A DNA stretch of 64,000 nt from an uncultured Spirochaetales bacterium. Its GTDB lineage: Bacteria; Spirochaetota; Spirochaetia; DSM-27196; DATKUC01. The stretch spans positions 17,864 to 81,863 of the forward strand of contig CAZKMA010000009.1 of the NCBI GenBank assembly GCA_964553615.1, read 5' to 3'. Positions within the stretch are counted from its first letter, which is position 1. Every line of letters starts with the position of its first letter. Both the position numbers and the translations under genes were made by a program. The notes beneath the pieces are model-generated. The model saw only the letters and a program-made list of their open reading frames with translations. It was not told where the DNA came from and did not search any database. This document shows, in pieces, positions 1 through 64,000 of the stretch.

Positions 1-763
1 CCTGCGGAGACAGTCCAAGACGCTGCTGAACAAAAAGGGAGAAGATCATCTCGAACATCGTGAATGCGAGTCCATAGAAGTACGTTACTACGAGCAAGCT
101 GCCGACAGGCTCTCTGCCGAGCGTCTCGCGCAGGAGAGCAATCGAAAACCGACGGCGTGTCCGAAGAGCTGTGCGCGTCCGCTGTTCCCGGGAAAGAGAC
201 TCCGGAAGCGTGAAAATGACCAGACCGAGATTGAGCGCGGAGAGCGCGGCGGCCACAAACGGGGGAACGGAGAACCCGAAGTTTACCAGCAATCCGCCGA
301 AAAGCGGGCCGAGAATGAATCCCATCCCGAACGCCGCGCCGATGAACCCGAGCCCTCGCGCACGATTGCGTTCGTCTGTCACGTCGGCAACATAGGACTG
401 GGCCACCGTGACATTCCCGCCGGAAAGTCCGCCGACGATCCTGCTGGCAAAGAGCATGGGAACGCTTCGGGCAAAACCGAGAATCAGCATTGATATCATT
501 GTTCCGGCAATGCTCACCAGAAAGATGGGCCGGCGTCCGTAGCGGTCGGAAAGACGGCCCAGCACCGGCGCGGCAACGAACTGGCCAAGGGCGTAGACAG
601 CCATGAGAAGCCCCACAACGGTGGGTGTGCCGCCGTAGCGCTCGGCAAAGTCGGGCAGAATAGGAATGATGAAACCAAATCCAACCATGTCCATGAACAC
701 GACGGAGAACAGCAGCAGGAGGGAACGATTGTCTCCGTTTTTCGGAGTATGATGATCGGCCAT
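1..763 (-). CDS. MFS transporter, TetA/DHA1-like (3' end runs off the window)
   Basis: Hand translation from ATG 763: MADHHTPKNGDNRSLLLFSVVFMDMVGFGFIIPILPDFAERYGG...LGRLSDRYGRRP (MFS motif A). SD GAGG upstream. Absent from the ORF track because it is truncated. Confidence 0.9.
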   Translation of the reverse strand, partial: MADHHTPKNGDNRSLLLLFSVVFMDMVGFGFIIPILPDFAERYGGTPTVVGLLMAVYALGQFVAAPVLGRLSDRYGRRPIFLVSIAGTMISMLILGFARSVPMLFASRIVGGLSGGNVTVAQSYVADVTDERNRARGLGFIGAAFGMGFILGPLFGGLLVNFGFSVPPFVAAALSALNLGLVIFTLPESLSREQRTRTALRTRRRFSIALLRETLGREPVGSLLVVTYFYGLAFTMFEMIFSLFVQQRLGLSPQ

Positions 764-777
764 TGTTGTTTCTTTCC

Positions 778-1869
778 TCATGTTTCAATTGACCAGGCAA
801 GCCTCTCGCCTGCCCGGAAGGGGACGACGCCGTCATACTCCGGTGGAACCCTCCACTCCCGGTTTCGGACCGTCAGCAGGTCACTGTTGCGCGGAATCTG
901 ATAGAAGTCCGCTCCGAAGGATGCGATGAACGGTTCGAGCCGCTCTATGGCTCCCGCATCGAGAAAGAGCTCGACCAGCGCGGGAATGAGTACCGGCGCA
1001 GAGAAGACCCCGGCGCTGCCGTGGTCCGATTCCTTTGCGCTCCGGAGATGCGGCGCGCTGTCGGAACCGAAAAAGAACTTTGGATTCCCCGAAAATACCA
1101 CCGAGCGGAGCGCGTCCCGGTCTCGCGGGGTCTTCACAACGGGCTTGCAGAAATTGTGGGGGTTGAGAAGGCCGCCGGCAACGTCGTCGAGGGTAAGCAC
1201 CAGATGGTGCAGGGTCACGGTTGCACAGACGGAATCCGGAAGCGCAAGGACAGAGTCCACTCCTTCCCGGGAAGACACGTGTTCGAGCACAATCCGAAGA
1301 TCAGGAAAATCGCGTGCAATTGTGTGCAGATGGGGCAGGAAAGCCGCCTCCCGTTCCAGACTGAAGACTGACGGGTCTTCGCCGTGGATGGCGAGGACAA
1401 CGCCGGATTCCTCCATCATCTCGAAAACGGGATAGACCGATCTCACATCCCGAACGCCATCGGAAGAGTTCGTCGTTGCCCCTTCGGGATACAGTTTCGC
1501 GGCAACCAGACCGGCTTCCCGCGCCTGTCTGAGCCGCTCCGCGTTCCAGTACTCACCGGATCGTTCGGTAATCTTGAAAGTCATGAGCGGTTCGAAGCGC
1601 CGGCTGCCGGCGGCATCGGTGCCGGCGGCAAGAATGCCGGCGGCAGGAATGCCGACGGCAGGAATGCCGCCGGCCCGGATCACCTCGTTCCGGTATCGCT
1701 TCACATCTTCCAGGGTCAGAACGGGCGGCACCGTGTTCGGCATAATGAGGGCACGGGCGAATGCCCGAGAGGTATGGGGGACAACTGCGGTGAGCAGCGG
1801 ACCCTGGCGCACGTGAAGATGGAAATCATCCGGACGGCGCATGGTTATTGTGGTATCGGTCAGCGTCAT
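778..1869 (-). CDS. pyrC: Dihydroorotase, homodimeric (E. coli-like) type
   Basis: PDDFHLHVR, MPNT, KLYPEGATTNS, HGE, EHVS, FCKP and FFFGSDSAPH motifs. Start moved to ATG 1869 (MTLTDTT); 1884 is an alternative. Confidence 0.95.
   Translation of the reverse strand: MTLTDTTITMRRPDDFHLHVRQGPLLTAVVPHTSRAFARALIMPNTVPPVLTLEDVKRYRNEVIRAGGIPAVGIPAAGILAAGTDAAGSRRFEPLMTFKITERSGEYWNAERLRQAREAGLVAAKLYPEGATTNSSDGVRDVRSVYPVFEMMEESGVVLAIHGEDPSVFSLEREAAFLPHLHTIARDFPDLRIVLEHVSSREGVDSVLALPDSVCATVTLHHLVLTLDDVAGGLLNPHNFCKPVVKTPRDRDALRSVVFSGNPKFFFGSDSAPHLRSAKESDHGSAGVFSAPVLIPALVELFLDAGAIERLEPFIASFGADFYQIPRNSDLLTVRNREWRVPPEYDGVVPFRAGERLAWSIET
1606..1674. repeat. In-frame 15-bp tandem repeat (about 4.6 copies) inside pyrC
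   Basis: gccggcggcatcggt / gccggcggcaagaat / gccggcggcaggaat / gccgacggcaggaat / gccgccggc; encodes AGGIPAVGIPAAGILAAGTDAAG. Confidence 0.9.
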
Positions 1870-1879
1870 GACGCCATCG

Positions 1880-1908
1880 AGCATACTTCGCGACCCGGGG
1901 TTGCGCAA
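1880..1908 (-). promoter_or_regulatory. sigma70-type promoter for pyrC
   Basis: TTGCGC-17bp-TATGCT on the minus strand; -10 box ends 10 nt before ATG 1869. Confidence 0.55.
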
Positions 1909-1917
1909 CCGGGAACA

Positions 1918-1946
1918 CTGACATGGCGCGCGGTCGCTGCTACAAT
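1918..1946 (+). promoter_or_regulatory. sigma70-type promoter (extended -10) for the DUF4954 gene
   Basis: CTGACA-17bp-TACAAT preceded by TGc. Confidence 0.65.
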
Positions 1947-1961
1947 GTGCGTGTGGAAGAG

Positions 1962-3731
1962 ATGACGTATCGGGAACAATTCCTGACCGGACTGAGCTGC
2001 TGCGGGATCCAGATTGGAGACGACTGGTTCGCCTCACTGCAGGCGGCAGGCGGAGCGGCAGGCTTGCGCAGGCTGAGCGCACGGGAGATTGCCCGCCTCG
2101 AGGCACAGGGAAACAGCGCTCCGGACTGGAGCGGGATTCTTGTGGCTGCCGGATTCTCGCCGGAGTTCATAACGGGGAATCTCTTTGCCGACGGCTGCGT
2201 CCTCGGTCTGTTCGACGGGACTCCGGCTGCCCTGGAAAATGGCGCGACAATTCCGACGGGAGTATTCCACAGCACCATCCAGAGATCGATCATCGAATCC
2301 GGCGCGGCAATCCATCGATGCCCGCTGATCCAGGGCTACCATGTCGGTTCGGGTGCAGCAATTTCGGGCACGACGCTTCTGTACGACACATCGGGTACCT
2401 GCGGGAACGGTCGGTCGATCTCCGTTGGGATTGAAACAGGAGGCCGTGCTGTCGTCATCTCCCCGGAGATGACTCTGGAAGACGCGCGGGCACAGGCGGA
2501 GTCCGGGCCGGATGGCGCGGTGAAGCCCCGGGACAGCGCCGGAATAATGCATCTCGGTGTTGTCGCCTCCGGTGCGCGGATCATGGCAACCACAATGATC
2601 CGGAACTCGTTCATCGGAAGCAGCGTCACCGTATCCGGGGCGCAGCTGGTTGAAGACTCGACGCTGCTGGCAACACCCGATGAACAGACTCTGGTGTCCA
2701 GCGGCTCCATCATCCGCTCAAGCATCCTGCAGCCGGGAGTTGCCGCAAGAGACGGGGCCATCGTGGATCGGTCCCTTCTCATGGAGCACTCCCACGCAGA
2801 TCGTCACGCAAAGGTCTCCGAGTCCATCATCGGACCGAACTCCGGCATTTCGGAGGGAGAAGTAACGGCGAGCTTCGTCGGTCCATTCGTCGGATTCCAC
2901 CACCAGGCGCTCCTCATCGCCGCGTACTGGCCGGAAGGGAAGGGAAACGTCGGCTATGGGGCAAATGTCGGCTCGAACCACACCTCGCGCCTTCCAGACC
3001 AGGAGATTCACCCTGCGGAGGGCATGTTCTTCGGCCTCGGCTGCAACATAAAATACCCGGCAAACTTCACCGGATCCCCCTATTCCATCGTTGCCACCGG
3101 ACTTTCTACACTGCCGCAGCGCGTGTCCATGCCGTTCTCGCTCCTGTGTGAGCCAACACATCGGAATCCCGACCTTCCATCCGGTTACTGCCGCATCATT
3201 CCCGCCTGGGTGCTTGCGGAAAATCTGTACATGATCTGGCGTAACCGCACCAAGTATCGCGAACGGAATCGGGGACGAAGGAATGCGATTCAGTGGGAGA
3301 TATTCCGACCGGAGGTGGTCGGCTCAATGGCGGCGTCTCTCGAGGTCCTCAGGAATGCCGGCAGCCGGAAACCGTACTACCTTCCCGAAGATATTCCCGA
3401 GATCGGGAAGTCCGTGCTTTCGGAAGATGATCGTCTGCGGGCCATCGAGACGTACGATTTCTTCATCACCTTTGCCGGACTGAAGGGCAGAGTGGACGGC
3501 GGAAGCGTCCTCGAGCCTGAGGCTGTCCGACAGTACCGCAACGCTGTCGTGAAAATTGCGGAGTCAGTCCGCACGAGCAGGGAGAAGGACGACGTACGCG
3601 GACGACGGATCATAGACGATTACGCGACCACGCATCCGCCGGCCTCCCTGGATCCGGTGGTGCGGGAGGTCGAGGAGTGGGCTCAGGCGGAAGTCTTGCG
3701 TGCAGGTGGACCCGAGACCCGGTCGGAATGA
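1962..3731 (+). CDS. DUF4954-family protein with hexapeptide-like (left-handed beta-helix-type) repeats
   Basis: Repeating I/V-x-x-S-I-I/V patterns and the block GFHHQALLIAAYWPEGKGNVGYGANVGSNHTSR, recalled as DUF4954. Start is ATG 1962 or in-frame GTG 1953. Confidence 0.7.
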   Translation: MTYREQFLTGLSCCGIQIGDDWFASLQAAGGAAGLRRLSAREIARLEAQGNSAPDWSGILVAAGFSPEFITGNLFADGCVLGLFDGTPAALENGATIPTGVFHSTIQRSIIESGAAIHRCPLIQGYHVGSGAAISGTTLLYDTSGTCGNGRSISVGIETGGRAVVISPEMTLEDARAQAESGPDGAVKPRDSAGIMHLGVVASGARIMATTMIRNSFIGSSVTVSGAQLVEDSTLLATPDEQTLVSSGSIIRSSILQPGVAARDGAIVDRSLLMEHSHADRHAKVSESIIGPNSGISEGEVTASFVGPFVGFHHQALLIAAYWPEGKGNVGYGANVGSNHTSRLPDQEIHPAEGMFFGLGCNIKYPANFTGSPYSIVATGLSTLPQRVSMPFSLLCEPTHRNPDLPSGYCRIIPAWVLAENLYMIWRNRTKYRERNRGRRNAIQWEIFRPEVVGSMAASLEVLRNAGSRKPYYLPEDIPEIGKSVLSEDDRLRAIETYDFFITFAGLKGRVDGGSVLEPEAVRQYRNAVVKIAESVRTSREKDDVRGRRIIDDYATTHPPASLDPVVREVEEWAQAEVLRAGGPETRSE

Positions 3732-3775
3732 CCCCTTGCTGGACGCGGTGAGGCGGCAGGGGTATCTTAGCTTGT

Positions 3776-4873
3776 ATGACACCCCTCGATGAGCTTGCAC
3801 TGCACCAGATTCGCTACTGCCTCAGCTCGTTCTCTGCACTGGACCGATTCTTTCGACAGCCGAGCGGCTCCACCGTCCATCTGGCGGTCGAATGCTCTCT
3901 CGTCGACCTTGCCAGAGTCTTCACCGAGCTGGAGTTCCCGGCAATAGAGGGAGTGGACGCCGCAATCAGCCGCGACGAAAAACGATACTACTTCAGCTGT
4001 CACGAAGACTCCATCACACAGTTTCAGCGTAACAGTTTTCCCGTTATGGATCTGCTCTACGACCCGGCACGGGATCTATTTCTGGATCCATTCGACGTCT
4101 ATCCGGAGCTTCGCCGGGCGGTCATCGAACCGGTTCTACAAACGGCAGACCCGATACAGATACTCATGGATATGGCCATCCTCGCAGGGCGCTATCACTA
4201 CCAGTTTGATGGTGATCTACCCCGCATTTCTGCCGAGACGGTCCCGCCGGCGAGCGAGACTCACCGAAGGTTCGTTGTCGATCTTTTCACCGGGAAATCT
4301 CCATGGAAAGGTCTCGCTCTGCTCATGGATTCCGGCTTCGTCGAGCATTTCTGGCCGGTCTTCATGCCCATGAACGAAACCGATCAGTCGAAAGGGCACC
4401 ATCCGGAAGGGAACGTCTGGGTACATTCGCTGGAGACTCTGAAGTACCGCAAGACCACAGACCTCGTGCTCTCTCTGGCCCTGTTCCTTCACGATTGCGG
4501 AAAACCATATTCGATCAGGAACGGTGAACGACGCTTCGATGGCCATGCAGAGATCGGTGCGGATATTGCACGGAAGTTCCTCGGTGCGCTCGGATTCGAC
4601 CGGGCCCGGATCGATGACGTCTTCTTTCTTATCAAGTTTCACATGGTGCCGGGAGCACTCTCGGTACTCCCGATCTGGCGCACGGAGAAACTCATGTCTT
4701 CCCCGCTCTTTCCCCTGTTGCTCGAGCTGTACCGGTGCGACCTTTCTTCGACGTACCGCGGACCGAACGGGTACTATGAGGCGTGCAAGGTCTACCGCGC
4801 GTTCCTCAAACACTCCAGCAATCCCTTTCGCGGGACCGACGGAAAGAAACTGGTTCGTCTCTACGTGGAATAG
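3776..4873 (+). CDS. HD-domain protein resembling CCA-adding/poly(A) polymerase with a degenerate nucleotidyltransferase head
   Basis: HHPEGNVWVHSL and LFLHDCGKP, followed by FDGHAEIGA and LIKFHM. The N-terminus lacks the GGxVRD/DxD motifs. Confidence 0.8.
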   Translation: MTPLDELALHQIRYCLSSFSALDRFFRQPSGSTVHLAVECSLVDLARVFTELEFPAIEGVDAAISRDEKRYYFSCHEDSITQFQRNSFPVMDLLYDPARDLFLDPFDVYPELRRAVIEPVLQTADPIQILMDMAILAGRYHYQFDGDLPRISAETVPPASETHRRFVVDLFTGKSPWKGLALLMDSGFVEHFWPVFMPMNETDQSKGHHPEGNVWVHSLETLKYRKTTDLVLSLALFLHDCGKPYSIRNGERRFDGHAEIGADIARKFLGALGFDRARIDDVFFLIKFHMVPGALSVLPIWRTEKLMSSPLFPLLLELYRCDLSSTYRGPNGYYEACKVYRAFLKHSSNPFRGTDGKKLVRLYVE

Positions 4874-6177
4874 CGGCCCAGGAGAAACTGTCTCAGGTCG
4901 TCGAGTCCGTTTCCAATCCGTATTGAGTGCTTCTCCTTATCCAGAACCAGGGCAAGCTCGGGAGGGAGCGGCGGTTCGGTGCCGGTTGCTTCCCGGACGA
5001 TTTCGGGGAACTTGGCAGGATGGGCGGTGGACAACACGACTACGTCTACCGCAGTCTCGAGCTCCCGACCGTACACCCGCTCGGCAGCACACACGCCCAC
5101 GGCGGTGTGCGGATCGAGAAAAGTCCCGTCCAGCTCGTAGTAGCGGCGCATTGTTTCGAGCGTCTGTGCATCCGTCACCGTCTCTCCACGGATCATCGAT
5201 TTCATTCCCACCCAGTCGTCATCGAAGATGGCCCGAAGCCGCTCGAAATTGCTCGGATTTCCCACATCCATGGCGTTCGACAGCGTCCTGACTGAGGCAC
5301 GCGGCTGATAGAACCCCGAATCCAGGTAGTCAGGCACCACGCCGTTCAGATTGGCCGCAGCAATGAATCCGGTAACCGGCAACCCCCATCTCCACGCAAG
5401 CACACCCGCGGTGAGGTTTCCGTAGTTACCGCTCGGCACGCAGAAGATGAGGTCCTCATTCAGCTGGCTGCGGAGCTGCGCAAAGGCGTACGCGTAGTAA
5501 AAAGACTGCGGAATGAGCCGCCCAAGATTGATGGAGTTCGCAGAGGTGAGCGGAAGCCTTCTGCGAAGCTCCGGGTCGGGAAACGCATCCTTTACCATCT
5601 GCTGACAATCATCGAAAGAACCCGCTACCTCCAGCGCAACAACGTTGTCGCCCACCGTGGTGAGTTGCTTTTCCTGCAGCGGACTCACCCGTCCGGAAGG
5701 GTAGAGAAGAACAACGTCGATGTTTCGTTTGCGGTGAAACGCGTGAGCTACGGCGCTGCCGGTGTCGCCGGAGGTAGCAGTGAGGATAATCGCGCGTCTA
5801 TCGCTGTTCAGCAGAAGAGCCTCCATAACGTTCGCAAGAAACGAGGCACCGAAGTCCTTGAATGCGCAGGAAGGACCGTGAAACAGCTCGAGCACCTGCA
5901 TTCCCTTGCGTATTTCCTTCAGCGCCGGACTGAACGGGAAGGCGCGTTCAACGAGATTCTGCGCCTTCTCCGGCGAGAAGTCTTCGGGCAGCAGGGCGCT
6001 TGTCATGCGCGCGGCAATTTCGCGAAACGGAGTGTTCTGATCTATCGACAGGAAAATCGAACGAAGGTCGGGTTCTTCGAGAGGCTGATACAGACCTCCG
6101 TCGGGCGCAAGCCCCTGGAAAACCGCGTCGCTGAACGATACCGCTTTCTGCGGCGAACGGGTACTGGAGTACTGCAT
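4861..6177 (-). CDS. thrC: Threonine synthase
   Basis: GLAPDGGLY, LELFHGPSCAFKDFG (PLP lysine), ATSGDTG, SANSINLGR, VPSGNYGN. Confidence 0.97.
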   Translation of the reverse strand: MQYSSTRSPQKAVSFSDAVFQGLAPDGGLYQPLEEPDLRSIFLSIDQNTPFREIAARMTSALLPEDFSPEKAQNLVERAFPFSPALKEIRKGMQVLELFHGPSCAFKDFGASFLANVMEALLLNSDRRAIILTATSGDTGSAVAHAFHRKRNIDVVLLYPSGRVSPLQEKQLTTVGDNVVALEVAGSFDDCQQMVKDAFPDPELRRRLPLTSANSINLGRLIPQSFYYAYAFAQLRSQLNEDLIFCVPSGNYGNLTAGVLAWRWGLPVTGFIAAANLNGVVPDYLDSGFYQPRASVRTLSNAMDVGNPSNFERLRAIFDDDWVGMKSMIRGETVTDAQTLETMRRYYELDGTFLDPHTAVGVCAAERVYGRELETAVDVVVLSTAHPAKFPEIVREATGTEPPLPPELALVLDKEKHSIRIGNGLDDLRQFLLGRYST

Positions 6178-6178
6178 G

Positions 6179-7612
6179 TCACTGAGCTCCTTTCAATTCA
6201 CTGTCTGACGGGCGTGAAAGATCGGGTGCCCCGTCCGGGAAGAACGCACGATGGACAATATTGAGCACTTCGCTACCCGAAGATCGCTCCGTTACAAATG
6301 AGATATTCATCTCCGAAGAGCCCTGTGCAATTGCAAGGATATTGACCTCCGAGTCCCCGAGCGCGGCGAAAAGTTTGCCGGCAATTCCCGGACGTCCCCG
6401 CATATTTTCACCGATAACGGCAACGATTTCCAGGTTGGAGAGAAGCTGGAACTGTTGAATCTTCCGGGCGTGCAGCTCCGGTGCAAGTTCCCGCTTCAGA
6501 CTTTCGATTGCTTCCTTCGACTGGTTTGCCATGCACACAATGCAGATACTGTGCTCGGAAGAAGCCTGACTGATCATGATGATGTTTACGTGCGCGCGCG
6601 CAAGCGCGCTGAACACCCGGGAGGCAATGCCAGGTATGCCGACCATTCCACCACCCTCAACGTTGATCAGCGCCACATCGGGAACCGATGCAATGCCGGT
6701 TATCGACAGTGGCTTTCGGTGAGCGGTCTTTACTATTCGGGTTCCCGGCGCGGAAGGGTTGAGCGTATTCTTGATTACGAGCGGAATGTTCTTTTCCACC
6801 GCAGGAATCATCGTATACGGATGAATGACCTTTGCGCCAAAATAGGAAAGCTCCATTGCCTCTGCGTAGCTGATCTCCGGAACTACAAAGCTCTCGGGTA
6901 CAAACCGCGGATCAGCACTGTAGACCCCATCAACGTCCGTCCAGATCTCGATAATCTCAGCGTCCATCCCTGCGCCCACTATGGATGCGGTATAATCGGA
7001 CCCGTCCCGGCCCAGAGTGGTAGTTACACCCGTTGAGGTTGCGGCTATGAAGCCGGTAATCACGGGCAACCCGGAAACACGGGACAGACGTTCCCTGATC
7101 CGTTCATAGCTCGCCGGAAAATCGACCTCTGCCTCACCGTGTCTGTCGTCGGTCAGGATCATCTCCCGTGCGTCCACCATCTCAACGCCGATACCGATAG
7201 ACGCCACGTACGCCGAGAACAGATGGCAGTTCAATAGCTCTCCGTAACTCACCACGAGATCGAGAGTCCGCGGCGAACACTCCTTGACCAGCTCTACACC
7301 GTGCAGGATGTCATCCAGCCCGTCGAGCCGGACATCCAGCGCTGTAGCAATGGAATCCCGCTCGTCCATGGGAAATAACACGTCAACTGCCGCGCGCTGC
7401 CGGTCGCGGATCTCCTGGACACGTTGGTGGTAGACATTTGCCCCGGATTCGGCCTCTCGTGCGGCGCCGATCAACAGGTCCGTGATCCCGCGCATCGCGG
7501 ACAGAACAACGACCACCTGACCGCTGCGCTGCTCGGCCTTCACAATTTCCAAAACGGCGCGAATTTTCTCGGCGTCCCTTACCGAGCTTCCGCCGAACTT
7601 CATCACTTTCAT
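6179..7612 (-). CDS. lysC: Aspartate kinase, monofunctional, two C-terminal ACT domains
   Basis: MKVMKFGGSSV, TTLGRDGSDYTA, WTDVDGVYSADPR, ACT repeats (ISQASSE, IAQGSSE). No homoserine dehydrogenase domain. Confidence 0.9.
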   Translation of the reverse strand: MKVMKFGGSSVRDAEKIRAVLEIVKAEQRSGQVVVVLSAMRGITDLLIGAAREAESGANVYHQRVQEIRDRQRAAVDVLFPMDERDSIATALDVRLDGLDDILHGVELVKECSPRTLDLVVSYGELLNCHLFSAYVASIGIGVEMVDAREMILTDDRHGEAEVDFPASYERIRERLSRVSGLPVITGFIAATSTGVTTTLGRDGSDYTASIVGAGMDAEIIEIWTDVDGVYSADPRFVPESFVVPEISYAEAMELSYFGAKVIHPYTMIPAVEKNIPLVIKNTLNPSAPGTRIVKTAHRKPLSITGIASVPDVALINVEGGGMVGIPGIASRVFSALARAHVNIIMISQASSEHSICIVCMANQSKEAIESLKRELAPELHARKIQQFQLLSNLEIVAVIGENMRGRPGIAGKLFAALGDSEVNILAIAQGSSEMNISFVTERSSGSEVLNIVHRAFFPDGAPDLSRPSDSELKGAQ

Positions 7613-7727
7613 GGCGGCAATACTACCACACCTGTGCCGCCAGTTTCACGTACGCACGAGGCGCGTCAACGCAAAACAACGGAGTCTGAGTCTGGCGGAA
7701 AGAGCCGGCGAAGGGTATGATGGGTGG

Positions 7728-8981
7728 GTGAAGGGATTTCTGCTCATTGCCCTGATTCTCGTTCTCGAAGCATGCGCTACCGGTTCAACCGGGACAAAGA
7801 ACAGCCTGTCCCCGGCAGACAGGGTGGTTGCGCAGTCGCCCGCAACATCCACCGAGGACCGGAACGGCGAAAATGAAGCGACCGGGCAGAAAAAGGTGAC
7901 ACCGGTTGGGCAGTCCAAACAGAGCGAGAGTGCGTCAACATCGGACAAACAGCCTCCCCTCGGCCGCGCTCAACTTCTGAAGCTCGCTCTGGCGGAGTCG
8001 CCCTCAAATACATACCCGGTACGGAAGGGCGGCGAACCTCTCGCCATCGTCACCGATCTTGACAGAGACGGACTGAACGACGTTGCGCTCCTGTCCATTG
8101 CAACCGACAAGCCGGAGGAAGCGCAGTTTTCGGTACTCAGCCGACTGTCCCGGCTCTTTATCCCGGACGCTCCTGTGCCGACATTCTATCTTGAGGTCTA
8201 TAAACAGCAACACGGCGGCGTGCACCTTTCCGAGACCATACCTTTGGGAAAGAAGCGAGTTCTCGAGGGGCTCACGGTCCGGAGGATCGATCGCAAGGCC
8301 GCCGGTCCCGTTGCTGTCGTCGCTTCGTTTCAGAATCATGATGGAGAAGAGCAGGAGTGGGCAATATTCACAGACAGCACCCATTTCTCCCGGTTTTCAC
8401 TGCTGGAGACTCCCAACGTCCGGACGGTCGTACGGGACATAGACAACGACGGAGTCCTCGATATCCTCGTCTTTCACACGGGGATAGAGGCCGGAATCGG
8501 CTACGAGACGTTCATCACCTGGTTCAAGTACAAAGACGGAAGCTACCAGGAATACCGGAGCACGAACGTTGTTCGGAACCTGCGTGCTTTTCTCACGTCC
8601 GCCAGAGAGACAATCGAATCCGGCGACTGGAAATCGTTTCTGAACATCGCACTCGACCCCCTGGTACTGCGTGGGTTGCGATCCCGCGGTGTACCGGATG
8701 GAGCAATCATTTCCGCGCTGTTCACGCCGGCTCCCATCGGCGCAGGCAGCGAACCCCCGTTCGACTACTACAAACCGGCAAAGGCAATTCAGAACATCGT
8801 TTTCCCGGAAATCCGCGAAAACCCCTTTTCTTCCCCCGGGCGCTCTCTCCGGTTCTCGATGACGGTTCGGGTCATCTGCTGCGCTGGAGAAAGCCACTTC
8901 TACACAGCCACAATCTCAATGGACCCGTTCGGTCGGAGGGAGTTTTCCTTCGATCCGGGGCAGGGATTGATCGGCAAATAA
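7728..8981 (+). CDS. Hypothetical lipoprotein with two DxDxDG (FG-GAP/VCBS-like) loops
   Basis: GTG 7728 gives [16 protein letters not shown] (lipobox). Contains [12 protein letters not shown] and [12 protein letters not shown]. Confidence 0.7.
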
Positions 8982-9007
8982 GCGAATCGGACAATGAAGG
9001 TTTGACA

Positions 9008-10288
9008 ATGGACAGATACATTATCGACGGAAGTTTCCCGCTCAAGGGTCGCACCAAGGCAAGTGGGAACAAGAATGCGGCTCTCCCCTGTCTCGCTGCC
9101 ACTTTGCTCACTGATGAAACTGTGGTGCTCTCGAACATACCGGAGATAGAGGACGTGCAGGTTGTAACCGAGATTCTGGAAACCCTCGGTTGCACGGTCG
9201 AGCATCGGTCCCCGGGGACCTTTGCCGTTACAACCCACGATATCAGTCGAAACGACATACCAATTGAGCTTGCTCGGCGCATCCGCGCGTCCATTCTGTT
9301 TGCCGGTCCCATGCTTGCGCGCACCGGCAAAGTCGTCCTCCCTCCCCCGGGAGGCGACGTCATCGGACGCAGACGGTTGGATACCCATTTTCTTGCTCTG
9401 CAGAATCTCGGTGCGCGAATCGAGGCGGATGGCCAGTTCAAACTCACCACGAACAAACTGGTCGGAGACGATATTTTCCTCGATGAGGCGTCGGTAACGG
9501 CGACCGAAAACACCATCATGGCTGCAGTTCTCGCCGAAGGTCAGACGCGGATCGAAAACGCGGCCTCGGAACCGCACATACAGGATCTCTGCCGGCTGCT
9601 CATCGAAATGGGAGCGAAAATTACCGGAATAGGTTCGAACATCCTTTACATAGACGGGGTGAAGAAGCTCCATGGAGCGGAATATCGCATCGGTTCGGAT
9701 TACATGGAAGTCGGTTCCTTTATCGGTCTTGCCGCAGTAACGCGGGGAGACATTGAGATCGACGATGCCTGCCCTTCTCAGTTGAAGATGACCAAGCTCG
9801 CCTTTGCGAAACTCGGTATTCACTGGGAACAGGAAGGAAACTCCATCCATGTCTCGGCCGGACAGACCCTCCGGGTCGTGCCCGACATGGGCGGACAGAT
9901 ACCGAAGATAGATGACGCACCCTGGCCCGGTTTTCCGCCGGATCTTGTGAGCATTATGCTGGTTGTCGCAACGCAGGTGGAGGGCACAATCCTTATCCAC
10001 GAGAAGATGTTCGAATCCCGTATGTTCTTCGTCGACAAGCTCATCGGCATGGGAGCGCGCATCATCCTGTGCGATCCCCATCGATCCGTCGTTAACGGTC
10101 CGAGTCGACTACGCGGTTCCGACCTTGTCTCCCCGGATGTCCGTGCCGGCATGGCAATGGTCATTGCCGCCTTGTGCGCGGAAGGGCAGAGCACCATTCA
10201 AAATGTATATCAGATCGAACGTGGCTACGAGAACCTCGAGCGGCGCCTGCAACTGCTCGGTGCGCGAATCAAGCGCGTGGAGGAATAG
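9008..10288 (+). CDS. murA: UDP-N-acetylglucosamine 1-carboxyvinyltransferase
   Basis: [22 protein letters not shown] (Asp at the fosfomycin-target Cys position), [19 protein letters not shown]. True start ATG 9008. Confidence 0.97.
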
Positions 10289-11081
10289 TCCGCTCCGGCA
10301 CCGTTACGGAATCCCGGATCCGGAGGATGGTGTCGTAAGCAGTGCGGATCCGTATAAAGGCCGCCGCGGATGCCGCCCGCTGTCGTTCGTCCAGACTTCC
10401 GAGGGTGTCCGGATGAAACTGTGCCGCAAGCGTTCGGAAAACCGCCCGAATTTCGGCCGTCGCCGCGTCCGGCGGGACACCGAGGATTGCGTATGCATCT
10501 TTGAGCCCGCGATCATTCGCCTCCGCATCGATATTCAGCAATTCGAATAGCTTGCGCATCTCCTTCCGTATCTCTCCGGAGTCGGACCAGACCATGGCGG
10601 AAAGCAGCTCCGCTACCTCGCCGCGCCGGTATTCGCCGAAGGACACCGTAACGGAGTTCTCGGCTTCGTCCGTCAGATGTGCTTGCAGACAAAGTGCCAG
10701 CTCGGAAACGTTCAGCCCGGCAGACAGGCGCACCGCCTGATCAATTGAACGATTTATGAGGTGAGCCCGCCGGCGGAAATTGCGTGAAACCGGAGGACGT
10801 CGCAGAAATGCCCTGAGCAGATCGATCTGCCGCACCAGAACCGCTCCCTGGAGAACACAGGCATACACCACTACCCCGATCAGAGCGAGCGATGCGCGAT
10901 CAATTCCGGGCGGAGCGCTTCCAAGCGGATTGAGAAAGAACCGCCGATACAGCGTCCGGTTCCGTCGTTCACGGAGAACCTGGTCAACAAGATACCCGAT
11001 GACAAAGCCGAAGAGAACGCCGAACGGACCCGCAACGATGCCCGCAGCGGCTCCAATCAGTCGCCCGAAAATTACCGGCAT
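10269..11081 (-). CDS. djlA: DjlA-like membrane-anchored J-domain co-chaperone
   Basis: N-terminal Gly-rich TM ([20 protein letters not shown]); C-terminal J domain AYAILGV...QFHPD. Confidence 0.75.
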
Positions 11082-11083
11082 GG

Positions 11084-12805
11084 CTACTCCGTCGACTGCG
11101 CCGCGAGGGTCAGAAGCGCAAGTCCAAGGAGAACCGCCTGCGTGGCAACGAGCACCACGAGTGTAACCGTGAAGCCGGTATACAGCTGCAGGAATCCCAG
11201 AATCAGCCGAAATCCGTAGGTATACAGCCGGACGGCGTAATTGATAACGAATGGAACCACCGGGATGAGAAGCAGCGCAAGGAGCGGGGGCCTCGTCAGG
11301 TATCGGCTGCGCAACCTCCAGCCAAGACTGGTTGCAAAAAGTGACAAAACCACGAAACTGAACGGCATGAGCAGCCTGAGGAGAATCTCCAGATAGATGG
11401 GTTCCGGAGAGTACCCATACGAACGGAGCATCTTCACCGATGTCCAGAGGGGCACCAGGCCAACCGATGCGAGATGACCGGACCCCGCTGCAATCATATC
11501 CAGATCCGACGGCGGAACAGCCAGCCGGAAAACCGGCCCGGTATCCTTCGGTATGGCCCCGGCATATACGGTCGGCTCAATGCGGTTGTCTGCGTCCTCC
11601 CGGTCTATCGCGCGCAGCACGAGGTGCTTTCCTATCACCTTGCCATACGGTGCCTTCAGATGCAGCAGCACCTTACCGTCGGGAGAAATACGGAACAGTT
11701 CGACATCCATTGCATATATCCCCTGCGGGACGGTCACGAGCTTCCCGAGGTAGAGAAACTCGGTGTATTTGTCGGTACGCCCATTCAGGAACAGGACCTG
11801 TTGAACACCCGGCAGCGACGCGATTCCGGTTACTTCGTCGGTGAAAAAGGAAATACGACGCACGGCTTCCTTCGCCGCTGCAAGGTATCTTTTCACGTCC
11901 GGGTCCTGGGGAACCTTCTGTGAGAGCGCCAGGAAGGTGTAGTAGGCATCTATCGACTTGTCCGACTCGAGGTCGAGAAACCCTTTTCGCTTCTGCTCGA
12001 AAATGCTCGCCTGCTCTTTCTGGAGCTTGGAAAGGTCGACCTGCTGTATCTTGTCCAGAGACCGGGACTGAAGGCGTCTGGCGTCCGGCAGCCCTGCGTC
12101 AGATTGGAGCGCCAGCGTCGCGTAATAGTAGGAAGAGAAGTAGTCCTCGTTCGTGAAATAGGTGTTCCCTCGCGCAAGAAGCTCCGGACCCGAGAGCCCG
12201 TCCGGCGCGCCTGTTACGGGAGGAACCGAATCAGCCTTCCTGCTGCCGGATTCAGGCCCGGGTTCCGAAAGAAGCCGGGCTCTCGCGCTTCGAAACAGTT
12301 CGTCGCCACGATCATCCAGCGGATTTATCGCTCGATACTGAGTAGAGCGGGTAAGCGCGATCTGATACTTCCCGTCTTTCAACGCGGCAGTGGCAGTCTC
12401 AAGCAGTTCCCGGGAAAACGCGGTGTTGTAGGTGTAGGTGTCCAGTTGGAGCACCTTCTGCGGCATAATCCATTCCCGAGAAAACGCATACACAAGCGTC
12501 AGAAAGAGTAGAAGAACTATGGGTACCCTCACGAGAGATGGAAAACTGGCGGACCGTCCGGCACCTACCCGAAGATCCATGTCGTGAATAAAGACCGAAA
12601 AACCGAGCAACAGCGCAGTACACTGCAGAGGAATCGCGTAATCGATCACATTCACGAGCGAGTTGTTGAACACCCATCCCCAATAGTAGATGGAGAGCAC
12701 CTCACGTACGGGAAACTGAAAGAGTGAAAGAAAAAGGAAATACAGGAATCCGGCAAGATAGGTCAGGAACACGATCAGGACGATCCGGCTGCTCACTCTA
12801 CTCAC
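11084..12805 (-). CDS. Multi-pass membrane protein, divergent LptF/LptG-like architecture with a TPR-like helical insert
   Basis: Three N-terminal TMs ending in SREWIMPQ, a large helical then beta-rich soluble region, then EILLRLLMPFSFVVLSLFATSLGWRLR and three C-terminal TMs. GTG start overlaps the upstream stop. Confidence 0.55.
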   Translation of the reverse strand: MSRVSSRIVLIVFLTYLAGFLYFLFLSLFQFPVREVLSIYYWGWVFNNSLVNVIDYAIPLQCTALLLGFSVFIHDMDLRVGAGRSASFPSLVRVPIVLLLFLTLVYAFSREWIMPQKVLQLDTYTYNTAFSRELLETATAALKDGKYQIALTRSTQYRAINPLDDRGDELFRSARARLLSEPGPESGSRKADSVPPVTGAPDGLSGPELLARGNTYFTNEDYFSSYYYATLALQSDAGLPDARRLQSRSLDKIQQVDLSKLQKEQASIFEQKRKGFLDLESDKSIDAYYTFLALSQKVPQDPDVKRYLAAAKEAVRRISFFTDEVTGIASLPGVQQVLFLNGRTDKYTEFLYLGKLVTVPQGIYAMDVELFRISPDGKVLLHLKAPYGKVIGKHLVLRAIDREDADNRIEPTVYAGAIPKDTGPVFRLAVPPSDLDMIAAGSGHLASVGLVPLWTSVKMLRSYGYSPEPIYLEILLRLLMPFSFVVLSLFATSLGWRLRSRYLTRPPLLALLLIPVVPFVINYAVRLYTYGFRLILGFLQLYTGFTVTLVVLVATQAVLLGLALLTLAAQSTE

Positions 12806-13766
12806 TGTCGATCTCCCGTTTCCACCGATCAAAGGGCGGCAGGAGGACGTTAATGACAAACAGGAAAAATCCGATCAGGAGAATACCCGCCGGGGCGACG
12901 TAGGAGACAAAACGCGGCTGCACGATGGCGGCTGCGAATTCCCGAAACGAAGAGCTCTGGAGAAAGGTCCCGGCCGCGAGAAGCAACCGAAGCGCTGCGA
13001 ACGCAAGGATGCCGTTGAAAAGCGGCCAACGCGTCAGACGGATCAGGAACCAGAAGCCGGTCACACAGAACACGAACGCGAACACGGTACCAAGATACAG
13101 GGCGGAGTACCAGCGGGGTTGACCCCAGAAATAGTGTCCAAGCCCGCGTGCGTCCGCAAAGAGCGATTCGAGCACCGGCGCCGGTTGAAACATGTGCACG
13201 AAGGACGTTGCCGAATCGGCAATTCGGTACTCTCTCCCTGTTTCGGGTATTCGAATCTGATGTGTCTTCGGATCTACAAGCGCCTCATGGACCAGACGGA
13301 ACCCCGGTTCTTCGCCGTGACGGTAAACCGTCACATTTGTGAGGCTCAACCCCACCACCGATTCGGCGTAGAGATAGTCCTCTCCGAATCGGTAAACAAG
13401 TTTCGAAACAACGGTGTGAGAGGGGGGAATAGTCGGAGATAGTGAGACTCGGACCGCCTGGACACCGTAAATTCCGGAAACAAGAGCGGCCCCCGAAACT
13501 GCAGTCAGCAGAAACAGTGCAGTGAAACGAAACCGGCTCACGTTGAGCACCGGGAAAAGGGCAACGACAATTGAGATAAGGACTGCAACCGGATACACCT
13601 CGTGCAATCCGTTCAGCATCACGATTGAGAACAGTCTGGTGGACAGGCCTCGGCCCGGAATGTACGCCGCTCCCCAGACGGAAAGCACGTACAGCCCCAC
13701 CAGCAGAGCCGTGGTGAGCAGGCACACCAGGACGAAGCGAACGGGTACCAGGACTGCACTTTTCAC
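12798..13766 (-). CDS. Multi-pass membrane protein, possible divergent LptF/LptG-like permease
   Basis: Three TMs, a beta-rich loop (LYAESVVGLSLTNVTVYR), three more TMs. Start moved to GTG 13766, 8 nt after TTGCAA-17-TGtTACGAT. Confidence 0.55.
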   Translation of the reverse strand: MKSAVLVPVRFVLVCLLTTALLVGLYVLSVWGAAYIPGRGLSTRLFSIVMLNGLHEVYPVAVLISIVVALFPVLNVSRFRFTALFLLTAVSGAALVSGIYGVQAVRVSLSPTIPPSHTVVSKLVYRFGEDYLYAESVVGLSLTNVTVYRHGEEPGFRLVHEALVDPKTHQIRIPETGREYRIADSATSFVHMFQPAPVLESLFADARGLGHYFWGQPRWYSALYLGTVFAFVFCVTGFWFLIRLTRWPLFNGILAFAALRLLLAAGTFLQSSSFREFAAAIVQPRFVSYVAPAGILLIGFFLFVINVLLPPFDRWKREIDSE

Positions 13767-13865
13767 AACGGCTGATCGTAACACGGCGCATGGACTCTTG
13801 CAAGCGGACCAATAAAGCGTTACCCGGTCACAAGATATGAGTATATCTGTGGGGTTTTCCGCATT

Positions 13866-14110
13866 CAATACACAGGTTATCCACAGGGTGCGGGACGCGT
13901 GTCCGCATTCTTCCCATTTGCAGTAATTCTGCGCCGAAACGAGTTTTTTGTGAAGAAAGGCATTGACTCTGATTAAACCGTTTGTCAATAAGGAGTTATT
14001 GGATTCCCGGGAAAATGCCGGTTGAAAACTACGATTCTGTACCCCATATATCCTACAAGGATGTGTAGCGGATAGGCTGAATCTATTGTTTTATTAACAG
14101 GTTATCCACA
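13866..14110. other. DnaA-box cluster in an AT-rich intergenic region (candidate oriC)
   Basis: Perfect TTATCCACA at 13877-13885 and 14102-14110. Each is preceded across GG by a degenerate box (CAATACACA 13866-13874; TTATTAACA 14091-14099). Reverse 1-mismatch box TGTGAAGAA at 13949-13957. Confidence 0.65.
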
Positions 14111-14131
14111 ACCAATGTGGTACGTATATTG

Positions 14132-14800
14132 CTAAAACAGGCAGTAGCCCTGACCATGAGCCGTCTCTATCAGCTCACCGTTGCCCGGGGGGACCACCAC
14201 ATGCAGCTTTTTTCGTATGTGAGACACATGCATATCCACCACACGTGAGTCAGGCGCTTCGCGCCCCCACAGCGCAAAATAGAGCGCCTGCCGGGTAACA
14301 ACCCCGCCTCGATGCCGCGCAAGCATTGCCAGTATGCGATATTCGGGATAAGAGAGCGGGAGCTCACCAAGCGGACCGACAACACGGTCACGAAGTACGC
14401 TCAATGCCCCCCATGCATAGCCGATCCGCACTTCGAAAGCCTGCCGCGAGACCCGTGCCCAGAGTTCCTCTGCGTCCCAGGGCTCGCGAAGGTAGTCACA
14501 GCAGCCAAGAATGAACGCTTCCGATATGGCAGACGAGCCGCCATACGCTATGACCGGAGTACCCTCGACATTTGAAGTTTCGAAAAGTGTGTACATCCAT
14601 CGGACAGGCAGCACAACGACGTCACCCGGTCCGTCTTCGATGTCGACTTGATTGATTGCGTCGCTACCGTCAGGCGTGTCGCCGTAAACAACCTGAACCG
14701 AGGCAGGAAGCCCCCCGCGTTGGAAAAAAAACCGGACGCTCTCGCCCAGCGGACGATCGTCCGTTAGAAGAAGGACAACAGGATCATCCACCTGCCTCAT
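14132..14800 (-). CDS. OmpR/PhoB-type winged-helix regulator with an atypical (pseudo-)receiver domain
   Basis: C-terminal LSYPEYRILAMLA...SRVVDMHVSHIRKKL...IETAHGQGY. Receiver has DVVVLP at the phospho-Asp site and DYLREP instead of DYLxKP. Confidence 0.85.
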   Translation of the reverse strand: MRQVDDPVVLLLTDDRPLGESVRFFFQRGGLPASVQVVYGDTPDGSDAINQVDIEDGPGDVVVLPVRWMYTLFETSNVEGTPVIAYGGSSAISEAFILGCCDYLREPWDAEELWARVSRQAFEVRIGYAWGALSVLRDRVVGPLGELPLSYPEYRILAMLARHRGGVVTRQALYFALWGREAPDSRVVDMHVSHIRKKLHVVVPPGNGELIETAHGQGYCLF

Positions 14801-15593
14801 CGTGCATTTTCCGTTTCAGCTCCTCGAGCGCCTCATCGCCGGAAGGATTCTCAGTCCCGCCACTTTTCTGGGAGGATTGGTCCGTTGCGGCGTCTCCTCC
14901 CTGTGCGGTCTTCGGTCCCTCAATGGACATGCGTTTTTTCAGATCATCGAGCAGCAAATCGGCACTCGAGCTTCCGCTCTCCAGTGCCTTGAATTGAGAG
15001 TCCAGGTCGGAATCCTTTCTCATGTCGTCCAGCTCGCCCATGGCGTCAGCCTCGGCCTCTATCTGATCAACCCTGGCGGTCATTCGATCAAACACCTCAA
15101 ATGCCGAAGTGTCGGACATGCCGCCCATGGTCTGCTGAATCTTCTTCTGAGCTTCCGCCCGCTTTGCACGTGCTATAAGCAGGTTTTTCTTCCGCTGCGC
15201 CTCCTCGATCTTCTGCTGCAGTCCGCGAAGAGCTTCCTTGAGCTTCTCGACGGACTGATGCTGCGCTTCCCATTGCTGCTGATACTGGTTCGAATAGTTT
15301 TCGTATTCCTGCTTGCGCAGAAGTGCCTCTCTTGCAAGATCGTCTTTTCCGGCACGGACCGCAAGCATTGCCTTGCGCTCCCACTCCTGGGTTTGAGCGC
15401 GATTCTGCCCGATCTCCCGTTCGAGACGTTTTTCATCCGCAATTGAAGACGCAACGCTTTTTTTTGCTTCTATGAGCTGCTGATTCATGTCCACAATCAG
15501 CTGATTCAGCATTTTTTCCGGGTTTTCAGCCTTGCTGATCATATCGTTCAGGTTGGACTTAACCACCCGTCTGAATCGGTCAAAGATACCCAT
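14784..15593 (-). CDS. pspA: PspA/IM30 family protein
   Basis: MGIFDRFRRVVKSNLNDMISKAENPEKMLNQLIVDM, long coiled coil, AREAL, FDRM. Confidence 0.95.
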   Translation of the reverse strand: MGIFDRFRRVVKSNLNDMISKAENPEKMLNQLIVDMNQQLIEAKKSVASSIADEKRLEREIGQNRAQTQEWERKAMLAVRAGKDDLAREALLRKQEYENYSNQYQQQWEAQHQSVEKLKEALRGLQQKIEEAQRKKNLLIARAKRAEAQKKIQQTMGGMSDTSAFEVFDRMTARVDQIEAEADAMGELDDMRKDSDLDSQFKALESGSSSADLLLDDLKKRMSIEGPKTAQGGDAATDQSSQKSGGTENPSGDEALEELKRKMHDEAGG

Positions 15594-15605
15594 TACAAGG
15601 CCTCC

Positions 15606-15986
15606 TTACATATTCCTGTACTTGGAAAGTATTGGATAGTGCTGTGCGAGGGCAAGTCCTATTGCGTCGAGTGATGCCTGGAACTCTTCGTAATCCATAG
15701 TATCGAACTCCAGGGTGTCAAACAGGATAATGTGGTCCTCTTCAATTGCATAGGCTCCGTGCACCATATCCGCATTCAGCCGCAGAAGTTCTTCGTACAG
15801 CTCCGGCCTGTGCTCCGGCGGTGTCTCCATGACCTTCGCACGAATGGTTACCAGAGAATCCTGTGCGAACACCAGCACATTTCCCAGCCCTTTTTCGCTG
15901 TCATTGATGAGCCAGACGTTCTCACTTACTTCCTCATGGGTCAAGGATAGATTGATCATGTACCCTTCGATTTTTGATTTAACCAT
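15606..15986 (-). CDS. YbjN / type III secretion chaperone-like (CesT-fold) protein
   Basis: 126 aa; LYEELLRLNADMVHGAYAIEEDHIILFDTLEFDTMDYEEFQASLDAI. SD AGGAG before ATG 15986. Confidence 0.75.
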   Translation of the reverse strand: MVKSKIEGYMINLSLTHEEVSENVWLINDSEKGLGNVLVFAQDSLVTIRAKVMETPPEHRPELYEELLRLNADMVHGAYAIEEDHIILFDTLEFDTMDYEEFQASLDAIGLALAQHYPILSKYRNM

Positions 15987-15998
15987 GGGAACTCCTTC

Positions 15999-16017
15999 TG
16001 TGATTGAGCGTATCACA
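15999..16017. promoter_or_regulatory. Inverted repeat TGTGAT-N7-ATCACA just upstream of the ybjN RBS (candidate operator)
   Basis: Perfect 6-bp arms read directly from the sequence. Confidence 0.45.
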
Positions 16018-16029
16018 CCTGACTGCGCA

Positions 16030-16064
16030 GCAGCGCGCGGCTCACCCACCGGAGCCGTGGCTGC
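16030..16064. other. GC-rich hairpin between the STAS gene and ybjN
   Basis: GCAGC..CGGCTC-loop-GAGCCG..GCTGC. No U-tract on the minus strand, so not a clear intrinsic terminator. Confidence 0.45.
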
Positions 16065-16089
16065 GGCAAAATTCGATATCGATGCAGAC

Positions 16090-16641
16090 TCAGCCCAGGA
16101 AGACCTGACCCGAGTTGTCGATTGCGAGGATAGTCTTGCACTCTGAACAGCGGAATCGACCCGCCTTTGTTGCCTTCAGTTTCTTCGAACATATTGGACA
16201 CTTGAAGATCTTCGGAAAGACGTCGGACTCGACGGAAACCCCTCCCTTGGCAAAAAATTCCACCGCTTCGTCGAGATTGTCCTTGATATTGAAGAACTGG
16301 GAGAATCCGAGCAACTGGAATACTTCGTACACCTTCGGCTGGATCTCCAGCAGGACAAGGTCTCCCCCGCGCGGCTTCACGGCCTTGAGAAATGCGGTAA
16401 ATGAACCTATACCGGTACTCGAAACATAGTTGAGCCCGCCGCAATGGAAGATGAGCCTCGTAAAACCCGACTCGATCGCACGATTCACGCGCTTCTGAAA
16501 GAAGTTGGAGTTATACGTATCGATGTATCCGGTCAGGAAGAGAATCAGCGACCCATCGACCGAGTCCACCTTCTGCAGACGAATCTTGAGGCTTTCATCT
16601 TTTTCTTCGTCGAATCCCGGAACGATGTCGTTGTTGCTCAT
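16090..16641 (-). CDS. STAS-domain anti-sigma-factor antagonist with a C-terminal zinc ribbon
   Basis: GYIDTYNS, LNYVSSTGIG (phospho-Ser motif), VFQLLGF, C-terminal CPIC...CSEC. Confidence 0.9.
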   Translation of the reverse strand: MSNNDIVPGFDEEKDESLKIRLQKVDSVDGSLILFLTGYIDTYNSNFFQKRVNRAIESGFTRLIFHCGGLNYVSSTGIGSFTAFLKAVKPRGGDLVLLEIQPKVYEVFQLLGFSQFFNIKDNLDEAVEFFAKGGVSVESDVFPKIFKCPICSKKLKATKAGRFRCSECKTILAIDNSGQVFLG

Positions 16642-16742
16642 GGCTCCCCTTCAATCTGCTGGAGCAGTGTCTGCAAGAGCAGCATGCTCAGAGCTCACTG
16701 GATATTTTTACATGAGAAGGTCTCGAGAAGATCTTCTCCCTA

Positions 16743-16771
16743 ATAGTATTAGTCGGACGATTCTTTGTCAA
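16743..16771 (-). promoter_or_regulatory. sigma70 promoter for the STAS gene
   Basis: TTGACA-17bp-TACTAT on the minus strand, overlapping the SDR stop codon. Confidence 0.75.
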
Positions 16772-17505
16772 ATCATTCCGGCCGAAAGATCAATAATAGC
16801 TCCATTAATGAGGTCACCACCGGCACAAATCATCTCCGCGACAAATCTGCCAATCTGTTCCGGCTGCTGGAGCCTGCGCGTCCGCGAACGCGAAGTCCAC
16901 TCAGTTCTCTGCTCGTCTGTTATATATTCGGTATCAACATAGCCGGGCGTTACAACATTGCACGTAATATTTTTCGCACCGTATCCGCGCGCAACCGATT
17001 TTGCAAGGACTCCAAGGCCAATTTTCGCCGCCGAATACGCGGCAACGGTCGTATATCCCCGCATCGTGTCACCGCCGGTTGCCCCGAAAAGCACTATGCG
17101 CCCATAATCGCGGCGGGACATTCCGCTGAGAGCGCGGGAAACGAGATATCCAGGAAGTGCCAGATTCAAACCGGTCAGATAACTCCAGTCGGCCATGTTC
17201 ATCCCGGCGAGAGACGCCTGGAGATATGGACCGAAGGCGCAGATCAGAATGTCGACCGTCTCGGAGGCAACACCCAGAACCTCGGCATCTTCAAGCGAAC
17301 GAATCTCCTGCATGACCAGACTCGCCTGAACGCCGCTCGATCGAACCCGCTCGACAAGCCGTTCTCCCTTTTCCCTATTATGACCGCCGTGAATGATCAG
17401 CCCGGCGCCAAGACGCGCAATCTCGAGAACCACCGCCCGGCCGATACCGCCGGTACCGCCCACAACGAGCGCGGTCTTTCCCTTCAGATCCGCAGCTGCC
17501 GCCAT
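16768..17505 (-). CDS. Short-chain dehydrogenase/reductase (FabG-like)
   Basis: VVGGTGGIG, catalytic YSAAK, NVVTPGYVDT. Confidence 0.92.
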   Translation of the reverse strand: MAAAADLKGKTALVVGGTGGIGRAVVLEIARLGAGLIIHGGHNREKGERLVERVRSSGVQASLVMQEIRSLEDAEVLGVASETVDILICAFGPYLQASLAGMNMADWSYLTGLNLALPGYLVSRALSGMSRRDYGRIVLFGATGGDTMRGYTTVAAYSAAKIGLGVLAKSVARGYGAKNITCNVVTPGYVDTEYITDEQRTEWTSRSRTRRLQQPEQIGRFVAEMICAGGDLINGAIIDLSAGMI

Positions 17506-17533
17506 GATCGAAGGATATCACATCCGCAGGATT

Positions 17534-17562
17534 TAGACAAAGCGCGGGAATGCTGCTATACT
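17534..17562 (+). promoter_or_regulatory. sigma70 promoter (extended -10), divergent from the SDR promoter
   Basis: TAGACA-17bp-TATACT with TGc. The opposite strand carries TTGTCT-17-TGaTATCCT (17512-17540), 6 nt before the SDR ATG. Confidence 0.7.
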
Positions 17563-17571
17563 CGATGGATC

Positions 17572-18054
17572 ATGAAACGGAATCTTCTGGTTCTGCTGAT
17601 TTTCTTTGGCTCAATAGCCATGCTTTTCGCGGCAAATCAAAAGGATTTTGACAACACCGTGAATTTCAGTCTCAACATCGAGCAGATCGATACCCTCGTT
17701 TCGCAGTCAAAACAGGCCCAGATCGACCGGAATAGATACCTGATTCTCAACGGAGCGGTCGCGTCAATCGAGATTATCCGTCCCGATGAAAAGGACTTCC
17801 TCGCGCTCGTCGAGCTGGTGTCGGGCAAGTGGACCGGTCTCGAAAAGGTGAGCCTCTATCGAGTCTACGTGATCCTTTCAGGTCCCGAATACTTCAAACG
17901 ACTTCCCGCGCAGCCTCCGCGTACCCCGGAGCCAGGCATGATAGCGGTCAACGACAAGATCCTCGTGGTAGGCACATTTGCAGATGTCGGCCAGGCGCCG
18001 GACGGCAAGATGGTAGCCGTCATACGCGGCGACAAGGTTCGCCTGCTTCAGTAG
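17572..18054 (+). CDS. Hypothetical exported protein (possible OB-fold)
   Basis: MKRNLLVLLIFFGSIAMLFAA signal peptide. The 429-aa track ORF upstream of 17572 is antisense shadow of the SDR. Confidence 0.75.
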   Translation: MKRNLLVLLIFFGSIAMLFAANQKDFDNTVNFSLNIEQIDTLVSQSKQAQIDRNRYLILNGAVASIEIIRPDEKDFLALVELVSGKWTGLEKVSLYRVYVILSGPEYFKRLPAQPPRTPEPGMIAVNDKILVVGTFADVGQAPDGKMVAVIRGDKVRLLQ

Positions 18055-19172
18055 AACCTCACGTGACGGGGTTCTATCCTGCCGTCCCGTGCAAGGATGG
18101 ACGCGCGCTTCACAATTGCATGCAGTTCGCGCACATTTCCCGGCCAGTCGTATTCAAGGAGTTTTCTCAACGCGGCGTCGGTAAATCCGAGACCGGGCTT
18201 GTCGCCGACATAGGAAACGGCGAGCTCGGGAATATCGGCGGGTCGAGACCGGAGCGGCGGAACCGGTATACGAAGAATGTTTATGCGGTAGAACAAGTCC
18301 CGTCGAAAGGTTTTGGCCGCAACGGCCGATCGGAGATCCGTATTGGTCGCTGCAACTATCCGGACGTCCACCTCATGCTCCCGGGTTGCCCCTATTCTGC
18401 GCACAATGTGATCTTCGAGAACGCGGAGCAGCTTTGACTGCGCCATTGCAGACATCTCACCAATTTCATCAAGAAAGAGTGTACCGCCGTCTGCACGCTC
18501 AATGAACCCAGTCCGCGCAATTGCATCGGTGTACGCGCCCTTCTCGACACCGAACATTTCGGCCTCGAACAGGCTGTCCGGTATTGCAGCGCAGTTGACC
18601 GGAATGAATGGACCGCCGCAGCGGGGTGAGAGACGATGGATGGTGCGGGCAGTCAGTTCCTTGCCGGTCCCGCTCTCCCCGAGGATGAGAATTGGATCTG
18701 CGGACGGCGCAAAGGAGGCAATGAGCTCCTTGAGCTCGGAGACTGCTTCACTTCTTCCAAGAATCGCATCCAGCGGTCCGTTCCCGGGTGCGCCGCCGCA
18801 GCGTCGCGCGGCAAGTCGTTGCGCCAACGCCCGGCGTATTGTCGATTCCAGCGTTGCAAGCAGCGCAGGTTTTACGATGTAGTCGAAAGCACCCGCACGG
18901 ATTGCCTGAACCACCGTTGCGGTGTCGGAGACCGAACTGTACATGATAATGCCCGGCGGGGATGAAATGCCGTTCAACACCGGTATGAGCTCGATCCCAC
19001 TCATTCCCTGAAGGTTTGTTTCCAGAAATATCAGGTCCGGATTTTCTCGGCGAACAAGCTCCATCAATTCCGTCCCGCTCGGATGGGCGGAAACGCGAAA
19101 GCGAGAGGAAAGGATCTGAGTGAAAGTCCTTCGATCCTGATCGTTCTCGTCAATCAAGAGTATCCGTACCAT
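18048..19172 (-). CDS. Sigma54-dependent enhancer-binding protein (receiver + AAA+), lacking a C-terminal HTH
   Basis: GESGTGKE, VNCAAIP, GVEKGAYTDA, LFLDEIGEM, FRRDLFYRIN, WPGNVREL; ends at IEPRHVRFY. Receiver has DLIFLE. Confidence 0.9.
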   Translation of the reverse strand: MVRILLIDENDQDRRTFTQILSSRFRVSAHPSGTELMELVRRENPDLIFLETNLQGMSGIELIPVLNGISSPPGIIMYSSVSDTATVVQAIRAGAFDYIVKPALLATLESTIRRALAQRLAARRCGGAPGNGPLDAILGRSEAVSELKELIASFAPSADPILILGESGTGKELTARTIHRLSPRCGGPFIPVNCAAIPDSLFEAEMFGVEKGAYTDAIARTGFIERADGGTLFLDEIGEMSAMAQSKLLRVLEDHIVRRIGATREHEVDVRIVAATNTDLRSAVAAKTFRRDLFYRINILRIPVPPLRSRPADIPELAVSYVGDKPGLGFTDAALRKLLEYDWPGNVRELHAIVKRASILARDGRIEPRHVRFY

Positions 19173-19350
19173 CGAATCGTCTCCCCTTTCCCGGGAAATG
19201 AGGTATGTCGGTATGCGGAACTGATGCTTCGCCGAATACGTCTGACTGACTGGCTGGACGAACGTACATCCTTAAGCGTAGTGGATTCAAAGAAAAAAGC
19301 AAGGGAACGGACGAATAATCTCGAATCGTTGTATAGTATAGCCTGCAATT

Positions 19351-19926
19351 ATGGTGGATGTACGAAGCCTGGTCCGCATTTTCGAGCGCGGTGTCCTTGC
19401 GAAATTCTTCTTCGAGCTCCTCTACTTTTCGCTGCTGATCCTGCTCGACGGCTTCGCTCTCGTTGTGTTTTCCCGGTCGAACGGCGTGTTCATTATGCTT
19501 GCAATCGAGGCGACAACCAGTCTTGCCGGTGCAATTGTCGTCATTGATTCAACCCGAAGACTCGCGGCGAGCGCCCGTCGCAGCATTCGAAGCGGGGCAT
19601 ATCCGGCGCCGGAATTCAGGGATCTTGCAGGATGCCTGCTCGCCGGAATTCTCATAGTTATCCCCGGACTGGCAACCAGCGCCGTGGGAGTGCTGCTCTT
19701 CATGCCGGGAGTCCGTTCTCTTGTCGGAAGAGCGCTTACCCGAAGAATCGAACCCGAACTACTCCAGGTTTACCAGCACCTGAAGCTCATGGAGTTCGAA
19801 GACAAGGATCGAACAGAGAACGTCGAACTAGAGATTTCGCACGCGGTGCACGACCAGAAGAAAGCCGTAGTACAGATAGACGAATCCACGGAGAATCCGC
19901 CACGGCCTCCGGAGCAGTTCGGGTAA
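19351..19926 (+). CDS. fxsA: FxsA family membrane protein
   Basis: AGCLLAGILIVIPGLATSAVGVLLFMP matches the FxsA LLxxPGFxTD-type motif; several TMs. Confidence 0.75.
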   Translation: MVDVRSLVRIFERGVLAKFFFELLYFSLLILLDGFALVVFSRSNGVFIMLAIEATTSLAGAIVVIDSTRRLAASARRSIRSGAYPAPEFRDLAGCLLAGILIVIPGLATSAVGVLLFMPGVRSLVGRALTRRIEPELLQVYQHLKLMEFEDKDRTENVELEISHAVHDQKKAVVQIDESTENPPRPPEQFG

Positions 19927-20586
19927 CACATCGGTCCCTGCCTGGAAACTCCGTCGGGAAGGGCGTTTCCGCCGTTCAGAGAACACGTCGAAACACTCGG
20001 AAGACCATAACGCAATTCCCGCGCCGAGCTGGTTCCGGTGCCGAAAAAACCACTTGTTTCGCCCCTTCAGGCCGGAACCCATGAGAAGCAGATCCGGAGA
20101 AGACTTTTTTATGGCAGTAACGATATCGCGTTCAACATTGAGATCGAAATAACCGGTATACCTGCCTACGAGCCGGAGGCCGGGAAAGGTGTGGCGAAGA
20201 TTTTGTTCGGTGTTCTGAAGGTAGTTCTTTGTTCCGCCGAGCAGATAGACACTCCGTCCGCGACTTTCAAGCGAGCCAAGGAGGCGAATCGCAAAGTCGA
20301 ACGGCATATACCGATGCGGCGCCTGTCGCTTCAGGAAGCGTGCACCCGACAGGATTCCGCGTGATACGGGAATGACCAGCGTAGCCTGACGTACACATCG
20401 GTTGAACTCCCGGTCCACCCGCGCCCGCATGAGATCCCAGAGCCGGAGCAGCACTATCTGATGGCTCTGCCCGTCTTTTGCGAGCAGTTCAACTGCCTCA
20501 TCGATCGAATCAGGCGGGAGAATATCGATGGGAACGTGCAGGACGTGAATACGCCGTACACCAGGAAGCTTTAGTTGATCCGCCAC
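19828..20586 (-). CDS. WecB/TagA/CpsF family glycosyltransferase
   Basis: IHVLHVPID, VYLLGG, FPGLRLVGRYTGYF, PDLLLMGSG. Confidence 0.88.
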   Translation of the reverse strand: MADQLKLPGVRRIHVLHVPIDILPPDSIDEAVELLAKDGQSHQIVLLRLWDLMRARVDREFNRCVRQATLVIPVSRGILSGARFLKRQAPHRYMPFDFAIRLLGSLESRGRSVYLLGGTKNYLQNTEQNLRHTFPGLRLVGRYTGYFDLNVERDIVTAIKKSSPDLLLMGSGLKGRNKWFFRHRNQLGAGIALWSSECFDVFSERRKRPSRRSFQAGTDVLPELLRRPWRILRGFVYLYYGFLLVVHRVRNL

Positions 20587-21332
20587 GTTTTCTTCTCCAA
20601 CAGAACGATCTGCACTGCGGCAATGGCATACAGGGCCGCAGTTTCGGTTCTCAGCACACGGGACCCGAGATACGCGGCGCCGAAGCCGAGCTGCCGCAAA
20701 TGGTCGATCTCGGATTCGGCCAGGCCACCTTCCGGACCAACGACAATTGCAACGCGTTGCGGGTTTGCACTAAGATACCCGTGCAGTGTACGCTGTTCAA
20801 GAGGCTCCTGGTGAAAGAAGATTCCAACGGAGTCCCGATTGCACGCGAACTTTTCACCGAGCCGATCGAAAGGAATAGGAGCAACGATTTCGGGAATGCG
20901 TGGCGTGCCGCTCTGCTGCACCGCCTCGCGGGCAACACGCAGCCAGCGTTGCCGTTTCTTTTCCTCGGTTCGGGCGTCGTCAATTCGGGGAATGCTGTGG
21001 CGGCTGATGAGCGGTACAATCCGGGCCACACCCGCCTCGGTGGCCTGACGGACAATGAGGTCAGTCTTCGAACCCTTCGGAAGACACTGGAAGAGAGTAA
21101 TCTGCGGGCAGTCGGCAACTTCTTCACCCGCCGCGGCCAGAACGCTGACGACGCATTTCCCCGAATCGACACGTTCCATCCGCAGGCGATACCGGTTTCC
21201 CGCGCCGTCAACACCGGCGACTTCGTCTCCCGGCCCCATCCGCCTTACCGTACATAGATAGTGAAAATCTCTGCCGGTTAGCTCTACTTCGCTCTGACCG
21301 GCATAACTATGGGGTAGCAGGAACTGCTTCAT
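20571..21332 (-). CDS. rsmE: 16S rRNA m3U1498 methyltransferase
   Basis: HYLCTVRRM, CLPKGSKTDLIVRQATEAGV, EAVQQS, VGPEGGL, LGSRVLRTETAA. Confidence 0.95.
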   Translation of the reverse strand: MKQFLLPHSYAGQSEVELTGRDFHYLCTVRRMGPGDEVAGVDGAGNRYRLRMERVDSGKCVVSVLAAAGEEVADCPQITLFQCLPKGSKTDLIVRQATEAGVARIVPLISRHSIPRIDDARTEEKKRQRWLRVAREAVQQSGTPRIPEIVAPIPFDRLGEKFACNRDSVGIFFHQEPLEQRTLHGYLSANPQRVAIVVGPEGGLAESEIDHLRQLGFGAAYLGSRVLRTETAALYAIAAVQIVLLEKKTWRIN

Positions 21333-22773
21333 GCACTGAAGGGTGAATCTGGCCCTGCTTGAGCATCTGCACCGCGTCGTTGAGAACCGTGTCGTACTCC
21401 AGATCATAAACGACCGGAGTGCTGGTGAGACGGGCCATTTCGTTCTTTATGAGATTCCGGACAAGGCGGCCATCCAGGTCTATTCCCTCACTTTTCAAGC
21501 CGTTCAGGAACGCTTCGACATCCGCCGCACCCGGCTTCGGATGCTTCTCGACGAACTTCTGGACGCGCTGTTCACTCAAGAGCTTCACGTAGGCCTTCTG
21601 CTGATCTTCGGTGAGCTTTGGCTGGGTTATGATCCGGTTCGGCTCGATCCCCTTCTTGTCGATGAACTCCCCGTTGGGTGTAAAGTACTTTGCCATCGTC
21701 AGACGGAATCCGCCTTCTCCGACATTCCGGACCTGCTGCACGGAGCCCTTGCCGTAGGTCTTTTCGCCAATCAGGTAACCCCGTCCGCGATCCTTCAGGG
21801 CACCGGCGAGGATTTCTGCAGCCGAGGCCGTGCCACCATCCACGAGCACCGCAATGGGAAGGTCGTTTGGTACAATCTGCCCGGGCGTCGCATTAAAGGT
21901 CTGATTCTCGCTCGAAACACGGCTGTGGGTACCGACTATGAGACCACTGGAATAGAAGAGGTCCGCGGTATCGATAACCGCATTCAACAGACCACCGGGG
22001 TCGTTGCGGAGGTCTATCACCATGGATGAGTATTTGTGCTGCTTGAAGAAGCTGATAGCCTCCCGGACACGTTCTGCGGTGTGGGGAGTGAACTGGATAA
22101 TCCGCAGATATCCGATCCCACCTTGTGCTGAGGAGTCGATCGGTATCATATCCCACTTCACGGTCGGCACCTCGATAATTGTGCGCTTGAGCGTGACGGG
22201 AAACTCAAGAGACTCGCCGCGCCGCACGGTAATGGTAACCTGGGTGCCCGGAGCACCGCGAAGTCTGTTCACCGCATCGTCGACAGTCATATCGGCAGTA
22301 GAGTCCTTTCCAATTTTTGCAATAAGATCGCCCGCATGGATTCCGGCGTGGAATGCGGGAGTGTCTTCGATCGGAGATACAACCTCTATGTAGCCGGGGG
22401 TCTTCTGCCCCTCCGGCAGAGGCTGCTTGGATATGTACATTCCAACCCCGCCAAACTCCCCGGAAGTCGTATCCGTGAGACTTCTCATCTGATCGGAAGT
22501 CAGATACGCCGAGAACGGGTCGTTCAGACTCTCGAACATGCCCTTCATTGCCCCTTCCACCAGCACTTTCGGGTCGACCGAGTCTACGTAGTTGTTCTGT
22601 ACGAACTGGAACACCTGGTTGAACATAGAGAGCAACCGCTGTGTTTCGGCATCCTGACTCTGTGCAAATACGGGCGGAACAAATACAAAGACGGTGAGAA
22701 CTGCCGAAAGAACGGCGGTTGTGGCTATCCACACGAGTCTTTCGCGACTTTTTCTACTTGCGGAACGGTTCAT
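21307..22773 (-). CDS. ctpA: Carboxy-terminal processing protease (S41A, PDZ)
   Basis: GEFGGVG, DLRNDPGGLL, TASAAEILAGALKD, TYGKGSVQ. Start ATG 22773 with GGAG SD. Confidence 0.93.
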   Translation of the reverse strand: MNRSASRKSRERLVWIATTAVLSAVLTVFVFVPPVFAQSQDAETQRLLSMFNQVFQFVQNNYVDSVDPKVLVEGAMKGMFESLNDPFSAYLTSDQMRSLTDTTSGEFGGVGMYISKQPLPEGQKTPGYIEVVSPIEDTPAFHAGIHAGDLIAKIGKDSTADMTVDDAVNRLRGAPGTQVTITVRRGESLEFPVTLKRTIIEVPTVKWDMIPIDSSAQGGIGYLRIIQFTPHTAERVREAISFFKQHKYSSMVIDLRNDPGGLLNAVIDTADLFYSSGLIVGTHSRVSSENQTFNATPGQIVPNDLPIAVLVDGGTASAAEILAGALKDRGRGYLIGEKTYGKGSVQQVRNVGEGGFRLTMAKYFTPNGEFIDKKGIEPNRIITQPKLTEDQQKAYVKLLSEQRVQKFVEKHPKPGAADVEAFLNGLKSEGIDLDGRLVRNLIKNEMARLTSTPVVYDLEYDTVLNDAVQMLKQGQIHPSVHEAVPATP

Positions 22774-22918
22774 CTGGCTCTCCACGTGAGAAATCACGTC
22801 CCAATAATAGCGCAAATTGCCGACTTGTACACTACGATACACCCGGCACGGAGTATCCGCGATCGACGAACCCATGCACTTGACCGGAGCTAAGCGTCGC
22901 CCGTACACTCGTTTCGAC

Positions 22919-23386
22919 ATGAGCCGGCCACGATTCTTTTCCCTTGCAGGTGCGCTGTGGGAACTCACCCGTTTCTCGCTTCTCTACGCCCTTGTTCTCT
23001 GGCAGGCGGAGGGCAGCAACCTGTCAATGGTCCGAATTCTCTGGTTCGGCTCGGCGCAGCTCGCGCTGATTCCCGCTTTCATCCTCCTTGCGTGGGATCC
23101 GATACGGTATAGCCAGTACATCAGGCTCATCGCCGCTGCGAAAATCGTCTCCCTGGTTCCCGGAATCGGGCTCACCGTCATTCTTGTCCGGAGCCTCGGG
23201 CTGTTCGTTGAGCCTGTTCACTTTATCCGATTCTATTTTCCGGTCTTTGCCTCGTTCGCGATCCTGGCGATCGATGTCATTTTTCTCCTGATTCTGATAC
23301 GATGGGGCAGCGGAGGAGGGGCGGAACAACCGGATACGGACTCTTCCCTTCCCGAATACCACGAAACCGAGGTCAAGGATATCTGA
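22919..23386 (+). CDS. Hypothetical membrane protein (4 TM)
   Basis: Hydrophobic ORF; ATG 22919 lies 9 nt after TTGACC-18-TACACT; stop abuts the next gene. Confidence 0.7.
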   Translation: MSRPRFFSLAGALWELTRFSLLYALVLWQAEGSNLSMVRILWFGSAQLALIPAFILLAWDPIRYSQYIRLIAAAKIVSLVPGIGLTVILVRSLGLFVEPVHFIRFYFPVFASFAILAIDVIFLLILIRWGSGGGAEQPDTDSSLPEYHETEVKDI

Positions 23387-24529
23387 ATGCACGTACTCCC
23401 GATTGCCAGCGGGAAGGGGGGTGTCGGAAAGTCTCTCCTCGCGGCCAACATCGCCATTGTTCTTGCGCAGGCAGGCAAGCGCGTCATTCTCGCCGACCTG
23501 GATCTCGGGGGCTCCAATCTTCACCTCATTCTGGGTCTTCGGAACATAACCTCGGGCATCGGCACGATCATAGGACACGCCAAAGCAGACTTCGACGAGA
23601 TCATTGTGACTACCGAGTATGACGGGCTCCGTTTTATTCCTGGCGATGCGGAAATCCCCGGTATTGCAAACATATCGAGTGCGCAGAAACGAACCCTCAT
23701 CAGAAAACTCATGTCGCTGGACGCCGATTATCTGATACTCGATCTCGGTGCGGGAACAAACTTCAACATTCTGGATTTCTTCCTTGTCTCGGGAAACGGA
23801 ATCATCGTGACCACACCAACTCCGACTGCCACCGTAAATGCGTATCTCTTCCTCAAGAACGTGGTCTTCCGCATCATGAACACGGCGTTCAAGCGGAACT
23901 CCGAAGCAGCGAAATATCTGGACAGTCTGAAAAAGGAGGGGACTCAGCTCCAGCGCGTGTACATCATGCAACTCCTCGAGCATATCCGCTCTATAGACCC
24001 TGCGAGTCACGCGGCGTTCGAAGGGGCAATGTCCCGGTTTCATCCCCGGCTGGTCCTGAATATGATGGAAGATCCGAAGGATGCAGACAAAGCAACCCGT
24101 TTTCGCAGAAGCTGTCGGCAATATCTCGGATTGGATGTGGAGCATCTCGGCATCATCTATCGTGATGAAATCCAGGATATAGCGCTGCAGTCCCGGCTGC
24201 CCGTCGTCATCTACAAGCCGGCAGCAGTACTTTCTCTGGCAGTCTATCGGATAGCTGACAAACTGCTGCAGCTCGGAGAAGACGCCGATGGATCGCTCGG
24301 TCTTGAAACGATCGACGAGTCATACGAGACGGCCGAAATGGAAGCTGAGATTGATTTTGAAGCCAAGATGGACTACGTTGAAGACCTGCTCCATACCGGT
24401 GCGCTGACTCAGGGAGACCTCGTCGAAGCGGTAAAGACGCAGCAATACGAAATCAATCAGCTCCGGCGCGAAAATCAGCTTCTGAAGTCGAAGCTGCTCA
24501 AGGCTGCCGGACAGGGTTTCCATCTATAG
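23387..24529 (+). CDS. MinD/FlhG (YlxH)-like P-loop ATPase with a C-terminal coiled coil
   Basis: ASGKGGVGKS deviant Walker A, DLDLGGSNL, ILDLGAGT. Confidence 0.88.
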   Translation: MHVLPIASGKGGVGKSLLAANIAIVLAQAGKRVILADLDLGGSNLHLILGLRNITSGIGTIIGHAKADFDEIIVTTEYDGLRFIPGDAEIPGIANISSAQKRTLIRKLMSLDADYLILDLGAGTNFNILDFFLVSGNGIIVTTPTPTATVNAYLFLKNVVFRIMNTAFKRNSEAAKYLDSLKKEGTQLQRVYIMQLLEHIRSIDPASHAAFEGAMSRFHPRLVLNMMEDPKDADKATRFRRSCRQYLGLDVEHLGIIYRDEIQDIALQSRLPVVIYKPAAVLSLAVYRIADKLLQLGEDADGSLGLETIDESYETAEMEAEIDFEAKMDYVEDLLHTGALTQGDLVEAVKTQQYEINQLRRENQLLKSKLLKAAGQGFHL

Positions 24530-24532
24530 AGA

Positions 24533-27500
24533 TTGGTAAAAGACATGCCAAAAAGCGATGTACAGGTCCATGCCACCGTCGAGCTCGAACTGAGCCCCGA
24601 CGGATCAGAAGCACACGTTCTGATCTCTCGGTCCGAAGGCGGAGAGGCCTGGACGGTAACGCGTATCCTGTCTCTCCTGTCGAGCCGCAACATTACCGGC
24701 ATAGTAACCCGGGACGAAATAGAACGGAAGCTCAAGCTCTTCGAAAACGGCAAGGAACCATCACTCAACATGACCGTCGCCAAAGGGACCCCTCCAACGG
24801 ATCCGTCTCCTGAGCGGCCTGAGTGGACCGACCACGCGGTCCCTGAGCAGATGACCGATATTGCCCGGGACTTCGTGGCCTCTGAACCTCCGCCGGAGAT
24901 AACGACCGAAGTCGTAGAGAAGATCAGACGAAAAAAGCGTGTTTTGAAAAAGTCGCACATCCCCTTCCTGCCTCCGAAAGAGGAAATCGTGGAGGTGGTG
25001 GAGCGACAGGTTCACAACGAACGGGTCTATCTCGATCCGACGGTCGAAGGCTACGGGTGGGTCGATGCGGAACAGAAGGTGGCCGACCTGTTCCCGGGAG
25101 ATCCAGGAACACCCGGCAAAGACGTATTCGGGAAGGCAGTTCCTCCGGCAGCAATCCTGGACGCGGACTACCACACCGGCAGAAATCTCAACAGAAAGCG
25201 CAATGAGTTGTTCAGCGAAACTTCCGGGTTCCTGCGGTACGGGACCAACTGGGCGGACATCATTCCATTCCGCCTTCACCGCTGGGACCTCTATCTCTCG
25301 GACGACAGGGCAACATGCTTTCTCAATCTCGAACCGGGCAGTCTCGAGGCTCCCAGGCCGACTCCGGACGAAATATTCGACGCGGCCGAAAAGCTCTCCT
25401 ATTCCCGTGAGGTACTGCTCGATCCGCAGGAGATAATCGGCCTTATCGATAACACGATTATCCACGGCAACCCGGTGCGGGGCATTTCGCTTTCCCGGAG
25501 CCGGGACGGTCGCGCCGAAGTCACGGTCAGCGAGGACCGGCTCACTGCAGTGCTCTCTGTTCGCAAGAGTCGCGGAAACGGCAAACCGCTCAAACTCCGG
25601 GATATCGGTGCAGCCATTACCGCTGCACGGTTAAAGTCCTTCGACCGTACGCGCGTCCAGAACGACGTTACCGCGTTTTACCGCGGGCCGGACGACGAAC
25701 TTACCGGTTATATCCTTGCCGAGGGAAAGGCCCCGACGAAAGGAAGAGACAGCGTCGTCGAAATTACCGGCCGTTTCTACGATCCGAAAAAAACGGAAGA
25801 GCTGAAGACACGGATCTCGGCCTCGGGGCGCAATGGTGCCATTTCCGGATCACTTGCCGCCGATTTTCCCCCGGATCTCATCGAGACCATGGCGCCGGTC
25901 CAGCCGGAACAGCGGGTCTTCAGTTACTCACAGCCCTTGACGGGCGAACCGGGCATCGACCTCTACGGACAGGCAATACCGGGAATTTCCGGAGACGAAC
26001 CCCGATTCCGGCTCTTCGAAAACGTCACGCAAAAACAGAACGTCATCATTTCCGAAGTGGAAGGTGTCCTCGATGTGGGGAAGGCCGAGGACGGAACCTA
26101 TCTGCTGCGGGTACGTCAGGATTCCGACGCACAGGTAGAGGTCCTGCTGACACCTGATCGCATGCTTGCCACTCTCTCCGTCACCGGCCGGTCGGGCATA
26201 GGACGGACCGCGAACGAAGAGATGATTCGCACGGCGCTTTCCGAAGCGGGCGTGCGCGTTGGAATAGACGAACCCGCGCTGAAGGAAGCAATCATGCAGG
26301 CGGTTACCGGGGAAGAGGTGGTGGATGCCGTCGTTGCGCGAGGTGAAATGCCGATACGCCCCGGACAGCGTGCTCTGCGCTATCTGGTCCCGGTTGCCAA
26401 CAACGCCGGTGTAAGAATCCGGGAAGACGGACGCGCGGACTACAAGAACCAGGATCGCATTACACAGGTAAGCGCAGGCACCGATATTGCCGAGATTATT
26501 CCGCCGCAGGCAGAACCCCGGGATGGTTTCGATGTAACCGGTAAGGTTATTCCCGTGGGCGAGTCGGCAAACTTCGACGCGGAGGTCGGCGCAAACGTGG
26601 CACAAACACTGCGGCCCGACGGCACCATCGTGTTTGTTGCCAAAGCGAACGGCGAGCTTGTCATTGACCGAAACATCATTTCCGTTCGTGCGGTTCATCT
26701 GATAAGGGGCGATGTAGGTCTCAAGACCGGCAATATCCGCTTTCACGGACCGGTTTCCGTTACGGGAAATGTGCGTTCAGGCTTTTTTGTCATGAGCGAT
26801 GGGGAAATTCGCGTTGGCGAAGGAGTCGAAGCGGGGCTGCTCTCCTCAGGAGAAAACATCCTGATACGGCAGGGTATTCGCGGCGGCGGCAAAGCGGTGC
26901 TGCGCACCAAGAAGAACATACTTGCGGCCTTCTGTGAACAGGCAACATTGCTTTCGGTAGGAGACATCGTAATTGACAGAAGCTGCATGCAAAGCCGCGT
27001 CAAATGCAATGGCAGACTCATTCTCACCGGAGAGAAAGGAAACCTGGTAGGAGGTCAGATACAGGCGCGCAACGGGGTTGAGGCGATGAACATCGGTTCG
27101 GATCGGAGTGCACACACCCAGATATCCTTTGGCCAAAACTACCTCATATCCGACCATATCGAGGCCGAGAGCAAGGAGATCGAGAAGCTCAAGGCACGAC
27201 TCGTGCAGGTAGACGGATATCTGAAGACCGCGGAGACACAAGCCCACCGGACAGACGGGCTCGGTCCGGACGCGGGGACCGGGAAGCCTCTATCGGCTCT
27301 GTACCAGGAAAAAACAAAGCTTTTGCGCTCCATTGAGAAACGAAATATGCGTATCTTTATGTTTCGGGAGAAGTTTGAAGAACACTTCGATTCCGCCGTC
27401 CGAGTCCGCGGAACGGTCTTTCCCGGGACGATTCTCGAGAGCCACGGACGAACCCTGGCAGTCTCGACTGCAAAGAAGAACGTTCAGTTCGTCTTTGACA

Positions 27501-27544
27501 CAACGACCGGACGCATCGAAGAGCGGCCGTTGAATAACTCCTGA
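24533..27544 (+). CDS. FapA (DUF342) family protein with repeated N-terminal domains
   Basis: Three D-[GR]x-A-x-[LV] ... A[KER]GxxP repeat units; C-terminal GDVGLKTGNIRFHGPVSVTGNV beta-solenoid and coiled coil. Confidence 0.85.
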   Translation: MVKDMPKSDVQVHATVELELSPDGSEAHVLISRSEGGEAWTVTRILSLLSSRNITGIVTRDEIERKLKLFENGKEPSLNMTVAKGTPPTDPSPERPEWTDHAVPEQMTDIARDFVASEPPPEITTEVVEKIRRKKRVLKKSHIPFLPPKEEIVEVVERQVHNERVYLDPTVEGYGWVDAEQKVADLFPGDPGTPGKDVFGKAVPPAAILDADYHTGRNLNRKRNELFSETSGFLRYGTNWADIIPFRLHRWDLYLSDDRATCFLNLEPGSLEAPRPTPDEIFDAAEKLSYSREVLLDPQEIIGLIDNTIIHGNPVRGISLSRSRDGRAEVTVSEDRLTAVLSVRKSRGNGKPLKLRDIGAAITAARLKSFDRTRVQNDVTAFYRGPDDELTGYILAEGKAPTKGRDSVVEITGRFYDPKKTEELKTRISASGRNGAISGSLAADFPPDLIETMAPVQPEQRVFSYSQPLTGEPGIDLYGQAIPGISGDEPRFRLFENVTQKQNVIISEVEGVLDVGKAEDGTYLLRVRQDSDAQVEVLLTPDRMLATLSVTGRSGIGRTANEEMIRTALSEAGVRVGIDEPALKEAIMQAVTGEEVVDAVVARGEMPIRPGQRALRYLVPVANNAGVRIREDGRADYKNQDRITQVSAGTDIAEIIPPQAEPRDGFDVTGKVIPVGESANFDAEVGANVAQTLRPDGTIVFVAKANGELVIDRNIISVRAVHLIRGDVGLKTGNIRFHGPVSVTGNVRSGFFVMSDGEIRVGEGVEAGLLSSGENILIRQGIRGGGKAVLRTKKNILAAFCEQATLLSVGDIVIDRSCMQSRVKCNGRLILTGEKGNLVGGQIQARNGVEAMNIGSDRSAHTQISFGQNYLISDHIEAESKEIEKLKARLVQVDGYLKTAETQAHRTDGLGPDAGTGKPLSALYQEKTKLLRSIEKRNMRIFMFREKFEEHFDSAVRVRGTVFPGTILESHGRTLAVSTAKKNVQFVFDTTTGRIEERPLNNS

Positions 27545-27555
27545 CTGGAGGACGC

Positions 27556-28572
27556 ATGCTACTGTACTTGAAATACCCTACGTGGATATCGCCGCAGATC
27601 ATACCAGGACTTCCATTCCGCTGGTACGGACTGATGTACCTCATCGCTTTCGCGGTGACCTACCTCCTGTTCATGTATCAGGTCCGCAAACGAAAACTTG
27701 AACTGAACCCGGATGACGTAACAAGCTTCTTTTTCTGGATTATCATTGGCCTCCTCGTCGGGGGAAGACTCTTCTCCGGAATATTCTACGATCCGACTGG
27801 ATTGTACCTGCACAAACCCTGGCTCATCTTCTGGCCGTTCGACTCAAACATGCACTTCACGGGATTTCAGGGCATGAGTTATCATGGCGGGCTGACCGGC
27901 GGAATTGTAGCGGCAATCATCTTCGCCCGGGTAAGGAAAATCGACCTGCTCGACTGGGGAGACATGCTCATCGCCGGCGTGCCGCTCGGGTACACGTTCG
28001 GACGCCTGGGAAATTTCATAAACGGTGAACTGTGGGGACGTGTCACCACCGAACCGTGGGGAATGGTCTTTCCGAACGCTCAAAGATACCCGGCCAATGT
28101 GCCGTGGGTGGCAAAGGTGGCACACGAAACCGGTGTTCCGGTTCAGTTCTCGAATCAGCTCATCAACCTGCCCAGACACCCTTCCCAGCTCTATGAAGCA
28201 TTCTTCGAAGGAATTGTCCTGTGGGCTATCCTCTGGTTCATCTTTCGAAAACGCAAGCCGTATCCCGGATTCCTCGTTGGGGCCTATGTGGTCGGATACG
28301 GGATCATTCGATTCATCATCGAATACTTCCGGCAGCCGGATCAGGGCATCGGTTACGTAGTCCGGCTCTCTTCGGCGCCGATTCCGCCGGAACTTCTTCG
28401 GACTCCCTTCGACTTCTCAATGGGTCAGGTGTTGAGTTTCTTCATGATCCTTGGCGGGGTCATTGCGCTCATTCTTCTCAAGCGGAGACACGACAACCGC
28501 CCCCAGGTCGCGGCGTTCGAAAAGGTTCCCCCCGGCCAGAGTCAGCAAAGAACAAAACGGCGCCGGAGATAG
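27556..28572 (+). CDS. lgt: Prolipoprotein diacylglyceryl transferase
   Basis: RWYGLMY, GMSYHGG, FGRLGNFINGELWGR, RHPSQLYEA, RFIIEYFRQPD. Confidence 0.97.
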   Translation: MLLYLKYPTWISPQIIPGLPFRWYGLMYLIAFAVTYLLFMYQVRKRKLELNPDDVTSFFFWIIIGLLVGGRLFSGIFYDPTGLYLHKPWLIFWPFDSNMHFTGFQGMSYHGGLTGGIVAAIIFARVRKIDLLDWGDMLIAGVPLGYTFGRLGNFINGELWGRVTTEPWGMVFPNAQRYPANVPWVAKVAHETGVPVQFSNQLINLPRHPSQLYEAFFEGIVLWAILWFIFRKRKPYPGFLVGAYVVGYGIIRFIIEYFRQPDQGIGYVVRLSSAPIPPELLRTPFDFSMGQVLSFFMILGGVIALILLKRRHDNRPQVAAFEKVPPGQSQQRTKRRRR

Positions 28573-28578
28573 ATCGGT

Positions 28579-29985
28579 TCAGACCGAGTACCGCGCCTTG
28601 CTCTTGCGAATACGCATCCGGGAGGCGCGAATCTCATCGCCATATGCGGCGAATACACCCGACAACCGGTCGAGCAGGTTCCCGAAACCAAACTCCCTGC
28701 GTGCAATGAGAAAATTCTCTTCCACCATGCGCTTCCGTTCTTCCGGATGCGTAAGCACGTATTCCATTGCCTCGAGAACATGGTCTTCGATTACGAGGCG
28801 ACCGTCTTCGTCGTACCGATCACGGATTTCTATGTTGTGCAGTCCGGTAACCGCTATGTCGGTCTTATAGACCAGGTAGGTGGTAATGACCACCGGCACG
28901 CGTGCCGCAAGAGCTTCGAGTAAAGCATTTCCGAACCCTTCCCAGATTGGAAGATAGGTTACGAGATCCGCGTTTGCCAGAACGTCGCGGTTGGTGTACA
29001 TCTTCTGTTCGCCTGCATCGCCCGTCGTGATTCCCCGGACGGAGCCGACGCGATCCGCAATGAAATGGGCGTTGACCCCAAGCTCCGCGGCGAGCTGTTT
29101 TATCTCTTCGACGTAGTTCTCGTCCGGTTCATCTCCCTGGTAAAGCGAGATAATGTAGTGCAAACGGTCGCGGTACTTCGGATACCGGTCCGCAAAACGA
29201 CCGACCAGACGCACCGAATCTTCAATGCGCTTTCTGCGAACTACACGCGTCGGCTGAACAATGAGAATGTCATCGCCGCGAAAGCCAAGATCCTTGCGAA
29301 AGGTCGAATTGTACTCGTCGAGTACGACCGGATCATCGAAATCCTCGCAGTTTGGTACAACGTGCGGCTGAACCCGCTTCAGCGAGCTCAGGATATGCGC
29401 CGCGTAGGAAGAGATGACAACATGCTCCAGGCCCAGATCCACCGGGGGCATAATGCGTGTAAGGAGTGATTCGATATGTGAGTTGCTGAACCTGCTGCGT
29501 TCCCACCAGAAGTCGTGGTGATGGAAGATTGTGGCAACCCGCTTCTCGGTTGCCAGGTGGTACAGACCAATGCCCCCGAGAAGGGTCATCGGCATTGCGT
29601 TCGTGTTCTCTCCAATCAGAACATCGATACCGTTGTCCTGGACGTATCGGTGGATCAGATCGCCCACCTCCTGCCCTGCTGCCATCATCTCCTCGACCAG
29701 TTCGTCCCGGGAGTTCTGATTGTCCCGCGGCGGAATACGCGACAGGAAGGGAAAGAAGCGGCGTTCATAAAGAATCTGCTGCTCGGAACCGAAGCGGATC
29801 CCGGGAACGAGGAATTGCTGACTTGCGGGAACATTCTCCACCGGGCTTCGATAGTAACCGGCAATGGTGTGAACCTGGTGCCCCATCTGGTTCAGAGCGG
29901 CAATCCACTTGTTCACTTCGAGAGATACACCGTCCACATCGCCCAGTTTTCCGCTGACGAATCCAATACGAAAGTTGTCTGCCAT
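28579..29985 (-). CDS. GT4 glycosyltransferase, mannosylglucosylglycerate synthase (MggS)-like
   Basis: DGVSLEVNKW, HHHDFWWER, QPTRVVRRKRIE, ADLVTYLPIWEGFGNALLEA, recalled as matching Thermotogae MggS. Confidence 0.8.
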   Translation of the reverse strand: MADNFRIGFVSGKLGDVDGVSLEVNKWIAALNQMGHQVHTIAGYYRSPVENVPASQQFLVPGIRFGSEQQILYERRFFPFLSRIPPRDNQNSRDELVEEMMAAGQEVGDLIHRYVQDNGIDVLIGENTNAMPMTLLGGIGLYHLATEKRVATIFHHHDFWWERSRFSNSHIESLLTRIMPPVDLGLEHVVISSYAAHILSSLKRVQPHVVPNCEDFDDPVVLDEYNSTFRKDLGFRGDDILIVQPTRVVRRKRIEDSVRLVGRFADRYPKYRDRLHYIISLYQGDEPDENYVEEIKQLAAELGVNAHFIADRVGSVRGITTGDAGEQKMYTNRDVLANADLVTYLPIWEGFGNALLEALAARVPVVITTYLVYKTDIAVTGLHNIEIRDRYDEDGRLVIEDHVLEAMEYVLTHPEERKRMVEENFLIARREFGFGNLLDRLSGVFAAYGDEIRASRMRIRKSKARYSV

Positions 29986-30045
29986 GGTACGTACCTCATA
30001 CACAAGATATGTCCATGGAGAAAGGGTTTCAACCGCGCGGAGTCG

Positions 30046-31932
30046 TTACCCGATCAACGCTTCCTCATAATCCTGAATCGAGCCGTTGTTCAGGCACACA
30101 TCGATGATCCTGCGGCCGACCGGATGAAGTTCGTCGGTATAGAATTGCCTCAACTCGCGATGGAAAAAATTCCGCAGGATCTCGGCGCCGGCGTCATAGC
30201 CGTCATTACCCACCTCGAGCTGTTCATTCACTCGAAGCATTCCCTTCGGGATGGTCTGGCCATCCACCCGAAGCGAAGGAAGGGCATACCCGAGCAGCGC
30301 AAGACGGGATTCCATGAGCTGTCCCGGGCGAAACCGAACACTCCCGCGACGGGCAATGTATTCGCGCGCAATCCACTCTGGTTTGAACCCCACTTTGAAG
30401 GCCCCGATGTACTGGTTGGGAATGAGCACAAACTTCGTGCTCGGCGTGGCGATAATCTGCTCGAGCAGGAGATTCGCCTGACGAACCATCTTCCCGGTTG
30501 CGAACGGCCAGTAGGAGCCGACCCCTTCGCTCACGAGTCCCTCGCCGGACACGATGCTCGGATTCGAATGACCGCGGGGAGCGACAAGTCGCCAGACCCA
30601 GCCGAGCGCAGGCGGCAGAATGTGCAGCATGCCAATGATGCCGTAGTTCGGTTCCTCTCGCGTACACGGAGGCGTACGGACTCCAAAACTCCGCACGTCG
30701 ACCTCGACCGGTCCGTCCAGGACGTTCGGTACGAAGTGGCGGGGCATGATTACTCGCGGATTCGGACATTTTTTCCCGGGTGCGTCCAGCGTGTGGTCCC
30801 AGATAAGCACGGTTGAACCGGGAACACCATCCAGGTTCAGGAAGATGAGCGGTTCCGGCGGTGATATGGTCAGCTTCTCGAGCTGCGGCTCGGTGCCGTA
30901 TTCTGCAAGGTGGTCAACGCGCAGAAACCAGCCCGCCTCGGCGTCTTCGACTACCAGTTTTCTGCTGTTGCGCTGAAGCGCCGGCGGTGCCAGCGCCATA
31001 TCGTCGGTAATCGGCTGCAGTTCACAGGTATCGTTCATTTCAATGAAGAGCTTTTCATTCGTAACTGTGTTCTCACCGAGCAGGATGCGTCCGTCCGTCT
31101 CCCGGTGGATTGCCTGCGTCATTTCACTCTTTCCGCCGCCACTTGCCCCTTCGTGGAGAATGACAAACTCGTTATCGTAGGGAGTAATCAGCTTCACTGC
31201 CGCGCTGTGCAGGGTAACCCATCCCTCCTGCTCACCAAGAGTCAGAAGGATGCCGTATACGCCCTTCTTGGCACTCGGACCGGGATAGAGGTTGTAGGAA
31301 AAGAGCTCGTGCATACCGGCCAGACGATTGTGAATGACCACCTGTTTTCCGTCAAAATGAGTGTGCCGGAACGGCGGGGCAACGTAGATGACCGCACGCG
31401 GCTCAAAACCGTCAGGAATATCGTCCCGGGGAATGAACCCCTGGAGGTCCGCCATGGCCGCCACGAAAAATCCTGCATTTGCCGGAGCAACAATGAGCGT
31501 CGGATAGCCATGCGTCATATCTCCGGAAAGAAACGGCATGACAATGAGGGGCTGCTCGGAAAGCCACTTGAAAGTTTCCGCGCGCACCGAGTCGAAGCCA
31601 TCACCGAACCGTTCGGTATACCGGGTCTTGTCGGTCGGCAGATCATCAGCAATGACCATAGCTTCGGGATCGCGCCGACGCATGTACACCTCGGTGTAGT
31701 TCACTGCAAAGCCATTCTTGCATCGTGCAACGGTCGCCTCGACAACCCGCCCCTTTCCGGACACTTCGTAGGCCACCTCGCAGCCGCTGCTCTCGGGATC
31801 CATGCAGACAAGATTCAGGAGATGATTGCGGCTTTCCGGTACGATAACTTCAGTCTGCGAGATGATCCGCTCGAGGTCTCGAGGAAGCTTGCACTTGTCC
31901 AGCACTATGTTGCCCAATAGCGTGTCCTTCAT
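30046..31932 (-). CDS. DUF4914 family protein (PEP-carboxykinase-like P-loop fold)
   Basis: YPGPSAKKGVYG, WVTLH, HEGASGGGKSE, ITDD, CPNPRV. Confidence 0.8.
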   Translation of the reverse strand: MKDTLLGNIVLDKCKLPRDLERIISQTEVIVPESRNHLLNLVCMDPESSGCEVAYEVSGKGRVVEATVARCKNGFAVNYTEVYMRRRDPEAMVIADDLPTDKTRYTERFGDGFDSVRAETFKWLSEQPLIVMPFLSGDMTHGYPTLIVAPANAGFFVAAMADLQGFIPRDDIPDGFEPRAVIYVAPPFRHTHFDGKQVVIHNRLAGMHELFSYNLYPGPSAKKGVYGILLTLGEQEGWVTLHSAAVKLITPYDNEFVILHEGASGGGKSEMTQAIHRETDGRILLGENTVTNEKLFIEMNDTCELQPITDDMALAPPALQRNSRKLVVEDAEAGWFLRVDHLAEYGTEPQLEKLTISPPEPLIFLNLDGVPGSTVLIWDHTLDAPGKKCPNPRVIMPRHFVPNVLDGPVEVDVRSFGVRTPPCTREEPNYGIIGMLHILPPALGWVWRLVAPRGHSNPSIVSGEGLVSEGVGSYWPFATGKMVRQANLLLEQIIATPSTKFVLIPNQYIGAFKVGFKPEWIAREYIARRGSVRFRPGQLMESRLALLGYALPSLRVDGQTIPKGMLRVNEQLEVGNDGYDAGAEILRNFFHRELRQFYTDELHPVGRRIIDVCLNNGSIQDYEEALIG

Positions 31933-32152
31933 TTCCGGTTATTCTCCATGAATACTCTAAACGCCCACGCAATTCAACCCCGCCTGCGCCCGGTACTCGC
32001 GTCGTTGTCTGGAGACAAATCGAAATCTGTTGCCGAGCGGACGACCGGATCCACAGACAGGGAGAAGTACCATCAGGTACCGATTTCGAAAACCGTTGCC
32101 TTTGGCATCTTTTCCGTCTGCATTTCATACATCGAAGTGTATCTTTATGCAG

Positions 32153-32169
32153 GAAATTCCGGGAATTTC
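32153..32169. promoter_or_regulatory. Perfect inverted repeat GAAATTCC-G-GGAATTTC upstream of the DUF4914 operon
   Basis: Read directly. A second palindrome, TTGTCT-GG-AGACAA, lies near 32003-32016. Confidence 0.35.
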
Positions 32170-32274
32170 GGCTGATTATACGCGATATCTGAAAAAACAT
32201 GCAACAGGTCGCCGGGACGAGGCCCGGGAGACGCACCTGGGAAGGCCCTTGAGGGAAGCCCCTGTGGGAGGCAC

Positions 32275-33225
32275 CTAGGGGCCCGCGGCACCCGCGAGGA
32301 GAGTCTTCGCCATAGTCTCCAGGTTGGAGAGCACGTCCGGGGCAAGGGGGTTGATGACCAGCATCCTGACGCCGAGCGCCTCGGCAATCCGTTTGGCGGT
32401 TGTCTCTGAAAACTCGGGTTCCACGAACACAGCACGTACATGCGCTGCACGCGCGCGCCGGATAAGGTCCTGCATTTCACGGGGCCCCGGATTCTTGCCG
32501 TTTTGTTCAATGGCAAGTTCTTCTATTCCGTAGGTGTCGGTAAAATACCCAAATGCGGGGTGAAACACCAGAATGGAGGAGCCACGAAGCGGCGCAAGCA
32601 TGACCTTGAGCCGGCCATCCAGTGCGTGCAGCCGCGCCACGAGTGCATTGTAGTTCGCCGTGAACGTATCCGCCATTCCGGGAACCTCCGAAACCAGTGC
32701 GTCCCGGATCGTCTTCATCTGGATAGCGAGCTCTCGCGGTCCGAGCCAGATGTGCGGATCGAACCCTTCGACCGCCGGTGAGTTTGCAGTCACGACCATG
32801 TGCTGTCTTCCGTCGGGCGAACGGAGTGTCACTCCCACGCGCGTGTCAACAACCCGGAGATCGGGCACATTCGCCTCCACCCTGGGGAGAAATGCGTCTT
32901 CAAACGGCATGCCGATGCGGAAGTAAAGCCGGGCGTGCGCAACTTCGCTTATCTGCCGCGGAGTCGGCTCGTACGTGTGCGGTTCCCTTCCCGGCGGTAC
33001 CATGACCCCGACCCGCACACCGGTGCCTCCGATCTGGCTTACAAGGTACTCCTGCGGAAGAATACTCACCATCACATTGAGCGGCTGCACCGTCCCACCG
33101 GGGCCGGAAGTGGTATCTCGCTTTCCTCCGGTTCGCTCGGCCGAACCGCCCGCGCAGGCAGCGCCCGCAACTGCAACAAACAGGATAATGCCCGCCGTTA
33201 ATACTCGACCCTTCGCTCGAATCAC
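32275..33225 (-). CDS. znuA: Zn/Mn ABC transporter substrate-binding lipoprotein
   Basis: Lipobox AGAAC, PPGREPHTYEP, DPHIWL, VFHPAFGYF, EQNGKNP. Confidence 0.9.
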   Translation of the reverse strand: MIRAKGRVLTAGIILFVAVAGAACAGGSAERTGGKRDTTSGPGGTVQPLNVMVSILPQEYLVSQIGGTGVRVGVMVPPGREPHTYEPTPRQISEVAHARLYFRIGMPFEDAFLPRVEANVPDLRVVDTRVGVTLRSPDGRQHMVVTANSPAVEGFDPHIWLGPRELAIQMKTIRDALVSEVPGMADTFTANYNALVARLHALDGRLKVMLAPLRGSSILVFHPAFGYFTDTYGIEELAIEQNGKNPGPREMQDLIRRARAAHVRAVFVEPEFSETTAKRIAEALGVRMLVINPLAPDVLSNLETMAKTLLAGAAGP

Positions 33226-33241
33226 TCTTCCCTCCAGAATC

Positions 33242-33283
33242 TTGCCACTTCGTATTACTCTGTATTACATTATGGGTACTAAC
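33242..33283 (+). promoter_or_regulatory. Promoter/operator between znuA and the RHH gene, with GTATTAC direct repeats
   Basis: TTGCCA-18-TACATT. GTATTAC at 33252-33258 and 33262-33268 (10-bp period); degenerate GTACTAA at 33276. Confidence 0.55.
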
Positions 33284-33314
33284 GGAGCACCTCCTCCGTC
33301 AAGAGGGAATTTGT

Positions 33315-33584
33315 ATGGCAAAGAAAGATGAGGTAATTACGTTCAAGGTAGATGATGCGCTTGCACGTGAACTCGCCGGAATCTCGAACCGATCGGAGTT
33401 CATCCGGGCGGCTATTCTGCGCGCCCTGGAAAACACGTGCCCGTTGTGCGGCGGAGTCGGTATTCTTACCCCGGACCAGAAACGGCATTGGGAAAGTTTC
33501 GCTGAACATCACAGCGTCCAGAAATGCAACGACTGCGAAGCGAATTATCTGGTCTGCGACGCCGGAAATGAAGGAGAAACCTGA
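33315..33584 (+). CDS. Ribbon-helix-helix (CopG/MetJ-like) regulator with a Cys/His-rich C-terminal domain
   Basis: VITFKVDDALARELAGISNRSEFIRAAILRAL (RHH pattern) followed by CPLC-x15-H-x6-HH-x4-CNDC-x6-C. Stop overlaps the znuC start. Confidence 0.85.
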   Translation: MAKKDEVITFKVDDALARELAGISNRSEFIRAAILRALENTCPLCGGVGILTPDQKRHWESFAEHHSVQKCNDCEANYLVCDAGNEGET

Positions 33585-34363
33585 TGAATGAACCGGTGGC
33601 GGCCATCAGCTTCGACTCGGTGAGTTTCAGATACCCGGAGATTTCCGTTCTGGAAAATGCAACGTTCGAAATTGCACCGAGGGACTTCGTCTCAATAATC
33701 GGGCCGAACGGCGGCGGAAAGACCACGCTCGCGCGGCTCATCCTCGGGCTCGTAGAACCCGCTTCAGGAACCATACGGGTCTTCGGCAAGTCACCGCAGG
33801 CGGCCCGTCATAAGATTGGCTACGTTCCGCAGTACACCTCCTTCGATCTGAGTTTTCCCGTGACCATCCGGGATGTCGTGCTCATGGGGCGTGTCCGGAA
33901 TCGACCCGGACTTCATCGCCGTGCCGATTTCGAGGCTGCCGAGCAGGCGCTGTCGGAAGTGGGCATGGTCGATCTTCGCAATCGACCGTTCTCTGAGCTC
34001 TCCGGTGGACAACGGCAGCGGGTACTCATTGCACGGGCGCTTTCAGCCGGCCCGGAAATTCTCCTGCTGGATGAGCCGACGGCAAACGTGGACGTCGCGG
34101 TGGAAAACCAGGTCAACGGCCTGCTCAGAAGGCTCAATGAGACGCTCACAGTGCTCCTCATCACGCACGATCTCGGATTCGTCAGTGAGCTGGTGAATCG
34201 CCTGGTGTGTGTGAATCACTACGTGAAGGTACATCCGACAACCGAGGTAACTCCTGAGATGATCAAGGAGCTGTACGGCGGCCATGTGCTCCGCGTAGAA
34301 CACGGGAAAGGCGACCCGCGTACAATAGACGTCCGCAACGTCCCCTCCCCATCAACCAAATAA
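33584..34363 (+). CDS. znuC: Zn/Mn ABC transporter ATP-binding protein
   Basis: GPNGGGKT, GYVPQ, LSGGQRQR, LLLDEP, ITHD. Confidence 0.92.
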   Translation: MNEPVAAISFDSVSFRYPEISVLENATFEIAPRDFVSIIGPNGGGKTTLARLILGLVEPASGTIRVFGKSPQAARHKIGYVPQYTSFDLSFPVTIRDVVLMGRVRNRPGLHRRADFEAAEQALSEVGMVDLRNRPFSELSGGQRQRVLIARALSAGPEILLLDEPTANVDVAVENQVNGLLRRLNETLTVLLITHDLGFVSELVNRLVCVNHYVKVHPTTEVTPEMIKELYGGHVLRVEHGKGDPRTIDVRNVPSPSTK

Positions 34364-34376
34364 GGACAGGACATCT

Positions 34377-35285
34377 ATGGGCCAGTTTTTTTCCGCGCTC
34401 TCCGATCCCTCGATACCCTTCATCCGGTATGCACTGTTCGCAGGGCTTATCTCCAGCGTCGCCTTCGGTGTCATCGGAAGCTACGTCGTTGTAAAACGGA
34501 TCAGCTACATCGCCGGTGCCATCTCGCATTCGGTTCTGGCCGGCATCGGACTGAGTCTCTACCTGAAGAGCCGCTACGGTCTTGCCTGGTTCAGCCCCAT
34601 GCTCGGGGCCGTCATCACCGCGGTTCTCGCTGCGGTCATCATCGGCTCGGTCAGCATATATGCCCGGGAACGGGAAGACACGGTCATCGGCGCCATCTGG
34701 AGCCTCGGGATGGCCGTGGGGGTGCTCTTCATCGCCGGGACAAAGGGGTTCGTTGACCCGATGAGCTACCTGTTCGGGAACATACTATTGGTTACGAAAG
34801 GCGATCTTCTGCTCATTGCCGTTCTCGATGGTATCGTCGTTCTCATCGGTATCCTGTTCTACAACCAGCTCCTGGCCGTCACCTTCGACGAGGAGTTTAC
34901 CACCGCGCGCGGCGTTCCTTCCGGCTTTTACTACATGCTGCTGCTCATTCTCGCCGCCCTCGCTATCGTGCTTCTGGTAACCATTGTGGGAATTGTCATG
35001 CTCATTGCGCTTTTTACCATCCCGGCGGCAATTTCCGGCATGTTTGCACGCCGCCTGTGGCAGATGATGATTGCATCGACACTGCTGACCATGGTTTTCA
35101 CCACGGCCGGGCTCGGGCTGAGCTATCTCACCAACATGCCGAGCGGGTCGGTCATCATCGTCTTCGCCGGCTCCGCCTATCTCCTTGCCACGGTGGCGAA
35201 AAACGTCTCACGCCGGATCCGCGCACGAAGCCAGGGAAACCGGCACGATGGTGGGCAGCGCGGTGCGCGCACTGAAGCAATCTGA
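34377..35285 (+). CDS. znuB: Zn/Mn ABC transporter permease
   Basis: AGAISHSVLAGI, REDTVIG, SYLFGNILLV, TFDEEF, VGIVMLIAL. Confidence 0.92.
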   Translation: MGQFFSALSDPSIPFIRYALFAGLISSVAFGVIGSYVVVKRISYIAGAISHSVLAGIGLSLYLKSRYGLAWFSPMLGAVITAVLAAVIIGSVSIYAREREDTVIGAIWSLGMAVGVLFIAGTKGFVDPMSYLFGNILLVTKGDLLLIAVLDGIVVLIGILFYNQLLAVTFDEEFTTARGVPSGFYYMLLLILAALAIVLLVTIVGIVMLIALFTIPAAISGMFARRLWQMMIASTLLTMVFTTAGLGLSYLTNMPSGSVIIVFAGSAYLLATVAKNVSRRIRARSQGNRHDGGQRGARTEAI

Positions 35286-35546
35286 AGCAGGGCGGCCGAC
35301 CCGGATGTCCCCAATTCCGGACTAATTGCGCAGCAACATCGTATAAAACGGGCATGGGCGCGCCGCGTCGGCAGGCGCGCGAAAGCATTCCAGTTCACGT
35401 TACTGCGTGAAAAAGAGAATTGCTGCCAATTGCGAACTCTCATTGTGTGCAAAACCCAAAAATGATATAGTGCAGAGTACATAAATTCCTTATGCAGGAC
35501 GATGTAATAAAGTGTAGCAATAGTTGAGTGTAGGGAATCAACGGGT

Positions 35547-36776
35547 ATGACGTCAGAAATTAAGAAACTTCGGGACATTATCAGCCTCGATTCTGAACTG
35601 AACAAGATACAGGATGTCGATATCCTGCTTGAACGCATATTGCTCGAAGCCCGCCGCGTAGTGAACGCGGATGCAGGATCCATCTATGTCAAACGGGGCG
35701 AAGAGCTCATTATCACGTACGCGCAGAACGACACCAAGCAGAAAGAGCTGCCTCCCGGCGAAAAGCTCATCTACAACATCTTCACCGTCCCGATCAACGA
35801 GAAGACCATTTCAGGCTACTCTGCAGCAACGGGGAAGGCCGTCAACGTGGAGGATGTCTATGATCTTTCCGATGATGCGCCCTACGGATACAGCACCAGT
35901 TTTGACCGAATTTCCGGGTACCGTTCTCAGTCGATGCTTGCAATCCCGCTCAAATCGAATACCGGTGAAATACTTGGCGTTATCCAGATGATCAACGCGA
36001 TGGACGAAAACAATTCCGTCGTTCCGTTCAGCAAGGACGACGAGATGGTGATTACCCACTTCGCAGCCAACGCCACCGTGGCGCTTCAGCGTGCGCAGAT
36101 GACGCGCGCCATCCTGCTGCGCATGATCATGATGGCGGAATTGCGGGACCCAAAGGAGACCGGTCCGCACGTCAACCGCGTTGCCGGTTACTCGGTGGAG
36201 ATCTACGAGCGCTGGGCGCACAAACAGCGCCTCGGGGAAACTGAAGTCCAGAAGACTCGCGACAATCTCCGTATGGCGGCGATGCTTCACGATGTCGGGA
36301 AAGTCGCCATTTCAGATATCATCCTGAAGAAACCCGGACGCTTCACCGACGATGAATACTCAATCATGAAGTCCCACACCTGGGTTGGCGCCTGTCTGTT
36401 TGTGAACAAGCAGTCGGAGTTTGACGAAATCGCCCAGCTTGTGGCGCTGAATCACCACGAGAACTGGGACGGAACCGGCTACCCCGGTCACATCGACATT
36501 GAAACCGGTTTGCCGACCCGTACGGACAAAGACGGCAAGCCTCTCGGCAAGAAGGGAGAGGAAATCCCGCTCTTCGGCCGTATCGTTTCCATTGCGGATG
36601 TGTACGACGCTCTCAGCTCACACCGCGTGTACAAGGAAGCGTGGACCGAAGAAAAAGTGCTCGAAGAGATGCGTCAGATGGCAGGGACCAAGTTCGATCC
36701 GGACCTGCTCGACGCATTCTTCGAAGCGCTGCCGTCTATCAGAACCATCGCACAGAAATACGCCGACGAGACGTAA
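35547..36776 (+). CDS. GAF + HD-GYP cyclic-dinucleotide phosphodiesterase
   Basis: N-terminal GAF; ETGPHVNRV, LHDVGK, HHENWDGTGYP, RIVSIADVYDAL. Confidence 0.93.
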   Translation: MTSEIKKLRDIISLDSELNKIQDVDILLERILLEARRVVNADAGSIYVKRGEELIITYAQNDTKQKELPPGEKLIYNIFTVPINEKTISGYSAATGKAVNVEDVYDLSDDAPYGYSTSFDRISGYRSQSMLAIPLKSNTGEILGVIQMINAMDENNSVVPFSKDDEMVITHFAANATVALQRAQMTRAILLRMIMMAELRDPKETGPHVNRVAGYSVEIYERWAHKQRLGETEVQKTRDNLRMAAMLHDVGKVAISDIILKKPGRFTDDEYSIMKSHTWVGACLFVNKQSEFDEIAQLVALNHHENWDGTGYPGHIDIETGLPTRTDKDGKPLGKKGEEIPLFGRIVSIADVYDALSSHRVYKEAWTEEKVLEEMRQMAGTKFDPDLLDAFFEALPSIRTIAQKYADET

Positions 36777-36808
36777 GGGCACCCCGAAGTACCTGAACTG
36801 AGAAGCGC

Positions 36809-38206
36809 TCAGGCGTCCTTGTACGCGGCAACCAGCTGCTCTACGGCAGCCTTTCCGTCTCCAAAAAACATGAGCGTATTGTCGGCAGCAAACAGCGGAT
36901 TCGGTATTCCTGCAAAACCGGGGCTCAGACTCCGCTTTATCACAACAACCGTGCGCGCCTTGTCCACATCGAGTATCGGCATGCCCGCTATGGGAGTGCC
37001 GGAGGCCTGACGCGCAACCGGATTCACGACATCGTTCGCTCCAATCACAATTACCATGTCGGTGTTCGCGAATGTGGGGTTGATCTGATCCATCTCCCGA
37101 AGTTGCTCGTACGGGATATTCTCTTCGGCAAGAAGCACATTCATGTGACCGGGCATTCGACCCGCTACCGGATGAATTCCGAACTCTACCTCAATTCCGT
37201 CACGTTCAAGCAGCTCGGTGAGCTGCCGCACGGCGGTCTGAGCACGCGCCACCGCCATGCCGTATCCGGGAACCACGACCACACGCCTGCATGTCTTGAG
37301 AATAAGGGCAATTTCCTCGGGTGAAGAAGACTTCACTTTCCCTGCATAGACATCCTCGACGCCGGCGTCGTCCTCTATGACGGAGCCGACACCGCCGAAG
37401 AGAACGTTTGCGAGCGAACGGTTCATAGCCCGGCACATGATTCGGGTCAGAATGATGCCTGACGCACCCACCAGCGATCCGGCTATAATGAGAACGGTGT
37501 TGTTGAGCACAAATCCTGTTGCCGCCGCGGCGATTCCTGAGTAGGAGTTCAGGAGAGCAACGACAATCGGCATGTCTGCCCCGCCTATGGCAATGACAAG
37601 AAGCACACCCAGCACCGAAGAAACCGCAACGAGCAGCCAGTACAGATCCGTCCTGGCCGGCTCAATTACAACCCAGACTGCAACCCCGATGGAAGCGATT
37701 CCGACAAGAAGTTTTATGATCTGTTCACCGCGATAGCGAAGCGGCTTCTCGGTCATGACACCCTGCAGTTTCGCGAACGCGATAAGGCTTCCCCAGAAGG
37801 TAACTGCTCCGATCAGACCGGAAGCGACCGTTGCCACCGTGAACTGCGGCCCTGGTAACGCTTTACCTTCGGTTGTCACCGTCTGAATGAGTACGGCTCC
37901 GGCCACAAGAACCGATGCGGCACCGCCGAGACCGTTGAACAGCCCGACGAGCTGCGGCATTGCGGTCATCTGGATTTTGAGCGCAAGCACAATTCCAATG
38001 AGTGTTCCCGCGACCAGGCCGATGATGATAACCGGAAAGCCGACAATGTGCCGATCCATGAGCGTCACAATGACTGCCAGAAACATTCCAAGCGCGCCGA
38101 GCAGGTTTCCGCGCGCCGCAGTCCTCGGATGACTCAATCCCTTCAGGCCGACGATAAAGAGAACGGCAGCAATCAGGTACACAACGAGTGTTACTGTCTG
38201 GTTCAC
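36809..38206 (-). CDS. pntB: NAD(P) transhydrogenase beta subunit
   Basis: MPQLVGLFNGLGG, GGADMP, LNSYSG, PGYGMAVA, HPVAGRMPGHMNVLLAE, GANDVVNP. Confidence 0.97.
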   Translation of the reverse strand: MNQTVTLVVYLIAAVLFIVGLKGLSHPRTAARGNLLGALGMFLAVIVTLMDRHIVGFPVIIIGLVAGTLIGIVLALKIQMTAMPQLVGLFNGLGGAASVLVAGAVLIQTVTTEGKALPGPQFTVATVASGLIGAVTFWGSLIAFAKLQGVMTEKPLRYRGEQIIKLLVGIASIGVAVWVVIEPARTDLYWLLVAVSSVLGVLLVIAIGGADMPIVVALLNSYSGIAAAATGFVLNNTVLIIAGSLVGASGIILTRIMCRAMNRSLANVLFGGVGSVIEDDAGVEDVYAGKVKSSSPEEIALILKTCRRVVVVPGYGMAVARAQTAVRQLTELLERDGIEVEFGIHPVAGRMPGHMNVLLAEENIPYEQLREMDQINPTFANTDMVIVIGANDVVNPVARQASGTPIAGMPILDVDKARTVVVIKRSLSPGFAGIPNPLFAADNTLMFFGDGKAAVEQLVAAYKDA

Positions 38207-38210
38207 TGCA

Positions 38211-38498
38211 TTACCCCTTCTTCGACGATCGTCGGAACTTGTCGAGCATCCGGTGGGTCACCAGAAATCCGCCAACCACATTTATGGTTGCGAAGATGAT
38301 GGCCGCGAGTCCGAGCAGAGTGGTAAGCTGCGTGTGCCGGGTGCCGGCGCTCAGGATTGCACCGATGAGAGTAATGCCGGAGATCGCATTCGACCCCGAC
38401 ATGAGCGGCGTGTGCAGAATCGGAGGAACCTTCGTAATGACTTCAAACCCAACGAAAACCGCAAGAACAAATATGGTAATGGCACTGATCAGGGTCAT
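38211..38498 (-). CDS. pntA: NAD(P) transhydrogenase alpha subunit part 2 (membrane)
   Basis: LHTPLMSGSNAISG, INVVGGFLVTHRML. Confidence 0.95.
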   Translation of the reverse strand: MTLISAITIFVLAVFVGFEVITKVPPILHTPLMSGSNAISGITLIGAILSAGTRHTQLTTLLGLAAIIFATINVVGGFLVTHRMLDKFRRSSKKG

Positions 38499-38507
38499 GA
38501 ATATCTC

Positions 38508-39674
38508 CTAAAGCCCGAGCGTCCGTCGCATGGATTCATTCGGTACCTGGCCGTCATGCGTCACCAGGGTGGCGCTCACAATTTCATCCGTCAGGTCCGG
38601 AAGAAACTGCCCGTCTTTTGTCATCGAAAGCAGGAAGGTCGCTATGTTGCGGGCATAGAGTTGACTGGCGGTATGAGCCAGGGTGGAGACGAGATTCGCA
38701 GGACCGAGAATTTTCACGCCGTGATGCTCCACGGTCTGCCCGCTCCTGGTGAGCTCGCAGTTACCGCCGCGCTCGGCGGCCAGATCGACAATCACCGAAC
38801 CCGGCGTCATCCGCTCCACCATCTCGGCGGTAATGAGAACCGGAGCCTTTCGCCCCGGAACCGATGCGGTAGTTATTACCACATCCGATTCGGCGAGTAT
38901 TCCGCCCATGAGCTCCTGTTGCCGCGTGTAGAACTCTTCTCCCATCTCCCGCGCGTATCCTCCCGCCCCTCCCGCGTCACTCGTGTCCAGCTCCATCTCG
39001 ATGAATCGCGCTCCAAGGCTTGCAACCTGCTCTTTCACCTCCGAACGCACATCGTAGGCGCTCACAACGCCGCCAAGCCGTCGCGCCGTGGCTATTGCCT
39101 GCAGGCCCGCGACCCCTGCACCCACAATGAAAATACGTGCCGGAACCACGGTTCCGGCGGCGGTCATCATCATTGGGAGCATCCGTGGAAGCGCGTCTGC
39201 TCCGACAAGCACCGCCTTGTAGCCTGAAAGGTTTGCCATCGAGGAAAGCGCATCCATGCTCTGCGCACGCGTTATCCGCGGCATGAGCTCCATTGAGAAC
39301 GACGTGATCCGCCCGTCCTTCATGACACGGAATGAACTGTCCGGCGCATATGGCTCAAGAAAGCCAATGACCGCCTGCCCCGCGCGCATGCGCGACTCCC
39401 GGATTGAGCCGCGGGCCGCCGATTCCGCCGAACCGGCTGCGGCAGCCGCTCTGACGCAAAGCAATACGTCGGCCTCGCTCAGCACTGCATCTTCTGTCTG
39501 GAGAACTCGAACACCACGTTCTTCATATGCGGAGTCCGGGTAGCCGGCCGGGTCTCCGGCACCGCGCTCCATGATCAGGGCACACCCCGCCTTCGTCAGG
39601 GCGGGTACCTGGGCAGGCACCATAGCCACCCTTCGCTCGCCCGCGGCAATCTCCCGAAAAAATCCAACTGTCAT
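38508..39674 (-). CDS. pntA: NAD(P) transhydrogenase alpha subunit part 1 (domain I)
   Basis: ERRVAMVP, PRITRAQSMDALSS, GAGVAGLQA, DLAAERGGN. ATG 39674 overlaps the upstream TGA (ATGA). Confidence 0.95.
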   Translation of the reverse strand: MTVGFFREIAAGERRVAMVPAQVPALTKAGCALIMERGAGDPAGYPDSAYEERGVRVLQTEDAVLSEADVLLCVRAAAAAGSAESAARGSIRESRMRAGQAVIGFLEPYAPDSSFRVMKDGRITSFSMELMPRITRAQSMDALSSMANLSGYKAVLVGADALPRMLPMMMTAAGTVVPARIFIVGAGVAGLQAIATARRLGGVVSAYDVRSEVKEQVASLGARFIEMELDTSDAGGAGGYAREMGEEFYTRQQELMGGILAESDVVITTASVPGRKAPVLITAEMVERMTPGSVIVDLAAERGGNCELTRSGQTVEHHGVKILGPANLVSTLAHTASQLYARNIATFLLSMTKDGQFLPDLTDEIVSATLVTHDGQVPNESMRRTLGL

Positions 39675-41224
39675 CCGTTCCTCCACGATTCAGGATGTCT
39701 GTTCACATCCTTCTGTACGAGCGCCGCAGCGATGCCACCCGAGAGAATAGCAAGCGGCATGCCGCCTCCGGGATGAACGCTCCCGCCGCAGAGATAGAGC
39801 CCCGGATAACGACGGGATCGGTTCGGGTGACGGAGAAACGCCGCGAGCGTGCTGTTCGAGCTTATTCCGTACAGACTTCCCCGGTACGACCCGGTACGTT
39901 CAGCAATCTGACCGGGATGCATCGTCTGCTCGAAAACGATCTCCCGGTCGATCCGACGGCCCAGCGCCGAACAGAGCGTATTAAGAACTCGCGGACGCAG
40001 CCTCGCCACCTCGTCGTCCCAGTCCTGACCGGAATCGTAGGGCGTATTGATCAGCACGAACCAGTTCTCGCCGCCTGTCGGCGCGTCAGCCGGGTTCACC
40101 TTCGACGTAATGTTCACATAGACCGTCGGATCCTCCGGCACTGTGACCGCACGAAAGATCTGATCGAACTCGTTCCGGTAGTCCGATGAGAAAAAGATAT
40201 TGTTTACCGACAGTTCCGGAAAGGCCGAACGCATACCCCAGTAGAAGACAATCCCGGAAGAGGAGGATTCGAGCCGTTCATACCGTTTCAGAAGCGGAGC
40301 TTCCGCGTCAACGAGCAGATTACGATAGGTCAGGGTCACATCGACATTGGAGATGACGATACCGTACGGCCGGAACTCTCCGCCAATGCGGATTCCCCGT
40401 ATCGTCCGCGTTCGGCGCATGCCGCTTTTTCCGCCCGGCGTGCCATATTCTATCCTTTCAACGTCGGCTCCGAAGTGAAACCGGACACCGAGCTCGCGGG
40501 CAAGGCGCTCGAGGGCGAGCGGAATTGATCGTATGCCGTCGGCCATCGCATATCCGCCAAGACCGTATTCAACGTGAGGAATGATGTTGAGCGTTGCTGG
40601 CGTCAGGTACGGGCTCGATCCATTGTAGGTGGCGTATCGGTCAAAGAGCTGTCGTATCTTCGGACTTTGAAAGAACGAGCGGTTGGCTGCATCCATGGTC
40701 CGCAGCGGATCTATTCGGAAAATTCGACTCAGTGACTTCCAGAAGAGCGCCGAGCCATAGGTGGACGAATCATGCAGGCTGTGCCTGAGAAAGAGGTCCC
40801 CGGCAACTTCGTAGATCCGTTTGCTGTAGGCGAGATACCGGGCAAGGTGCGCCGCAGGCTCCCCGGTCTTCGACTGGATCTCCCTGCCGAAACGGTCCGG
40901 TTCGAAGAATGCGTCGAGCGTTGTGGAATCCGGGTAGAAGTACCTGCAGATGACCGGAAGCGGAACAAAGGAGAGATACTCTTCGGCCCGCCTGCCGACG
41001 GAAGAGAAGAGATCGTCAAAGACGTCCTTCATGGTAACCAGGGACGGCCCGGTGTCGAATCGGAAACCCGATTCGGTCAGAGTGCCGGCCTTTCCGCCCA
41101 CACTATCCGAGCGTTCGTACAAATCAACCGCGAAACCTGTCGCAGCGAGCCTGATTGCGGCGGAGAGTCCGCCGAGTCCTGCTCCGATGACGGCGACGTT
41201 CGGAAGATGCGCCTCACCGTTCAT
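39671..41224 (-). CDS. Phytoene desaturase family FAD oxidoreductase (CrtI/CrtD-like)
   Basis: IGAGLGGLSAA, GGKAG, FRFDTGPSL, YATYNGSSP, GSLYG, LCGGSVHPGGGMPL. Confidence 0.9.
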   Translation of the reverse strand: MNGEAHLPNVAVIGAGLGGLSAAIRLAATGFAVDLYERSDSVGGKAGTLTESGFRFDTGPSLVTMKDVFDDLFSSVGRRAEEYLSFVPLPVICRYFYPDSTTLDAFFEPDRFGREIQSKTGEPAAHLARYLAYSKRIYEVAGDLFLRHSLHDSSTYGSALFWKSLSRIFRIDPLRTMDAANRSFFQSPKIRQLFDRYATYNGSSPYLTPATLNIIPHVEYGLGGYAMADGIRSIPLALERLARELGVRFHFGADVERIEYGTPGGKSGMRRTRTIRGIRIGGEFRPYGIVISNVDVTLTYRNLLVDAEAPLLKRYERLESSSSGIVFYWGMRSAFPELSVNNIFFSSDYRNEFDQIFRAVTVPEDPTVYVNITSKVNPADAPTGGENWFVLINTPYDSGQDWDDEVARLRPRVLNTLCSALGRRIDREIVFEQTMHPGQIAERTGSYRGSLYGISSNSTLAAFLRHPNRSRRYPGLYLCGGSVHPGGGMPLAILSGGIAAALVQKDVNRHPESWRNG

Positions 41225-41299
41225 TGCGCGCACCGGAAACACGAGTCGAAGTGAGACGTTGTGAACATGGCGACACGGTAGCCTCCGCCTGCAGGAAAG

Positions 41300-41998
41300 T
41301 CAAACTGGAACGGTCGGAATACGACTCCCGTCAAAGCGGGAACGCAACAGAATGTGGACAAGGAAGTTGCCTGAGATGAGAGAAAAGCTGTAGAAGAAAT
41401 CCTCGAGAGGGATGGTATAGACGCGCACTCCCCAGATGTGTCCGGATGAATACAGGACAACAGGTACCGCCGTCAGTACGCCGTTTGCCGCAAGAAACGG
41501 CACGTAGCAAATTCCGGCAGCCACCCAGAACCAGCTTGACATGAGTACATGCGGCGCAACAGCCGCTGCAACGAGGAAAAAAACACCGCAGACGACAAGA
41601 GCGGTCAGGGTGTATGGCTGGGAATAGAAAACGAGCCCGGCGGCAACGAAGGCCATCCCAAGTATGGCAGCAAGCCAGGACGGCATGAAAACGCCCCGTT
41701 CAGGCACGTATGCCCTGACAACCTCGTATACGAACAGACACGCGTACGGCACCGTAACGAAGAAGAGTATTTCCTCGAGCGGCAGACCCCAGATACGAAG
41801 TCGACCGGTATGCTCGACGCTGAAGTGCCAGTCGCCTCTTCTGGTGGCAAATACGTCCCAGACAACGAAAACCGCACCGACAACGAGAATCGCACTGAAG
41901 ACTGAAGGCCACCTCTTGTAGAAGGCGACCTTTCGGTCGAACGACAGGACCAGGGGAAAAAACAGCACCGCCAGATCGAGTACCAGATAAAGACTCAT
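41300..41998 (-). CDS. Lycopene cyclase, fused CrtYc/CrtYd membrane type
   Basis: Two repeats: WDVFA...GLPLEEILFFVTVPYAC and ANGVLT...TIPLEDFFY. Confidence 0.85.
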   Translation of the reverse strand: MSLYLVLDLAVLFFPLVLSFDRKVAFYKRWPSVFSAILVVGAVFVVWDVFATRRGDWHFSVEHTGRLRIWGLPLEEILFFVTVPYACLFVYEVVRAYVPERGVFMPSWLAAILGMAFVAAGLVFYSQPYTLTALVVCGVFFLVAAAVAPHVLMSSWFWVAAGICYVPFLAANGVLTAVPVVLYSSGHIWGVRVYTIPLEDFFYSFSLISGNFLVHILLRSRFDGSRIPTVPV

Positions 41999-42011
41999 GT
42001 CACCTCGCAGA

Positions 42012-43349
42012 TCAGGGACCTTCGTGTCCCGCTATCACTTCCCGGTAGAAGTAGTAGCTGTCTTTCGGGATTCGACGCTGATCAGCGAAATCGCAGTAGA
42101 CAATGCCGAACCGTCGGTCGTATCCAAACGACCACTCGAAGTTGTCAATAAACGACCAGAGAAAGTAGCCGTTCAGATTCACTCCGCTGCGAATCGCCTC
42201 GGAGCACGCCTGAAAATGGTCGGCAAGGTAGTCCACGCGAACAGCGTCATGACAGCGGGTTCCGGATTCATCCAGCCGGTCGTCCAGGGCACACCCGTTT
42301 TCGGTTACGTAGAGCTCCGGCGCACCGTAGTGCGTGTGCACATACACCAGCTGGCGGTACAGACCCCACGGAGTAACCGGCCACCCCATCTGCGTCTCCG
42401 CCTGGTAGTGCGGAACGCTGCGGAAATGTTCGGGGTGGTCTTCGTCCCACGCAATTACCTGTTCGGAGTAGAAGTTCAGGCCAAGGAAATCGATCTTTCC
42501 GGAAATCAGGTCCATGTCGCCGTCTTCAATGGGCATCCGTATATCCGGATACGCTCCGATGTGGCGTGCCGGATATCCCTTTCCATAGAGCGGGTCGAGG
42601 AACATACCAACAGACTGGTCCGCGGCGCGCGACGCTGCTTCGACATCTTTCGGATCGCCGGTTGCAGGACGCGGTGTGGAAAGATTGAGGGTCGTACCGA
42701 TCTTTCCTGTATACCCGCCTTCCCGGAAGGCATTCAGCGCAAGTCCATGGGCAAGGTTCAGATGATGGATCGCTTCATACGCCTTCTTCCGATCACGAAT
42801 TCCCGGTGCATGGACTCCGGCAAGATACCCAAGGATCGAGGCGCAGAAAGGTTCATTCATCGTAATCCACATGTTTACCCGATCCCCGAGAGCTTCGAAA
42901 CAAGTTCGGGAATAGTCCAGGTACCGGTAGGCGGTCTCGCGATTCGGCCAGCCACCATCCTGCTGGAGAGGTTCGGGAAGATCCCAGTGATACAGGGTAA
43001 CTGCGGGCTCTATGCCTGCGGCCAGAAGTGCGTCGATGAGTCTGTTGTAGTAGTCGAATCCCCTGGGATTCGGGCTGCCGGATCCTGTGGGAAATATGCG
43101 CGGCCAGGCAAGAGAGAAACGGTAGCTCCGGATTCCGAGGTCGCGCATTAACCGGACATCTTCTTCATACCGATGATACTGATCCGCGGCCACCTCACCC
43201 GTGTGCCCATGCATCACCTTTCCGGGCGTCCGGGAGAAGGTGTCCCAGATGCTCGTGCCACGCCCGTCTTCGTCTACAGCCCCTTCGACTTGATAGCTGG
43301 CCGTTGCGGTGCCGAACACGAACGTGTCAGGAAACTTGATGGTGCGCAT
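42012..43349 (-). CDS. Beta-glucosidase, glycoside hydrolase family 1
   Basis: FVFGTATASYQVEG, YRFSLAWPR, TLYHWDLP, TMNEP (acid/base), YVTENG (nucleophile), DNFEW. Confidence 0.95.
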   Translation of the reverse strand: MRTIKFPDTFVFGTATASYQVEGAVDEDGRGTSIWDTFSRTPGKVMHGHTGEVAADQYHRYEEDVRLMRDLGIRSYRFSLAWPRIFPTGSGSPNPRGFDYYNRLIDALLAAGIEPAVTLYHWDLPEPLQQDGGWPNRETAYRYLDYSRTCFEALGDRVNMWITMNEPFCASILGYLAGVHAPGIRDRKKAYEAIHHLNLAHGLALNAFREGGYTGKIGTTLNLSTPRPATGDPKDVEAASRAADQSVGMFLDPLYGKGYPARHIGAYPDIRMPIEDGDMDLISGKIDFLGLNFYSEQVIAWDEDHPEHFRSVPHYQAETQMGWPVTPWGLYRQLVYVHTHYGAPELYVTENGCALDDRLDESGTRCHDAVRVDYLADHFQACSEAIRSGVNLNGYFLWSFIDNFEWSFGYDRRFGIVYCDFADQRRIPKDSYYFYREVIAGHEGP

Positions 43350-43401
43350 GGATATCTCCTCGGAACTCCGACTGTACCGGACACTCCCCCGTTTTGCAAG
43401 C

Positions 43402-44793
43402 TCACCGGGTGGCACTATTCGCACGTGCAGCTTCAATGATCTGTCTCATTACGGCCCGGTGAGGCGCGGTCCCGATGTGCGCTTCCGCCTCGGCGACAGT
43501 GAGTTTTTTTCCGGCTGCATCCGAGAACAGACCCAGTTTCTCCTTGAGGGCAAGAATCCGGGCAACGGACTCATCCAGCCGCTGCATTGAAATCCGATCC
43601 GAATGAACCGCGTCAATGAGGGCGTTGAAGACTGCGGAAGCATCCGGCGGAAGCAACAGGATATCGCATCCGGCGCGTACCGCCTCGACCGCAGCCTTTT
43701 CCGGGGTGGTAAAATCGAGAAGCGCCGCCATGTTCATTGCATCGGTCATGACAACGCCGTCAAACCCGAGATCGCGCCGCAGCAGGCCATCCACCATGAT
43801 AGGAGAGAGCGACGCAGGAACGTTCGTGCCGGTTATCTCGGGGAAAGCAATGTGAGCCGTGAGCACGCCGTCCGCCCCGGCGGCAATTCCACTGCGAAAG
43901 GGCAACAGCTCTACCGATTTCAGACGGGCAAGGTTGTTTCGGTCTACTGCGGTCCCGTGGTGGGTATCACTCGCGGTATCGCCATGGCCGGGAAAATGCT
44001 TGAGAACCGCGGCCACGCCGGTACTCTGGATGCCTTCCACCATGCGGGCAACCATTGCCGCAACCCGCCTGGCGTCGGTGCCGAACGAACGAGTGCCAAT
44101 GAGGGTATTCTTCGGGTTTGTCAGTACGTCTGCGAGCGGAGCCAGGTCCATGTTGAATCCGAGAGCGGCAAGTTCGGTTCCGATAACGGTGCCGGCTCGA
44201 AAAGCGAGCTCCGGATTGCCGGTCTCACCGATTGTCCAGGGACTCGGAATGGGAGTTGCCGGGATTTTACCGCTGGAAGTCAGCCTGCTCACCGCTCCGC
44301 CTTCCTCGTCGGTAGATACAAGAAGGGGGACGGGAGAGATGGCCTGGAGTCCATGAATGAGGGTGAGTGTCTGCGAAACAGTTTCGATATTACCGCCGAA
44401 CATGATGACACCACCGGGCTGGACCCGTTCGAAGAACGTGCGGTACGCGTGCGTGAGAGCTCTCAATTCGTGGTTTGAACGCTGGTCTGCCACGGCTATC
44501 ATGAGCAGTTGACCGACCTTCTGCTCAAGGGTCATTCCAGCAATCAGTGTCTGCGTCCTGTCCGTCCGGGGTTTGGTTGCAGTCCGGGAAGGGACGGTCG
44601 AAACGACGGCAGGACCTTTTTTCGCCGGAGCGGAAGAGGGAATCTCCGCCTTCGGAGGTGGGAATTCAGACGGCGCTGCGGAAACCTTCTCCGTCGCCGC
44701 GCCGACTCGGGGCGCACGAGATGCGGTTGCGCAGGAAGCGAGCGAAAGGATGGCCAGGCCGATGGCGAAAAGTCGGGTGTACGTATCTGTCAT
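43402..44793 (-). CDS. nagZ: GH3 beta-N-acetylhexosaminidase-like lipoprotein
   Basis: Lipobox LASC; DEEGG, KHFPGHGDT.SDTH, TDAMNM. Confidence 0.85.
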   Translation of the reverse strand: MTDTYTRLFAIGLAILSLASCATASRAPRVGAATEKVSAAPSEFPPPKAEIPSSAPAKKGPAVVSTVPSRTATKPRTDRTQTLIAGMTLEQKVGQLLMIAVADQRSNHELRALTHAYRTFFERVQPGGVIMFGGNIETVSQTLTLIHGLQAISPVPLLVSTDEEGGAVSRLTSSGKIPATPIPSPWTIGETGNPELAFRAGTVIGTELAALGFNMDLAPLADVLTNPKNTLIGTRSFGTDARRVAAMVARMVEGIQSTGVAAVLKHFPGHGDTASDTHHGTAVDRNNLARLKSVELLPFRSGIAAGADGVLTAHIAFPEITGTNVPASLSPIMVDGLLRRDLGFDGVVMTDAMNMAALLDFTTPEKAAVEAVRAGCDILLLPPDASAVFNALIDAVHSDRISMQRLDESVARILALKEKLGLFSDAAGKKLTVAEAEAHIGTAPHRAVMRQIIEAARANSATR

Positions 44794-44820
44794 CTTTGGA
44801 TATCCGGGCAACTTCCCGGA

Positions 44821-44850
44821 ATTATACCACAGAGATCAGCGCGTTGCGAA
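44821..44850 (-). promoter_or_regulatory. Extended -10 promoter for the GH3-GH1-crt-pnt run
   Basis: TGgTATAAT at 44829-44821; weak -35 TTCGCA. Confidence 0.6.
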
Positions 44851-45009
44851 CATCTGTCAGACTTGAGGCAGAAGAACATCGTAGTGATTTGAGAATTTTC
44901 TTGTACACAAAAGCATACACAAATCGTTCCGATTCAGTTTGCTTCTTCGGGGGAACTGCTAAGTGACGGTTTTGCAGGAACTTAGAAAAAATACAGAAAT
45001 CCCCTTGGT

Positions 45010-45025
45010 TGGCACTGTTATTGCA
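45010..45025 (+). promoter_or_regulatory. Sigma54 (-24/-12) promoter
   Basis: TGGCAC-TGTTA-TTGCA, an exact TGGCAC-N5-TTGCW consensus in intergenic DNA. TACACAAA direct repeats at 44904 and 44916. Confidence 0.7.
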
Positions 45026-45070
45026 TCTAATATAGCTGACGGTCCGTGTGGCGGGCGAAGAAGTGTAACC

Positions 45071-45103
45071 GGCGGTGAGTCGTTGGCCACGCTCCCCGCC
45101 TTT
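45071..45103 (+). terminator. Terminator-like hairpin downstream of the sigma54 promoter
   Basis: GGCGG-T-GAG-T-CGT-loop-ACG-CTC-C-CCGCC followed by TTT (short U-tract). Confidence 0.4.
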
Positions 45104-45137
45104 CCCATACAGATATTATACTCAGGAACAGGGCAAA

Positions 45138-45842
45138 ATGCAAAAGACTCTAGCAGCAATAAGCGTTACGGACAGGCAGCAGCGATTAGTTCAAGTACAG
45201 CCCGCGGTGGGTTATGGGTCACCCGCCGATTTCCAATATACCGATAGCCCGTCTCGCATCTCTGCCGAGCTTCGAACGGAAATGGTTCGCAAATCAATAC
45301 ATCTTCTTGTAGCACTGGTGCCAAGCCTTGCCATGGTGGCGGGAGTGGGTGCCACTCTTGCAATTCTCGGCATCGGGACACTTGTCTACGCCTACGCCGA
45401 ACTCCTCAGGTTGAACGGCAGACCGGTCACGGTCATCTCCTACGTAACCGCTCTCGCCTCCCGGGACCGGGATCGTGGTGGATTTGTCATGGGACCGGTT
45501 ACGCTGGGCGTCGGAGCAATGCTTGCACTCCTGCTCTATCCGGGTCCGGCGGCAACGCTCGCCATCTATGCCCTTGCCTTCGGCGACGGACTCTCGAGTC
45601 TGGTGGGAAAGACCTTCGGACATGTTCGCATTCCGTTCACCGGAGGGAAGACCGTAATCGGAAGCGCCACGTGTTTCGTCTCGGTCTACCTGATCAGCCT
45701 CGCAATTCTCGGCTCACCAGTACGGGCCACCGCAATCGCCCTCGGCGCAACGCTGCTCGAGATGGTGCCGGTCCGGGACCTCGACAATCTTCTGCTTCCC
45801 ATAGGTGTCGGGCTCATTGCCAACACCGTCATGTTCCTCTGA
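45138..45842 (+). CDS. Diacylglycerol/polyprenol (dolichol/phytol) kinase family membrane protein
   Basis: RKSIHL, LAFGDGLSSLVGKTFG, GKTVIGS, DLDNLLLP. Confidence 0.85.
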   Translation: MQKTLAAISVTDRQQRLVQVQPAVGYGSPADFQYTDSPSRISAELRTEMVRKSIHLLVALVPSLAMVAGVGATLAILGIGTLVYAYAELLRLNGRPVTVISYVTALASRDRDRGGFVMGPVTLGVGAMLALLLYPGPAATLAIYALAFGDGLSSLVGKTFGHVRIPFTGGKTVIGSATCFVSVYLISLAILGSPVRATAIALGATLLEMVPVRDLDNLLLPIGVGLIANTVMFL

Positions 45843-45851
45843 TCGTTCCAG

Positions 45852-46682
45852 TCACATCCAGAGATAGAGCCGGTAATTCCTGATTCCATACAACGCAATA
45901 CCTCCAACCAGGGCGAGTGATCCGGCAAGGATCGCGACCGGGTTGGAGAAATAGAAAAGTACCCCTCTGCCCAGAGCAGTAAGCGCAACCGCAAACGCAA
46001 TTACGGCGTGATCCGGTACTCCTCGGGTGACAATCGTGGTGGAGTAGCTCAGAATTGTGAGAACGCCAATCAGGAGAAGAATCGTCTGAATTGTCGATTC
46101 GTTGCCAACGTGATACAGAAGGTTCGTGTACAGGGAAAGCGAATCTATGGGCACAACGTAGGCAACTGCAAACGCCACGAGTCCGGAAAGACCCAGCACC
46201 GTTGCGTACTTCTGATACTGGACGCCTGCCGCATAGAGACTCGAGGCAAGGAGACAGAAGGTACCGAGAAACTGGCCAAAGTACACAAACCGCGTTACGA
46301 CCATTCCATACAACGACGGCAGGTTCAGATACAGAAAATAGAGTTGAATGGACTTGATGCCGTCAAAACTCAGCGAAAGAACAAAGACGGTAAAGAAGAA
46401 CACCTCAGGCGCCGTTGTCTTCAGAAAGTACCTGCGGAACAGATAGGCGCCGATAGATGCGGTGAACACGAGGACGCCAATGCCGACAAAGTTCCATCCA
46501 AGTGCTATGTTCGGGGATTTCCAGTGAAAGAACAGCCATCGCTGCGTACCAAGCAGGATAGCACCGGATGGATGGTATCCGTGAGCGGTAACGACCCAGA
46601 TCACGTAACCGCACAGGCCGAGTATAGCCACCGAGAGCCCGATGCCTATCAAGAGTATGGTGTTCCGGGTGGCAAGGGTCAT
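45852..46682 (-). CDS. Hypothetical multi-pass membrane protein (about 8 TM)
   Basis: Long hydrophobic ORF; TGaTATATT lies 6 nt before the ATG. Confidence 0.75.
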   Translation of the reverse strand: MTLATRNTILLIGIGLSVAILGLCGYVIWVVTAHGYHPSGAILLGTQRWLFFHWKSPNIALGWNFVGIGVLVFTASIGAYLFRRYFLKTTAPEVFFFTVFVLSLSFDGIKSIQLYFLYLNLPSLYGMVVTRFVYFGQFLGTFCLLASSLYAAGVQYQKYATVLGLSGLVAFAVAYVVPIDSLSLYTNLLYHVGNESTIQTILLLIGVLTILSYSTTIVTRGVPDHAVIAFAVALTALGRGVLFYFSNPVAILAGSLALVGGIALYGIRNYRLYLWM

Positions 46683-46764
46683 GTGAGTAATATATCAATT
46701 TGGAATGAGAAAAAACTACAGTAAGTTCGGAACTGATCGATATTGAAAGGGGAGGCAAGGGAAG

Positions 46765-47454
46765 ATGAAGCGATTACTCCTCAGTTGTATTATCCTCATG
46801 ACTTCAGTCGCAGGAGCCTGGGCAGGAGACGTCGCCTCATTTGTCAATCTTGGCTTTTCCCCGGACTCCCGGGTGTTCATGTTCGGACAGTACGGCCTCG
46901 ACGTGGACGGTGCGAAGCCTTTTGCCGAACTGTACGTTGTGAACGTGCCCTCCAATACGTTCGAACCCGACGGGGTAAAGAAGCGTACCTTCGACGTTCA
47001 GCTCTATCCCGGCCAGGATGGGAGCGGAGCGCTGTACACAATGCTCGAAGACAACGTGGGTCTTATCCGGAAATACCACATAGACCATCTGATACCCGGG
47101 CGCATCGTTTATCTTCTCGTCGACGGCCAGCAGCCAAAATCTCACATCGAGTTTCGCGACTTCAACACCGGCAACAGCTATGCCGTAGATCTGATCCAGC
47201 GCGCGCAAACAGTCGGGAAGCCGGTTGGAGCATCCTATCACATCATCCTGACCGCTCGCCTCAAAGACGGTACATCCCGGACACTGACCGTCGGGCTTCC
47301 CGGTTATGTCCGAGAGGGAGTCACCTCGTACCGGATTCGACAGATCATACTTTCGCCGGACGGAAAGTCTCTCATATTTATCGTGGACAAAGAGTATAAA
47401 TCCGACACCGGCAAGACAATCCGCTACATGGTCGAAACTGCAACGATAAAGTAG
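46765..47454 (+). CDS. DUF2259 family secreted protein
   Basis: Signal peptide, then [24 protein letters not shown] and YAELYVVNV. Confidence 0.85.
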
Positions 47455-47497
47455 CTGCCAGACGCGGCGGCGAACGCGTTCCGACATTCAACCATCC

Positions 47498-47526
47498 TTG
47501 ACACGGCAATACCCTGCCTCTACAAT
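47498..47526 (+). promoter_or_regulatory. Near-consensus sigma70 promoter for proS
   Basis: TTGACA-17bp-TACAAT. Confidence 0.85.
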
Positions 47527-47557
47527 GCCCCAAATCTCGGAATACGGACGTCTACCC

Positions 47558-48997
47558 ATGGCTGAACAGATCACTCCCCGCGCAGAGAATTACTCTGACT
47601 GGTACATCGATGTTGTCCTTCGGGCACGGCTTGCCGATTACAGTCCCGTGAAAGGCTGTATGGTCATTCGACCCCAGGGCTATGCCCTGTGGGAGAAGAT
47701 GCAGGCGGCCCTGGATTCCATGTTCAAGGAAACCGGTCACCAGAACGCATATTTCCCGCTGCTCATCCCGGAAAGTTTCATGAAACGTGAAGCCGAACAT
47801 GTCGAGGGTTTTGCCCCGGAACTTGCGGTCGTTACCCACGGGGGCGGCGAAGAACTGGAAGAACCGCTGGTCATACGGCCCACTTCAGAGACCATTATCT
47901 GGAGCATGTACAAGAAATGGATCCAGTCCTACCGGGATCTTCCGCTGCTCATCAACCAGTGGGCAAATGTCCTGCGTTGGGAAAAACGGACGCGGCTCTT
48001 TCTGCGGACAACGGAGTTTCTCTGGCAGGAAGGTCACACCGCGCACGCTTCGGAAGAAGAGGCACGTGAAGAGACGCTTCGTATGCTCGAAGTCTACAAG
48101 ACCTTCGCGGAAGAGTACATGGCGCTCCCCGTCTACACCGGAGTAAAGACCGAGTCCGAGAAGTTTGCCGGAGCAGTCAACACCTATGCGATAGAGGCAA
48201 TGATGCAGGACAAGAAAGCGCTTCAGTCCGGCACTTCGCATTTTCTCGGTCAGAACTTCGCCCGGGCGTTCGACGTAACCTACCAGACAAAGGAAGGCGT
48301 TCTTGACCACGTGTGGGCCACTTCCTGGGGAGTTTCCACCCGGCTCATCGGAGCGCTCGTCATGGCACATTCGGACGACTCCGGTCTCGTCATCCCGCCG
48401 AAACTGGCGCCGGTACAGGCAGTCATTGTGCCCATCTTCAAGAACAAGAACAGAACTGAGGTCATTGAGTACGCATCCCGTCTCCACGCCGAGCTCAAGA
48501 CGAAGCTTTCCGTAAAGCTGGATGATGATGACAACAACTCCCCGGGCTGGAAGTTCGCCGAATACGAGATGCTCGGGATACCCGTCCGGATTGAAATTGG
48601 TCCTCGTGACATGGAATCCGGCACTGCAATGCTTGTGCGACGGGACACCCGCACGAAGGAGTCGGTGGAAATCGGCAGGGTCGGAGAGCGTGTTACGGAA
48701 CTGCTCGAACAGATGCAGACCGACCTCTTCGAGAAGGCCCGTGCGTTTCGGGATGAGAATACCTTCGACATCGCCGACTATGCAGAGTTCAAAGCAATGT
48801 TCGAAGGTGAAAGTGCCGGCGGTTTTACCCGGTCGCCATGGTGCGGAAGCCCGGAATGCGAAACGCAGGTCAAAGAGGACACACGGGCGACCATTCGCGT
48901 GCTCCCGTTCGGAAACGAGGAACAGGTCGGAGGCAAGAAGTGCATGGTGTGCGGTTCAGAAGCGCACCACATTGCGCTCTTTGCCAAGGCGTATTGA
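47558..48997 (+). CDS. proS: Proline--tRNA ligase, archaeal/eukaryote-type
   Basis: [54 protein letters not shown]-terminal FAKAY; no editing insertion. Confidence 0.97.
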
Positions 48998-49028
48998 ATC
49001 GCCGTCGGGAAGTGCTATACTCAAGAGC

Positions 49029-49715
49029 ATGAGATTCGCGCACCCGAACGCTCGGTTTCTGGTCTTCATACTCGCGGTATCTTCGTTTGCGGCGTTCTTC
49101 GTTCCCCGTACATACGCATTGAACGTTGGCGACATAGACGCGCGGCTCGGACTGTTCTGGATCGGCAATGGGTACACCGTAGACGCCAGCGGCAATCCGG
49201 TTCAAAAGAGTGATGTGAGCCCACTTGCCGGCGGCGCGGGCATAGATCTCGGCTTTCACCTCTCGCCCTCGCTGACGCTTCGGCCGGCAATAGACCTGTT
49301 CGGCATCGAATACGCAATGACTACAAGCGGCAAGGTGGTCCCAACTCAGATTGAAAGCGCAGATGCGCTCCTCATGCTGAACGTCCTCATCTCGGCCCCG
49401 CTCACCATGACCTTTCCTATTGCGGATAAGCTGCAGCTCTCTGCCGGAGTTTCACCCAGTGTGCTTCTCCGTATACCGACAATCGGGTACGGAAGTCCAG
49501 ACAGGGCTGCGATAACCGCTTACATGTATCAGTCGGCACGATTTTTCTATCCCGAAGCACAGATTGGTCTGAACTACCTGTTTACCCCGCGCGTTCAGTT
49601 CGGACTGATGCTTCGCACCCTTTTTCCCATCTTTCATTTCTGGGACGGCGAACAGGTTCCGTTCTGGGACCAGATGATTGCATCGGGAACGTTCTTCCTG
49701 CGCTTTATCCTGTAG
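49029..49715 (+). CDS. Hypothetical outer-membrane beta-barrel-like protein
   Basis: Signal peptide, alternating amphipathic strands, aromatic C-terminus (FFLRFIL). TGcTATACT lies 7 nt before the ATG. Confidence 0.65.
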   Translation: MRFAHPNARFLVFILAVSSFAAFFVPRTYALNVGDIDARLGLFWIGNGYTVDASGNPVQKSDVSPLAGGAGIDLGFHLSPSLTLRPAIDLFGIEYAMTTSGKVVPTQIESADALLMLNVLISAPLTMTFPIADKLQLSAGVSPSVLLRIPTIGYGSPDRAAITAYMYQSARFFYPEAQIGLNYLFTPRVQFGLMLRTLFPIFHFWDGEQVPFWDQMIASGTFFLRFIL

Positions 49716-49728
49716 CGGCAATTCACTC

Positions 49729-50955
49729 CTACCTGCCGGACCCGGCATATTCAGCCCGCGTCTTCCGCGTCCCGGCCAGGAGAAATCCAATAGTTCCTGA
49801 GACCACAACATCCAGAAGTGCACCAATGCTTACCAGAATGGGCCCTGCAGCCTGCAGGATGAGATATCCGTCCTCGAGCCCGCGCCCGTAGAACCGGGAA
49901 AGGAGGGAAAGCGACACCATTACGCCCATTCCGGGCACCGATCCGAGCAGAAATGATGTGAGAAACGTGAACAGAATGACCCACAGGAACTGCGCGAGTG
50001 AAAGTTCAAGACTCGAATAGGACCGGAGCACGAGTATGAAGGCAATGGCGGTAACCATGGCGGTTCCGCTGCGACAGAACACTGCGTTTATTGGGAATAT
50101 CACCGATCCCGCTTTCCTCGGTATGCCGAGTTCCTCGCCACCGATTCGTGTAAGCACTCCGAGCGAGAAGTAGCTATCGCGGGAGAACAGCGCGGCAAGT
50201 GCGGGAGCAAGCATGACATAGAGGAACTCCAGCGGATTCGTCTTTGCTCCGAAGAAATAGATGACGAGAGGAACGATGACAAGAACAACAACCGCGGCTA
50301 TGAAGATTACGGTAATAAATAGCTGCCGAAACATCTCGAGATCACCAAGCTGCCTGAGCTCGAGCAGCGAATACGCCGCGAAAGCAACGAAGCCAATGCC
50401 AATCAGATCGACAATGACGCGGTTTATCCGGTAGAAGATGCGCGACAAAGAATCGAATAGATCGGTGACCGGAGAGGTGTAGAGCCCGGCGGAATTGAGT
50501 GTCAGACCGATAATGAGGGCAAGTACGAGCACCGGCAGCAGGTACGTGGGGGACCCGAGCGCCTGCATGGCGTTTCCCGGAAAAGCCTCCAGAAGCAGCG
50601 CCCGAACCGTGGGAAGCTGCTGTTGAGTCGCCTGCTGAACAACAATCGGCACACGCTCGGGCGACAGTATGATTACCGTGAGCGCCCCGAGAAATGCAAG
50701 GCCCGCGGTAGCAATAACGATAGAGAGAACCGTCCGCCCGACCACCGGCAGAACCGCACGTTCCTCTTTCAACTCTCGCACTCCGGAGGCAAGACTGAAA
50801 AATACCATTGCGGAAACCGCATAGGTACCTATGTTCAGAACAACTTTTGCAATGTAGCGCAACAAGTCGAGAGTATCACCACCATACAGCGGCAGATACA
50901 ATCCCAGAAGGATACCCAGGATACCACCGGCAAGAAACCGCATCCAGATTTTCAT
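49729..50955 (-). CDS. Dicarboxylate/amino-acid:cation symporter (DAACS) family
   Basis: LLLEAFPGN, AALFSRDSYFSL, PINAVFCRSGTA, GSVPGMG; a divergent member. Confidence 0.8.
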   Translation of the reverse strand: MKIWMRFLAGGILGILLGLYLPLYGGDTLDLLRYIAKVVLNIGTYAVSAMVFFSLASGVRELKEERAVLPVVGRTVLSIVIATAGLAFLGALTVIILSPERVPIVVQQATQQQLPTVRALLLEAFPGNAMQALGSPTYLLPVLVLALIIGLTLNSAGLYTSPVTDLFDSLSRIFYRINRVIVDLIGIGFVAFAAYSLLELRQLGDLEMFRQLFITVIFIAAVVVLVIVPLVIYFFGAKTNPLEFLYVMLAPALAALFSRDSYFSLGVLTRIGGEELGIPRKAGSVIFPINAVFCRSGTAMVTAIAFILVLRSYSSLELSLAQFLWVILFTFLTSFLLGSVPGMGVMVSLSLLSRFYGRGLEDGYLILQAAGPILVSIGALLDVVVSGTIGFLLAGTRKTRAEYAGSGR

Positions 50956-50973
50956 GGGTGAACATTAAACCAT

Positions 50974-51630
50974 CTAGCGGACGAATGAGAAGAGCCCGGA
51001 TTTCCCGGTATACCTGAGCCATTTCCCGCGGGACCGCTCCGGCTTCTCCTGCGCTGCGGTCATGACGAATTGCGAAAACTCGCGAGGCTGATCACTCGCG
51101 GACTCGAATCCGCGCAGGAAAATCGGTTCGTTCTGGTAGGCCGCAAAAAGCTCGTCGCCGATCGACCGAAAAGCCGCTGCGGAAGACGCCTCCAGCGGCG
51201 AACCAAGGGACTCGGAGGGACGTTGAAATACCAGAGAGAGCGTACCACGTCGTTGCCGCATGAAATGCGCCAGTACCTCCTTCATGATAAACAGGTATCC
51301 TTTCACATCCGCATCGATTTTTGCCTCCATCTCTGCGGCGGTGAGCTCGTGAAACGGCCGAAACTTGTCTTCGGATGAATAGACAATGATCGCCTCATCC
51401 AGAGTACCAAGGACATTGACTGCTCGCAGAAGCACGGAGCGCGCCGACAGCGGGGAACGTCGATTCCACGGCGTAGAGCCGGCTGCATCTTCCGGCACAT
51501 CGAGCGAGGAGGGTCTATCCAGGTTCGAATCGAATGTTGTGAGCAGCCGCACCTTCAGATTCAGTCCTTCCTGAACGAGCGCGTCGATCAGGGCACTGTT
51601 TCTTCCGGCGATCAGGAGTTGTCGCGCCAT
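50974..51630 (-). CDS. Degenerate SDR/Rossmann-fold protein
   Basis: SDR-like pattern (GTLDEAII...NV-like KGYLFIMKEVL...RGTLSLV) without TGxxxGxG or YxxxK. ATG 51630 lies 7 nt after TTGACC-18-TACTAT. Confidence 0.65.
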   Translation of the reverse strand: MARQLLIAGRNSALIDALVQEGLNLKVRLLTTFDSNLDRPSSLDVPEDAAGSTPWNRRSPLSARSVLLRAVNVLGTLDEAIIVYSSEDKFRPFHELTAAEMEAKIDADVKGYLFIMKEVLAHFMRQRRGTLSLVFQRPSESLGSPLEASSAAAFRSIGDELFAAYQNEPIFLRGFESASDQPREFSQFVMTAAQEKPERSRGKWLRYTGKSGLFSFVR

Positions 51631-51656
51631 GGCAGGTATAGTAGCGGCATCAATCA

Positions 51657-54600
51657 TCACTGGTCAAGCAAATGGTCCACCCGAAAGCCGGACTCGGCCT
51701 CCATCTCGCTCCACTGCACAGCAATCCCTGCAATCCGTTTCATTTCGGGCGACTGCTCGGCGGCTGCTTGTGCCGGGGCCTCCGATTGCGCAAGAACACG
51801 GATCATCCCGACCATGGCGAGCGCCCAGCTCAGGATCTCGAAGGACTCCTTCTGAAACCAGATGGCACCTTCGAAGGTGTTGAACCCGAGAAATCTGGTA
51901 ACCTCGGCGTCTTCGCACAGATCCCGGAGAATATGCCGGGCAGCGTCGCGGACATTGCCGGATGCTGGCGAATCTCCTTCCACCGAATCGAACCAGGACT
52001 CGTGCCTGAGCAGAATGCGCAGCAGCGATTCATAACGCGGCGAGTTGAGTGCCTGACGATAGTTTTCTGCCATTACCGGGGTAACCGCTGCCGATATCCG
52101 CGATGGTATTTCCCAGTCATCCAGCATGGATGCGGAATCCACACAGAGATAGGCAAGCGGTGAGAGCAGTATCCAGCCGACAATTGCGGCAAGCAGTTGA
52201 GAGTTTTCCGGGAGCCCGTCGGCAAGAAGTGTCGCTGATGACGCAGTACAGGACCGCGCATAGGAAAGAGCATCCTCCGTTCGCCCACCAAGGTCTCCGA
52301 ACTCGACGGCACTCAGGAGGAAATTTTCGTACTTTTTGAAGAAGGGCTCAATTCGCTTCGGATCGAGGCCGTGTTCAAGAGAGCTGAAGATCGACTCGAT
52401 GCAGTCGCGCGCAAGCGCGGGTGCAAGCGGCGCGTACAGCGGTCGGTAGTGAATGTCCCTCAACGCGGCGTCTATATCGGGAACGCCATTTCCGGCAGCC
52501 TGCCGTTCCAGGGCACCGTAGAGCCCGGCTTCGGTGTCTTTCTCTTCACGAATCCCGGTAAAGACCTGGCACTGATATCCGGCAAGTCCCACATGAAGCC
52601 CCTTTTCGGCCAGCTCCGCGCTGTTCCGAATGAACCAGAGCCCCGTTCTATTTTCGAACAGGAGACAATAGTGGCTGGCATCTCGATGGAGGCCGAGGGT
52701 TTCGGACAGATCCTTCTGCACAAGCACTCGCTCTCCTGCTTCGTCTTTCTGTGCAAAAGCGGCACAGACGCGAATCCAGCCCCACGCTCTCTCATAGGCG
52801 TTGTTGTACAGAATGAGCGCGGACTCGTGACCGTGCCGGTTGGTGTAGGCAAAGACATTCTCGTTCACCGTTCCGTCGTTCGCATAAAGATCAAACAGCG
52901 AGAAGTTCTCCACTTCGGCAAACAGATAGCGCTTCTTGATGAGGGGAAAGATTTCACGTTCATGACGCGTCACAACCACGCTGTCGGGTTCCTCGGCCAG
53001 GTAGGAACGGCGATATTCCATCCCGTATTTCTCGGCGAACCCCTCAATCTGACCATGGCCGAACATGGGAAGTCCCGGCATTGTTACGAGCATGGTGCAG
53101 ATACCGAAGTACTTATCCTCGCGACCGAACTGTGCAACGGCCGTCTCTTCGTCGGGATTGTTCATGAAGTTCACAAATCGTTTGAGGATGTTGCGGTCGA
53201 ACTCCAGGGTGTTCTTGATCGTCTCCCGATATTTGGCGTTTTCCTGATTCTTCAACATGTTCATGAACGCGCTGTTGTACACCCGGTGCATTCCGAGTGT
53301 CCGCACGAAATAGCCTTCCATCATCCAGAACGCCTCGGCGAGAAGAAGGGTGTCGGGGAGCTCGTTGCCTACCCGGTCGACGACCTCCCGCCAGAACTCA
53401 TTCGGCATTGCGCGGTTGAACTCATCTGCGGTAAGTCCGTGATCGGCACGGGAAGGGATATCTCCGCCGGTCCCGGGTTCAGGAAACCAGAGCCGATGAT
53501 AGTGTCGCCGGGCAAGCGTCATTGCCGCATCGAAACGAATGATGGGAAAGACCCGTGCAACATGCAGAATCGTGTCAATGACCGCATCCCGGGTTTCAGG
53601 ATTCAGGAAGTCCAGCTGTGCGGTGTCGTTCCACGGCATGTGCGTTCCGTCGTTGCCGTGGTAGATATAACGTATCTCCCCGGATCGATTGTCCACCCGC
53701 TTGAATACGACCGCTGCGTCGGTCCGGTCGAAGTAATGGTCTTCGAGGTAAACACCGATATCCGGGCCCCGTGAAAGATTCTCACCGCTGAAGGTATAGC
53801 CGGGAAAGGGCGGTTCTGAGACCTGAATGAACCGCTCGGGGTGCTGGTCAATCCAGGTGCTGTCAATTCCGGTATGGTTGGGTACCATGTCGCTTGCAAG
53901 TCGGATACCACGCGCCGCACAACGGGTCTTCAGAGTCTCGAGCGCATCCCATCCGCCGAGCTCGGCGGCAATCTCGTAGCCAAGGAGCGAATATGCGGAA
54001 CCTTCGGCCTCGCCGTTTCCCATCTTTCGCTTGATGCGCCGGGATGCGGGGCTTCGCTCCCAGATACCGATGAGCCATAGAGCCGTAAAGCCCCAGGACG
54101 CAAGCCGATCGAGATCTCGATCCGGAATCTGGTCGAGCGTCCGTATTTCCCTGCCGTGCTCTCGAGAGAGCTGATAGAGCCAGACCAGGATGTTCTTGGC
54201 TATCATTACAACCCGCGGCATCCATTCACGATCCTGGCTGAACCGCTCGAGTTCGGCCTCCTGTCCTCCGAACTGATAGACCTTTGTTTCCCCGGGACCC
54301 GGTCCGGCAAAGAATCCCTTCTGGTCCTCTTTGAACAGATCGAGTCCCCGCAGAACCTTCAATACCAGGTCCCCAAGGTAAGTTCCCCAGTTCTGCCGAA
54401 TATATCGCAACTGTCCTTCGAGAGAATCAGGCTCGTGGCGGGCGGGCTCCAGCAATAGATCCAGAAGCGGAGCCGTATCTGCGGCGGATAATGAAGCGAC
54501 CATGCGTTCCATTTCAGCCATGACCCGGTCATAACCGGGAAGACTGCTGGTGGAATCCACGGAAAGCAGCTCCTCGAATCCGAGAAAGGCCGGATTCTGG

Positions 54601-55115
54601 TTTTCTATCCAGAGCAGAAACAGCTCCTCCAGTGCAAGCACGCGGCCGGATTCGCCGGATTCGACCGAATCGAGATACGCGTCCGTCGTCAGCAGTTCTC
54701 TGTACACATCCGCCGGCGGAAACTCATCGGTAAAGCCATGCAGCACTGCATCGACCTCTTTCCTGCCGACAGTGGCGTACAGCTCGTCGAGCAGGTGTTC
54801 GAACAGTCCGGTTTCATGGTCTTCCCTGTAGCGCAGCAGAAGATGATGAAAGAGCTGGTCCATGAGCCCGAGCGCATTGACCGATGACACGTGGACAACG
54901 CGCTCGGGATTGACGGTGACATCTCGATGCCGGTTCATTGCGTGCACGAGATCACGAATGGATTGTATCCGGGATGAAATCTGATTGCCGGTAGAACTGA
55001 ACAGCGCGTCATTGAACCCGTAGGTTTCCCGTGCTGCGCGGGAAAGATTGAATTCCCGCGGCCGCTGAGTTCGCTTCCTGCGACCGCCTGAGTCCTTCCT
55101 GCTGTTGCTGTTCAT
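51657..55115 (-). CDS. Large alpha-amylase family (GH13) protein
   Basis: DMVPNHTG, WNDTAQL, IRFDAAMTL (nucleophile), LLAEAFW (acid/base), FMNNPDEE. ATG 55115 overlaps the malQ stop; 55136 is an alternative. Confidence 0.9.
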   Translation of the reverse strand: MNSNSRKDSGGRRKRTQRPREFNLSRAARETYGFNDALFSSTGNQISSRIQSIRDLVHAMNRHRDVTVNPERVVHVSSVNALGLMDQLFHHLLLRYREDHETGLFEHLLDELYATVGRKEVDAVLHGFTDEFPPADVYRELLTTDAYLDSVESGESGRVLALEELFLLWIENQNPAFLGFEELLSVDSTSSLPGYDRVMAEMERMVASLSAADTAPLLDLLLEPARHEPDSLEGQLRYIRQNWGTYLGDLVLKVLRGLDLFKEDQKGFFAGPGPGETKVYQFGGQEAELERFSQDREWMPRVVMIAKNILVWLYQLSREHGREIRTLDQIPDRDLDRLASWGFTALWLIGIWERSPASRRIKRKMGNGEAEGSAYSLLGYEIAAELGGWDALETLKTRCAARGIRLASDMVPNHTGIDSTWIDQHPERFIQVSEPPFPGYTFSGENLSRGPDIGVYLEDHYFDRTDAAVVFKRVDNRSGEIRYIYHGNDGTHMPWNDTAQLDFLNPETRDAVIDTILHVARVFPIIRFDAAMTLARRHYHRLWFPEPGTGGDIPSRADHGLTADEFNRAMPNEFWREVVDRVGNELPDTLLLAEAFWMMEGYFVRTLGMHRVYNSAFMNMLKNQENAKYRETIKNTLEFDRNILKRFVNFMNNPDEETAVAQFGREDKYFGICTMLVTMPGLPMFGHGQIEGFAEKYGMEYRRSYLAEEPDSVVVTRHEREIFPLIKKRYLFAEVENFSLFDLYANDGTVNENVFAYTNRHGHESALILYNNAYERAWGWIRVCAAFAQKDEAGERVLVQKDLSETLGLHRDASHYCLLFENRTGLWFIRNSAELAEKGLHVGLAGYQCQVFTGIREEKDTEAGLYGALERQAAGNGVPDIDAALRDIHYRPLYAPLAPALARDCIESIFSSLEHGLDPKRIEPFFKKYENFLLSAVEFGDLGGRTEDALSYARSCTASSATLLADGLPENSQLLAAIVGWILLSPLAYLCVDSASMLDDWEIPSRISAAVTPVMAENYRQALNSPRYESLLRILLRHESWFDSVEGDSPASGNVRDAARHILRDLCEDAEVTRFLGFNTFEGAIWFQKESFEILSWALAMVGMIRVLAQSEAPAQAAAEQSPEMKRIAGIAVQWSEMEAESGFRVDHLLDQ

Positions 55116-57106
55116 TTGTTCTGGTTCTCCTTCCATGACACACTCCTTTCCCGGCGCCGGAAAACAGTCTCCCGTACGAAATTGCACCATTCGCCGAACT
55201 GCTCCAGCTCTTCGAGCCGGACAGGAATACGATAGGTCCAGTTTACGTCGTTGTAGGTTCCGGGCACATTTACCCGTTCGTCTTCAGCTTTCGGCACCCG
55301 AAGATTCTCGCTTGCGGCCAGGAGGTCCTGAATCTGGAATATGCAGATTGCCGAACCGGCATCCAGCACGGCACGGGTAACAACGCGGGCGGTCGCCACA
55401 TCATACGTGTCAGGGCAGGCGCCCTTCAGGCCAATGGACTTCCAGAACAGTTTCCGGCTTGGGTCGGCCTTCCACCACTCTCGCATGGTCGCTGTGTCGT
55501 GGACCGAAAGTGCGCAGACAGTGAGAAAGGGGTAGTCCATGGGTTTTGTATAGGGCTGCCCCTCTTCGCTCCACCTGCGTGCCCAGCGCGGAATCCTGAG
55601 CCCGAGAATGCCAAGGTCTTCCAGTACCCGTGGCACGCTCTCCGGAATTACTCCGAGATCTTCGGCACAGGTAAGCATGGGTACCGTGGTATTCATGAAT
55701 GAGAGCAACCGACGTCCCTGCTGTTCCCATATGACCTCAGAACGGGTTCCATTCTCGGCCACAATGGACTCGAATTGTTCCTTCTCCTCGTCGAACAGAC
55801 CATCGTACCTGCTGCACTCCCTGAACTTCCACGAGGGGGCGAATGTGTCTGGGCCAGTCCTTAAGAGCGCCCGATCACGAAAGATGCTGAGCAACTCATC
55901 CCGCACCTCCGGACTGACCGGAAGCTCGGTAATGTCGCGTTCGCCCTGAATGGCGCTGGAGAAGAGAAACAGATCCTCGCTGCCGATGCGGAGGAAACAT
56001 CGGTCCATCAGTTCCGTATGCCCCTCGAGCAGCCGATCGACAGTCTCGCGCTCAATGTGTGGCTCAGAAAGCCAGCGTATCCGACCTGCGGTAAATCCTG
56101 CATTGAGAAGCTGCTCGGAGGTGATCTCCGCTGCGGGATAGAAATACCCCATGGTGCCACTTTCCTGTCGTGACGGGATTGCCCAGATGCGGAAAAAGCC
56201 GAGGACGTGGTCTATGCGATAGGCGTGGTAGAACTTGTCGGCCTGGCGCAGCCGATTCTTCCACCACGAATAGTCATCGGATGCGAGCGCATCCCAGTTG
56301 TACACCGGAAAGCCCCAGTTCTGACCAAGTTCCGAAAACATGTCCGGCGGAGCGCCGGCGCGCAGAGACAGGTTGAAAAAGTCGCGGTTTGCCCACACAT
56401 CCGCGCTGTCGGCGTCCATCAGAATTGGAAGATCGCCCTTCAGCAGAATTCCCATTGCCGAAAGCTCACTGGAAGCACGGGTCAGCTGCTGCTCGAGGCG
56501 CATCTGAACCCAGGCGTGAAAGTGAAGCTCTGAAGCGACACCCTCACTATCCCACATCCTCCGTATAGCCGCTCGATCCGGATCCCGGAGCTCGGTCCAT
56601 GTGCTCCACGGCCGCTGTTCGTTCTGATCCTTCAGGAAACGAAACGCTGAATACGCGCGGACCCATTCGTTCTTTGCCATCCATTCCGTAAGCTCCGCTC
56701 CTTCCCGGATCGAAGCCGCGCACTGGCTGAACACCTCGCTCAGCACCGCGCGCTTCGCGTCAAGCACTTCATTGAACCGCACCCGTTCGAACAAACTATA
56801 ATGCTCTCGGAGCGCCTCGACATGGAGAGACACCTCTTCGGAACAGTTTTCGAGTTCGGGCAGATCCTGAAGCCGAATGTAGATGGGGTGGAGAGCGAAA
56901 GCACTCATGGCACTGTAGGGAGAGCTCTGAGCGCCGGAATCGTTCACCGGGAGCAACTGGATGATCTCGAGCCCGACAGAGCTGCACCATCTGCCAAGCA
57001 GGGGAAGATCGGCGAACTCACCGACCCCGCAATTCGTTTCCGACTTGAGTGCGGAGACCGGAACGAGTACACCGGTATAGGAATGATCAAGGTCGGGGAA
57101 CTTCAT
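55112..57106 (-). CDS. malQ: 4-alpha-glucanotransferase (GH77)
   Basis: GVGEFADL, QLLPVND, SPYSAMSAFALHP, KGDLPI, GQNWGFPVY, YRIDHVLGFFRIW, CAEDLG, VHDT. Confidence 0.95.
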   Translation of the reverse strand: MKFPDLDHSYTGVLVPVSALKSETNCGVGEFADLPLLGRWCSSVGLEIIQLLPVNDSGAQSSPYSAMSAFALHPIYIRLQDLPELENCSEEVSLHVEALREHYSLFERVRFNEVLDAKRAVLSEVFSQCAASIREGAELTEWMAKNEWVRAYSAFRFLKDQNEQRPWSTWTELRDPDRAAIRRMWDSEGVASELHFHAWVQMRLEQQLTRASSELSAMGILLKGDLPILMDADSADVWANRDFFNLSLRAGAPPDMFSELGQNWGFPVYNWDALASDDYSWWKNRLRQADKFYHAYRIDHVLGFFRIWAIPSRQESGTMGYFYPAAEITSEQLLNAGFTAGRIRWLSEPHIERETVDRLLEGHTELMDRCFLRIGSEDLFLFSSAIQGERDITELPVSPEVRDELLSIFRDRALLRTGPDTFAPSWKFRECSRYDGLFDEEKEQFESIVAENGTRSEVIWEQQGRRLLSFMNTTVPMLTCAEDLGVIPESVPRVLEDLGILGLRIPRWARRWSEEGQPYTKPMDYPFLTVCALSVHDTATMREWWKADPSRKLFWKSIGLKGACPDTYDVATARVVTRAVLDAGSAICIFQIQDLLAASENLRVPKAEDERVNVPGTYNDVNWTYRIPVRLEELEQFGEWCNFVRETVFRRRERSVSWKENQNK

Positions 57107-57318
57107 AGCACAAACCTCTCGAGCCCGAAAATGGGACGGACGTTCACAATTGTCCGGGAACAATGGTCGCCCGGGTCGTCATTGAGAGCCAAGCATGAGG
57201 AAACGACTCAGAGGATGAACCAGTTCTTTCTGAGCCATCTTGACTTCATGCATATGGTTACTATAGCAAATAGGACATCATTGTTGTAGAATGCCGCAAA
57301 CACGCAGGAGGGAGTGCT

Positions 57319-59274
57319 ATCCAACGGAAAACAACGCGAAGAATTGTCGGTACAGCGGTACCCACGATCCTTATTCTCACGGCTGTGCTCCTGGTGGTTC
57401 CCCGCCTTACTCTCTCTTCCGCGCAATCCGGAGGCACACCGACCGGTGCCGGACAACAAGCCCCCTCCGAGCAGTCGGCCCCGGTGGAGACGCCGGCGCC
57501 AATTCTCCAGGCTCCGGAATACCGATTCACGGCGTCCGATGCGCTTGAGGTCTCCACTGATGGCGGAAAAAGCTGGGCCGCCACCGTTTCGCCAACTGCG
57601 ACAACCGCCGAAGCCTCTCCGTCGAGCTCGCATCTCCTTGCGTACGGGTGGGATTCGGCTGCGCCGAATCGCGTGGCAGTCGTCGCCGCCGACCGGCTCT
57701 ATCTTTCGGAAGACTCCGGATCGAGCTGGAAAGATGTCCCGATCAAGGATCACATTAACCGCAATGTGAAGCTCACGGCAGTTGACCTCTCTCCCTTCGA
57801 CCGGAACACGATGCTCGTCGGCACATCCTTTGACGGCTTTTATGAAACAACGGACATGGGAAAAACCTGGAAGCAGGTGTGCGACACTCCTTCGCTGAAG
57901 TTCTTCTACCGTGGCGCCGGATTCTGGGAAGAAGTCACTTCCGTTGACTACGTGCCCTCCGACCCCGAATCGGTCCGATTCACCCTCGGGTACGGCTACG
58001 GCACGTACGAGTGGAATCGGAGAAGCGGGAAGATAACCCGCCTCGATACCGGGAACGGAATTGAGCCTGCTTCGCTTGAAACGAGTGTCCCTTCTCCGCC
58101 GCTCACGGCCGTTTCTCCGGCTGCGAAGGAACGCATGGCGAAGGCAAGCAATCGTGTCGGCATCTACGTGTCGCCGGTAAATGCGAAGCCCGACCGGCTG
58201 CCCGCTTACCTCGCGCTGGCAAAGAAGGAGGGGCTCAACAGCATTGTCGTCGACTTCAAGGACGACTTTGGTCTTCTCCGCTACAAGAGCGAAGTGAAAG
58301 TGGCACTCGAGGCAGGGGCAGTTCATCCGCTCTTCAATGCGCGATACCTCATCGAGCAGGCTCACGCAAACGGCATCTATGTAATTGCACGAATGGTCGT
58401 ATTCAAGGATCGTGAGCTGTACTACTACGAGCACGGCAAATATGCGCTCTGGGATTCGACCACGAACAAGCCGTGGGGGGTCTACCGCAAAGAGACGGTT
58501 CCGGTCGAGCAGCCAAAGAAAGACACGACCGGGCAGAGCGGAGACGGTGCAACAACGACCGATCAGAAAAAGACGGAGGAGAAGACCGTTCAGGTGGAAT
58601 GGTGGGTAGATCCCTATTCCAGTTTCGTCTGGGATTACAATATTGCCATTGCGAAAGAACTGCAGAAACTCGGCGTCGACGAGGTACAGTTCGACTATAT
58701 CCGGTTTCCGTCCGACGGATACGTGAGCCACATCGTTTCTCACTACAAGGATCCCGGGATGGACCGTGTCGGGGCTCTTTCGGGCTTTTTGAAGAAGGCG
58801 CGCGAATCCCTGGATGTCCCTATCAGTATCGACGTGTACGGGTTCAACTCATGGTATCGAACCGTGTATCTCGGACAGGATATCGAAGAGCTTTCCCGGT
58901 ACGTAGACGTTGTGTGCCCGATGTTCTATCCGTCACACTTCAGCACGAATTTCTATCCGAAGATGAGCTATCTGGACCGTGCGGAGTTTATCTACCAGGA
59001 AGGATCCCGCCGGGCTGAGGACATAGTTCATGGCACTGCAATCATCCGTCCATGGGTCCAGGCGTTTCTGATTGGTGGAGAGCTCAAGTTCGACAAACCC
59101 ACCTACTGGAAGTACCTGACAAACCAGCTCACGGGTGCAGCAAAGGGAAAGGTAGGCGGCTACGTTCTCTGGAATGCATCCGGGCACTACTACATGGTTG
59201 CCCATTCAATCCGGAAATACACCGTCCCCTACTCAGATGCAGCAATTCCTCCCGTCGTCTCCAACACTCCCTGA
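57319..59274 (+). CDS. Secreted protein: BNR/Asp-box repeats + DUF4015 putative glycoside hydrolase
   Basis: STDGGKSW, SEDSGSSW, TTDMGKTW; C-terminal NSIVVDFKDDFG, DEVQFDYIRFP, PMFYPSH, RPWVQAF. The signal peptide only forms if translation starts upstream of GTG 57385 (ATC 57319 proposed). Confidence 0.8.
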   Translation: MQRKTTRRIVGTAVPTILILTAVLLVVPRLTLSSAQSGGTPTGAGQQAPSEQSAPVETPAPILQAPEYRFTASDALEVSTDGGKSWAATVSPTATTAEASPSSSHLLAYGWDSAAPNRVAVVAADRLYLSEDSGSSWKDVPIKDHINRNVKLTAVDLSPFDRNTMLVGTSFDGFYETTDMGKTWKQVCDTPSLKFFYRGAGFWEEVTSVDYVPSDPESVRFTLGYGYGTYEWNRRSGKITRLDTGNGIEPASLETSVPSPPLTAVSPAAKERMAKASNRVGIYVSPVNAKPDRLPAYLALAKKEGLNSIVVDFKDDFGLLRYKSEVKVALEAGAVHPLFNARYLIEQAHANGIYVIARMVVFKDRELYYYEHGKYALWDSTTNKPWGVYRKETVPVEQPKKDTTGQSGDGATTTDQKKTEEKTVQVEWWVDPYSSFVWDYNIAIAKELQKLGVDEVQFDYIRFPSDGYVSHIVSHYKDPGMDRVGALSGFLKKARESLDVPISIDVYGFNSWYRTVYLGQDIEELSRYVDVVCPMFYPSHFSTNFYPKMSYLDRAEFIYQEGSRRAEDIVHGTAIIRPWVQAFLIGGELKFDKPTYWKYLTNQLTGAAKGKVGGYVLWNASGHYYMVAHSIRKYTVPYSDAAIPPVVSNTP

Positions 59275-59309
59275 GCCATCAGCGTTATACTGAATACGGA
59301 GGCTTGTCG

Positions 59310-60263
59310 GTGATCACAATACAGCAATGGGCGGAGCAGGTTGTTGCCGAGGTCGAGAAGGTCTTTCTCGGGAAACGTCTCGTCATAGAGCGGCTTCTTG
59401 TTGCAATCCTCTGCCGTGGCCACGTCCTGATAGAGGACGTACCCGGGCTCGGAAAGACGATAGTCGCCCGCTCCCTCGCCACATCGATCGGCGGTGTTTT
59501 TTCCCGAATCCAGTGTACCCCCGACCTCCTGCCCGCCGACATCCTCGGCGTATCGATCTACAATCCGCAGGACTCGGAGTTCCATTTTCACCGCGGACCG
59601 GTTCATGCGAATGTGGTTCTTGTGGACGAAATAAACCGCGCGACGCCGCGAACCCAGTCCGCGCTTCTGGAAGCAATGGCTGAGAATCAGGTGAGCGTCG
59701 AAGGAAAGAACCTCCCGCTGCCGGAACCATTCTTCGTCATGGCCACCCAGAATCCCGTCGAGTTCGAAGGCACATTTCCGCTTCCCGAGGCGCAGAAGGA
59801 CCGTTTTTTTCTCTCCCTGAGTGTCGGATATCCGGAACGGGATATCGAAAAACAGATTGTGGAAAACCAGCGACGGATGACTCACCCGGTTGTGGATTTG
59901 CAGCCGGTTACAAATCCTGAAACAATCCGCGCAATGCAGGAGATGGTCCTCTCGGTGTATGTCGACGAGGCGGTCTTCGACTATATGGTCAACCTCGTCG
60001 AAGCGACCCGAGGCGCTGCGGGCGTCCGGATTGGTGTCTCTCCGCGGGGAACGCTTGCACTCTACAAAGGAGCGCAGGCTCTCGCTGCAATTCGCGGGAG
60101 GGACTATGTCGTTCCGGATGACGTCAAGGAGCTCACGCACGGCGTTTTCGATAAGCGGATAATTCTCAGCGCAGATGCCCAGATCCGCGGAACGACCGTT
60201 TCGGGAATTGTCGACCGGGTGCTCGACTCGGTTCCAGTGCCGGTTCTGCAGAGCGGTTCATGA
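59310..60263 (+). CDS. moxR: MoxR family AAA+ ATPase
   Basis: GHVLIEDVPGLGKT, RIQCTPDLLPADI, VDEINRATPRTQSALLEAM, ATQNPVE. GTG start with GGAGG SD. Confidence 0.95.
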   Translation: MITIQQWAEQVVAEVEKVFLGKRLVIERLLVAILCRGHVLIEDVPGLGKTIVARSLATSIGGVFSRIQCTPDLLPADILGVSIYNPQDSEFHFHRGPVHANVVLVDEINRATPRTQSALLEAMAENQVSVEGKNLPLPEPFFVMATQNPVEFEGTFPLPEAQKDRFFLSLSVGYPERDIEKQIVENQRRMTHPVVDLQPVTNPETIRAMQEMVLSVYVDEAVFDYMVNLVEATRGAAGVRIGVSPRGTLALYKGAQALAAIRGRDYVVPDDVKELTHGVFDKRIILSADAQIRGTTVSGIVDRVLDSVPVPVLQSGS

Positions 60264-61447
60264 ACGGCGGGGCGGCGATCGGGCTTGCAGCATCGATCTT
60301 CCTCCTCCTGTTCATTCCCATAGCGCCCGTTCAATGGGTGGCAATCTTCTTCATTACCGTTACATTGCTGTCCAAACTCTATTCGGTCAACATACGCCGT
60401 TCGCTCTCGGTCTCCCGGGTCGAGGGGACGGTCAAGGTGTTCAAGTTCCAGGAAGCGCTCATCGAGCTCTCGGTGGTGAACCGCAGTTTTCTTCCGATCT
60501 CCTATGTTTCCCTCATTGACGATGCCGGAAATCTTGCCCCGAGAGACCAGAATCGGGCGGCACTCTCGCTGCGGCCGCGGCAGAGAATTACCTTTCGCTA
60601 CGAGCTCAAAGGCTACAACCGCGGGGTCTATCCGCTCGGTCCCGTGCAGATAGCCACCTCCGATCCACTCGGATTCTTTCCCTGGCGTACAATCCTTCCC
60701 GTTACCGGAAGCATGGTGGTCTATCCTTCGGTCTACCCGCTGTCAATTCATTCCAAAGACGGAAATCCGTCCGGAAATCTGCGGGTGTGGAACCCTATCT
60801 ACGAGGATGTGACAAACTATCGCTCACTGCGGGAGTACGTCCCCGGCGATGATCCGAGACGCATTAACTGGAAGGTCTCGGCACGAATCGGATCCCTCCA
60901 GACCATGCAGTACCTCCCGGCCATCAGTTTTCCGGTACTCATCTTGCTCGATCTGAACTTGAGCCACTGGTCGGTGCGCAACCGGTACCAGCATACCGAA
61001 CGGGCAATAGAAGCTGCAGCCTCGCTCGTGCAGAGTGCCACAAACCTGGGTCAGCCCGTAGGCCTTCATGTAACCGGGAATTTACCCGGTCGCCCGGAGG
61101 ACGAGCCCGGGACACGCTCTACCACGCTTTCCGTGAGCGCGGGAGTTCCGCATTCTGTGGCGGCGCTCGAGCTTCTTGCCCGAATTGCCCCGACAGTGCT
61201 TCCGCAGGAGGAAGGGCCGATAGCTCAGTTCCTGGGGGGCGGTAGCAGGCTCCCCACAGGCGCGCGGCTTTTCTATGTGGGTCCGGCGCTGGATTCTGCT
61301 TCGCGTGAATTGCTGGTGCGCTCGGTTCCGCCGGCACGAACGGGGCTCTTCTACGTTGACGAGGGAATCCGGGCATCCGACTCGATGTTCGATGGAGTTC
61401 TCACGGTGCGCTGGGTGACTCCCGCCGGGGAAAAAATCGTTGATTGA
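60260..61447 (+). CDS. DUF58 domain protein
   Basis: SDPLGFF, LREYVPGDDPRRINWKVSAR, ILLDL. Confidence 0.92.
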   Translation: MNGGAAIGLAASIFLLLFIPIAPVQWVAIFFITVTLLSKLYSVNIRRSLSVSRVEGTVKVFKFQEALIELSVVNRSFLPISYVSLIDDAGNLAPRDQNRAALSLRPRQRITFRYELKGYNRGVYPLGPVQIATSDPLGFFPWRTILPVTGSMVVYPSVYPLSIHSKDGNPSGNLRVWNPIYEDVTNYRSLREYVPGDDPRRINWKVSARIGSLQTMQYLPAISFPVLILLDLNLSHWSVRNRYQHTERAIEAAASLVQSATNLGQPVGLHVTGNLPGRPEDEPGTRSTTLSVSAGVPHSVAALELLARIAPTVLPQEEGPIAQFLGGGSRLPTGARLFYVGPALDSASRELLVRSVPPARTGLFYVDEGIRASDSMFDGVLTVRWVTPAGEKIVD

Positions 61448-62978
61448 TACACACGCATCACAATTCAGGCGAACAGTCATTCATCCTGCAATGAGCGTTG
61501 CCCTTCCTTTTCTCTTTCTTCTCTCGCTTGGAGTCATTGTCAACGAAGCGGTAAACGCCATTCTCGGGGTGAGCTCCGGGGTGCAGGTATTCCCCCCCAT
61601 CACCTTTCTCCTGCTCCTGTCCATGCAGATCGAGGAGTCGGTCGGCTCGTATCTGGTGCAACGCGAGCGTGCCGGCGCATTTGCCCGGATACGTGAGTTT
61701 GTGCTCATTCTGACCGCAGTTTATCTCCTCCTCGCACTCTTTCGCGGTGGTCCTCTCCTCCGGCGCCTGGTGCCGGATCCACGCACCATTGCACGGGTGT
61801 CACTCTTTGCGGCCGGGTGGCTGCTGAGTGCCGGGATCCATTCGCGACTGCGCGTGCTGGAGACTTTCCACCGCATCCGTGGGGACCACCGCGGGGAGGC
61901 GCTGCACCATGCAATAAGGCAGTCCACCCACGTGGTAGGTGAGGCAAGGGAGGGGCTTCTTTCAATCCGGAGATCGGCAAACCTCTACCTCGGGCTCATT
62001 GCAGTCATTCTTATTGCTCTGTGGCTCGTCGGACTGCCTCCCGGAGGCGGCGCATATCTGTGGTACTGTGTCTTCTGCCTCGGATACGTTGCAACCCGGG
62101 CATCCATCAACATCTTCCTTGATGAGATGGACTTCGCCGCGGACGGTCTTACGCTCTCCCTTGACCGGATCCGCCACCGGATCGGCATGGCGGCAGCACT
62201 CGGCGGCATCGCGGCCCTGGTAGCCCTGCTCATTGCCGCCGACCGCTCAATTCTCCCGTTTTCCCTGCTGCTCAGGTTCTTTGCGTGGATCGCATCGCTG
62301 TTTCAGCATGTCACCGCGCGGCCAATCGCCGTTGCTCCGCCGCACGCCGATCAACACTCAATGCTGCTCCTCTCCCGCTACCTCAGACAGAAACCGCAGG
62401 GGCCCCCTCCGGCGTGGCTGAAGACCGTCTGGGAGGCACTTCGGGTGCTCGGAATTGTCGCTGCCGTCGGGCTCGTTCTCCTGTTTCTTTTCGGACCACT
62501 TGTCTCCCGCGATTTTGCCGCCTTCCTGAAGCGGTTGCACCCTTTGAAGGTCCTGCGCTCACGGATTGCCCGGTTTTTTCGATCGCTCCGAAGACAGATT
62601 GAGGCGGTTGGAAACCTGATCCTTCGGGTCTTCTCGGGCCGCGCTGCCGCGGGCCTAGCGGCGTTGTCGGATTCGAAGCGCACCGGGATACGCACCGTTT
62701 TTCGTCCGGACCGGAAAAAGCGGAGAGAGACCGATCTCGTGCGCCGTGAGCTGATCCGGGTCATTGAATGGGGAGAGACGCACGGAAACGCCTATTTCAA
62801 CAATCTGACCGCAGCCGAATACGCTGCGCGCCTGGAGGAGCGATATCCGGAACTGGAAGAGGGGTTCGAACAGATTGTGGGAATTTGCAACGAGGCCATC
62901 TACTCGCAGCAGACCATTGGTACAGAGCGTTTGCACGTCCTTCGTCGGACCGTTGACCGTGTTCTTGCGTCTTACTGA
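61440..62978 (+). CDS. Membrane protein with a C-terminal DUF4129-like domain
   Basis: Many TMs; C-terminal TAAEYAARL...CNEAIYS. Confidence 0.7.
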   Translation: MIDTHASQFRRTVIHPAMSVALPFLFLLSLGVIVNEAVNAILGVSSGVQVFPPITFLLLLSMQIEESVGSYLVQRERAGAFARIREFVLILTAVYLLLALFRGGPLLRRLVPDPRTIARVSLFAAGWLLSAGIHSRLRVLETFHRIRGDHRGEALHHAIRQSTHVVGEAREGLLSIRRSANLYLGLIAVILIALWLVGLPPGGGAYLWYCVFCLGYVATRASINIFLDEMDFAADGLTLSLDRIRHRIGMAAALGGIAALVALLIAADRSILPFSLLLRFFAWIASLFQHVTARPIAVAPPHADQHSMLLLSRYLRQKPQGPPPAWLKTVWEALRVLGIVAAVGLVLLFLFGPLVSRDFAAFLKRLHPLKVLRSRIARFFRSLRRQIEAVGNLILRVFSGRAAAGLAALSDSKRTGIRTVFRPDRKKRRETDLVRRELIRVIEWGETHGNAYFNNLTAAEYAARLEERYPELEEGFEQIVGICNEAIYSQQTIGTERLHVLRRTVDRVLASY

Positions 62979-63517
62979 AGCTGGTTCAGTCGGTCCCGGA
63001 TACGCGCGGCTTCCTCGTAGTCTTCCTCTTCGACCGCCTTCGCGAGGGCATCTTCAAGCTTGGTGCGTTCACTCTCTTCTGCGGGTTCGGTAATGACCTG
63101 GGTCTCGTCTTCGGTAATGAGGTTTATCTCAATGCCTGCCTCTTCGACCACCGTGTCGGAAATGAGAACCGGACAGTGGAGGCGCGCAGCAAGGCCGAGA
63201 GCGTCTGAGGGCCGGGAATCCACCGAAAGTTCGTTTCCATCATGCACCATCTTGATCTGCGCATAGAAGGTCCCGTCTTTCAAATCGGTTATTTCAACGC
63301 GCTCAATCTTCGTTGCAAGCTGTTCGAGGACGCTCAGGAACAGGTCGTGGGTAAGCGGCCTCGGCATGGGAACCTTTCCGAGACCGATGAGGATAGATTG
63401 TGCTTCGAGTTGACCAATGAAGATAGGAACTGCTCGTTCGGATTCCAACGGCTTCACCAGGACAGCGTTGCCCTTGTCCGTGCGTGCGACCGTCCAGATT
63501 TCAGCTTCCACCAACAT
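62972..63517 (-). CDS. Bifunctional nuclease family (DUF151) protein with a UVR domain
   Basis: PIFIGQLEA, PRPLTHDL, GTFYA, DSRPSDA, C-terminal AVEEEDYEEAARIRD. Confidence 0.93.
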   Translation of the reverse strand: MLVEAEIWTVARTDKGNAVLVKPLESERAVPIFIGQLEAQSILIGLGKVPMPRPLTHDLFLSVLEQLATKIERVEITDLKDGTFYAQIKMVHDGNELSVDSRPSDALGLAARLHCPVLISDTVVEEAGIEINLITEDETQVITEPAEESERTKLEDALAKAVEEEDYEEAARIRDRLNQLQ

Positions 63518-63613
63518 AGCGTTCCTCTATTCACCAATAGTACGCCAACTCTCGGGCTTTTTCAAACCGGTTGCAGGAAAGGGCCGGCGGGGTCTGATTC
63601 TTCGGCGTATAAG

Positions 63614-64000
63614 TTACTGGTAAACCCTATGCTGGACAAATTCAACCCCGTTGCGAAACAGGGTCATGGCCGCTTCATTTGAAACCGATTCCCGGGTCCA
63701 CCTCGGATGGTTCTGCTGCACCAGGAACGCCTCCGGGTGGGGCATCAATCCGAGGATCTGTCCGCTTCTGTCGGTAATCCCGGCAATGGCGTTCTCCGAG
63801 CCGTTTGGGTTCGTATCCTCGTAGGTGAACGCTACGAGATTGTTCTGTTGGAGAGCCCGGCTCACCCCTGCATTTGCCGTAACGAAACGTCCTTCGCCAT
63901 GGCGAATGGGAACCGAAAGCGTTTCCAGACCGCGAAGCCATGGCGAAGGATTCTGTGGATTCACGCGGATTCTCACCCATTTGTCAACGAAGGTACCGCC
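63614..64000 (-). CDS. purQ: Phosphoribosylformylglycinamidine synthase glutaminase subunit/domain (5' part outside the window)
   Basis: PIRHGEGRF, NPNGSENAIAGI, LGLMPHPE. Confidence 0.9.
   Translation of the reverse strand, partial: GGTFVDKWVRIRVNPQNPSPWLRGLETLSVPIRHGEGRFVTANAGVSRALQQNNLVAFTYEDTNPNGSENAIAGITDRSGQILGLMPHPEAFLVQQNHPRWTRESVSNEAAMTLFRNGVEFVQHRVYQ

Follow-up and report, generated by a model that had tools for sequence, protein, structure and literature searches.

Sigma70-type promoters abutting start codons predict leaderless mRNAs in an uncultured salt-marsh spirochaete

The DNA analyzed here, termed the window, is a 64 kb stretch (64,000 nucleotides) with a G+C content of 57% from a Spirochaetales metagenome-assembled genome (MAG), whose host is an uncultured salt-marsh spirochaete. 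The window sequence was found in salt-marsh and sediment metagenomes. Its ProRS is 73% identical to that of Spirochaetales, Spirochaetaceae and Sediminispirochaeta MAGs, in agreement with an earlier note on this DNA that had named a spirochaete as the host. The gene sample consisted of 54 genes, 33 of them first in a transcription unit and 21 internal, and describes the 64 kb rather than the whole genome. The longest public gene call was used as the start of each gene, independent of the starts chosen in the earlier note. An Rfam scan and a tRNA scan of the window gave zero matches.

In 12 genes a TAnnnT hexamer had been described almost directly in front of the start codon, and all 12 motif-plus-start strings were confirmed in position and strand (Table 1). 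The -10 box lies 6 nt from the start in four cases, 7 nt in four, 8 nt in one and 9 nt in two, with a further spacing of 6 nt at position 1953. Three of the 12 start codons are GUG.

Table 1. Genes with a promoter-like -10 box next to the start codon. Layouts are given as -35 box, spacer (nt), -10 box with TGn extension where present, distance to the start (nt) and start codon.
Gene	Gene position	Site	Strand	Layout	Context
DUF4954 gene	1953-3731	1918..1955	+	CTGACA-17-TGcTACAAT-6-GTG	
HD-domain gene	3776-4873	3740..3778	+	TGGACG-17-TATCTT-7-ATG	44 nt behind same-strand DUF4954 gene
Aspartokinase	6179-7612	7610..7649	-	GTGAAA-18-TGgTAGTAT-7-ATG	
Lipoprotein gene, weak FG-GAP match	7728-8981	7692..7730	+	TATGAT-6-GTG	Divergent from aspartokinase
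Membrane protein gene	12798-13766	13764..13803	-	TTGCAA-17-TGtTACGAT-8-GTG	Adjoins LptF/G-like gene
Short-chain dehydrogenase	16768-17505	17503..17540	-	TTGTCT-17-TGaTATCCT-6-ATG	
160-aa secreted or membrane protein	17572-18054	17534..17574	+	TAGACA-17-TGcTATACT-9-ATG	Divergent from dehydrogenase
fxsA (further possible case, absent from the earlier list)	19351-19926	19332..19353	+	TATAGT 13 nt, TAGTAT 11 nt and TAGCCT 6 nt before ATG	
155-aa protein	22919-23386	22880..22921	+	TTGACC-18-TACACT-9-ATG	
276-aa membrane protein (hyp276)	45852-46682	46680..46697	-	TGaTATATT-6-ATG	No recognisable -35 (2/6)
228-aa secreted or membrane protein (hyp228)	49029-49715	48994..49031	+	TTGAAT-16-TGcTATACT-7-ATG	Promoter within proS 3' end
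Sodium:dicarboxylate symporter family gene	49729-50955	50953..50991	-	TTCTCA-18-TAATGT-6-ATG	18 nt behind same-strand gene
218-aa protein	50974-51630	51628..51667	-	TTGACC-18-TACTAT-7-ATG	

The absence of a clear Shine-Dalgarno (SD) site at these genes, as the earlier note had it, was borne out: none of the 12 starts has GGAG, GAGG or AGGA 4-12 nt upstream. An SD-like core was found in 26 of the 40 other genes. Since the -10 box fills the SD positions, the absence of an SD is not fully independent of the motif. Internal operon genes had been said to carry an SD or to overlap the preceding gene, and 13 of the 21 indeed have an SD-like core while five overlap the upstream gene. The leaderless-type layout precedes roughly a quarter of the genes in the window and about 36-39% of those first in a transcription unit (12-13 of 33), so that the heavy use claimed for it is a fair description of the window.

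Enrichment was determined against 2000 dinucleotide-preserving shuffles of the 60-nt regions upstream of the same 54 genes. TANNNT was found 6-9 nt before the start of 9 of the 54 genes, compared to 1.95 ± 1.36 in the shuffles, none of which reached 9. With the public calls, spacings of 6-7 nt alone gave eight genes against 1.0 in shuffles. The shuffle control on TAnnnT frequency that had been suggested, run here within the window, thus gave a positional peak at 6-7 nt exceeding the shuffles. It also answers the worry about circularity, since the enrichment persists with public gene calls in place of starts picked by the reader. A start-agnostic test gave a similar picture: 7 of 47 TGNTANNNT sites on both strands have an ATG or GTG at 6-9 nt that opens an ORF of at least 100 codons, compared to a background of ~0.44 per spacing bin elsewhere. 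Histograms that start from the motif and take in all ORFs carried noise from internal in-frame starts and from 3-base periodicity. In the version limited to the first start codon of each ORF, in-frame TAA/TAG boundary stops distorted the counts at spacings 0, 3, 6 and 9. The analysis therefore rests on the public calls tested against shuffles, together with the composite pattern of -35 and -10.

The hexamers were found to be parts of full sigma70-type promoters. A match of at least 4/6 to TTGACA at 16-19 nt is present at 10 of 14 sites, compared to 15.6% of all 643 TANNNT sites (p=4.5e-6), and a TGn extension at 7 of 14 compared to a background of 7.3% (p=2e-5). An independent promoter-consensus scan recovered 5 of the 12 sites; of the 31 sites it returned, 5 adjoin a gene start where 0.08 would be expected (p=1.7e-8), and the total of promoter-like sites in the window was not above shuffles. 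The promoters are concentrated on first genes, with the motif preceding 13 of 33 first genes and only 1 of 21 internal genes (Fisher p=0.005). This distribution points to a signal for transcription rather than for translation.

Several of the starts could be set independently of the motif. All of ~40 aspartokinase homologues share the N-terminus MKVMKFGG; ATG 7612 is thereby fixed, and the public call at 7603 cuts off part of this conserved stretch. For hyp276 the N-terminus reads MTLATRNT in the window and MTLAGRNT in L011 (pattern MTLxxRNT); the L008 orthologue has MTFAFRNT behind an SD, fixing start 46682. Start 50955 of the symporter gene is fixed by the motif MK[ILV]W, conserved in eight sequences. 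The starts at 7728, 17572, 49029 and 17505 are backed by signal peptides or domain logic. The product of 7728 opens with a signal peptide and a lipobox-like Cys, that of 17572 starts MKRNLLVLLIFFGSIA with the signal peptide at the proposed start, and the signal peptide of the 49029 product likewise begins there. The dehydrogenase ORF has no start codon ahead of ATG 17505, which gives the N-terminus MAAAADLKGKTALVVGG before the Rossmann motif. The start at 51630 is backed by promoter conservation. The candidate start ATG 3776 is the first in its ORF and is called by two pipelines. Homology does not fix the starts at 1953, 13766 (N-terminus MKSAVLVPVRFVLVCLL) and 22919. GTG 1953 is the least certain of the 12; its promoter is among the three best-scoring promoter-like sites in positions 1-20000 (10/12 matches, with TG), and ATG 1962 would imply a leader of ~9 nt. 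The promoter of 17572 also scores 10/12 with TG.

The earlier expectation that gene callers misplace such starts proved correct, as public pipelines conflict mutually or with homology at 1953, 7612, 7728, 13766, 22919 and 51630. The DUF4954 gene is called from ATG 1923, upstream of the promoter, and the calls differ for the lipoprotein gene (7611 vs 7728), the membrane protein gene (13766 vs 13784) and the 155-aa protein (22874 vs 22919, the alternative ATG 22874 lying upstream of the -35 box). Callers prefer ATG 51657 over 51630. The 17572 gene is present in the calls of L002 and L089 and absent from those of L001, and in one pipeline a spurious 429-aa ORF stands in place of the pair at 17505 and 17572.

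We also considered sites outside the original 12. The fxsA gene lacks an SD and has a weak -35 (2/6); a leader of 0-6 nt is likely. GTG 57385 of the DUF4015 gene (TATTCT-7) is probably a false match: an RNA contig starts at 57310, 75 nt upstream, and the hydrophobic signal-peptide region extends upstream to an in-frame ATC at 57319, located 6 nt after AGGAGGG, which we suspect to be the actual start. DUF4015 orthologues were sought as a check on 57385 and none were found. For ctpB, GTG 22797 (TATTAT-6) was rejected and the SD-preceded ATG 22773 favoured. At the GH3 gene, TGgTATAAT lies 9 nt before TTG 44811, and callers pick ATG 44793, 27 nt past the box.

Four stretches of the window were compared with metatranscriptome runs X9, X13, X23, X25 and X26, which gave a few short contigs per gene at a depth of ~2-16 and carry no 5'-end information. 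Dehydrogenase contigs from two runs stop at 17492 and 17493, 12-13 nt inside the ORF, and none reaches the promoter.

The layout of -10 box and start was found to be kept in orthologues that share only ~25-40% protein identity. Counting the window together with its orthologues, it is present in 11 of 12 members for hyp228, 6 of 7 for hyp276, 3 of 3 for hyp227 and 3 of 9 for the symporter, compared to 0 of 10 in the SD-led control family DUF2259. The hyp228 members (window and 10 of 11 Spirochaetia MAG orthologues) carry TATAGT, TATACT, TACAAT or TACACT 6-10 nt before the start, and the hyp276 members (window and 5 of 6 orthologues) carry TAnnnT at 6-9 nt. The symporter layout recurs in L009 (TTGACC-18-TAAGGT-7-ATG) and L017 (TTGACG-17-TAAGGT-6-ATG), and five other orthologues are SD-led. 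The promoter at 51630 is found as TTGACC-17-TACTAT-7-ATG in L008 and TTGACC-17-TAGTAT-7-ATG in L017 at a protein identity of 32-35%; since the -35 box is in a different reading frame, the conservation is that of DNA and not of protein. The L093 orthologue of the lipoprotein gene has TGgTATGAT-9-ATG. For aspartokinase the layout is loosely conserved (spacing 10 in L094 and 5 in L098, others leadered or SD-led), with only seven close relatives from metagenomes and most others apparently from other phyla. The HD-domain gene orthologues in L095 and L097 are SD-led, and the layout at 3776 is therefore not conserved. Individual orthologues thus appear, as judged from their upstream sequences, to flip between leaderless and SD-led forms.

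At the level of the clade we used the composite TTGNNN-16..18-TANNNT followed by an ATG or GTG that opens an ORF of at least 100 codons. In close spirochaete loci it peaks at spacing 6-7, with 24 occurrences against 8.6 at 6-9 nt (p=1e-5), and in Treponema-like loci 9 were found against 0.95 (p=8e-7). The peak is absent from Caldithrix, Bacteroidota and Myxococcota loci.

Altogether, we consider it likely that these are ordinary sigma70-type promoters abutting start codons and that the resulting mRNAs are leaderless. The motif positions and their enrichment, the -35 and TGn features, the confinement to first genes, the several fixed starts and the conservation in orthologues support the proposal of leaderless initiation in this spirochaete; from these we infer the exact transcription start sites and the translation mechanism. 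An ordinary housekeeping promoter, built on a TAnnnT -10 box that is often extended by TGn and usually accompanied by a TTGACA-like -35 at 16-18 nt, would direct RNA polymerase to begin transcription at the A or G of the start codon or within ~3 nt upstream of it. Where transcription starts at the start codon, the mRNA would therefore lack both a 5' leader and an SD site, and a ribosome with initiator tRNA would recognise the 5'-terminal AUG or GUG. Where the spacing is 8-9 nt (13766, 17572 and 22919), the transcript may begin 1-3 nt ahead of the start codon. Normal GGAG-type SD sites serve the internal operon genes and the other first genes, and the leaderless-type layout is found across related Spirochaetales and Treponema-like genomes.

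The promoters could alternatively be real but secondary, most transcripts being leadered or polycistronic from upstream promoters and the leaderless form a minor isoform. Genes 3776, 49029, 50955 and 51630 trail a same-strand gene by 18-44 nt. The 3' end of the gene upstream of the symporter gene and the 50955 start lie on one RNA contig (X9 50829-51153), so that at least some symporter transcripts are shared with that gene, and the overlap of ATG 51657 with the amylase stop as TGATG is a classic coupled start. However, 8 of the 12 genes are divergent or lie behind long upstream gaps, and hence no same-strand upstream gene can feed those eight. As moreover none of the 12 has an SD to serve a leadered transcript and the 51630 promoter DNA is conserved in L008 and L017, we regard this explanation as unlikely.

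Real promoters combined with misassigned starts, where translation would begin downstream on a short leadered mRNA by a non-SD mechanism, would fit the three starts that homology leaves unfixed (1953, 13766 and 22919) and the ATG 9 nt after GTG 1953, and ctpB, with its GTG beside an SD-preceded ATG, demonstrates that coincidences occur. This is very unlikely, however, given that N-termini are conserved from residue 1 in aspartokinase, the symporter, hyp276 and, in relatives, proS, that SD-led orthologues share the same first residue, that signal peptides start at the proposed codons, and that no SD-preceded in-frame start was found within ~30 codons downstream. That TAnnnT is simply common in AT-richer intergenic DNA and fitting starts were chosen is highly improbable. 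In its favour, the earlier reader conceded that spacing had guided the choice of some starts, promoter-like sites are overall as numerous as in shuffles, and the added match at 57385 is probably false. Against it, the enrichment persists with public calls, with dinucleotide shuffles and in start-agnostic tests, and the sites show -35 and TGn enrichment and are conserved in orthologues. These tests have already largely refuted an origin by chance or by selection of starts.

Classic leaderless mRNAs are those of lambda cI and Tn1721 tetR, and leaderless translation is also known in mycobacteria (cited in PMC5314773). Leaderless GUG starts are tolerated in mycobacteria and poor in E. coli. The mechanism in the window is presumed to be the same, a 5'-terminal AUG or GUG being enough without an SD. 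The leaderless reading of the window agrees with the group C signature, a -10 box 6-8 nt from the start, which is an accepted leaderless marker (PMC3160421; PMC6028130). Most Actinobacteria and Deinococcus-Thermus fall into group C of GeneMarkS-2, in which 25-50% of operons begin with a leaderless gene (PMC6028130; PMC3160421). Both there and in the window, TAnnnT lies 6-8 nt before first-gene starts, internal and other first genes are SD-led at an equal distance, and standard gene finders mis-set starts. The window differs in phylum and in having TGn and a TTGACA-like -35 at many sites, and the estimate given here is for 64 kb plus scattered related loci.

Among spirochaetes, a 2011 survey found 1.8-6.9% leaderless genes in 6 of 18 genomes (PMC3160421). 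In Leptospira interrogans, dRNA-seq placed ~440 of ~2865 primary transcription start sites within 10 nt of the start, about half of those with a UTR below 2 nt, and the authors found no -10/-35 motif except sigma54 elements (PMC5243855). This species belongs to the same phylum and differs from our host in order and G+C content; transcription starts are experimental there, whereas here they are predicted from a clear promoter motif. In Borrelia burgdorferi, 19% of 5' UTRs are below 10 nt and 85 mRNAs are classed as leaderless, with a Pribnow box and no conserved -35 (PMC5314773). In this low-GC pathogen of the same phylum the leaderless share is smaller, whereas in the window the share of transcription units is apparently higher and a -35 is often present.

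The layout, well known in other bacteria, had already been reported for Leptospira and Borrelia and is now seen in free-living relatives as well. It is an ordinary, known phenomenon, well supported here, and reveals no new mechanism; the lineage and the high frequency are new. For 6 of the 12 such genes the public calls are conflicting or wrong. Standard pipelines mis-set starts in spirochaete MAGs, which affects N-termini, signal-peptide prediction and promoter annotation. Orthologue sets with a switched initiation mode would be useful for studying the evolution of that switch. A lineage with a recognisable -35 and an extended -10 would join the bacteria that rely heavily on leaderless initiation. 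We put forward tentatively, at slightly less than even chances, that free-living Spirochaetales and Treponema-like lineages are a third large group of bacteria whose leaderless usage reaches the level of Actinobacteria, with at least a third of transcription units leaderless. In such orthologous genes as proS, the symporter, hyp276 and aspartokinase, short evolutionary distances would then suffice for repeated flips between an SD-led and a leaderless form. If true, leaderless usage in Spirochaetia would be far above the 2-7% of earlier spirochaete surveys.

All 12 motif-plus-start strings read by the earlier note were found at the positions and on the strands it gave, and for each site the -10 box and its spacing were tabulated along with the TGn extension and the best-matching -35. 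A list of 54 genes was built from ORFs, Pfam matches and public gene calls, the calls of four pipelines on identical or nearly identical sequence being placed on the window by BLAST. Genes divergent from their neighbor, or following it at a distance of 25 nt or more, were taken as first in a transcription unit (n = 33), leaving 21 internal genes. TANNNT 6–9 nt upstream and no Shine-Dalgarno (SD) sequence was found for 13 of the 33 first genes and 1 of the 21 internal genes, the symporter gene (Fisher p = 0.005). A GGAG/GAGG/AGGA core 4–12 nt upstream was present in 13/33 and 13/21, respectively, and neither signal in 7/33 and 7/21. The limitation of TANNNT to first genes argues for a signal acting in transcription and not in translation.

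To control for circularity, the longest public call per gene was used instead of the starts of the earlier note. TANNNT at spacing 6–9 was then found in 9 of 54 genes, compared to 1.95 ± 1.36 when the same 60-nt upstream regions were shuffled 2000 times with dinucleotides preserved; none of the shuffles reached 9. At spacing 6–7 only, the same calls gave 8 genes compared to 1.0 in shuffles. The curated starts gave 14 genes with TANNNT compared to 2.0. In a start-agnostic test, 7 of the 47 TGNTANNNT sites in the window had an ATG or GTG 6–9 nt further on that opened an ORF of 100 codons or more; the background elsewhere was approximately 0.44 per spacing bin. The earlier note had named the lack of an excess over shuffled intergenic controls as a refutation of its reading. 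The excess is real, since the public-call counts exceed the shuffles and the start-agnostic test agrees. A second small cluster of TANNNT was seen at spacing 18–21 before gene starts (7 genes).

The 14 sites also resembled promoters in other respects. A match of at least 4/6 to TTGACA at 16–19 nt was found for 10 of them, compared to 15.6% of the window's 643 TANNNT sites overall (p = 4.5e-6), and a TGn extended -10 for 7, compared to 7.3% in the background (p = 2e-5). An independent consensus scan gave 31 promoter-like sites in 60 kb, a total not above shuffles; five of these (before 1953, 17572, 22919, 49029, and 51630) end 6–9 nt ahead of a gene start, compared to 0.08 expected (p = 1.7e-8).

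Features of the window, with the basis for gene starts and the number of family members (window and orthologues) keeping TAnnnT near the start
Feature	Position	Observation	Members with box
Gene start	1953	Promoter logic alone	
HD gene	3776	Promoter logic alone	Layout not kept; relatives SD-led
Aspartokinase	7612	MKVMKFGG invariant, ~40 homologues	
Lipoprotein gene	7728	Predicted signal peptide opens at first codon	L093 orthologue: TGgTATGAT-9-ATG
Gene start	13766	Promoter logic alone	
Promoter-like site	16743-16774 (-)	TTGACA-17-TACTAT	
Short-chain dehydrogenase	16768-17505 (-)	Start just ahead of Rossmann motif	
160-aa protein	17572-18054 (+)	Predicted signal peptide opens at first codon	
Gene start	22919	Promoter logic alone	
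FapA-domain gene	24545-27544	Single 999-aa ORF, also in L003	
Carotenoid-type genes and pntA-pntA2-pntB	36809-41998 (-)		
GH3-hyp234 divergent region	44794-45137	344 nt	
hyp276	46682	MTLATRNT aligns with MTLAGRNT (L011), MTFAFRNT (L008)	6/7, 6–9 nt before start
Upstream of DUF2259	46683-46764	Conserved cGATATT/cGATACT box	
DUF2259 (SD-led control)	46765		0/10, all SD-led
Upstream of proS	47498-47560 (+)	Near-consensus TTGACA-17-TACAAT, 31-nt gap without SD, homology-fixed ATG 47558	
proS (ProRS)	47558-48997		
hyp228	49029	Predicted signal peptide opens at first codon	11/12, TATAGT-like, 6–10 nt before start
Symporter	50955	N-terminal MK[ILV]W conserved, 8 sequences	3/9, others SD-led
hyp227	51630	TTGACC-17-TACTAT/TAGTAT-7-ATG in L008, L017	3/3
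DUF4015 start region	57304-57387 (+)		

The invariant aspartokinase N-terminus shows that ATG 7612 is right and that one public call (7603) is wrong. The first residue of hyp276 is fixed by the SD-led orthologue in the related locus L008, which begins at the same residue. For hyp227 the earlier note gave 51630 and three pipelines 51657, and promoter DNA conserved in L008 and L017 supports the former. What is conserved here is DNA, since protein identity is only 32–35% and the -35 box lies in a reading frame different from that of the window.

In one public annotation (L001) a 429-aa ORF without Pfam match spans 16765-18054, where two other pipelines have the real divergent pair of dehydrogenase and 160-aa protein. 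The L001 assembly (8858-11858) also has the FapA-domain gene broken into 930 aa and 65 aa, through either a frameshift or a difference between strains. For DUF4015 the annotated start is GTG 57385, but a hydrophobic signal-peptide-like stretch extends further upstream. An in-frame ATC at 57319, 6 nt after AGGAGGG, may be a non-canonical start codon; the product would begin MQRKTTRRIVGTAVPTILILTAVLLVV. The start of one RNA contig lies at 57310, 75 nt upstream of the GTG.

The window has a G+C content of 57%. ProRS is 73% identical to that of uncultured Spirochaetales, Spirochaetaceae, and Sediminispirochaeta MAGs, with which the gene order around proS is shared, and the assignment to a spirochaete in the earlier note is therefore correct. 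Near-identical DNA is present in salt-marsh and sediment metagenomes and a few metatranscriptomes. Neither tRNA genes nor Rfam families were found in scans of the window. Lycopene-cyclase-domain and amine-oxidase/phytoene-desaturase-like genes lie directly upstream of the transhydrogenase genes, on the same strand; carotenoid-type genes in such a setting are unusual for a spirochaete.

Among relatives, proS has the leaderless layout in three loci (L009, L015, L016) and is SD-led in Treponema-like loci. The DUF2259 box lies approximately 17–20 nt before the start in all orthologues (L008, L009, L011, L014, L015, L021, L026), pointing to a very short leader that includes the SD. Across loci we searched for TTGNNN-16..18-TANNNT with a start codon after it that opens a long ORF. 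Close spirochaete loci had a sharp peak at spacing 6–7 (24 compared to 8.6 expected at 6–9; p = 1e-5), and Treponema-like loci also had a peak (9 compared to 0.95; p = 8e-7), while Caldithrix, Bacteroidota, and Myxococcota loci from the same query had none. As judged from sequence, the -10-to-start layout is characteristic of the clade, and in evolution a given gene readily changes its initiation mode.

Parts of the window are represented in five metatranscriptome runs, solely by contigs of low depth. At 17505 the contigs of two runs end at 17492 and 17493, short of the promoter, which no contig enters. At 3776, 7728, and 13766 contig ends lie 26–55 nt within the ORF. The contig 50829-51153 crosses the symporter start, and there is thus read-through here from the gene upstream. 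These contigs are compatible with the leaderless model but cannot confirm it.

Two further regions had promoter-like sites and RNA contigs. The site at 16743-16774 overlaps the dehydrogenase stop codon approximately 95 nt ahead of the STAS/CesT-like/PspA operon, the best-expressed stretch in the metatranscriptomes; RNA contigs of two runs both end at 16772-16774 beside adapter sequence, upstream of the predicted transcription start site (TSS). The GH3-hyp234 region has two strong minus-strand sites, TTCGCA-18-TGgTATAAT (end at 44821) and TTTGCA-18-TATAAT (end at 45115), and the hyp234 RNA contigs begin at 45048-45087, well upstream of ATG 45138.

The TSS lies approximately 6–8 nt past the -10 hexamer, and a -10 box at this distance before a start codon is the signature of leaderless genes (PMC6028130, PMC3160421). 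Work cited in PMC5314773 indicates that in bacteria rich in leaderless mRNAs a 5'-terminal AUG or GUG is enough for initiation. On these grounds we infer TSS and translation mode for 12 (perhaps 13) genes, which would be transcribed leaderless or with leaders of at most 3 nt. The window sites carry the signature of group C genomes. This pattern was found in 1028 of 4769 bacteria, most of them Actinobacteria and Deinococcus-Thermus, and 25–50% of their operons are leaderless (PMC6028130). In spirochaetes an early computational survey gave only 1.8–6.9% leaderless genes (PMC3160421), dRNA-seq in Leptospira placed ~440 of ~2865 primary TSS at most 10 nt from the start (PMC5243855), and 19% of Borrelia 5' UTRs are <10 nt (PMC5314773). 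Our literature search found no report of leaderless mRNAs for Spirochaetaceae or Treponema. Altogether, statistics, promoter anatomy, and comparative genomics support the leaderless reading of the earlier note at the sequence level. The novelty is modest, this being a known phenomenon in a new lineage rather than a novel type of system, and the frequency of leaderless genes in this spirochaete lineage is apparently high.

Follow-up and report, generated by a model that had tools for sequence, protein, structure and literature searches.

In Escherichia coli, datA and DARS1/DARS2 are DnaA-box loci outside the origin which work as nucleoprotein complexes, with boxes I and II of the DARS core being oppositely oriented. 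In the same organism, DnaA acts as a roadblock or transcription factor, e.g., at asnC-mioC, nrd and dnaA P2. We know of no datA/DARS-type locus described outside a few model phyla. Likewise, DnaA is reported as a promoter roadblock or transcription factor at Borrelia dnaX-ebfC (PMC9879097) and at Pseudomonas gidA (PMC13438810). In Bacillus subtilis, clusters of DnaA boxes outside oriC (yqeG-sda, ywlB-ywlC, yycS-yydA and others) regulate neighboring genes and titrate DnaA (PMC2533591, PMC3245932), and a box density A of more than 0.3 marks stable DnaA sites in this species, oriC included (PMC2533591). For the unwinding module of origins, the rule of the basal unwinding system (BUS) calls for a DnaA box (up to 2 mismatches, optionally tandem) that is followed within 16 bp by three or more NAN trios, read on the complementary strand (PMC8287927). 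Spirochaete origins use the same box type as the locus described below (PMC8287927 supplement).

This locus is situated in a window of 64 kb, i.e., the whole stretch of DNA that was analyzed, of an uncultured spirochaete whose metagenomic sources are salt marsh and sediment and which reaches a depth of ~7x in salt-marsh samples. Its closest named relative is Salinispira, with a membrane protein that is 49% identical. The DnaA boxes occupy a spacer between two transcription units (Table 1), and the gene matches confirm the initial annotation in its description of the flanks as membrane-protein genes and a regulator. The regulator, which shows OmpR/PhoB family matches and a Trans_reg_C match of 1.5e-19 in the Pfam scan, is encoded by the last gene of an STAS / CesT-YbjN / PspA-like operon, its start overlapping the PspA-like gene by 17 nt. 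Its receiver domain is degenerate and lacks the acceptor aspartate, with an invariant proline (P65, in GDVVVLPV) at the expected phospho-acceptor position and DYLREPW in place of the usual DYLxKPF. Because of both replacements, the protein looks like a phosphorylation-independent regulator with an aspartate-less receiver. On the other side of the spacer, the gene callers place the start of the membrane-protein gene either at GTG 13784 (328 aa) or at GTG 13766 (322 aa). A conserved -10-like TACGAT lies between both GTG codons, and therefore the shorter form would possess a leaderless or near-leaderless mRNA.

Table 1. Positions of the box-bearing spacer, its DnaA boxes, further conserved elements and the flanking genes in the window.
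Feature	Position	Strand	Description
Box-bearing spacer			347-365 bp; flanked by minus-strand genes only: the OmpR-type regulator gene and the membrane-protein/LptG-like/DjlA operon
Upstream gene	14132..14800	-	OmpR/PhoB-type winged-helix regulator, 222 aa; stop codon 14132-14134
Non-coding block after the regulator stop codon	14119..14131	.	GGTACGTATATTG; 13 nt, adjoining the stop codon
Pair I, regulator-proximal box	14102..14110	+	Perfect TTATCCACA
Pair I, second box	14091..14099	+	TTATTAACA; 1 mismatch to TTATNCACA; head-to-tail, 2-bp gap
Conserved block beside pair I	14053..14084	.	32 bp; gene-strand pattern A..TTC.G.C.AT...CTA.ACA...TT..AG; spaced invariant positions
Stretch between the pairs	13886..14090	.	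AT-rich, fast-evolving; length constrained
Pair II, perfect box	13877..13885	+	TTATCCACA
Pair II, weak box	13866..13874	+	CAATACACA; 2-bp gap to the perfect box
Third in-phase weak box	13855..13863	+	TTTTCCGCA; 11-bp register
Promoter	13775..13803	-	Putative, sigma-70-like; -35 TTGCAA at 13798-13803, 17-bp spacer, extended -10 TGT-TACGAT with TACGAT at 13775-13780
Downstream operon	10269..13784	-	Membrane protein, then LptF/LptG-like permease, then DjlA-like J-protein
Membrane protein	12798-13766 or 12798-13784	-	322/328 aa; first gene of the downstream operon
LptF/LptG-like permease	11084-12796	-	Downstream operon
DjlA-like membrane J-protein	10269-11081	-	Downstream operon

Both operons are expressed according to metatranscriptome contigs. 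None of these spans 13734-14215, which, given that contigs cannot show absence, agrees only weakly with a non-origin regulatory module; a transcription start did not emerge from the contigs either. A tRNA search and an Rfam search gave no match. Beyond the right end of the window, ~3 kb with purL/purQ-like genes were added by exact-protein look-ups, whereas the look-up at the left end gave no match. Elsewhere in the window (39671-41998, minus strand), a lycopene-cyclase domain protein adjoins a flavin amine-oxidase/phytoene-desaturase-like protein, which suggests carotenoid synthesis in the source spirochaete. On the plus strand (23387-27544), the gene of a P-loop ATPase of the ParA/MinD type precedes that of a 1003-aa protein in which three FapA N-terminal regions and a FapA beta-solenoid occur. 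This pair is of the flagellar-placement type rather than a chromosomal parAB.

The initial annotation had singled out a 14-bp repeat, and this repeat, ACAGGTTATCCACA, is indeed present twice on the plus strand (13872-13885 and 14097-14110). Likewise, the degenerate box described 2 bp before each perfect box was found at both places (CAATACACA and TTATTAACA). Perfect DnaA boxes of the form TTATCCACA occur only twice in the 64-kb window, both times within the spacer. Shuffled windows let expect 0.18 such boxes and reached two of them in 2/100 shuffles, and the chance of a second perfect box in the same orientation less than 350 bp away is ~2e-3. In total, the spacer comprises two perfect and 2-4 weaker boxes in 347-365 bp. 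The third in-phase weak box exists only in the window and in one further lineage (L010/L014), in which it is 1 bp off the register. Between the pairs, the window has two oppositely oriented boxes with one mismatch each (13949-13957 and 13983-13991). The further 1-mismatch boxes proposed earlier, at 13949-13957 and 13759-13767, hold against relaxed forms of the consensus but not against TTATCCACA, as neither appears in its 1-mismatch list. The former, TTCTTCACA on the minus strand, shows 1 mismatch to TTATNCACA and 2 to TTATCCACA; the latter, CTTTTCACA, features 2 mismatches to TTATNCACA and overlaps the start of the downstream gene. The box density A (Ishikawa measure) amounts to 0.137 at the spacer, which is 9x that of the second-best position in the window, and to 0.02-0.14 in the relatives. 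The value of the spacer is below the stable-binding threshold of 0.3, which was calibrated on B. subtilis, a member of another phylum.

Conservation was studied in six lineages with the same gene order, comprising the window, L005/L009, L008, L010/L014, L011 and L012. The scan of a genome collection gave four metagenome-assembled loci and no complete chromosome. The membrane proteins of the relatives are 44-51% identical to that of the window and the regulators 71-82%. All four box positions are kept in 6/6 lineages, and the rest of the spacer has diverged. The perfect box of pair II is invariant at 9/9 bases in the six lineages (TGTGGATAA), and its weak neighbor retains a TGTG.A core common to all of them. 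In pair I, the regulator-proximal position of the relatives is taken by a box with 0-1 mismatch (GTATACACA, ATATGCACA, TTATTCACA). The second position is a perfect TTATCCACA in four relatives, and in the window it is the proximal box that is perfect, i.e., the high-affinity anchor has swapped its position inside the pair. L010 even features two perfect TTATNCACA boxes in pair I. The variable base of the boxes corresponds to the N of TTATNCACA, with all four bases occurring at one position of pair I. Variation at this base and the swap of the anchor match the type of degeneracy to be expected for DnaA boxes, and the turnover within pair I is best read as selection for overall affinity.

The distances are preserved to a similar extent. 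In the six lineages, 19-20 bp separate the stop codon from pair I and 223-227 bp pair I from box IIa. Box IIa is followed after 79-83 bp by the TTGCAA -35 in all lineages, with 17 bp between -35 and -10. Spacing is thus fixed within +/-2-4 bp, with other spacers of the same loci ranging from 79 to 197 bp. Given that the four positions are kept in five further lineages, the box cluster can be taken to exceed chance. A regulator search found no type-strain orthologue, and the sole 'S. pacifica' homologue sits on a 6.6-kb contig. Besides, a lone perfect TTATCCACA was noticed at the end of a 100-kb contig of one relative (L005:31-39), ~90 bp upstream of a gene for a CtpB-like S41 protease. Its counterpart in the window is only TGTGGATAG, inside the orthologous coding region (22725-22733).

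The spacer is further characterized by its base composition and by several conserved elements. The low GC content of about 38% estimated earlier for 14041-14130 was reproduced, with 0.378 compared to 0.57-0.58 for the flanking genes. The whole spacer has a GC content of 0.444 (window: 0.567), falling to 30-38% in its center. It belongs to the 0.1-0.2% most AT-rich stretches of 40-100 bp in the window and is the most AT-rich among the long intergenic regions, and repeated AT-rich 13-mers are absent from it. The 32-bp block beside pair I might be bound by a nucleoid protein that bends DNA; the IHF consensus WATCAANNNNTTR is absent in 6/6 lineages. A small ORF was considered for the conserved block and rejected by alignment, an ATG reading existing in L011 but not in the window. 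The 13 nucleotides after the regulator stop codon are near-invariant in the six lineages (GGTACGTATCTTG in the relatives), while nearby codons change synonymously. They are overlapped by three successive NAN trio-like triplets (14126-14134), which extend into the stop codon. The putative promoter in front of the membrane-protein gene matches the consensus and is conserved as TTGCAA-N17-TGTTACGAT. Another promoter-like sequence, TTGAAT-N17-TATACT at 13868-13840, is not kept in the relatives and was set aside in favor of TTGCAA/TACGAT. The terminator scan revealed no intrinsic terminator in the spacer. Additionally, GCGGGACGCGTGTCCGC forms an imperfect GC-rich hairpin after pair II (13902-13918) which is not kept in the relatives, and TCCGCATTC occurs twice (13858-13866 and 13902-13910).

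Compared with the described systems, the locus shares most with the clusters of B. subtilis in being composed of intergenic TTATNCACA boxes away from the origin, kept among related species and beside promoters. As both adjoin promoters, DnaA could regulate the neighbors and at the same time be titrated. Unlike these clusters, the spirochaete site has fewer boxes, with an A of 0.137 compared to more than 0.3, and these are arranged as two tandem strong/weak pairs at a strict distance of 223-227 bp. With datA and DARS1/DARS2 it has in common the fixed geometry of a non-origin DnaA-box locus and, by prediction, the function as a nucleoprotein complex, but it differs in the missing IHF consensus and in boxes of one orientation. 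Same-orientation boxes with 2-bp spacing and a strong anchor beside a weak site are likewise a feature of the arrays in E. coli oriC. Tandem boxes 2 bp apart are also part of the BUS predicted for Spirochaeta thermophila (Pelliciari 2021, PMC8287927 supplement), and the GC-rich spacer and three NAN triplets of pair I resemble this system, too. In contrast to E. coli oriC and BUS, the AT-rich stretch after the triplets is missing here, the triplets are at the minimum of three, and neither skew inversion nor dnaA linkage is present. Finally, the placement of high-affinity boxes between the end of one transcription unit and the promoter of the following one is reminiscent of the roadblock and promoter sites of DnaA. 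Here, two distant pairs are found rather than one box near the promoter, and the effect on transcription is a predicted one.

Several alternative explanations have to be weighed, among which a chromosomal, second or auxiliary origin of the lineage, located away from dnaA, is the least likely and in our estimation highly improbable. An origin would be in keeping with two perfect boxes plus several weak ones inside that long spacer of the window which is richest in AT, and also with inter-box distances that, like those of enterobacterial oriC, stay constant despite divergence of the sequence. Such an origin requires a sign change of the strand skew. The skew at third codon positions of 47 genes (14 kb to the left and 50 kb to the right of the site) was regressed on gene strand and side, separating coding-strand from chromosome-strand effects. 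The replication term of the plus strand for GC3 was -0.066 on the left and -0.056 on the right, with a positive right side in 0/2000 bootstraps; the AT3 term was +0.091 and +0.072, respectively. The minus strand carries 64% of the coding bases on the left and 62% on the right, and the raw skew agrees with the regression. On either side, the pattern resembles that of a single replichore whose leading strand is the minus strand. As GC3, AT3 and strand bias keep their sign across the site, the origin reading is not supported, and the co-directional genes on both flanks argue against it as well. In the relatives, the same regression was noisy and of mixed sign due to 10-kb flanks with too few genes and was not relied on. 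Linkage to dnaA is usual at origins, though not obligatory. The earlier statement that the window holds no dnaA, dnaN or gyrB proved correct in Pfam scans of ~50 ORFs, which detected no parB, parA/parB pair or other origin-indicator gene within -14/+50 kb either. A parS-like site with up to 3 mismatches is absent from the 64-kb window, too. Pair I formally agrees with the BUS search rule, as the tandem pair is followed by a GC-rich spacer of 7-8 bp and by exactly three NAN triplets (of the type 3'-TAGAACGAT-5') 14-15 nt away in 6/6 lineages. Yet a run of three or more NAN arises in 28% of random sequences, and an AT-rich stretch after the trios is absent, the next 30 bp having 40-53% AT and encoding the C-terminus of the regulator. 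The trio-like run had been called weak from the start and indeed consists of three triplets only, followed by coding DNA. For pair II, which faces the AT-rich center, no consistent triplet run was found. Moreover, the unwinding modules predicted for three other spirochaetes lie beside dnaA, at 1552-1600 in Spirochaeta africana, 1661-1700 in Sphaerochaeta globosa and 1560-1587 in Treponema pallidum, i.e., at ~1.5-1.7 kb, which speaks against an origin at this place; those of S. thermophila and S. smaragdinae were predicted at the very end of the records (PMC8287927 supplement). The published genome of Salinispira pacifica starts at dnaA (PMC4511686). Over the 14 kb and 50 kb covered, the lack of a skew inversion (GC3 -0.066/-0.056) speaks against the proposal of an oriC separated from dnaA, as do the modest box density and the minimal trios. 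The other part of the same proposal, a DnaA-regulated or datA/DARS-like site, gains support from the strong conservation of boxes and spacing.

With regard to the latter, the site could be a DnaA sink or nucleotide-state locus in the manner of datA, DARS or the Bacillus clusters. Its main output would then be the availability of DnaA for initiation at a distant oriC, with effects on neighboring genes being secondary. The strict spacing of two strong/weak pairs together with the 32-bp block is typical of datA/DARS geometry, and the site is away from any skew inversion. Bacillus clusters, too, titrate DnaA and also regulate their neighbors (PMC3245932, PMC2533591). The lack of an IHF consensus in any lineage, the uniform orientation of the four conserved boxes, unlike the mutually opposed boxes I and II of the DARS core, and the number of only 3-5 boxes with an A under the Bacillus threshold weaken this explanation. 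In addition, the fixed 79-83 bp to the promoter point to a transcriptional role. A locus mainly acting as a sink appears rather unlikely. A true spirochaete counterpart of datA/DARS, that is, a fixed-geometry complex which tunes the level of DnaA or its nucleotide state, thereby the timing of initiation, and additionally gates the envelope operon, is likewise considered a speculative case of low probability. OmpR-family proteins typically bind direct repeats with a periodicity of 10-11 bp (PhoB, PhoP and WalR boxes). Accordingly, the repeats could be operators of the OmpR/PhoB-type regulator, with a dimer binding TGTGnAT-N4-TGTnnAT and controlling the envelope operon in a PspA-linked stress response; the match to DnaA boxes would be coincidental or secondary. 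The adjoining upstream gene encodes a Trans_reg_C winged-helix protein conserved at 71-82%, TGTGnAT-N4-TGTnnAT recurs in the 11-bp direct-repeat layout at both pairs, and a PspA-linked regulator over the adjacent envelope operon would be functionally coherent. However, 9/9 positions of TTATCCACA in pair II and a perfect TTATNCACA in pair I are kept in the six lineages, which is longer than a half-site of 6-7 bp, and the position that tolerates change coincides precisely with the N of this DnaA consensus, which an operator leaves unexplained. Furthermore, the tandem motif was not found elsewhere in the 11-21 kb of each locus, including the region upstream of the regulator's own operon. Spirochaete DnaA uses this box type (PMC8287927 supplement) and hence would bind such sites anyway. 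An operator of the regulator is therefore considered unlikely.

The explanation tentatively favored here, at a probability somewhat short of even, is a non-origin DnaA-binding module which controls or insulates the transcription of the downstream envelope operon, with occupancy by DnaA being predicted from the boxes. The architecture consists of two head-to-tail strong/weak pairs with a 2-bp gap and an 11-bp register, placed at both ends of a co-directional spacer. Any canonical DnaA would be expected to bind such good boxes. ATP-DnaA might nucleate at each pair's perfect box and from there spread cooperatively to the weak neighbor, with the 11-bp head-to-tail register letting neighboring DnaA protomers touch. 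The two complexes, 223-227 bp apart across the AT-rich DNA and the 32-bp block, could thereby form a nucleoprotein structure of fixed geometry. Bound in this way, DnaA would block read-through from the upstream psp-like operon, presumably by looping or as a roadblock, and would set the promoter activity of the membrane-protein/LptG-like/DjlA operon, the direction of this regulation being conjectural. The expression of envelope genes would consequently be tied to the initiation potential of the cell. A transcriptional output is likely, because pair I follows the end of an operon without an intrinsic terminator and pair II lies ~80 bp upstream of the -35. In each pair, selection has retained a single high-affinity anchor next to a weaker site, and it has also preserved the distances between the pairs and to the promoter. 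Still, an A of 0.137, which is less than 0.3, and the ~300 bp between pair I and the promoter, a long way for a simple operator, count against a DnaA module of this kind. Moreover, the strict spacing is equally expected of an origin or a datA-like complex, and the 11-bp direct-repeat layout would also suit an operator of the OmpR family.

For the prediction of origins, the locus is a reason for caution, as an oriC should not be called from perfect tandem DnaA boxes in an AT-rich region alone. If confirmed, it would be a clean, phylogenetically footprinted case of DnaA action away from the origin in the Spirochaetota, in which the control of replication has been little studied. Its architecture is unusually rigid, the distance between the two tandem pairs being fixed, as is that to the promoter. 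This rigidity may be used to probe insulation or regulation by DnaA oligomers and the coupling of envelope biogenesis (LptFG-like, DjlA) to the initiation cycle.

Follow-up and report, generated by a model that had tools for sequence, protein, structure and literature searches.

What does the DUF4914 gene at positions 30046..31932 of the window encode? The window is the whole stretch of DNA analysed, 64,000 nucleotides from an uncultured Spirochaetales bacterium; the gene and all features described below lie on its reverse strand. The open reading frame is uninterrupted and encodes 628 aa (protein P0001), and a ribosome-binding site, GGAGA, is located 13 nt upstream of the ATG. P0001 matches the Pfam family PF16260 over positions 1–610 of 612 with 1050 bits (E=0, family cut-off 25.7 bits). 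The gene product is a typical full-length DUF4914 member. It is 80–86% identical to entries annotated as "DUF4914 family protein", for example that of Salinispira pacifica, and the identity between phyla is about 60–65%, which indicates unusually strong purifying selection. The family has 652 cluster representatives among 1.8 billion and matches in at least 597 species-representative genomes. It is present in 31 of the 201 Spirochaetota sampled, and Thermotoga maritima carries a homologue. A literature search returned no mention of DUF4914, PF16260 or DUF3360 and nothing relevant on DUF2294. DUF4914 is a very conserved family that has never been studied. PF16260 was the sole Pfam match of P0001 at E ≤ 0.1, with no match to PF01293, PF00821 or PF17297, and NCBIfam gave no match. 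Sequence searches of the PDB gave no relevant match, whether run with P0001 alone or with a profile of 52 sequences. One DUF4914 homologue, P0080, has a precomputed PF01293 match.

Phosphoenolpyruvate carboxykinase (PEPCK) occupies the point where glycolysis and gluconeogenesis meet the TCA cycle; its known classes number three (ATP, GTP and PPi). The link of DUF4914 to PEPCK is visible only by structure prediction followed by Foldseek and by hhalign with diversified profiles. The AlphaFold (AF2) model of P0001 has a pLDDT of 87.3 and a pTM of 0.88. The preliminary description of this DNA had suggested comparing a predicted structure with PEPCK and HprK. In a Foldseek search of the PDB with the model, the top 50 matches were all PEPCKs of the ATP, GTP and PPi types (E 1e-22 to 3e-20, probability 1.00, TM up to 0.76), with no HprK among them. 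The alignments span both domains of the model, about 620–700 columns, and P0001 has the two-domain PEPCK fold, that is, an N-terminal domain and a P-loop-bearing C-terminal domain. Using hhalign, we obtained full-length alignments of DUF4914 with GTP-PEPCK (probability 95.5%, E 1.6e-8) and with ATP-PEPCK represented by verified PckA sequences (probability 93%, E 3.5e-7). As a yardstick, the ATP-PEPCK and GTP-PEPCK profiles match each other with E 4e-7. When only one PckA sequence was used, hhalign gave a weak match (E 4e-4, probability 34%). The resemblance between DUF4914 and PEPCK is far above chance. By profile comparison, DUF4914 is a separate sequence class, whose distance to either ATP- or GTP-PEPCK is as large as that between these two classes, and P0001, being equally distant from both, is not specifically of the GTP type.

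GTP-dependent PEPCKs carry, in this order, GKK with the Mn-binding lysine, a Mn-binding histidine, a P-loop, a DD kinase-2 motif and the PNSR arginine. The preliminary description had pointed to five counterparts, SAKKGVYG, WVTLHSA, GASGGGKS, ITDDMAL and CPNPRV. All five were found in that order, and the GTP-PEPCK alignment puts each on the motif named, pairing AKKG with GKKC, LHSA with EHML, SGGGKS with SACGKT, ITDDMA with IGDDIA and PNPR with PNAR. We counted conservation over 61 DUF4914 members, including ones 30–42% identical, and assigned equivalents in E. coli PckA by hhalign. The segment R85-R86-R87-D88-P89 (31666..31680) is the counterpart of the PEPCK R-loop; R85 and R87 occur in 61/61 members, and R86 is variable. 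R87 corresponds to PckA R65 and to the arginine of the GTP-PEPCK VAR motif, which binds PEP, oxaloacetate and CO2. SAKKGVYG (residues 220–227) is part of the longer motif Y216-P-G-P-S-A-K222-K223-G-V-Y-G (31252..31287), in which Y216, G218, K222 and K223 are invariant; Y216 aligns with PckA Y207, and K222/K223 align with K212/K213, which include the Mn-binding lysine. In WVTLHSA (residues 238–244; 31201..31221), H242 is equivalent to the Mn-binding histidine H232 and is present in 60/61 members. In the P-loop GASGGGKS (residues 262–269; 31126..31149), S264, K268 and S269 correspond to PckA S250, K254 and T255; S264, G265 and K268 are invariant, and position 269 is S or T. The low pLDDT at residues 263–266 is expected for a flexible loop.

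The P-loop helix is separated from the kinase-2 strand by a family-specific insertion of about 24–28 residues (~280–303; 31024..31095), which is a gap in the GTP-PEPCK alignment and is not found in ATP- or GTP-PEPCK. Alignment with PckA alone placed LIGDD on LLGEN (283–288), within this region. We rejected this placement because E287 and N288 vary, D310 and D311 are invariant (61/61), and the GTP-PEPCK alignment puts the DD on D310/D311; the insertion misled the PckA alignment. The kinase-2 motif is ITDDMAL (residues 308–314; 30991..31011), aligned with IGDDIA, so D310/D311 are equivalent to PckA D268/D269 and to the GDD of GTP-PEPCK, where the D311 equivalent binds Mn. Next comes E332-A-G334-W-F-L-R338 (30919..30939), equivalent by hhalign to PckA E282-G-G284-C-Y-A-K288, a region of nucleotide-phosphate contacts; E332 and G334 are invariant, and R338 occurs in 60/61 members. 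CPNPRV (residues 389–394; 30751..30768) contains N391 and R393, both 61/61, which are equivalent to PckA N331 and R333 and to the oxaloacetate/PEP-binding Asn and Arg of GTP-PEPCK PNxR. Finally, the loop P452-R-G-H-S-N-P-S...E469-G-V-G-S-Y-W-P-F477 (30502..30579) is highly conserved (R453, N457, S459 and E469 in 60/61, F477 in 61/61) and modelled with low confidence, with pLDDT <50 at 452–464. It is a candidate mobile active-site lid, and its equivalence to the PEPCK lid is presumed.

Beyond the motifs listed in the preliminary description, the contacts with PEP, oxaloacetate, CO2 and phosphate are also kept, namely R87, Y216, E332/G334/R338 and N391. Taken together, the alignments match the Mn2+ ligand set Lys-His-Asp of PckA (K213, H232, D269) with K223 (61/61), H242 (60/61) and D311 (61/61), and the PEP/oxaloacetate/CO2 residues R65, Y207, N331 and R333 with R87, Y216, N391 and R393, all in 61/61. 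As aligned, every metal, P-loop, kinase-2 and substrate/CO2 contact of PEPCK has an invariant or nearly invariant counterpart, even at 30% identity. The active-site geometry of P0001 is likewise read from alignments.

We compared DUF4914 with each known class. The best structural match is ATP-PEPCK (PckA, EC 4.1.1.49; E. coli 1AQ2/1OEN/2PXZ, T. thermophilus 1J3B/1XKV and A. succinogenes 1YLH), with E 1e-22 and a target-normalised TM of 0.72–0.76. The order R-loop Arg, Y...KK, Mn-His, GxSGxGK[ST], DD, E-G-G...K/R, N-x-R is the same, and the DUF4914 P-loop (GxSGxGKS) is spelled more like that of this type. However, the identity is only about 15%, and DUF4914 is about 90 residues longer, has the 24–28-residue insertion after the P-loop helix, carries DDMAL in place of DDEHGW and R338 in place of K288, is conserved much more strongly across phyla, and has other gene surroundings, namely MpsC-RNA operons that include PurK/PurE. 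GTP-PEPCK (EC 4.1.1.32; rat cytosolic, chicken mitochondrial and M. tuberculosis enzymes; Foldseek E ~4e-21) is of similar length (~600–620 aa), and all five motifs align with it, including IGDD and PNxR. In contrast to the GASGGGKS of DUF4914, the aligned GTP-PEPCKs have a shorter P-loop, PSACGKT, and the alignment did not identify their guanine-binding Phe/Asn cluster in P0001. PPi-PEPCK of Propionibacterium freudenreichii (8E1U) has the PEPCK core in common with DUF4914 (Foldseek E 5.6e-21, query-normalised TM 0.67) and shows that a third PEPCK class can diverge in sequence and use another phosphoryl donor. This enzyme is about 1126 residues long and carries large additional domains, whereas DUF4914 keeps the canonical NTP-type P-loop Lys and Ser.

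On balance, the DUF4914 gene appears to encode an active PEPCK-superfamily carboxykinase that depends on an NTP and a divalent metal, forms its own class and uses PEP/oxaloacetate or a closely similar compound. The proposal of an active PEPCK-fold enzyme in the preliminary description is supported by the predicted fold, the profile alignments and the residue conservation. In such an enzyme, the nucleotide phosphates would be held by the P-loop (S264, K268, S269) and R338, the catalytic Mn2+ by K223, H242 and D311, and the 2-oxo/enol carboxylic acid with CO2 by R87, Y216, N391 and R393. The reaction would be oxaloacetate + NTP <-> PEP + CO2 + NDP, or its equivalent with a very close analogue; we infer its substrate, direction and nucleotide. 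The constraint, which is far above that of PEPCKs, the insertion and the numerous invariant motifs peculiar to the family suggest that DUF4914 does more than plain PEPCK chemistry, be it through another substrate, a partner protein or regulation.

The gene context was assessed in 80 loci of other lineages. The small mpsC gene is located directly upstream of DUF4914 in 25 of them, PurE adjoins DUF4914 in 21, and DUF3360 is near it in 11. The adjacent PurE is of the class I type ('SAHR', 'AAHLPGM'), in some cases inside purE-purM-purN-purD operons. MFS transporters accompany DUF4914 in five genomes (G016, G031, G055, G143, G373). Spirochaete contexts include PurE-DUF4914-beta-carbonic anhydrase and MpsC-DUF4914-MFS-aspartate kinase; a HAD phosphatase adjoins the gene in one spirochaete genus. 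We found that mpsC is followed by a conserved RNA box and a terminator, with compensatory changes in 9 of the 14 stem pairs. This element (GGAAGAC...terminator; RNA GGAAGAC...GTAAGCC) was found, with mpsC, upstream of DUF4914 in many other lineages (Bacillota and some Spirochaetota). The MpsC-linked RNA precedes DUF4914, PurE-DUF4914, PurE-PurC-DUF4914, PurK, DUF3360 and PEPcase_2, and an Rfam scan of 14 DUF4914 loci detected no known riboswitch upstream. Of 200 Clostridia sampled without bias, 5 carried the RNA and 8 were DUF4914-positive, with 4 genomes in both groups (p = 5e-6). Besides the housekeeping PurE, 6 genomes have another copy under the control of the RNA, in many cases together with PurK.

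DUF4914 shares operons or the MpsC-linked RNA with PurK, PurE, PurC, beta-carbonic anhydrase, archaeal-type PEP carboxylase and transporters, which suggests a role in inorganic carbon. Since these partners in other lineages are linked to CO2/bicarbonate, DUF4914 is very probably a carboxykinase. The preliminary description had left a choice between a carboxykinase and a small-molecule kinase; the gene context elsewhere favours the former. In many Bacillota and some Spirochaetota, DUF4914 would be central to an operon under the control of an MpsC-family gene and a terminator-forming leader RNA, and it may serve to use or supply inorganic carbon. The presumed signal is CO2 scarcity. Deletion of mpsC in Staphylococcus aureus is without phenotype. 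The MpsABC/DAB inorganic-carbon system of this bacterium shares the MpsC family (PF10057), found there behind mpsAB. Here, in contrast, DUF4914 is linked to neither MpsA nor MpsB. In S. aureus, mpsAB encodes a bicarbonate transporter; 5% CO2 represses mpsA, and a weak terminator precedes mpsC (PMC6689103). That DUF4914 is so tightly linked with MpsC and the leader RNA suggests a regulatory circuit for inorganic carbon that has yet to be studied.

We also assessed how DUF4914 is distributed relative to canonical PEPCK. Among the 31 DUF4914-positive Spirochaetota genomes, ATP-PEPCK was found in none and GTP-PEPCK in 17, the latter at the same rate as in DUF4914-free genomes. Canonical PEPCK is absent from 14 of the 31, compared to 32 of the 170 other spirochaetes (p = 0.004, a statistic that ignores shared ancestry). 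In 28 DUF4914 genomes of Bacillota, ATP-PEPCK occurs in 3, GTP-PEPCK in 7–8 and neither in 17. A simple replacement of PEPCK is unsupported; the "never with ATP-PEPCK" pattern of spirochaetes breaks in Bacillota. Because DUF4914 coexists with GTP- or ATP-PEPCK in many genomes, it is probably not simply isofunctional and redundant with them. In the complete genomes G016 and G031 and in G040, none of the five known C3-carboxylating families was found. The spirochaete genome studied here has PEPC and no canonical PEPCK, and hence DUF4914 is its sole PEPCK-fold enzyme.

We propose, tentatively, that DUF4914 may be a fourth class of PEPCK, widespread in anaerobic Bacillota, Spirochaetota, Thermotogota, Bacteroidota and Planctomycetota. 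It may form the core of an undescribed low-CO2 response, in which an MpsC-family protein and a leader RNA would switch on DUF4914, PurK/PurE, carbonic anhydrase, PEP carboxylase and transporters. In some organisms it would then be the only PEPCK-fold enzyme, as in this spirochaete, or the only C3-carboxylating enzyme of the five families searched, as in the complete genomes G016 and G031. Several complete genomes show no known route from C3 compounds to oxaloacetate, or no PEPCK, and a fourth class present in hundreds of species would, if true, fill such gaps in metabolic reconstructions. DUF4914 would also give a biochemical handle on the response of heterotrophic anaerobes to CO2 scarcity.

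It is possible, although rather unlikely, that the PEPCK-fold carboxykinase retains metal-assisted decarboxylation and phosphoryl transfer and acts on another substrate, either a 2-oxo/enol acid or an organic acid imported by the DUF3360 or MFS transporter. The canonical GTP- or ATP-PEPCK alongside DUF4914 in many genomes, the extreme family-specific conservation with its unique insertion, the recurrence of both transporters and the HAD phosphatase neighbour are consistent with this. However, the equivalents of R65, Y207, N331 and R333 that contact PEP, oxaloacetate and CO2 are all invariant, which leaves little room for a very different substrate, and the gene contexts yield no candidate for one.

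In the window itself, the 342 nt spacer between znuA and DUF4914 (31933..32274) contains no copy of the MpsC-linked RNA and no strong promoter or terminator consensus, and the Rfam scan of the window was empty. The model of this RNA (R1) had no match in the whole genome, tblastn with five queries showed that MpsC is absent from it, and no CO2-linked partner adjoins DUF4914 here. DUF4914 is followed after about 60 nt, and on its own strand, by a GT4 glycosyltransferase gene (28579..30003, PF00534, probable ATG at 29985) related to mannosylglucosylglycerate synthase (MggS). DUF4914 might therefore be a non-carboxylating small-molecule kinase, such as a glycerate/hydroxy-acid kinase, feeding this enzyme in a compatible-solute pathway, since a 2-hydroxy/2-oxo acid site could chelate Mn likewise and the pair is kept in relatives at 82–86% identity. 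We consider this improbable. The pairing is kept only in those closest relatives, the GT4 is absent from all 80 loci of other lineages, and its score against the MggS equivalog NF041101 is 231 bits at a cut-off of 640 bits; moreover, the enzymes that accompany DUF4914 across the family use CO2/bicarbonate rather than sugars or glycerate. The MggS-like GT4 is a lineage-specific neighbour rather than a family-wide partner, and in the spirochaete loci L006 and L008 DUF4914 is found near Lgt.

The class I PurE beside DUF4914 could be taken to mean that DUF4914 is a non-homologous replacement of PurK (N5-CAIR synthetase) supplying PurE, but we rejected this very improbable reading: genuine PurK (PF02222 and PF17769) is encoded in the same operon in L011, L017, G304 and G373, the genome studied here carries a purK-purE pair on a different contig, and the conserved PEP/oxaloacetate contacts would have no role in AIR carboxylation. 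Equally improbable is an HPr-kinase-like protein kinase/phosphorylase. HprK/P and PEPCK have the architecture of the P-loop-bearing C-terminal domain in common, but the model matches PEPCK over both domains, HprK is missing from its 50 best structural matches, and P0001 keeps the arginine of the PEPCK N-terminal domain together with the Mn ligands.

The DUF4914 gene (30046..31932, minus strand) is a single unbroken open reading frame of 628 codons, with a ribosome-binding-type GGAGA box 13 nt ahead of its ATG. Its product is a full-length DUF4914 protein (PF16260, 1050 bits, E = 0, HMM positions 1-610 of 612). All five motifs named in the preliminary description are present in the translation in the order claimed: SAKKGVYG (residues 220-227), WVTLHSA (238-244), GASGGGKS (262-269), ITDDMAL (308-314) and CPNPRV (389-394). 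NCBIfam holds no model matching the protein, a PDB sequence search gave no relative with either the single sequence or a 52-sequence profile, and a literature search found no paper naming "DUF4914" or "PF16260". The family is unstudied in the public literature. An AlphaFold2 model built from 52 homologues was confident (mean pLDDT 87.3, pTM 0.88), and its disorder was confined to the N-terminus, the P-loop tip (263-266) and loop 452-464. It turned out that the top 50 Foldseek matches of this model in the PDB were PEP carboxykinases exclusively; HPr kinase, proposed beforehand as the other comparison, was absent there. The matches included ATP-PEPCKs of E. coli, Thermus and Actinobacillus (E 1e-22 to 1e-20, target-normalised TM 0.72-0.76), GTP-PEPCKs of rat, chicken and M. 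tuberculosis (E about 4e-21) and the PPi-dependent PEPCK of Propionibacterium (8E1U). The alignments cover 620-700 columns; therefore, DUF4914 matches both PEPCK domains. For hhalign, nine remote members found in an exhaustive representative search (30-55% identity) were added to the DUF4914 profile. Full-length alignments were obtained both with genuine ATP-dependent PckA (E. coli K-12 and three spirochaete proteins; probability 93%, E 3.5e-7) and with five spirochaete GTP-PEPCKs (95.5%, E 1.6e-8). The same method gives 92.8% and E 4e-7 for ATP-PEPCK against GTP-PEPCK. Thus, DUF4914 is as distant from either class as the two classes are from each other.

The residues equivalent to E. coli PckA sites are R87 (PckA R65), Y216 (Y207), K222/K223 (K212/K213), H242 (H232), S264/K268/S269 (S250/K254/T255), D310/D311 (D268/D269), E332/G334/R338 (E282/G284/K288) and N391/R393 (N331/R333). 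Each is invariant or present in 60 of 61 members, down to 30% identity. In PckA, K213, H232 and D269 are the Mn ligands, K254 and T255 are P-loop residues, and R65, Y207 and R333 contact PEP, oxaloacetate and CO2. A weaker first alignment gave R86 as the R65 counterpart. We rejected it: better alignments pair R87-D-P with R65-S-P, and R85 and R87 are invariant among the 61 members, while R86 is variable. We also rejected the hhalign pairing of PckA LIGDD with DUF4914 LLGEN (283-288), a misalignment caused by a stretch of about 24-28 residues, peculiar to the family, that is inserted behind the P-loop helix. Since the LLGEN residues vary freely, D310 and D311 are invariant in 61/61 sequences, and the GTP-PEPCK alignment places ITDDMA opposite IGDDIA, the DD kinase-2 motif had been named correctly. 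The hhalign equivalences and the conservation in 61 members confirm the PEPCK-like metal and nucleotide constellation, and the model, the profile alignments and the complete predicted residue set support the earlier proposal of an active PEPCK-fold enzyme. As an intact PEPCK-fold enzyme whose catalytic and substrate-binding constellation is complete, DUF4914 forms its own class. It is very likely an active NTP- and metal-dependent enzyme of the PEPCK mechanism, and PEP/oxaloacetate plus CO2 are somewhat more likely than not to be its substrates. That the same chemistry acts on a close analogue of PEP/oxaloacetate seems unlikely.

We also assessed whether DUF4914 is a simple PEPCK replacement. 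Canonical PEPCK is missing more often in spirochaete carriers (14/31 vs 32/170, p = 0.004, phylogeny uncorrected), but DUF4914 coexists with it in many carriers, and this explanation is not supported. Among Spirochaetota, the 31 DUF4914-positive genomes comprise 0 with ATP-PEPCK, 17 with GTP-PEPCK and 14 with neither, against 47, 91 and 32 of the 170 negative ones; in the 28 positive Bacillota the numbers are 3, 7-8 and 17. In Spirochaetota, the GTP-PEPCK rate is equal with and without DUF4914, and a few families rich in ATP-PEPCK account for the ATP-PEPCK difference (p = 1.5e-4). Ten of the 14 PEPCK-less spirochaete carriers have PEPC, archaeal-type PEPC or a PYC/OAD-type carboxyltransferase; none of the five known C3-carboxylating families was found in the complete genomes G016 and G031 or in G040 and G129. 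Nor is DUF4914 a PurK substitute: it shares operons with genuine PurK, and in the genome of the window a separate contig carries purK-purE. A third family of PEPCK-like proteins, encoded by ORFs of about 560-600 aa and distinct from DUF4914 and genuine PckA, has only weak matches to PF01293 (E 1e-12 to 1e-19; positions about 70-441 of the HMM). It occurs in 14 of 28 DUF4914-bearing Bacillota (G201:C240:66305-67462, G202:C1:363062-364222, G203:C37:33418-34572 and 11 more) and in five spirochaete genomes (G021, G032, G059, G119, G196).

Sequence constraint on the DUF4914 family is unusually strong. Of at least 8000 database matches, the best 120 are all 64-90% identical to the window protein and, despite this high identity, come from Spirochaetota and Clostridia. 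Species-representative genomes hold at least 597 relatives (597 of 600 candidate stretches listed), including Bacteroidota, Thermotogota and Planctomycetota at about 60% identity; 652 of 1.8 billion 50%-identity representatives match, mostly fragments. Carriage was 31/201 in sampled Spirochaetota and 8/200 in sampled Clostridia. Thermotoga maritima has both DUF4914 and a PYC/OAD-type carboxyltransferase, and searches there for PEPCK_ATP, PEPCK_GTP, PEPcase and PEPcase_2 found none. This well-studied organism is convenient for probing DUF4914 function.

To describe the neighbours, ORFs were clustered around 80 genome loci bearing DUF4914. An MpsC-family protein (PF10057, ~120 aa) lies immediately upstream on the same strand at 25 loci, PurE (PF00731, class I signatures SAHR and AAHLPGM) lies nearby at 21, and a DUF3360 membrane protein immediately downstream at 11. 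In S. aureus, mpsAB codes for a bicarbonate transporter and is repressed at 5% CO2, and mpsC sits behind a weak terminator (PMC6689103). Complete operons are MpsC-RNA-(165-aa unknown)-adenylate kinase-MpsC-DUF4914-PurK-PurE-DUF3360 and MpsC-RNA-(165-aa unknown)-DUF4914-PurK-PurE-MFS. Spirochaete arrangements are PurE-DUF4914-beta-carbonic anhydrase, DUF4914-PurE, MpsC-DUF4914-MFS-aspartate kinase, DUF4914-MFS and DUF4914-HAD phosphatase-GDPD. Six genomes carry an extra PurE, often with PurK, under the mpsC-linked RNA besides the housekeeping copy; in four, the DUF4914-linked PurE is the sole one. E. coli requires PurK only at low CO2. Because of the operon contexts, this low-CO2 need and the CO2 repression of mpsAB, DUF4914 reads as the core of an inducible set of inorganic-carbon-dependent functions, whose signal would be CO2 or bicarbonate. 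An unannotated protein of ~160-208 aa (motifs YFNDEGYxDxWRIP and FYNYC; no Pfam match) lies between MpsC-RNA and DUF4914 in four unrelated genomes (L058:9375-10001, L011:3300-3791, L137:1829-2311, L138:11047-11556, the last on the minus strand) and may be a further member of the operon.

The spacer 3' of mpsC contains a conserved GGAAGAC ... AAGTTGTAAGTAAGCC leading into an intrinsic terminator, whose 14-bp stem shows compensatory changes at 9 pairs (RNAalifold). This element, not among the Rfam families, is present at L026:8541-8613, L035:2728-2808, L038:9728-9814, L058:9309-9394 and some 20 further loci (alignment A2, covariance model R1); its sequences fall into a Clostridia-like and a Sphaerochaeta-like subtype. 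Probably it is an attenuator whose partner protein is MpsC. R1 copies occur in 19 of 25 DUF4914-bearing genomes, among them copies in the 466-nt purD-DUF4914 gap of Lachnospiraceae without adjacent mpsC. In the unbiased 200-Clostridia sample, five genomes had the RNA, four of them among the eight DUF4914-positive ones (Fisher p = 5e-6). Downstream of the RNA lie DUF4914, PurE-DUF4914, PurE-PurC-DUF4914, a PurK, a stand-alone DUF3360 or, in one genome, an archaeal-type PEP carboxylase (PF14010, E 8e-107) and then PurE. In G222 (L110, G222:C48:15434-15521, minus strand, and G222:C48:12990-13415), the RNA element drives a PEP carboxylase of the archaeal type (PF14010), behind which comes a second copy of PurE; PurE-MpsC-RNA-DUF4914 stands at another site of this genome. 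A second R1 match in G373 (L138:4669, G373:C22:133668-133754, minus strand, E 2.4e-9), which shares its contig with the DUF4914 operon, precedes an 876-aa ORF that by sequence appearance is a putative P-type cation ATPase. The regulon may extend to ion transport, or this may be no more than a similar terminator.

The genome of the window (4.49 Mb, 98.5% complete) was searched and gave no MpsC, R1 element or DUF3360, and no ATP-PEPCK, GTP-PEPCK or PYC/OAD-type carboxyltransferase. Thus, DUF4914 is its sole PEPCK-fold enzyme. A bacterial PEP carboxylase is present, and a beta-carbonic anhydrase lies on another contig. DUF4914 is flanked by znuA (32275-33225, minus strand) and a GT4 glycosyltransferase (28579-30003, minus strand); the 342-nt znuA-DUF4914 spacer has no Rfam or R1 match. 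The glycosyltransferase, probably starting at ATG 29985 rather than GTG 30003, gives an end-to-end alignment with mannosylglucosylglycerate synthase NF041101 (231 bits, below the 640-bit cut-off) and may serve compatible-solute synthesis in this relative of the halophile Salinispira. The order DUF4914-GT4-Lgt-FapA-ParA is conserved in relatives with 82-86% identity, and in somewhat more distant spirochaetes DUF4914 is near Lgt with GT4 missing. Therefore, the GT4 neighbour is specific to the lineage and says nothing about the family as a whole. Just upstream of a znuC-like ABC ATPase (33584-34363), which is followed by an ABC-3 permease (34377-35285), an 89-aa ORF (33315-33584, plus strand) diverges from znuA. 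Its N-terminus is ribbon-helix-helix-like and its tail Cys-rich (CPLC...CNDC); the product may regulate the zinc uptake genes in response to metal.

Follow-up and report, generated by a model that had tools for sequence, protein, structure and literature searches.

A candidate zinc-responsive ribbon-helix-helix repressor with a Cys/His domain in a Znu-type transporter locus of an uncultured spirochaete

Introduction

Regulation of bacterial zinc uptake is ascribed to Zur, AdcR and a small number of other proteins. The window analysed here, that is the whole stretch of 64 kb of DNA from an uncultured Spirochaetales bacterium, carries among the genes of a Znu-type ABC transporter a small gene for an 89 amino acid protein. 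An earlier note on this DNA considered the protein to be a compact metalloregulator other than Zur, with an N-terminal ribbon-helix-helix (RHH) and a Cys/His metal site. The locus raises the question of whether this protein is its regulator, which metal would be sensed, and whether the protein belongs to a family that has already been described. Since a conserved domain, a position in zinc operons of many species and a shared DNA site are found together, we propose that the gene probably encodes an autoregulated repressor of an undescribed family, for which we infer a response to zinc.

Gene organization and promoter

The regulator gene (33315–33584, forward strand), which begins MAKKDEVITFKVDD, is the first gene of an operon. 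Its TGA stop codon (33582–33584) has one base in common with the ATG of the following gene, which codes for an ABC transporter ATPase of the ZnuC/AztA type (33584–34363, forward strand; Pfam ABC_tran) with NCBIfam matches to AztA, MntA and ZnuC that all fall under their cut-offs. This is followed by the gene for an ABC-3 permease of the ZnuB/AztB type (34377–35285, forward strand; Pfam ABC-3, E = 3.9e-61). On the reverse strand, a ZnuA-type binding protein with a lipoprotein-like signal peptide is encoded divergently (32275–33225; Pfam ZnuA, E = 1.2e-59). The coordinates of the open reading frames and the one-base overlap agree with the earlier description of an 89 amino acid gene that is divergent from znuA and translationally coupled to znuC.

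The intergenic region between znuA and the regulator gene (33226–33314) is 89 bp long and carries the predicted operator discussed below. The promoter scan found one site in it, against 0.2 in shuffled sequences; this sole sigma-70-like promoter (33242–33271, forward strand) consists of TTGCCA, 18 nt and TACATT. Control by a riboswitch was rejected, since an Rfam scan of 32900–33900 revealed no RNA element. Likewise, no Fur- or DtxR-family gene was found by Pfam among the large open reading frames between 23.4 and 43.4 kb of the window, and an E. coli Fur probe, in itself a weak test, brought up no credible match anywhere in the 64 kb; the previous statement that the locus is devoid of Zur/Fur and DtxR/TroR genes is upheld to this extent.

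Predicted DNA-binding module

Residues 6–39 (33330–33431, forward strand) make up the putative RHH module, with the strand ITFKVD, a helix at residues 14–21, the loop N25-R26-S27 and a second helix at residues 26–39. Pfam RHH_1 matched residues 9–39 of the window protein with an E-value of 6.5e-4, which is borderline because the score of 20.0 bits lies just below a cut-off of 20.5. Among 121 relatives, 95 match RHH_1 at E ≤ 0.01 (best 5.3e-5). The NCBIfam RHH model aCcr1 scored 26 bits with the window protein, its cut-off being 60. In the AlphaFold2 (AF2) monomer model both helices have pLDDT values above 90 and residues 6–13 are extended, as would be expected since the strand of an RHH protein forms only in the dimer. 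Residues F10, K11, D13, N25, R26, S27, F29, I30 and R31 are invariant among the relatives, and the strand-helix-turn-helix layout with its invariant N25-R26-S27 turn, seen in the model and the alignment alike, is that of an RHH protein, in agreement with the pattern described in the earlier note. RHH proteins are obligate dimers that insert a paired beta-ribbon into the major groove of DNA; such a dimer would fit one relative (P0122) in which two modules are naturally fused in tandem, as well as the palindromic 7-bp half-sites of the predicted operator. Searching the PDB by sequence with the RHH part alone gave nothing useful (a flagellin, E = 0.95, was among the matches to the profile and RHH queries).

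A close comparison is with NikR, the only RHH metal sensor listed in a 2024 survey of metal sensing in bacteria (Chemical Reviews, PMC11672702). Both have an N-terminal RHH and a C-terminal metal-binding domain, and NikR represses a metal-uptake ABC transporter (nikABCDE) once enough metal is present. By hhalign, the window family aligns with the RHH of E. coli NikR at a probability of 82% (E = 1.1e-5, with 38% identity in 37 aligned columns), but the alignment ends where the RHH ends. Our protein has a Cys4 knuckle of some 45 residues as its tail, whereas NikR has a tetramerization domain of about 80 residues that contains a His3Cys nickel site; zinc rather than nickel is the probable metal of our protein. 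Furthermore, the halves of the NikR operator are separated by 16 bp, compared to 10 bp between the half-sites described here. Membership in the NikR family was rejected because NikR_C, its ACT-like domain, has no Pfam match in the window protein at E ≤ 1.

Distribution and gene neighborhood

At least 424 protein relatives with 57–96% identity were found, and the genomes of at least 501 species, belonging to about 11 phyla, contain relatives. Among the carriers are Spirochaetota, Planctomycetota, Acidobacteriota, Desulfobacterota and Bacillota, along with Ignavibacteria, Lentisphaerota, Zixibacteria and other phyla. These phyla are mostly environmental and poorly cultured. In the databases the relatives are named only "hypothetical", "RHH domain-containing" or, under a generic COG label, "metal-responsive CopG/Arc/MetJ". 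Profile, sequence and structure searches yielded no Pfam or NCBIfam family and no PDB structure that accounts for the 89 amino acid protein, and no description of the family was found by full-text searches of the literature or in the Chemical Reviews survey (PMC11672702). The supposition that the protein lies outside the characterized families has thus stood up.

A Znu-type ABC transporter adjoins the gene in 64 of the 80 best loci, nearly always directly downstream; in 43 of these 64 the genes for the binding protein, ATPase and permease all lie directly downstream. A further 10 loci, all from Spirochaetota, possess no transporter but have an adjacent COG0523 GTPase gene (cobW plus CobW_C), and in 5 of the 80 no zinc gene was seen nearby. 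Genes of the COG0523 type are a hallmark of Zur regulons. In the independent gene calls of a Planctomycetaceae contig the genes follow one another in the same way, and stop and start codons overlap there too. The homologs are therefore linked to metal transporters, as the earlier note had anticipated.

Many RHH proteins of similar size are antitoxins, and a single member of the family matched Plasmid_stab_B, so that an antitoxin, or a regulator of plasmid or phage origin, lying beside the transporter by chance might be considered. This is most improbable and was rejected: a toxin partner is missing, the gene keeps its place relative to the transporter in 64 of the 80 loci, in different phyla, and it is translationally coupled to znuC.

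With respect to the metal, the cluster A-I ABC transporter could in principle carry manganese, iron, nickel or cobalt, for which the repressor would then be the sensor. The NCBIfam scores for manganese (MntA, MntC) and zinc (AztA, AztC) families are similar and all below cut-offs, which leaves room for such a reading, but we consider it very unlikely. The closest solved relative of the window binding protein is the zinc-specific ZnuA of Synechocystis (1PQ4, 2OV1; E = 1e-45), and the His-containing motifs PHTYEP, DPHIWL and VFHP are kept in the alignment of the two. Moreover, the third ligand position of the neighboring binding proteins is His in 55 of 55 (the full set being His-His-His in 43), never the Glu of manganese and iron binders, and the linkage to COG0523 genes also favors zinc.

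In one locus (L073) a Fur-family gene, detected with the E. coli Fur probe, lies directly upstream. The designation "non-Zur" therefore does not imply genomes that are free of Zur, and a Zur could also act at the promoters of such loci.

Predicted operator

Comparison of the loci revealed a conserved 17 bp site with the self-complementary consensus GTAWTAC-N3-GTAWTAC, consisting of two 7-bp palindromes with a 10-bp period. The window operator (GTATTACTCTGTATTAC, 33252–33268) is an exact copy and the only match in 64 kb at two or fewer mismatches, where 0.08 were expected. It occupies the spacer of the promoter and extends three bases into the -10 hexamer. The two 7-mers had been missed by a repeat search at its thresholds.

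When the loci were scanned for GTAWTAM-N3-GTAWTAM with at most one mismatch, 66 of 79 proved to have the site in the 250 bp that precede the gene, usually 33–67 bp from the start codon. Elsewhere only 8 sites occur in 780,256 bp, corresponding to a roughly 300-fold enrichment. Four further loci contain a site with two mismatches, which in two of them (L057 and L080) lies ahead of the transporter genes. No recognizable operator was present in one Spirochaetaceae clade (L015, L019, L020 and L044); a search there for co-variation of the RHH beta-strand with the operator found the strand unchanged. In the family, the residues of the beta-strand and loop are as invariant as the operator itself. Zinc-uptake and zinc-starvation genes have this control region in common across species, as would be expected for a zinc-responsive uptake repressor.

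An additional, degenerate site (GTAATAAAGTGTAGCAA, 35504–35520) lies 27 nt upstream of the gene for a GAF-HD-GYP protein (35547–36776, forward strand; Pfam GAF plus HD_5/HD). Whether this site belongs to the regulator's system is uncertain. In the two closest relatives (L001 and L002) a good copy of the operator, GTAATAAAGAGTAATAT, precedes the same gene, and in about 10 loci from Spirochaetota a relative of the GAF-HD-GYP protein is encoded after the transporter or after the regulator gene. It is possibly a lineage-specific regulon member in spirochaetes.

The site might instead be bound by another regulator, such as a Zur encoded elsewhere, with the small protein being induced by zinc starvation and serving as a zinc chaperone, buffer or transporter accessory. 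The consensus is self-complementary, like the boxes of the Fur family; His and Cys are abundant in the protein, 40 of 169 members having at least two His in the C-terminal tail; and the Fur-family gene of L073 has been mentioned. We regard this as improbable all the same. Known Zur boxes contain a GTAATnATTAC core, which is missing from the site found here with its two 7-bp palindromes 10 bp apart, and the site is constant over about 11 phyla, matching the invariant beta-strand of the RHH. It also precedes a regulator gene that has no zinc gene nearby (L007, and L008 at two mismatches), and most members match RHH_1. Hence the earlier expectation that no Zur box explains the regulation is borne out by a site of different construction.

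The operator layout is of the RHH type, judging from the arrangement of its half-sites, and not a Fur-family 7-1-7 or 9-1-9 box. It agrees with the geometry of Arc, Mnt and CopG, small RHH autoregulators of which two dimers bind cooperatively inside a promoter, on half-sites spaced by roughly one turn of the helix, although these lack a metal-binding domain and a link to metal homeostasis. Zur, on the other hand, would be the functional analogue of our protein. Its targets are znuABC-type transporters and COG0523 GTPases, and it combines a structural Cys4 zinc with a regulatory His/Cys site and uses zinc as co-repressor, as we propose here. It differs in having a winged helix in place of the RHH, in its operator architecture and in being about twice the size of the regulator. 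Membership in the Fur/Zur family was rejected on the basis of the operator, which has neither the 7-1-7 nor the 9-1-9 form, and of the FUR domain, which was found by neither Pfam nor NCBIfam in the window protein.

C-terminal domain

The Cys/His domain comprises residues 40–86 (33432–33572, forward strand), as delimited by conservation counts and AF2 secondary structure. All of the residues previously listed for the tail are present, namely C42-P-L-C45, H58, H65-H66, C71-N-D-C74 and C81. They are distributed over a CPxCxGxG knuckle (C42, C45), a helix at residues 53–62 (H58, W59) and a beta-hairpin (66–70/77–81) that carries H66 and C81 at its opposite ends and C71-x-x-C74 in its turn; H58 is on the helix preceding this hairpin. 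This description is taken from the AF2 model built with 121 sequences (pLDDT 84.7), an earlier run with 30 sequences having been poor (pLDDT 65.6). Among 179 full-length members, C42 is conserved in 178, C45 in 179, H58 in 170, H66 in 171, C71 in 178, C74 in 176 and C81 in 171, i.e. five Cys and two His are 95–100% conserved. The window protein has E75 and Y78 at positions where most relatives have His.

The invariant C42-P-x-C45-x-G47-x-G49 weakly resembles the zinc motifs of DnaJ and anti-TRAP, but here a single CxxCxGxG is paired with a plain CxxC, and the matches are under the family cut-offs (DnaJ_CXXCXGXG, 16.2 bits with a cut-off of 32.7; Anti-TRAP, 12.9 with a cut-off of 32; window protein, Pfam). 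DnaJ_CXXCXGXG was also matched, below its cut-off, in 49 of 121 members, anti-TRAP appeared at E = 0.014 in a PDB search with the family profile, and a weak Lar match falls in the same domain. The helix and hairpin around the knuckle have no structural neighbor in the PDB: Foldseek with the 121-sequence model gave no match below E = 0.9, the weak matches including the redox-switch zinc domain of Hsp33.

An uncharacterized sister family of 115–150 amino acids, mostly from soil metagenomes, has the RHH, the CPxCxGxG motif and the second CxxC. It differs in lacking W59, H66 and C81 and in having an additional GGPxYCxxC extension. In 20 loci its gene lies upstream of one for a PLP-dependent decarboxylase, and no Znu or COG0523 match was found in its loci longer than 3.5 kb. 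Upstream of it no GTAWTAC motif was seen, only the ordinary promoter-like pattern GCTTGCG...TAnACT. Because the CxxC Cys4 is common to this metal-unlinked family, C42, C45, C71 and C74 are more likely structural, leaving H58, H66 and C81 as the better candidates for sensing. The proposal of a Cys/His metal site is thus sustained as regards the near-invariance of its residues, but the Cys4 part is not peculiar to the zinc-linked proteins.

Indeed, since the four best-conserved Cys are those held in common with a metal-unlinked family, the greater part of the Cys/His signature may have no more than a structural role. The protein would then be an RHH autorepressor with a knuckle for folding or oligomerization only, and zinc would be sensed elsewhere, another signal (which might be thiol oxidation of the cysteines) would be perceived, or expression would simply be damped. 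The sister family beside its decarboxylase, the weak resemblance to Hsp33 and the Fur-family gene next to the L073 operon are all compatible with this explanation, which we consider rather unlikely though the most serious of the alternatives. Invariance of H58, W59, H66 and C81 is confined to the subfamily that is linked to zinc genes, and linkage to two kinds of zinc-starvation genes over about 11 phyla would be unlikely if the regulator were blind to zinc.

Proposed mechanism

For the zinc-responsive repressor that we favor, the following model is suggested. Two N-terminal RHH modules would form a dimer, the beta-ribbon of which reads one 7-bp palindrome, GTAWTAC. Two such dimers would sit on the two palindromes at 33252–33268, one helical turn apart, covering the spacer and -10 region of the regulator-znuC-znuB promoter and adjoining the region in which the divergent znuA probably starts. 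The 45-residue C-terminal domain would be a small zinc knuckle in which C42, C45, C71 and C74 hold a structural zinc, and H58, H66 and C81, together with H75 and H78 in most relatives, may provide a second, regulatory site. When zinc is sufficient this site would be filled and the DNA-binding form stabilized, probably by dimer-dimer contacts, so that the operon would be off. When zinc is scarce the site would empty and the protein would leave the DNA, allowing the transporter and the regulator to be made. The binding of this site by the protein, the identity of the effector and its ligands, and the polarity of the response are what we infer from the conserved sequences and their placement.

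Conclusions

The protein may well be the founding example of an additional metal-sensor family, a zinc-sensing repressor of about 90 residues combining an RHH with a Cys4 knuckle and a His/His/Cys site, acting at a fixed operator (GTAWTAC-N3-GTAWTAC) and taking the role that belongs to Zur in model bacteria. Its regulon would comprise Znu-type importers and COG0523 metallochaperones and perhaps, in spirochaetes, a GAF-HD-GYP c-di-GMP phosphodiesterase. Comparison with the sister family, in which the scaffold is the same but the His/His/Cys residues are missing, is a natural way to look at how a sensing site is added. If the proposal is correct, annotation pipelines would gain a regulator family and an operator motif for regulon prediction, and a very small sensor/operator pair would be at hand that is directly testable and could be reused as a zinc biosensor. 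It would also fill a gap in the zinc regulation of the poorly cultured phyla that carry it.

Regulator gene and family

The regulator gene (window 33315..33584, + strand) specifies a protein of 89 residues, MAKKDEVITFKVDDALARELAGISNRSEFIRAAILRALENTCPLCGGVGILTPDQKRHWESFAEHHSVQKCNDCEANYLVCDAGNEGET. Its TGA overlaps by one base the ATG of an ABC ATPase gene (33584..34363, +), which is followed by an ABC-3 permease gene (34377..35285, +). Divergent from it is the gene for a ZnuA-family binding protein (32275..33225, -), the two start codons being separated by 89 bp. The ORF and the stop/start overlap confirm the earlier note's description of a gene divergent from znuA and coupled to the ATPase gene. 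The N-terminal ribbon-helix-helix (RHH) pattern reported there was also recovered, Pfam RHH_1 matching residues 9-39 with a marginal score (E = 6.5e-4, 0.5 bit below the curated cut-off) and AlphaFold2 modelling the RHH helices. The tail gave weak Pfam matches to the small zinc-binding modules Lar, DnaJ CXXCXGXG and anti-TRAP, and NCBIfam yielded a sub-threshold match alone, to the archaeal RHH family aCcr1.

The protein belongs to a genuine, conserved family that has no name. At least 424 relatives with 57-96% identity turned up in a search of 5.8 billion proteins; none of those listed carries a Pfam domain annotation, and their names are limited to "hypothetical", "RHH domain-containing" or a generic COG label. 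Scanning one genome per species located relatives in at least 501 species, distributed among the Spirochaetota, Planctomycetota, Acidobacteriota, Desulfobacterota, Ignavibacteria, Lentisphaerota/Victivallales, Bacillota, Zixibacteria, Sumerlaeota, Hydrogenedentota and Verrucomicrobiota, the closest among the matches listed being Spirochaetia MAGs (77% identity), which makes a spirochaetal origin of the window probable. Clustering at 50% left 356 representatives (E <= 1e-3). The Cys/His tail noticed earlier proved to be a family feature, with nearly invariant cysteines in 179 full-length members: C42 is kept in 178, C45 in 179, C71 in 178, C74 in 176 and C81 in 171, together with G47 (178), G49 (179), H58 (170), W59 (164) and H66 (171). 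The RHH residues F10, K11, N25, S27, F29, I30 and R31 are each kept in at least 174. Positions 75 and 78 are His in most members and Glu and Tyr in the window protein. One relative of 185 amino acids (P0122) contains two RHH + Cys/His modules fused in tandem, in effect a single-chain dimer, which fits an obligate dimer; a second (P0136) resembles a fragment of such a tandem protein.

Linkage to zinc genes

Among solved structures the window's binding protein most resembles Synechocystis ZnuA (1PQ4, 2OV1; E = 1e-45), a zinc-specific protein, and the His-containing motifs PHTYEP, DPHIWL and VFHP are kept in the alignment. Manganese and iron binders have Glu at the third ligand position. This position is His in all 55 neighbouring binding proteins, 43 of which show the full His-His-His pattern. 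The window transporter thus looks zinc-specific from its sequence, and it is highly improbable that the regulator is a sensor for another metal.

Gene neighbourhoods were compared in the 80 best loci, using the window's binding protein, ATPase and permease as tblastn queries. The linkage of homologues to metal genes that the earlier proposal implied was found: relatives of the Znu-type transporter adjoin the regulator gene in 64/80 loci, two of them doubtful in being supported by weak ATPase matches alone. The one-strand order regulator, binding protein, ATPase, permease occurs in 43 of the 64, and regulator, ATPase, permease, without a binding-protein match downstream, in eight. The same operon was called independently on a Planctomycetaceae contig of 1.4 Mb, with the regulator stop overlapping the ZnuA start. 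In 10 Spirochaetota loci without the transporter, a gene for a COG0523 (CobW-type) GTPase with cobW and CobW_C domains lies immediately downstream of, upstream of or divergent from the regulator. COG0523 genes typically belong to Zur regulons. Neither kind of gene was found in five of the 80 loci, and one further locus ends at a contig edge. No toxin partner accompanies the gene and its surroundings are conserved, so that the idea of an antitoxin-like protein, as RHH proteins of this size often are, has next to no probability.

No Fur- or DtxR-family gene was detected by Pfam in the large ORFs from 23.4 to 43.4 kb, which agrees with the absence of such genes from the locus noted earlier, and a probe search of the whole window, a weak test given its approximate query sequence, disclosed no credible Fur-like gene. 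In a Planctomycetales MAG (locus L073), a Fur-family ORF (5490-5885) whose product carries one HHHH and two CxxC motifs lies directly upstream of the regulator (5986-6294)-znuABC operon, with the 17-bp site described below between them; both types of regulator can therefore coexist.

Predicted operator and promoter

A 17-bp site, GTAWTAC-N3-GTAWTAC (W = A/T), was first recognised by eye in the aligned upstream regions of almost all loci. When the 250 bp ahead of the regulator start were scored for GTAWTAM-N3-GTAWTAM, allowing one mismatch, this predicted operator was present in 66/79 loci, generally 33-67 bp from the start codon; four more have it with two mismatches. The remaining 780,256 bp of the loci hold eight sites, an upstream enrichment of about 300-fold; two of these precede transporter genes that lie elsewhere than downstream of the regulator (L057, L080). 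The window carries an exact copy (GTATTACTCTGTATTAC, 33252-33268), unique in the 64 kb when up to two mismatches are allowed, against an expectation of 0.08. Positions G1, T2, A3, T5 and A6 are near-invariant, as are the equivalent positions of the second repeat, and the spacer is A/T-rich. Each 7-mer is a palindrome centred on A/T, and being 10 bp apart the two would lie on one helix face. Since all four central-base combinations occur (AA 23, AT 19, TA 15, TT 8), direct and inverted arrangements are indistinguishable.

Operators of such geometry are typical where RHH repressors bind cooperatively as a pair of dimers, whereas Fur-family boxes have a 7-1-7 layout, which the predicted operator lacks. 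The non-Zur character suggested in the earlier note is therefore upheld for this site, and we regard it as quite improbable that the protein is a small zinc protein under Zur control, with the 17-bp site the box of another regulator.

The only sigma-70-like promoter in the intergenic region (TTGCCA, 33242-33247; 18-nt spacer; TACATT, 33266-33271) encloses the site, and a TTGACA-like hexamer ends at most 16 nt upstream of it in 19/66 loci. On the opposite strand a CATAAT hexamer immediately precedes it, 27 bp ahead of the znuA start codon, so that a single predicted operator could control both divergent promoters. No Rfam family matched around the intergenic region. A CCTCC...GAGGG hairpin (33286-33307), given a terminator-like score, overlaps the regulator's Shine-Dalgarno sequence; in the loci of the closest relatives (L001, L002) it has not been conserved.

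Four Spirochaetaceae MAG loci (L015, L019, L020, L044), with the order COG0523, regulator, HD-GYP, have no GTAWTAC-N3-GTAWTAC at up to two mismatches despite an unaltered DNA-reading strand, ITFKVD.

Other genes of the window

The transporter genes are followed by a gene for a GAF-HD-GYP protein (35547-36776; motif HHENWDGTGYP), which directly follows the regulator gene in about eight other Spirochaetota loci. A good operator copy, GTAATAAAGAGTAATAT, precedes it in the closest relatives (L001 7645, L002 7984), these being two more of the eight sites found elsewhere, and a decayed copy, GTAATAAAGTGTAGCAA, stands in front of it in the window (35504-35520). Zinc status may in this way be linked to c-di-GMP turnover.

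Also present are a 628-aa DUF4914 protein (30046-31932, -; 1050 bits to the Pfam model) adjoined by a family-1 glycosyltransferase gene (28579-30003), and an unusually long FapA-type protein (24533-27544, +; 1003 aa, four FapA_N matches) preceded by a ParA/MinD-like ATPase gene (23387-24529). PntB and PntA transhydrogenase genes, then amine-oxidase-type (phytoene desaturase-like) and lycopene cyclase domain genes, span 36809-39686 (-) and 39671-41998 (-), an arrangement suggestive of carotenoid synthesis in this spirochaete.

C-terminal domain

The AlphaFold2 monomer model is confident (mean pLDDT 84.7, 121 aligned sequences). It contains RHH helices 14-21 and 26-39, a knuckle around C42/C45, a helix 53-62 carrying H58, a beta-hairpin 66-70/77-81 whose turn contains C71 and C74, and a short helix 82-86. 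This secondary structure places H66 and C81 at the two outer ends of one hairpin, across which they could face each other. In the PDB, Foldseek gave no structural neighbour (best E = 0.9), and sequence searches with the family profile or the RHH part gave none either. By hhalign the RHH matches the one in E. coli NikR (probability 82%, E = 1.1e-5, approximate NikR query), the alignment stopping at the end of the RHH.

An exhaustive search uncovered a sister family of 115-150 amino acids, from soil and other metagenomes (loci L082-L161), which retains the RHH, CPxCxGxG and the second CxxC, is without W59, H66 and C81, and has an extra Cys-rich extension, GGPxYCxxC. Among its metagenome loci, the 35 that exceed 3.5 kb show no Znu or COG0523 match; a PLP-dependent decarboxylase (PF00282) begins a median of 34 bp downstream in 20 loci. 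The GTAWTAC motif was not seen in the sister-family upstream regions, which have in common GCTTGCG, about 17 nt, then TAnACT. Its retention there makes the Cys4 knuckle a superfamily-wide scaffold, most simply a structural zinc site. Because H58, W59, H66 and C81 are confined to the zinc-gene-linked branch, they appear to be the best candidates for a regulatory site. A zinc-blind regulator with a purely structural knuckle is an unlikely reading.

Proposed mechanism and relation to known regulators

We propose that the protein is probably an autoregulated, zinc-responsive RHH repressor of the zinc-uptake operon. Two RHH dimers, perhaps in contact with each other, would sit on the pair of 7-bp palindromes, thereby blocking the promoter. 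The structural Cys4 zinc would hold the scaffold for a subfamily-specific His/His/Cys site, at which zinc would act as co-repressor, as in Zur; its loss would release the operon, and the regulator would control its own expression.

The regulator would have the same targets as Zur, and the proposed two-site logic is alike; in build it resembles a shortened NikR, with a metal domain coming after the RHH. Membership of either family was rejected, the protein failing the defining domain tests of both. Structurally it fits the RHH superfamily, its own Pfam score being marginal. No characterised family in Pfam, NCBIfam, the PDB or the literature searched accounts for it. A description of such a regulator was not found in the full-text literature searched and may exist elsewhere; in a 2024 survey of bacterial metal sensing (PMC11672702), NikR is the sole RHH sensor named. 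We rate the regulator as representing a new family, probably of metal-responsive uptake repressors.
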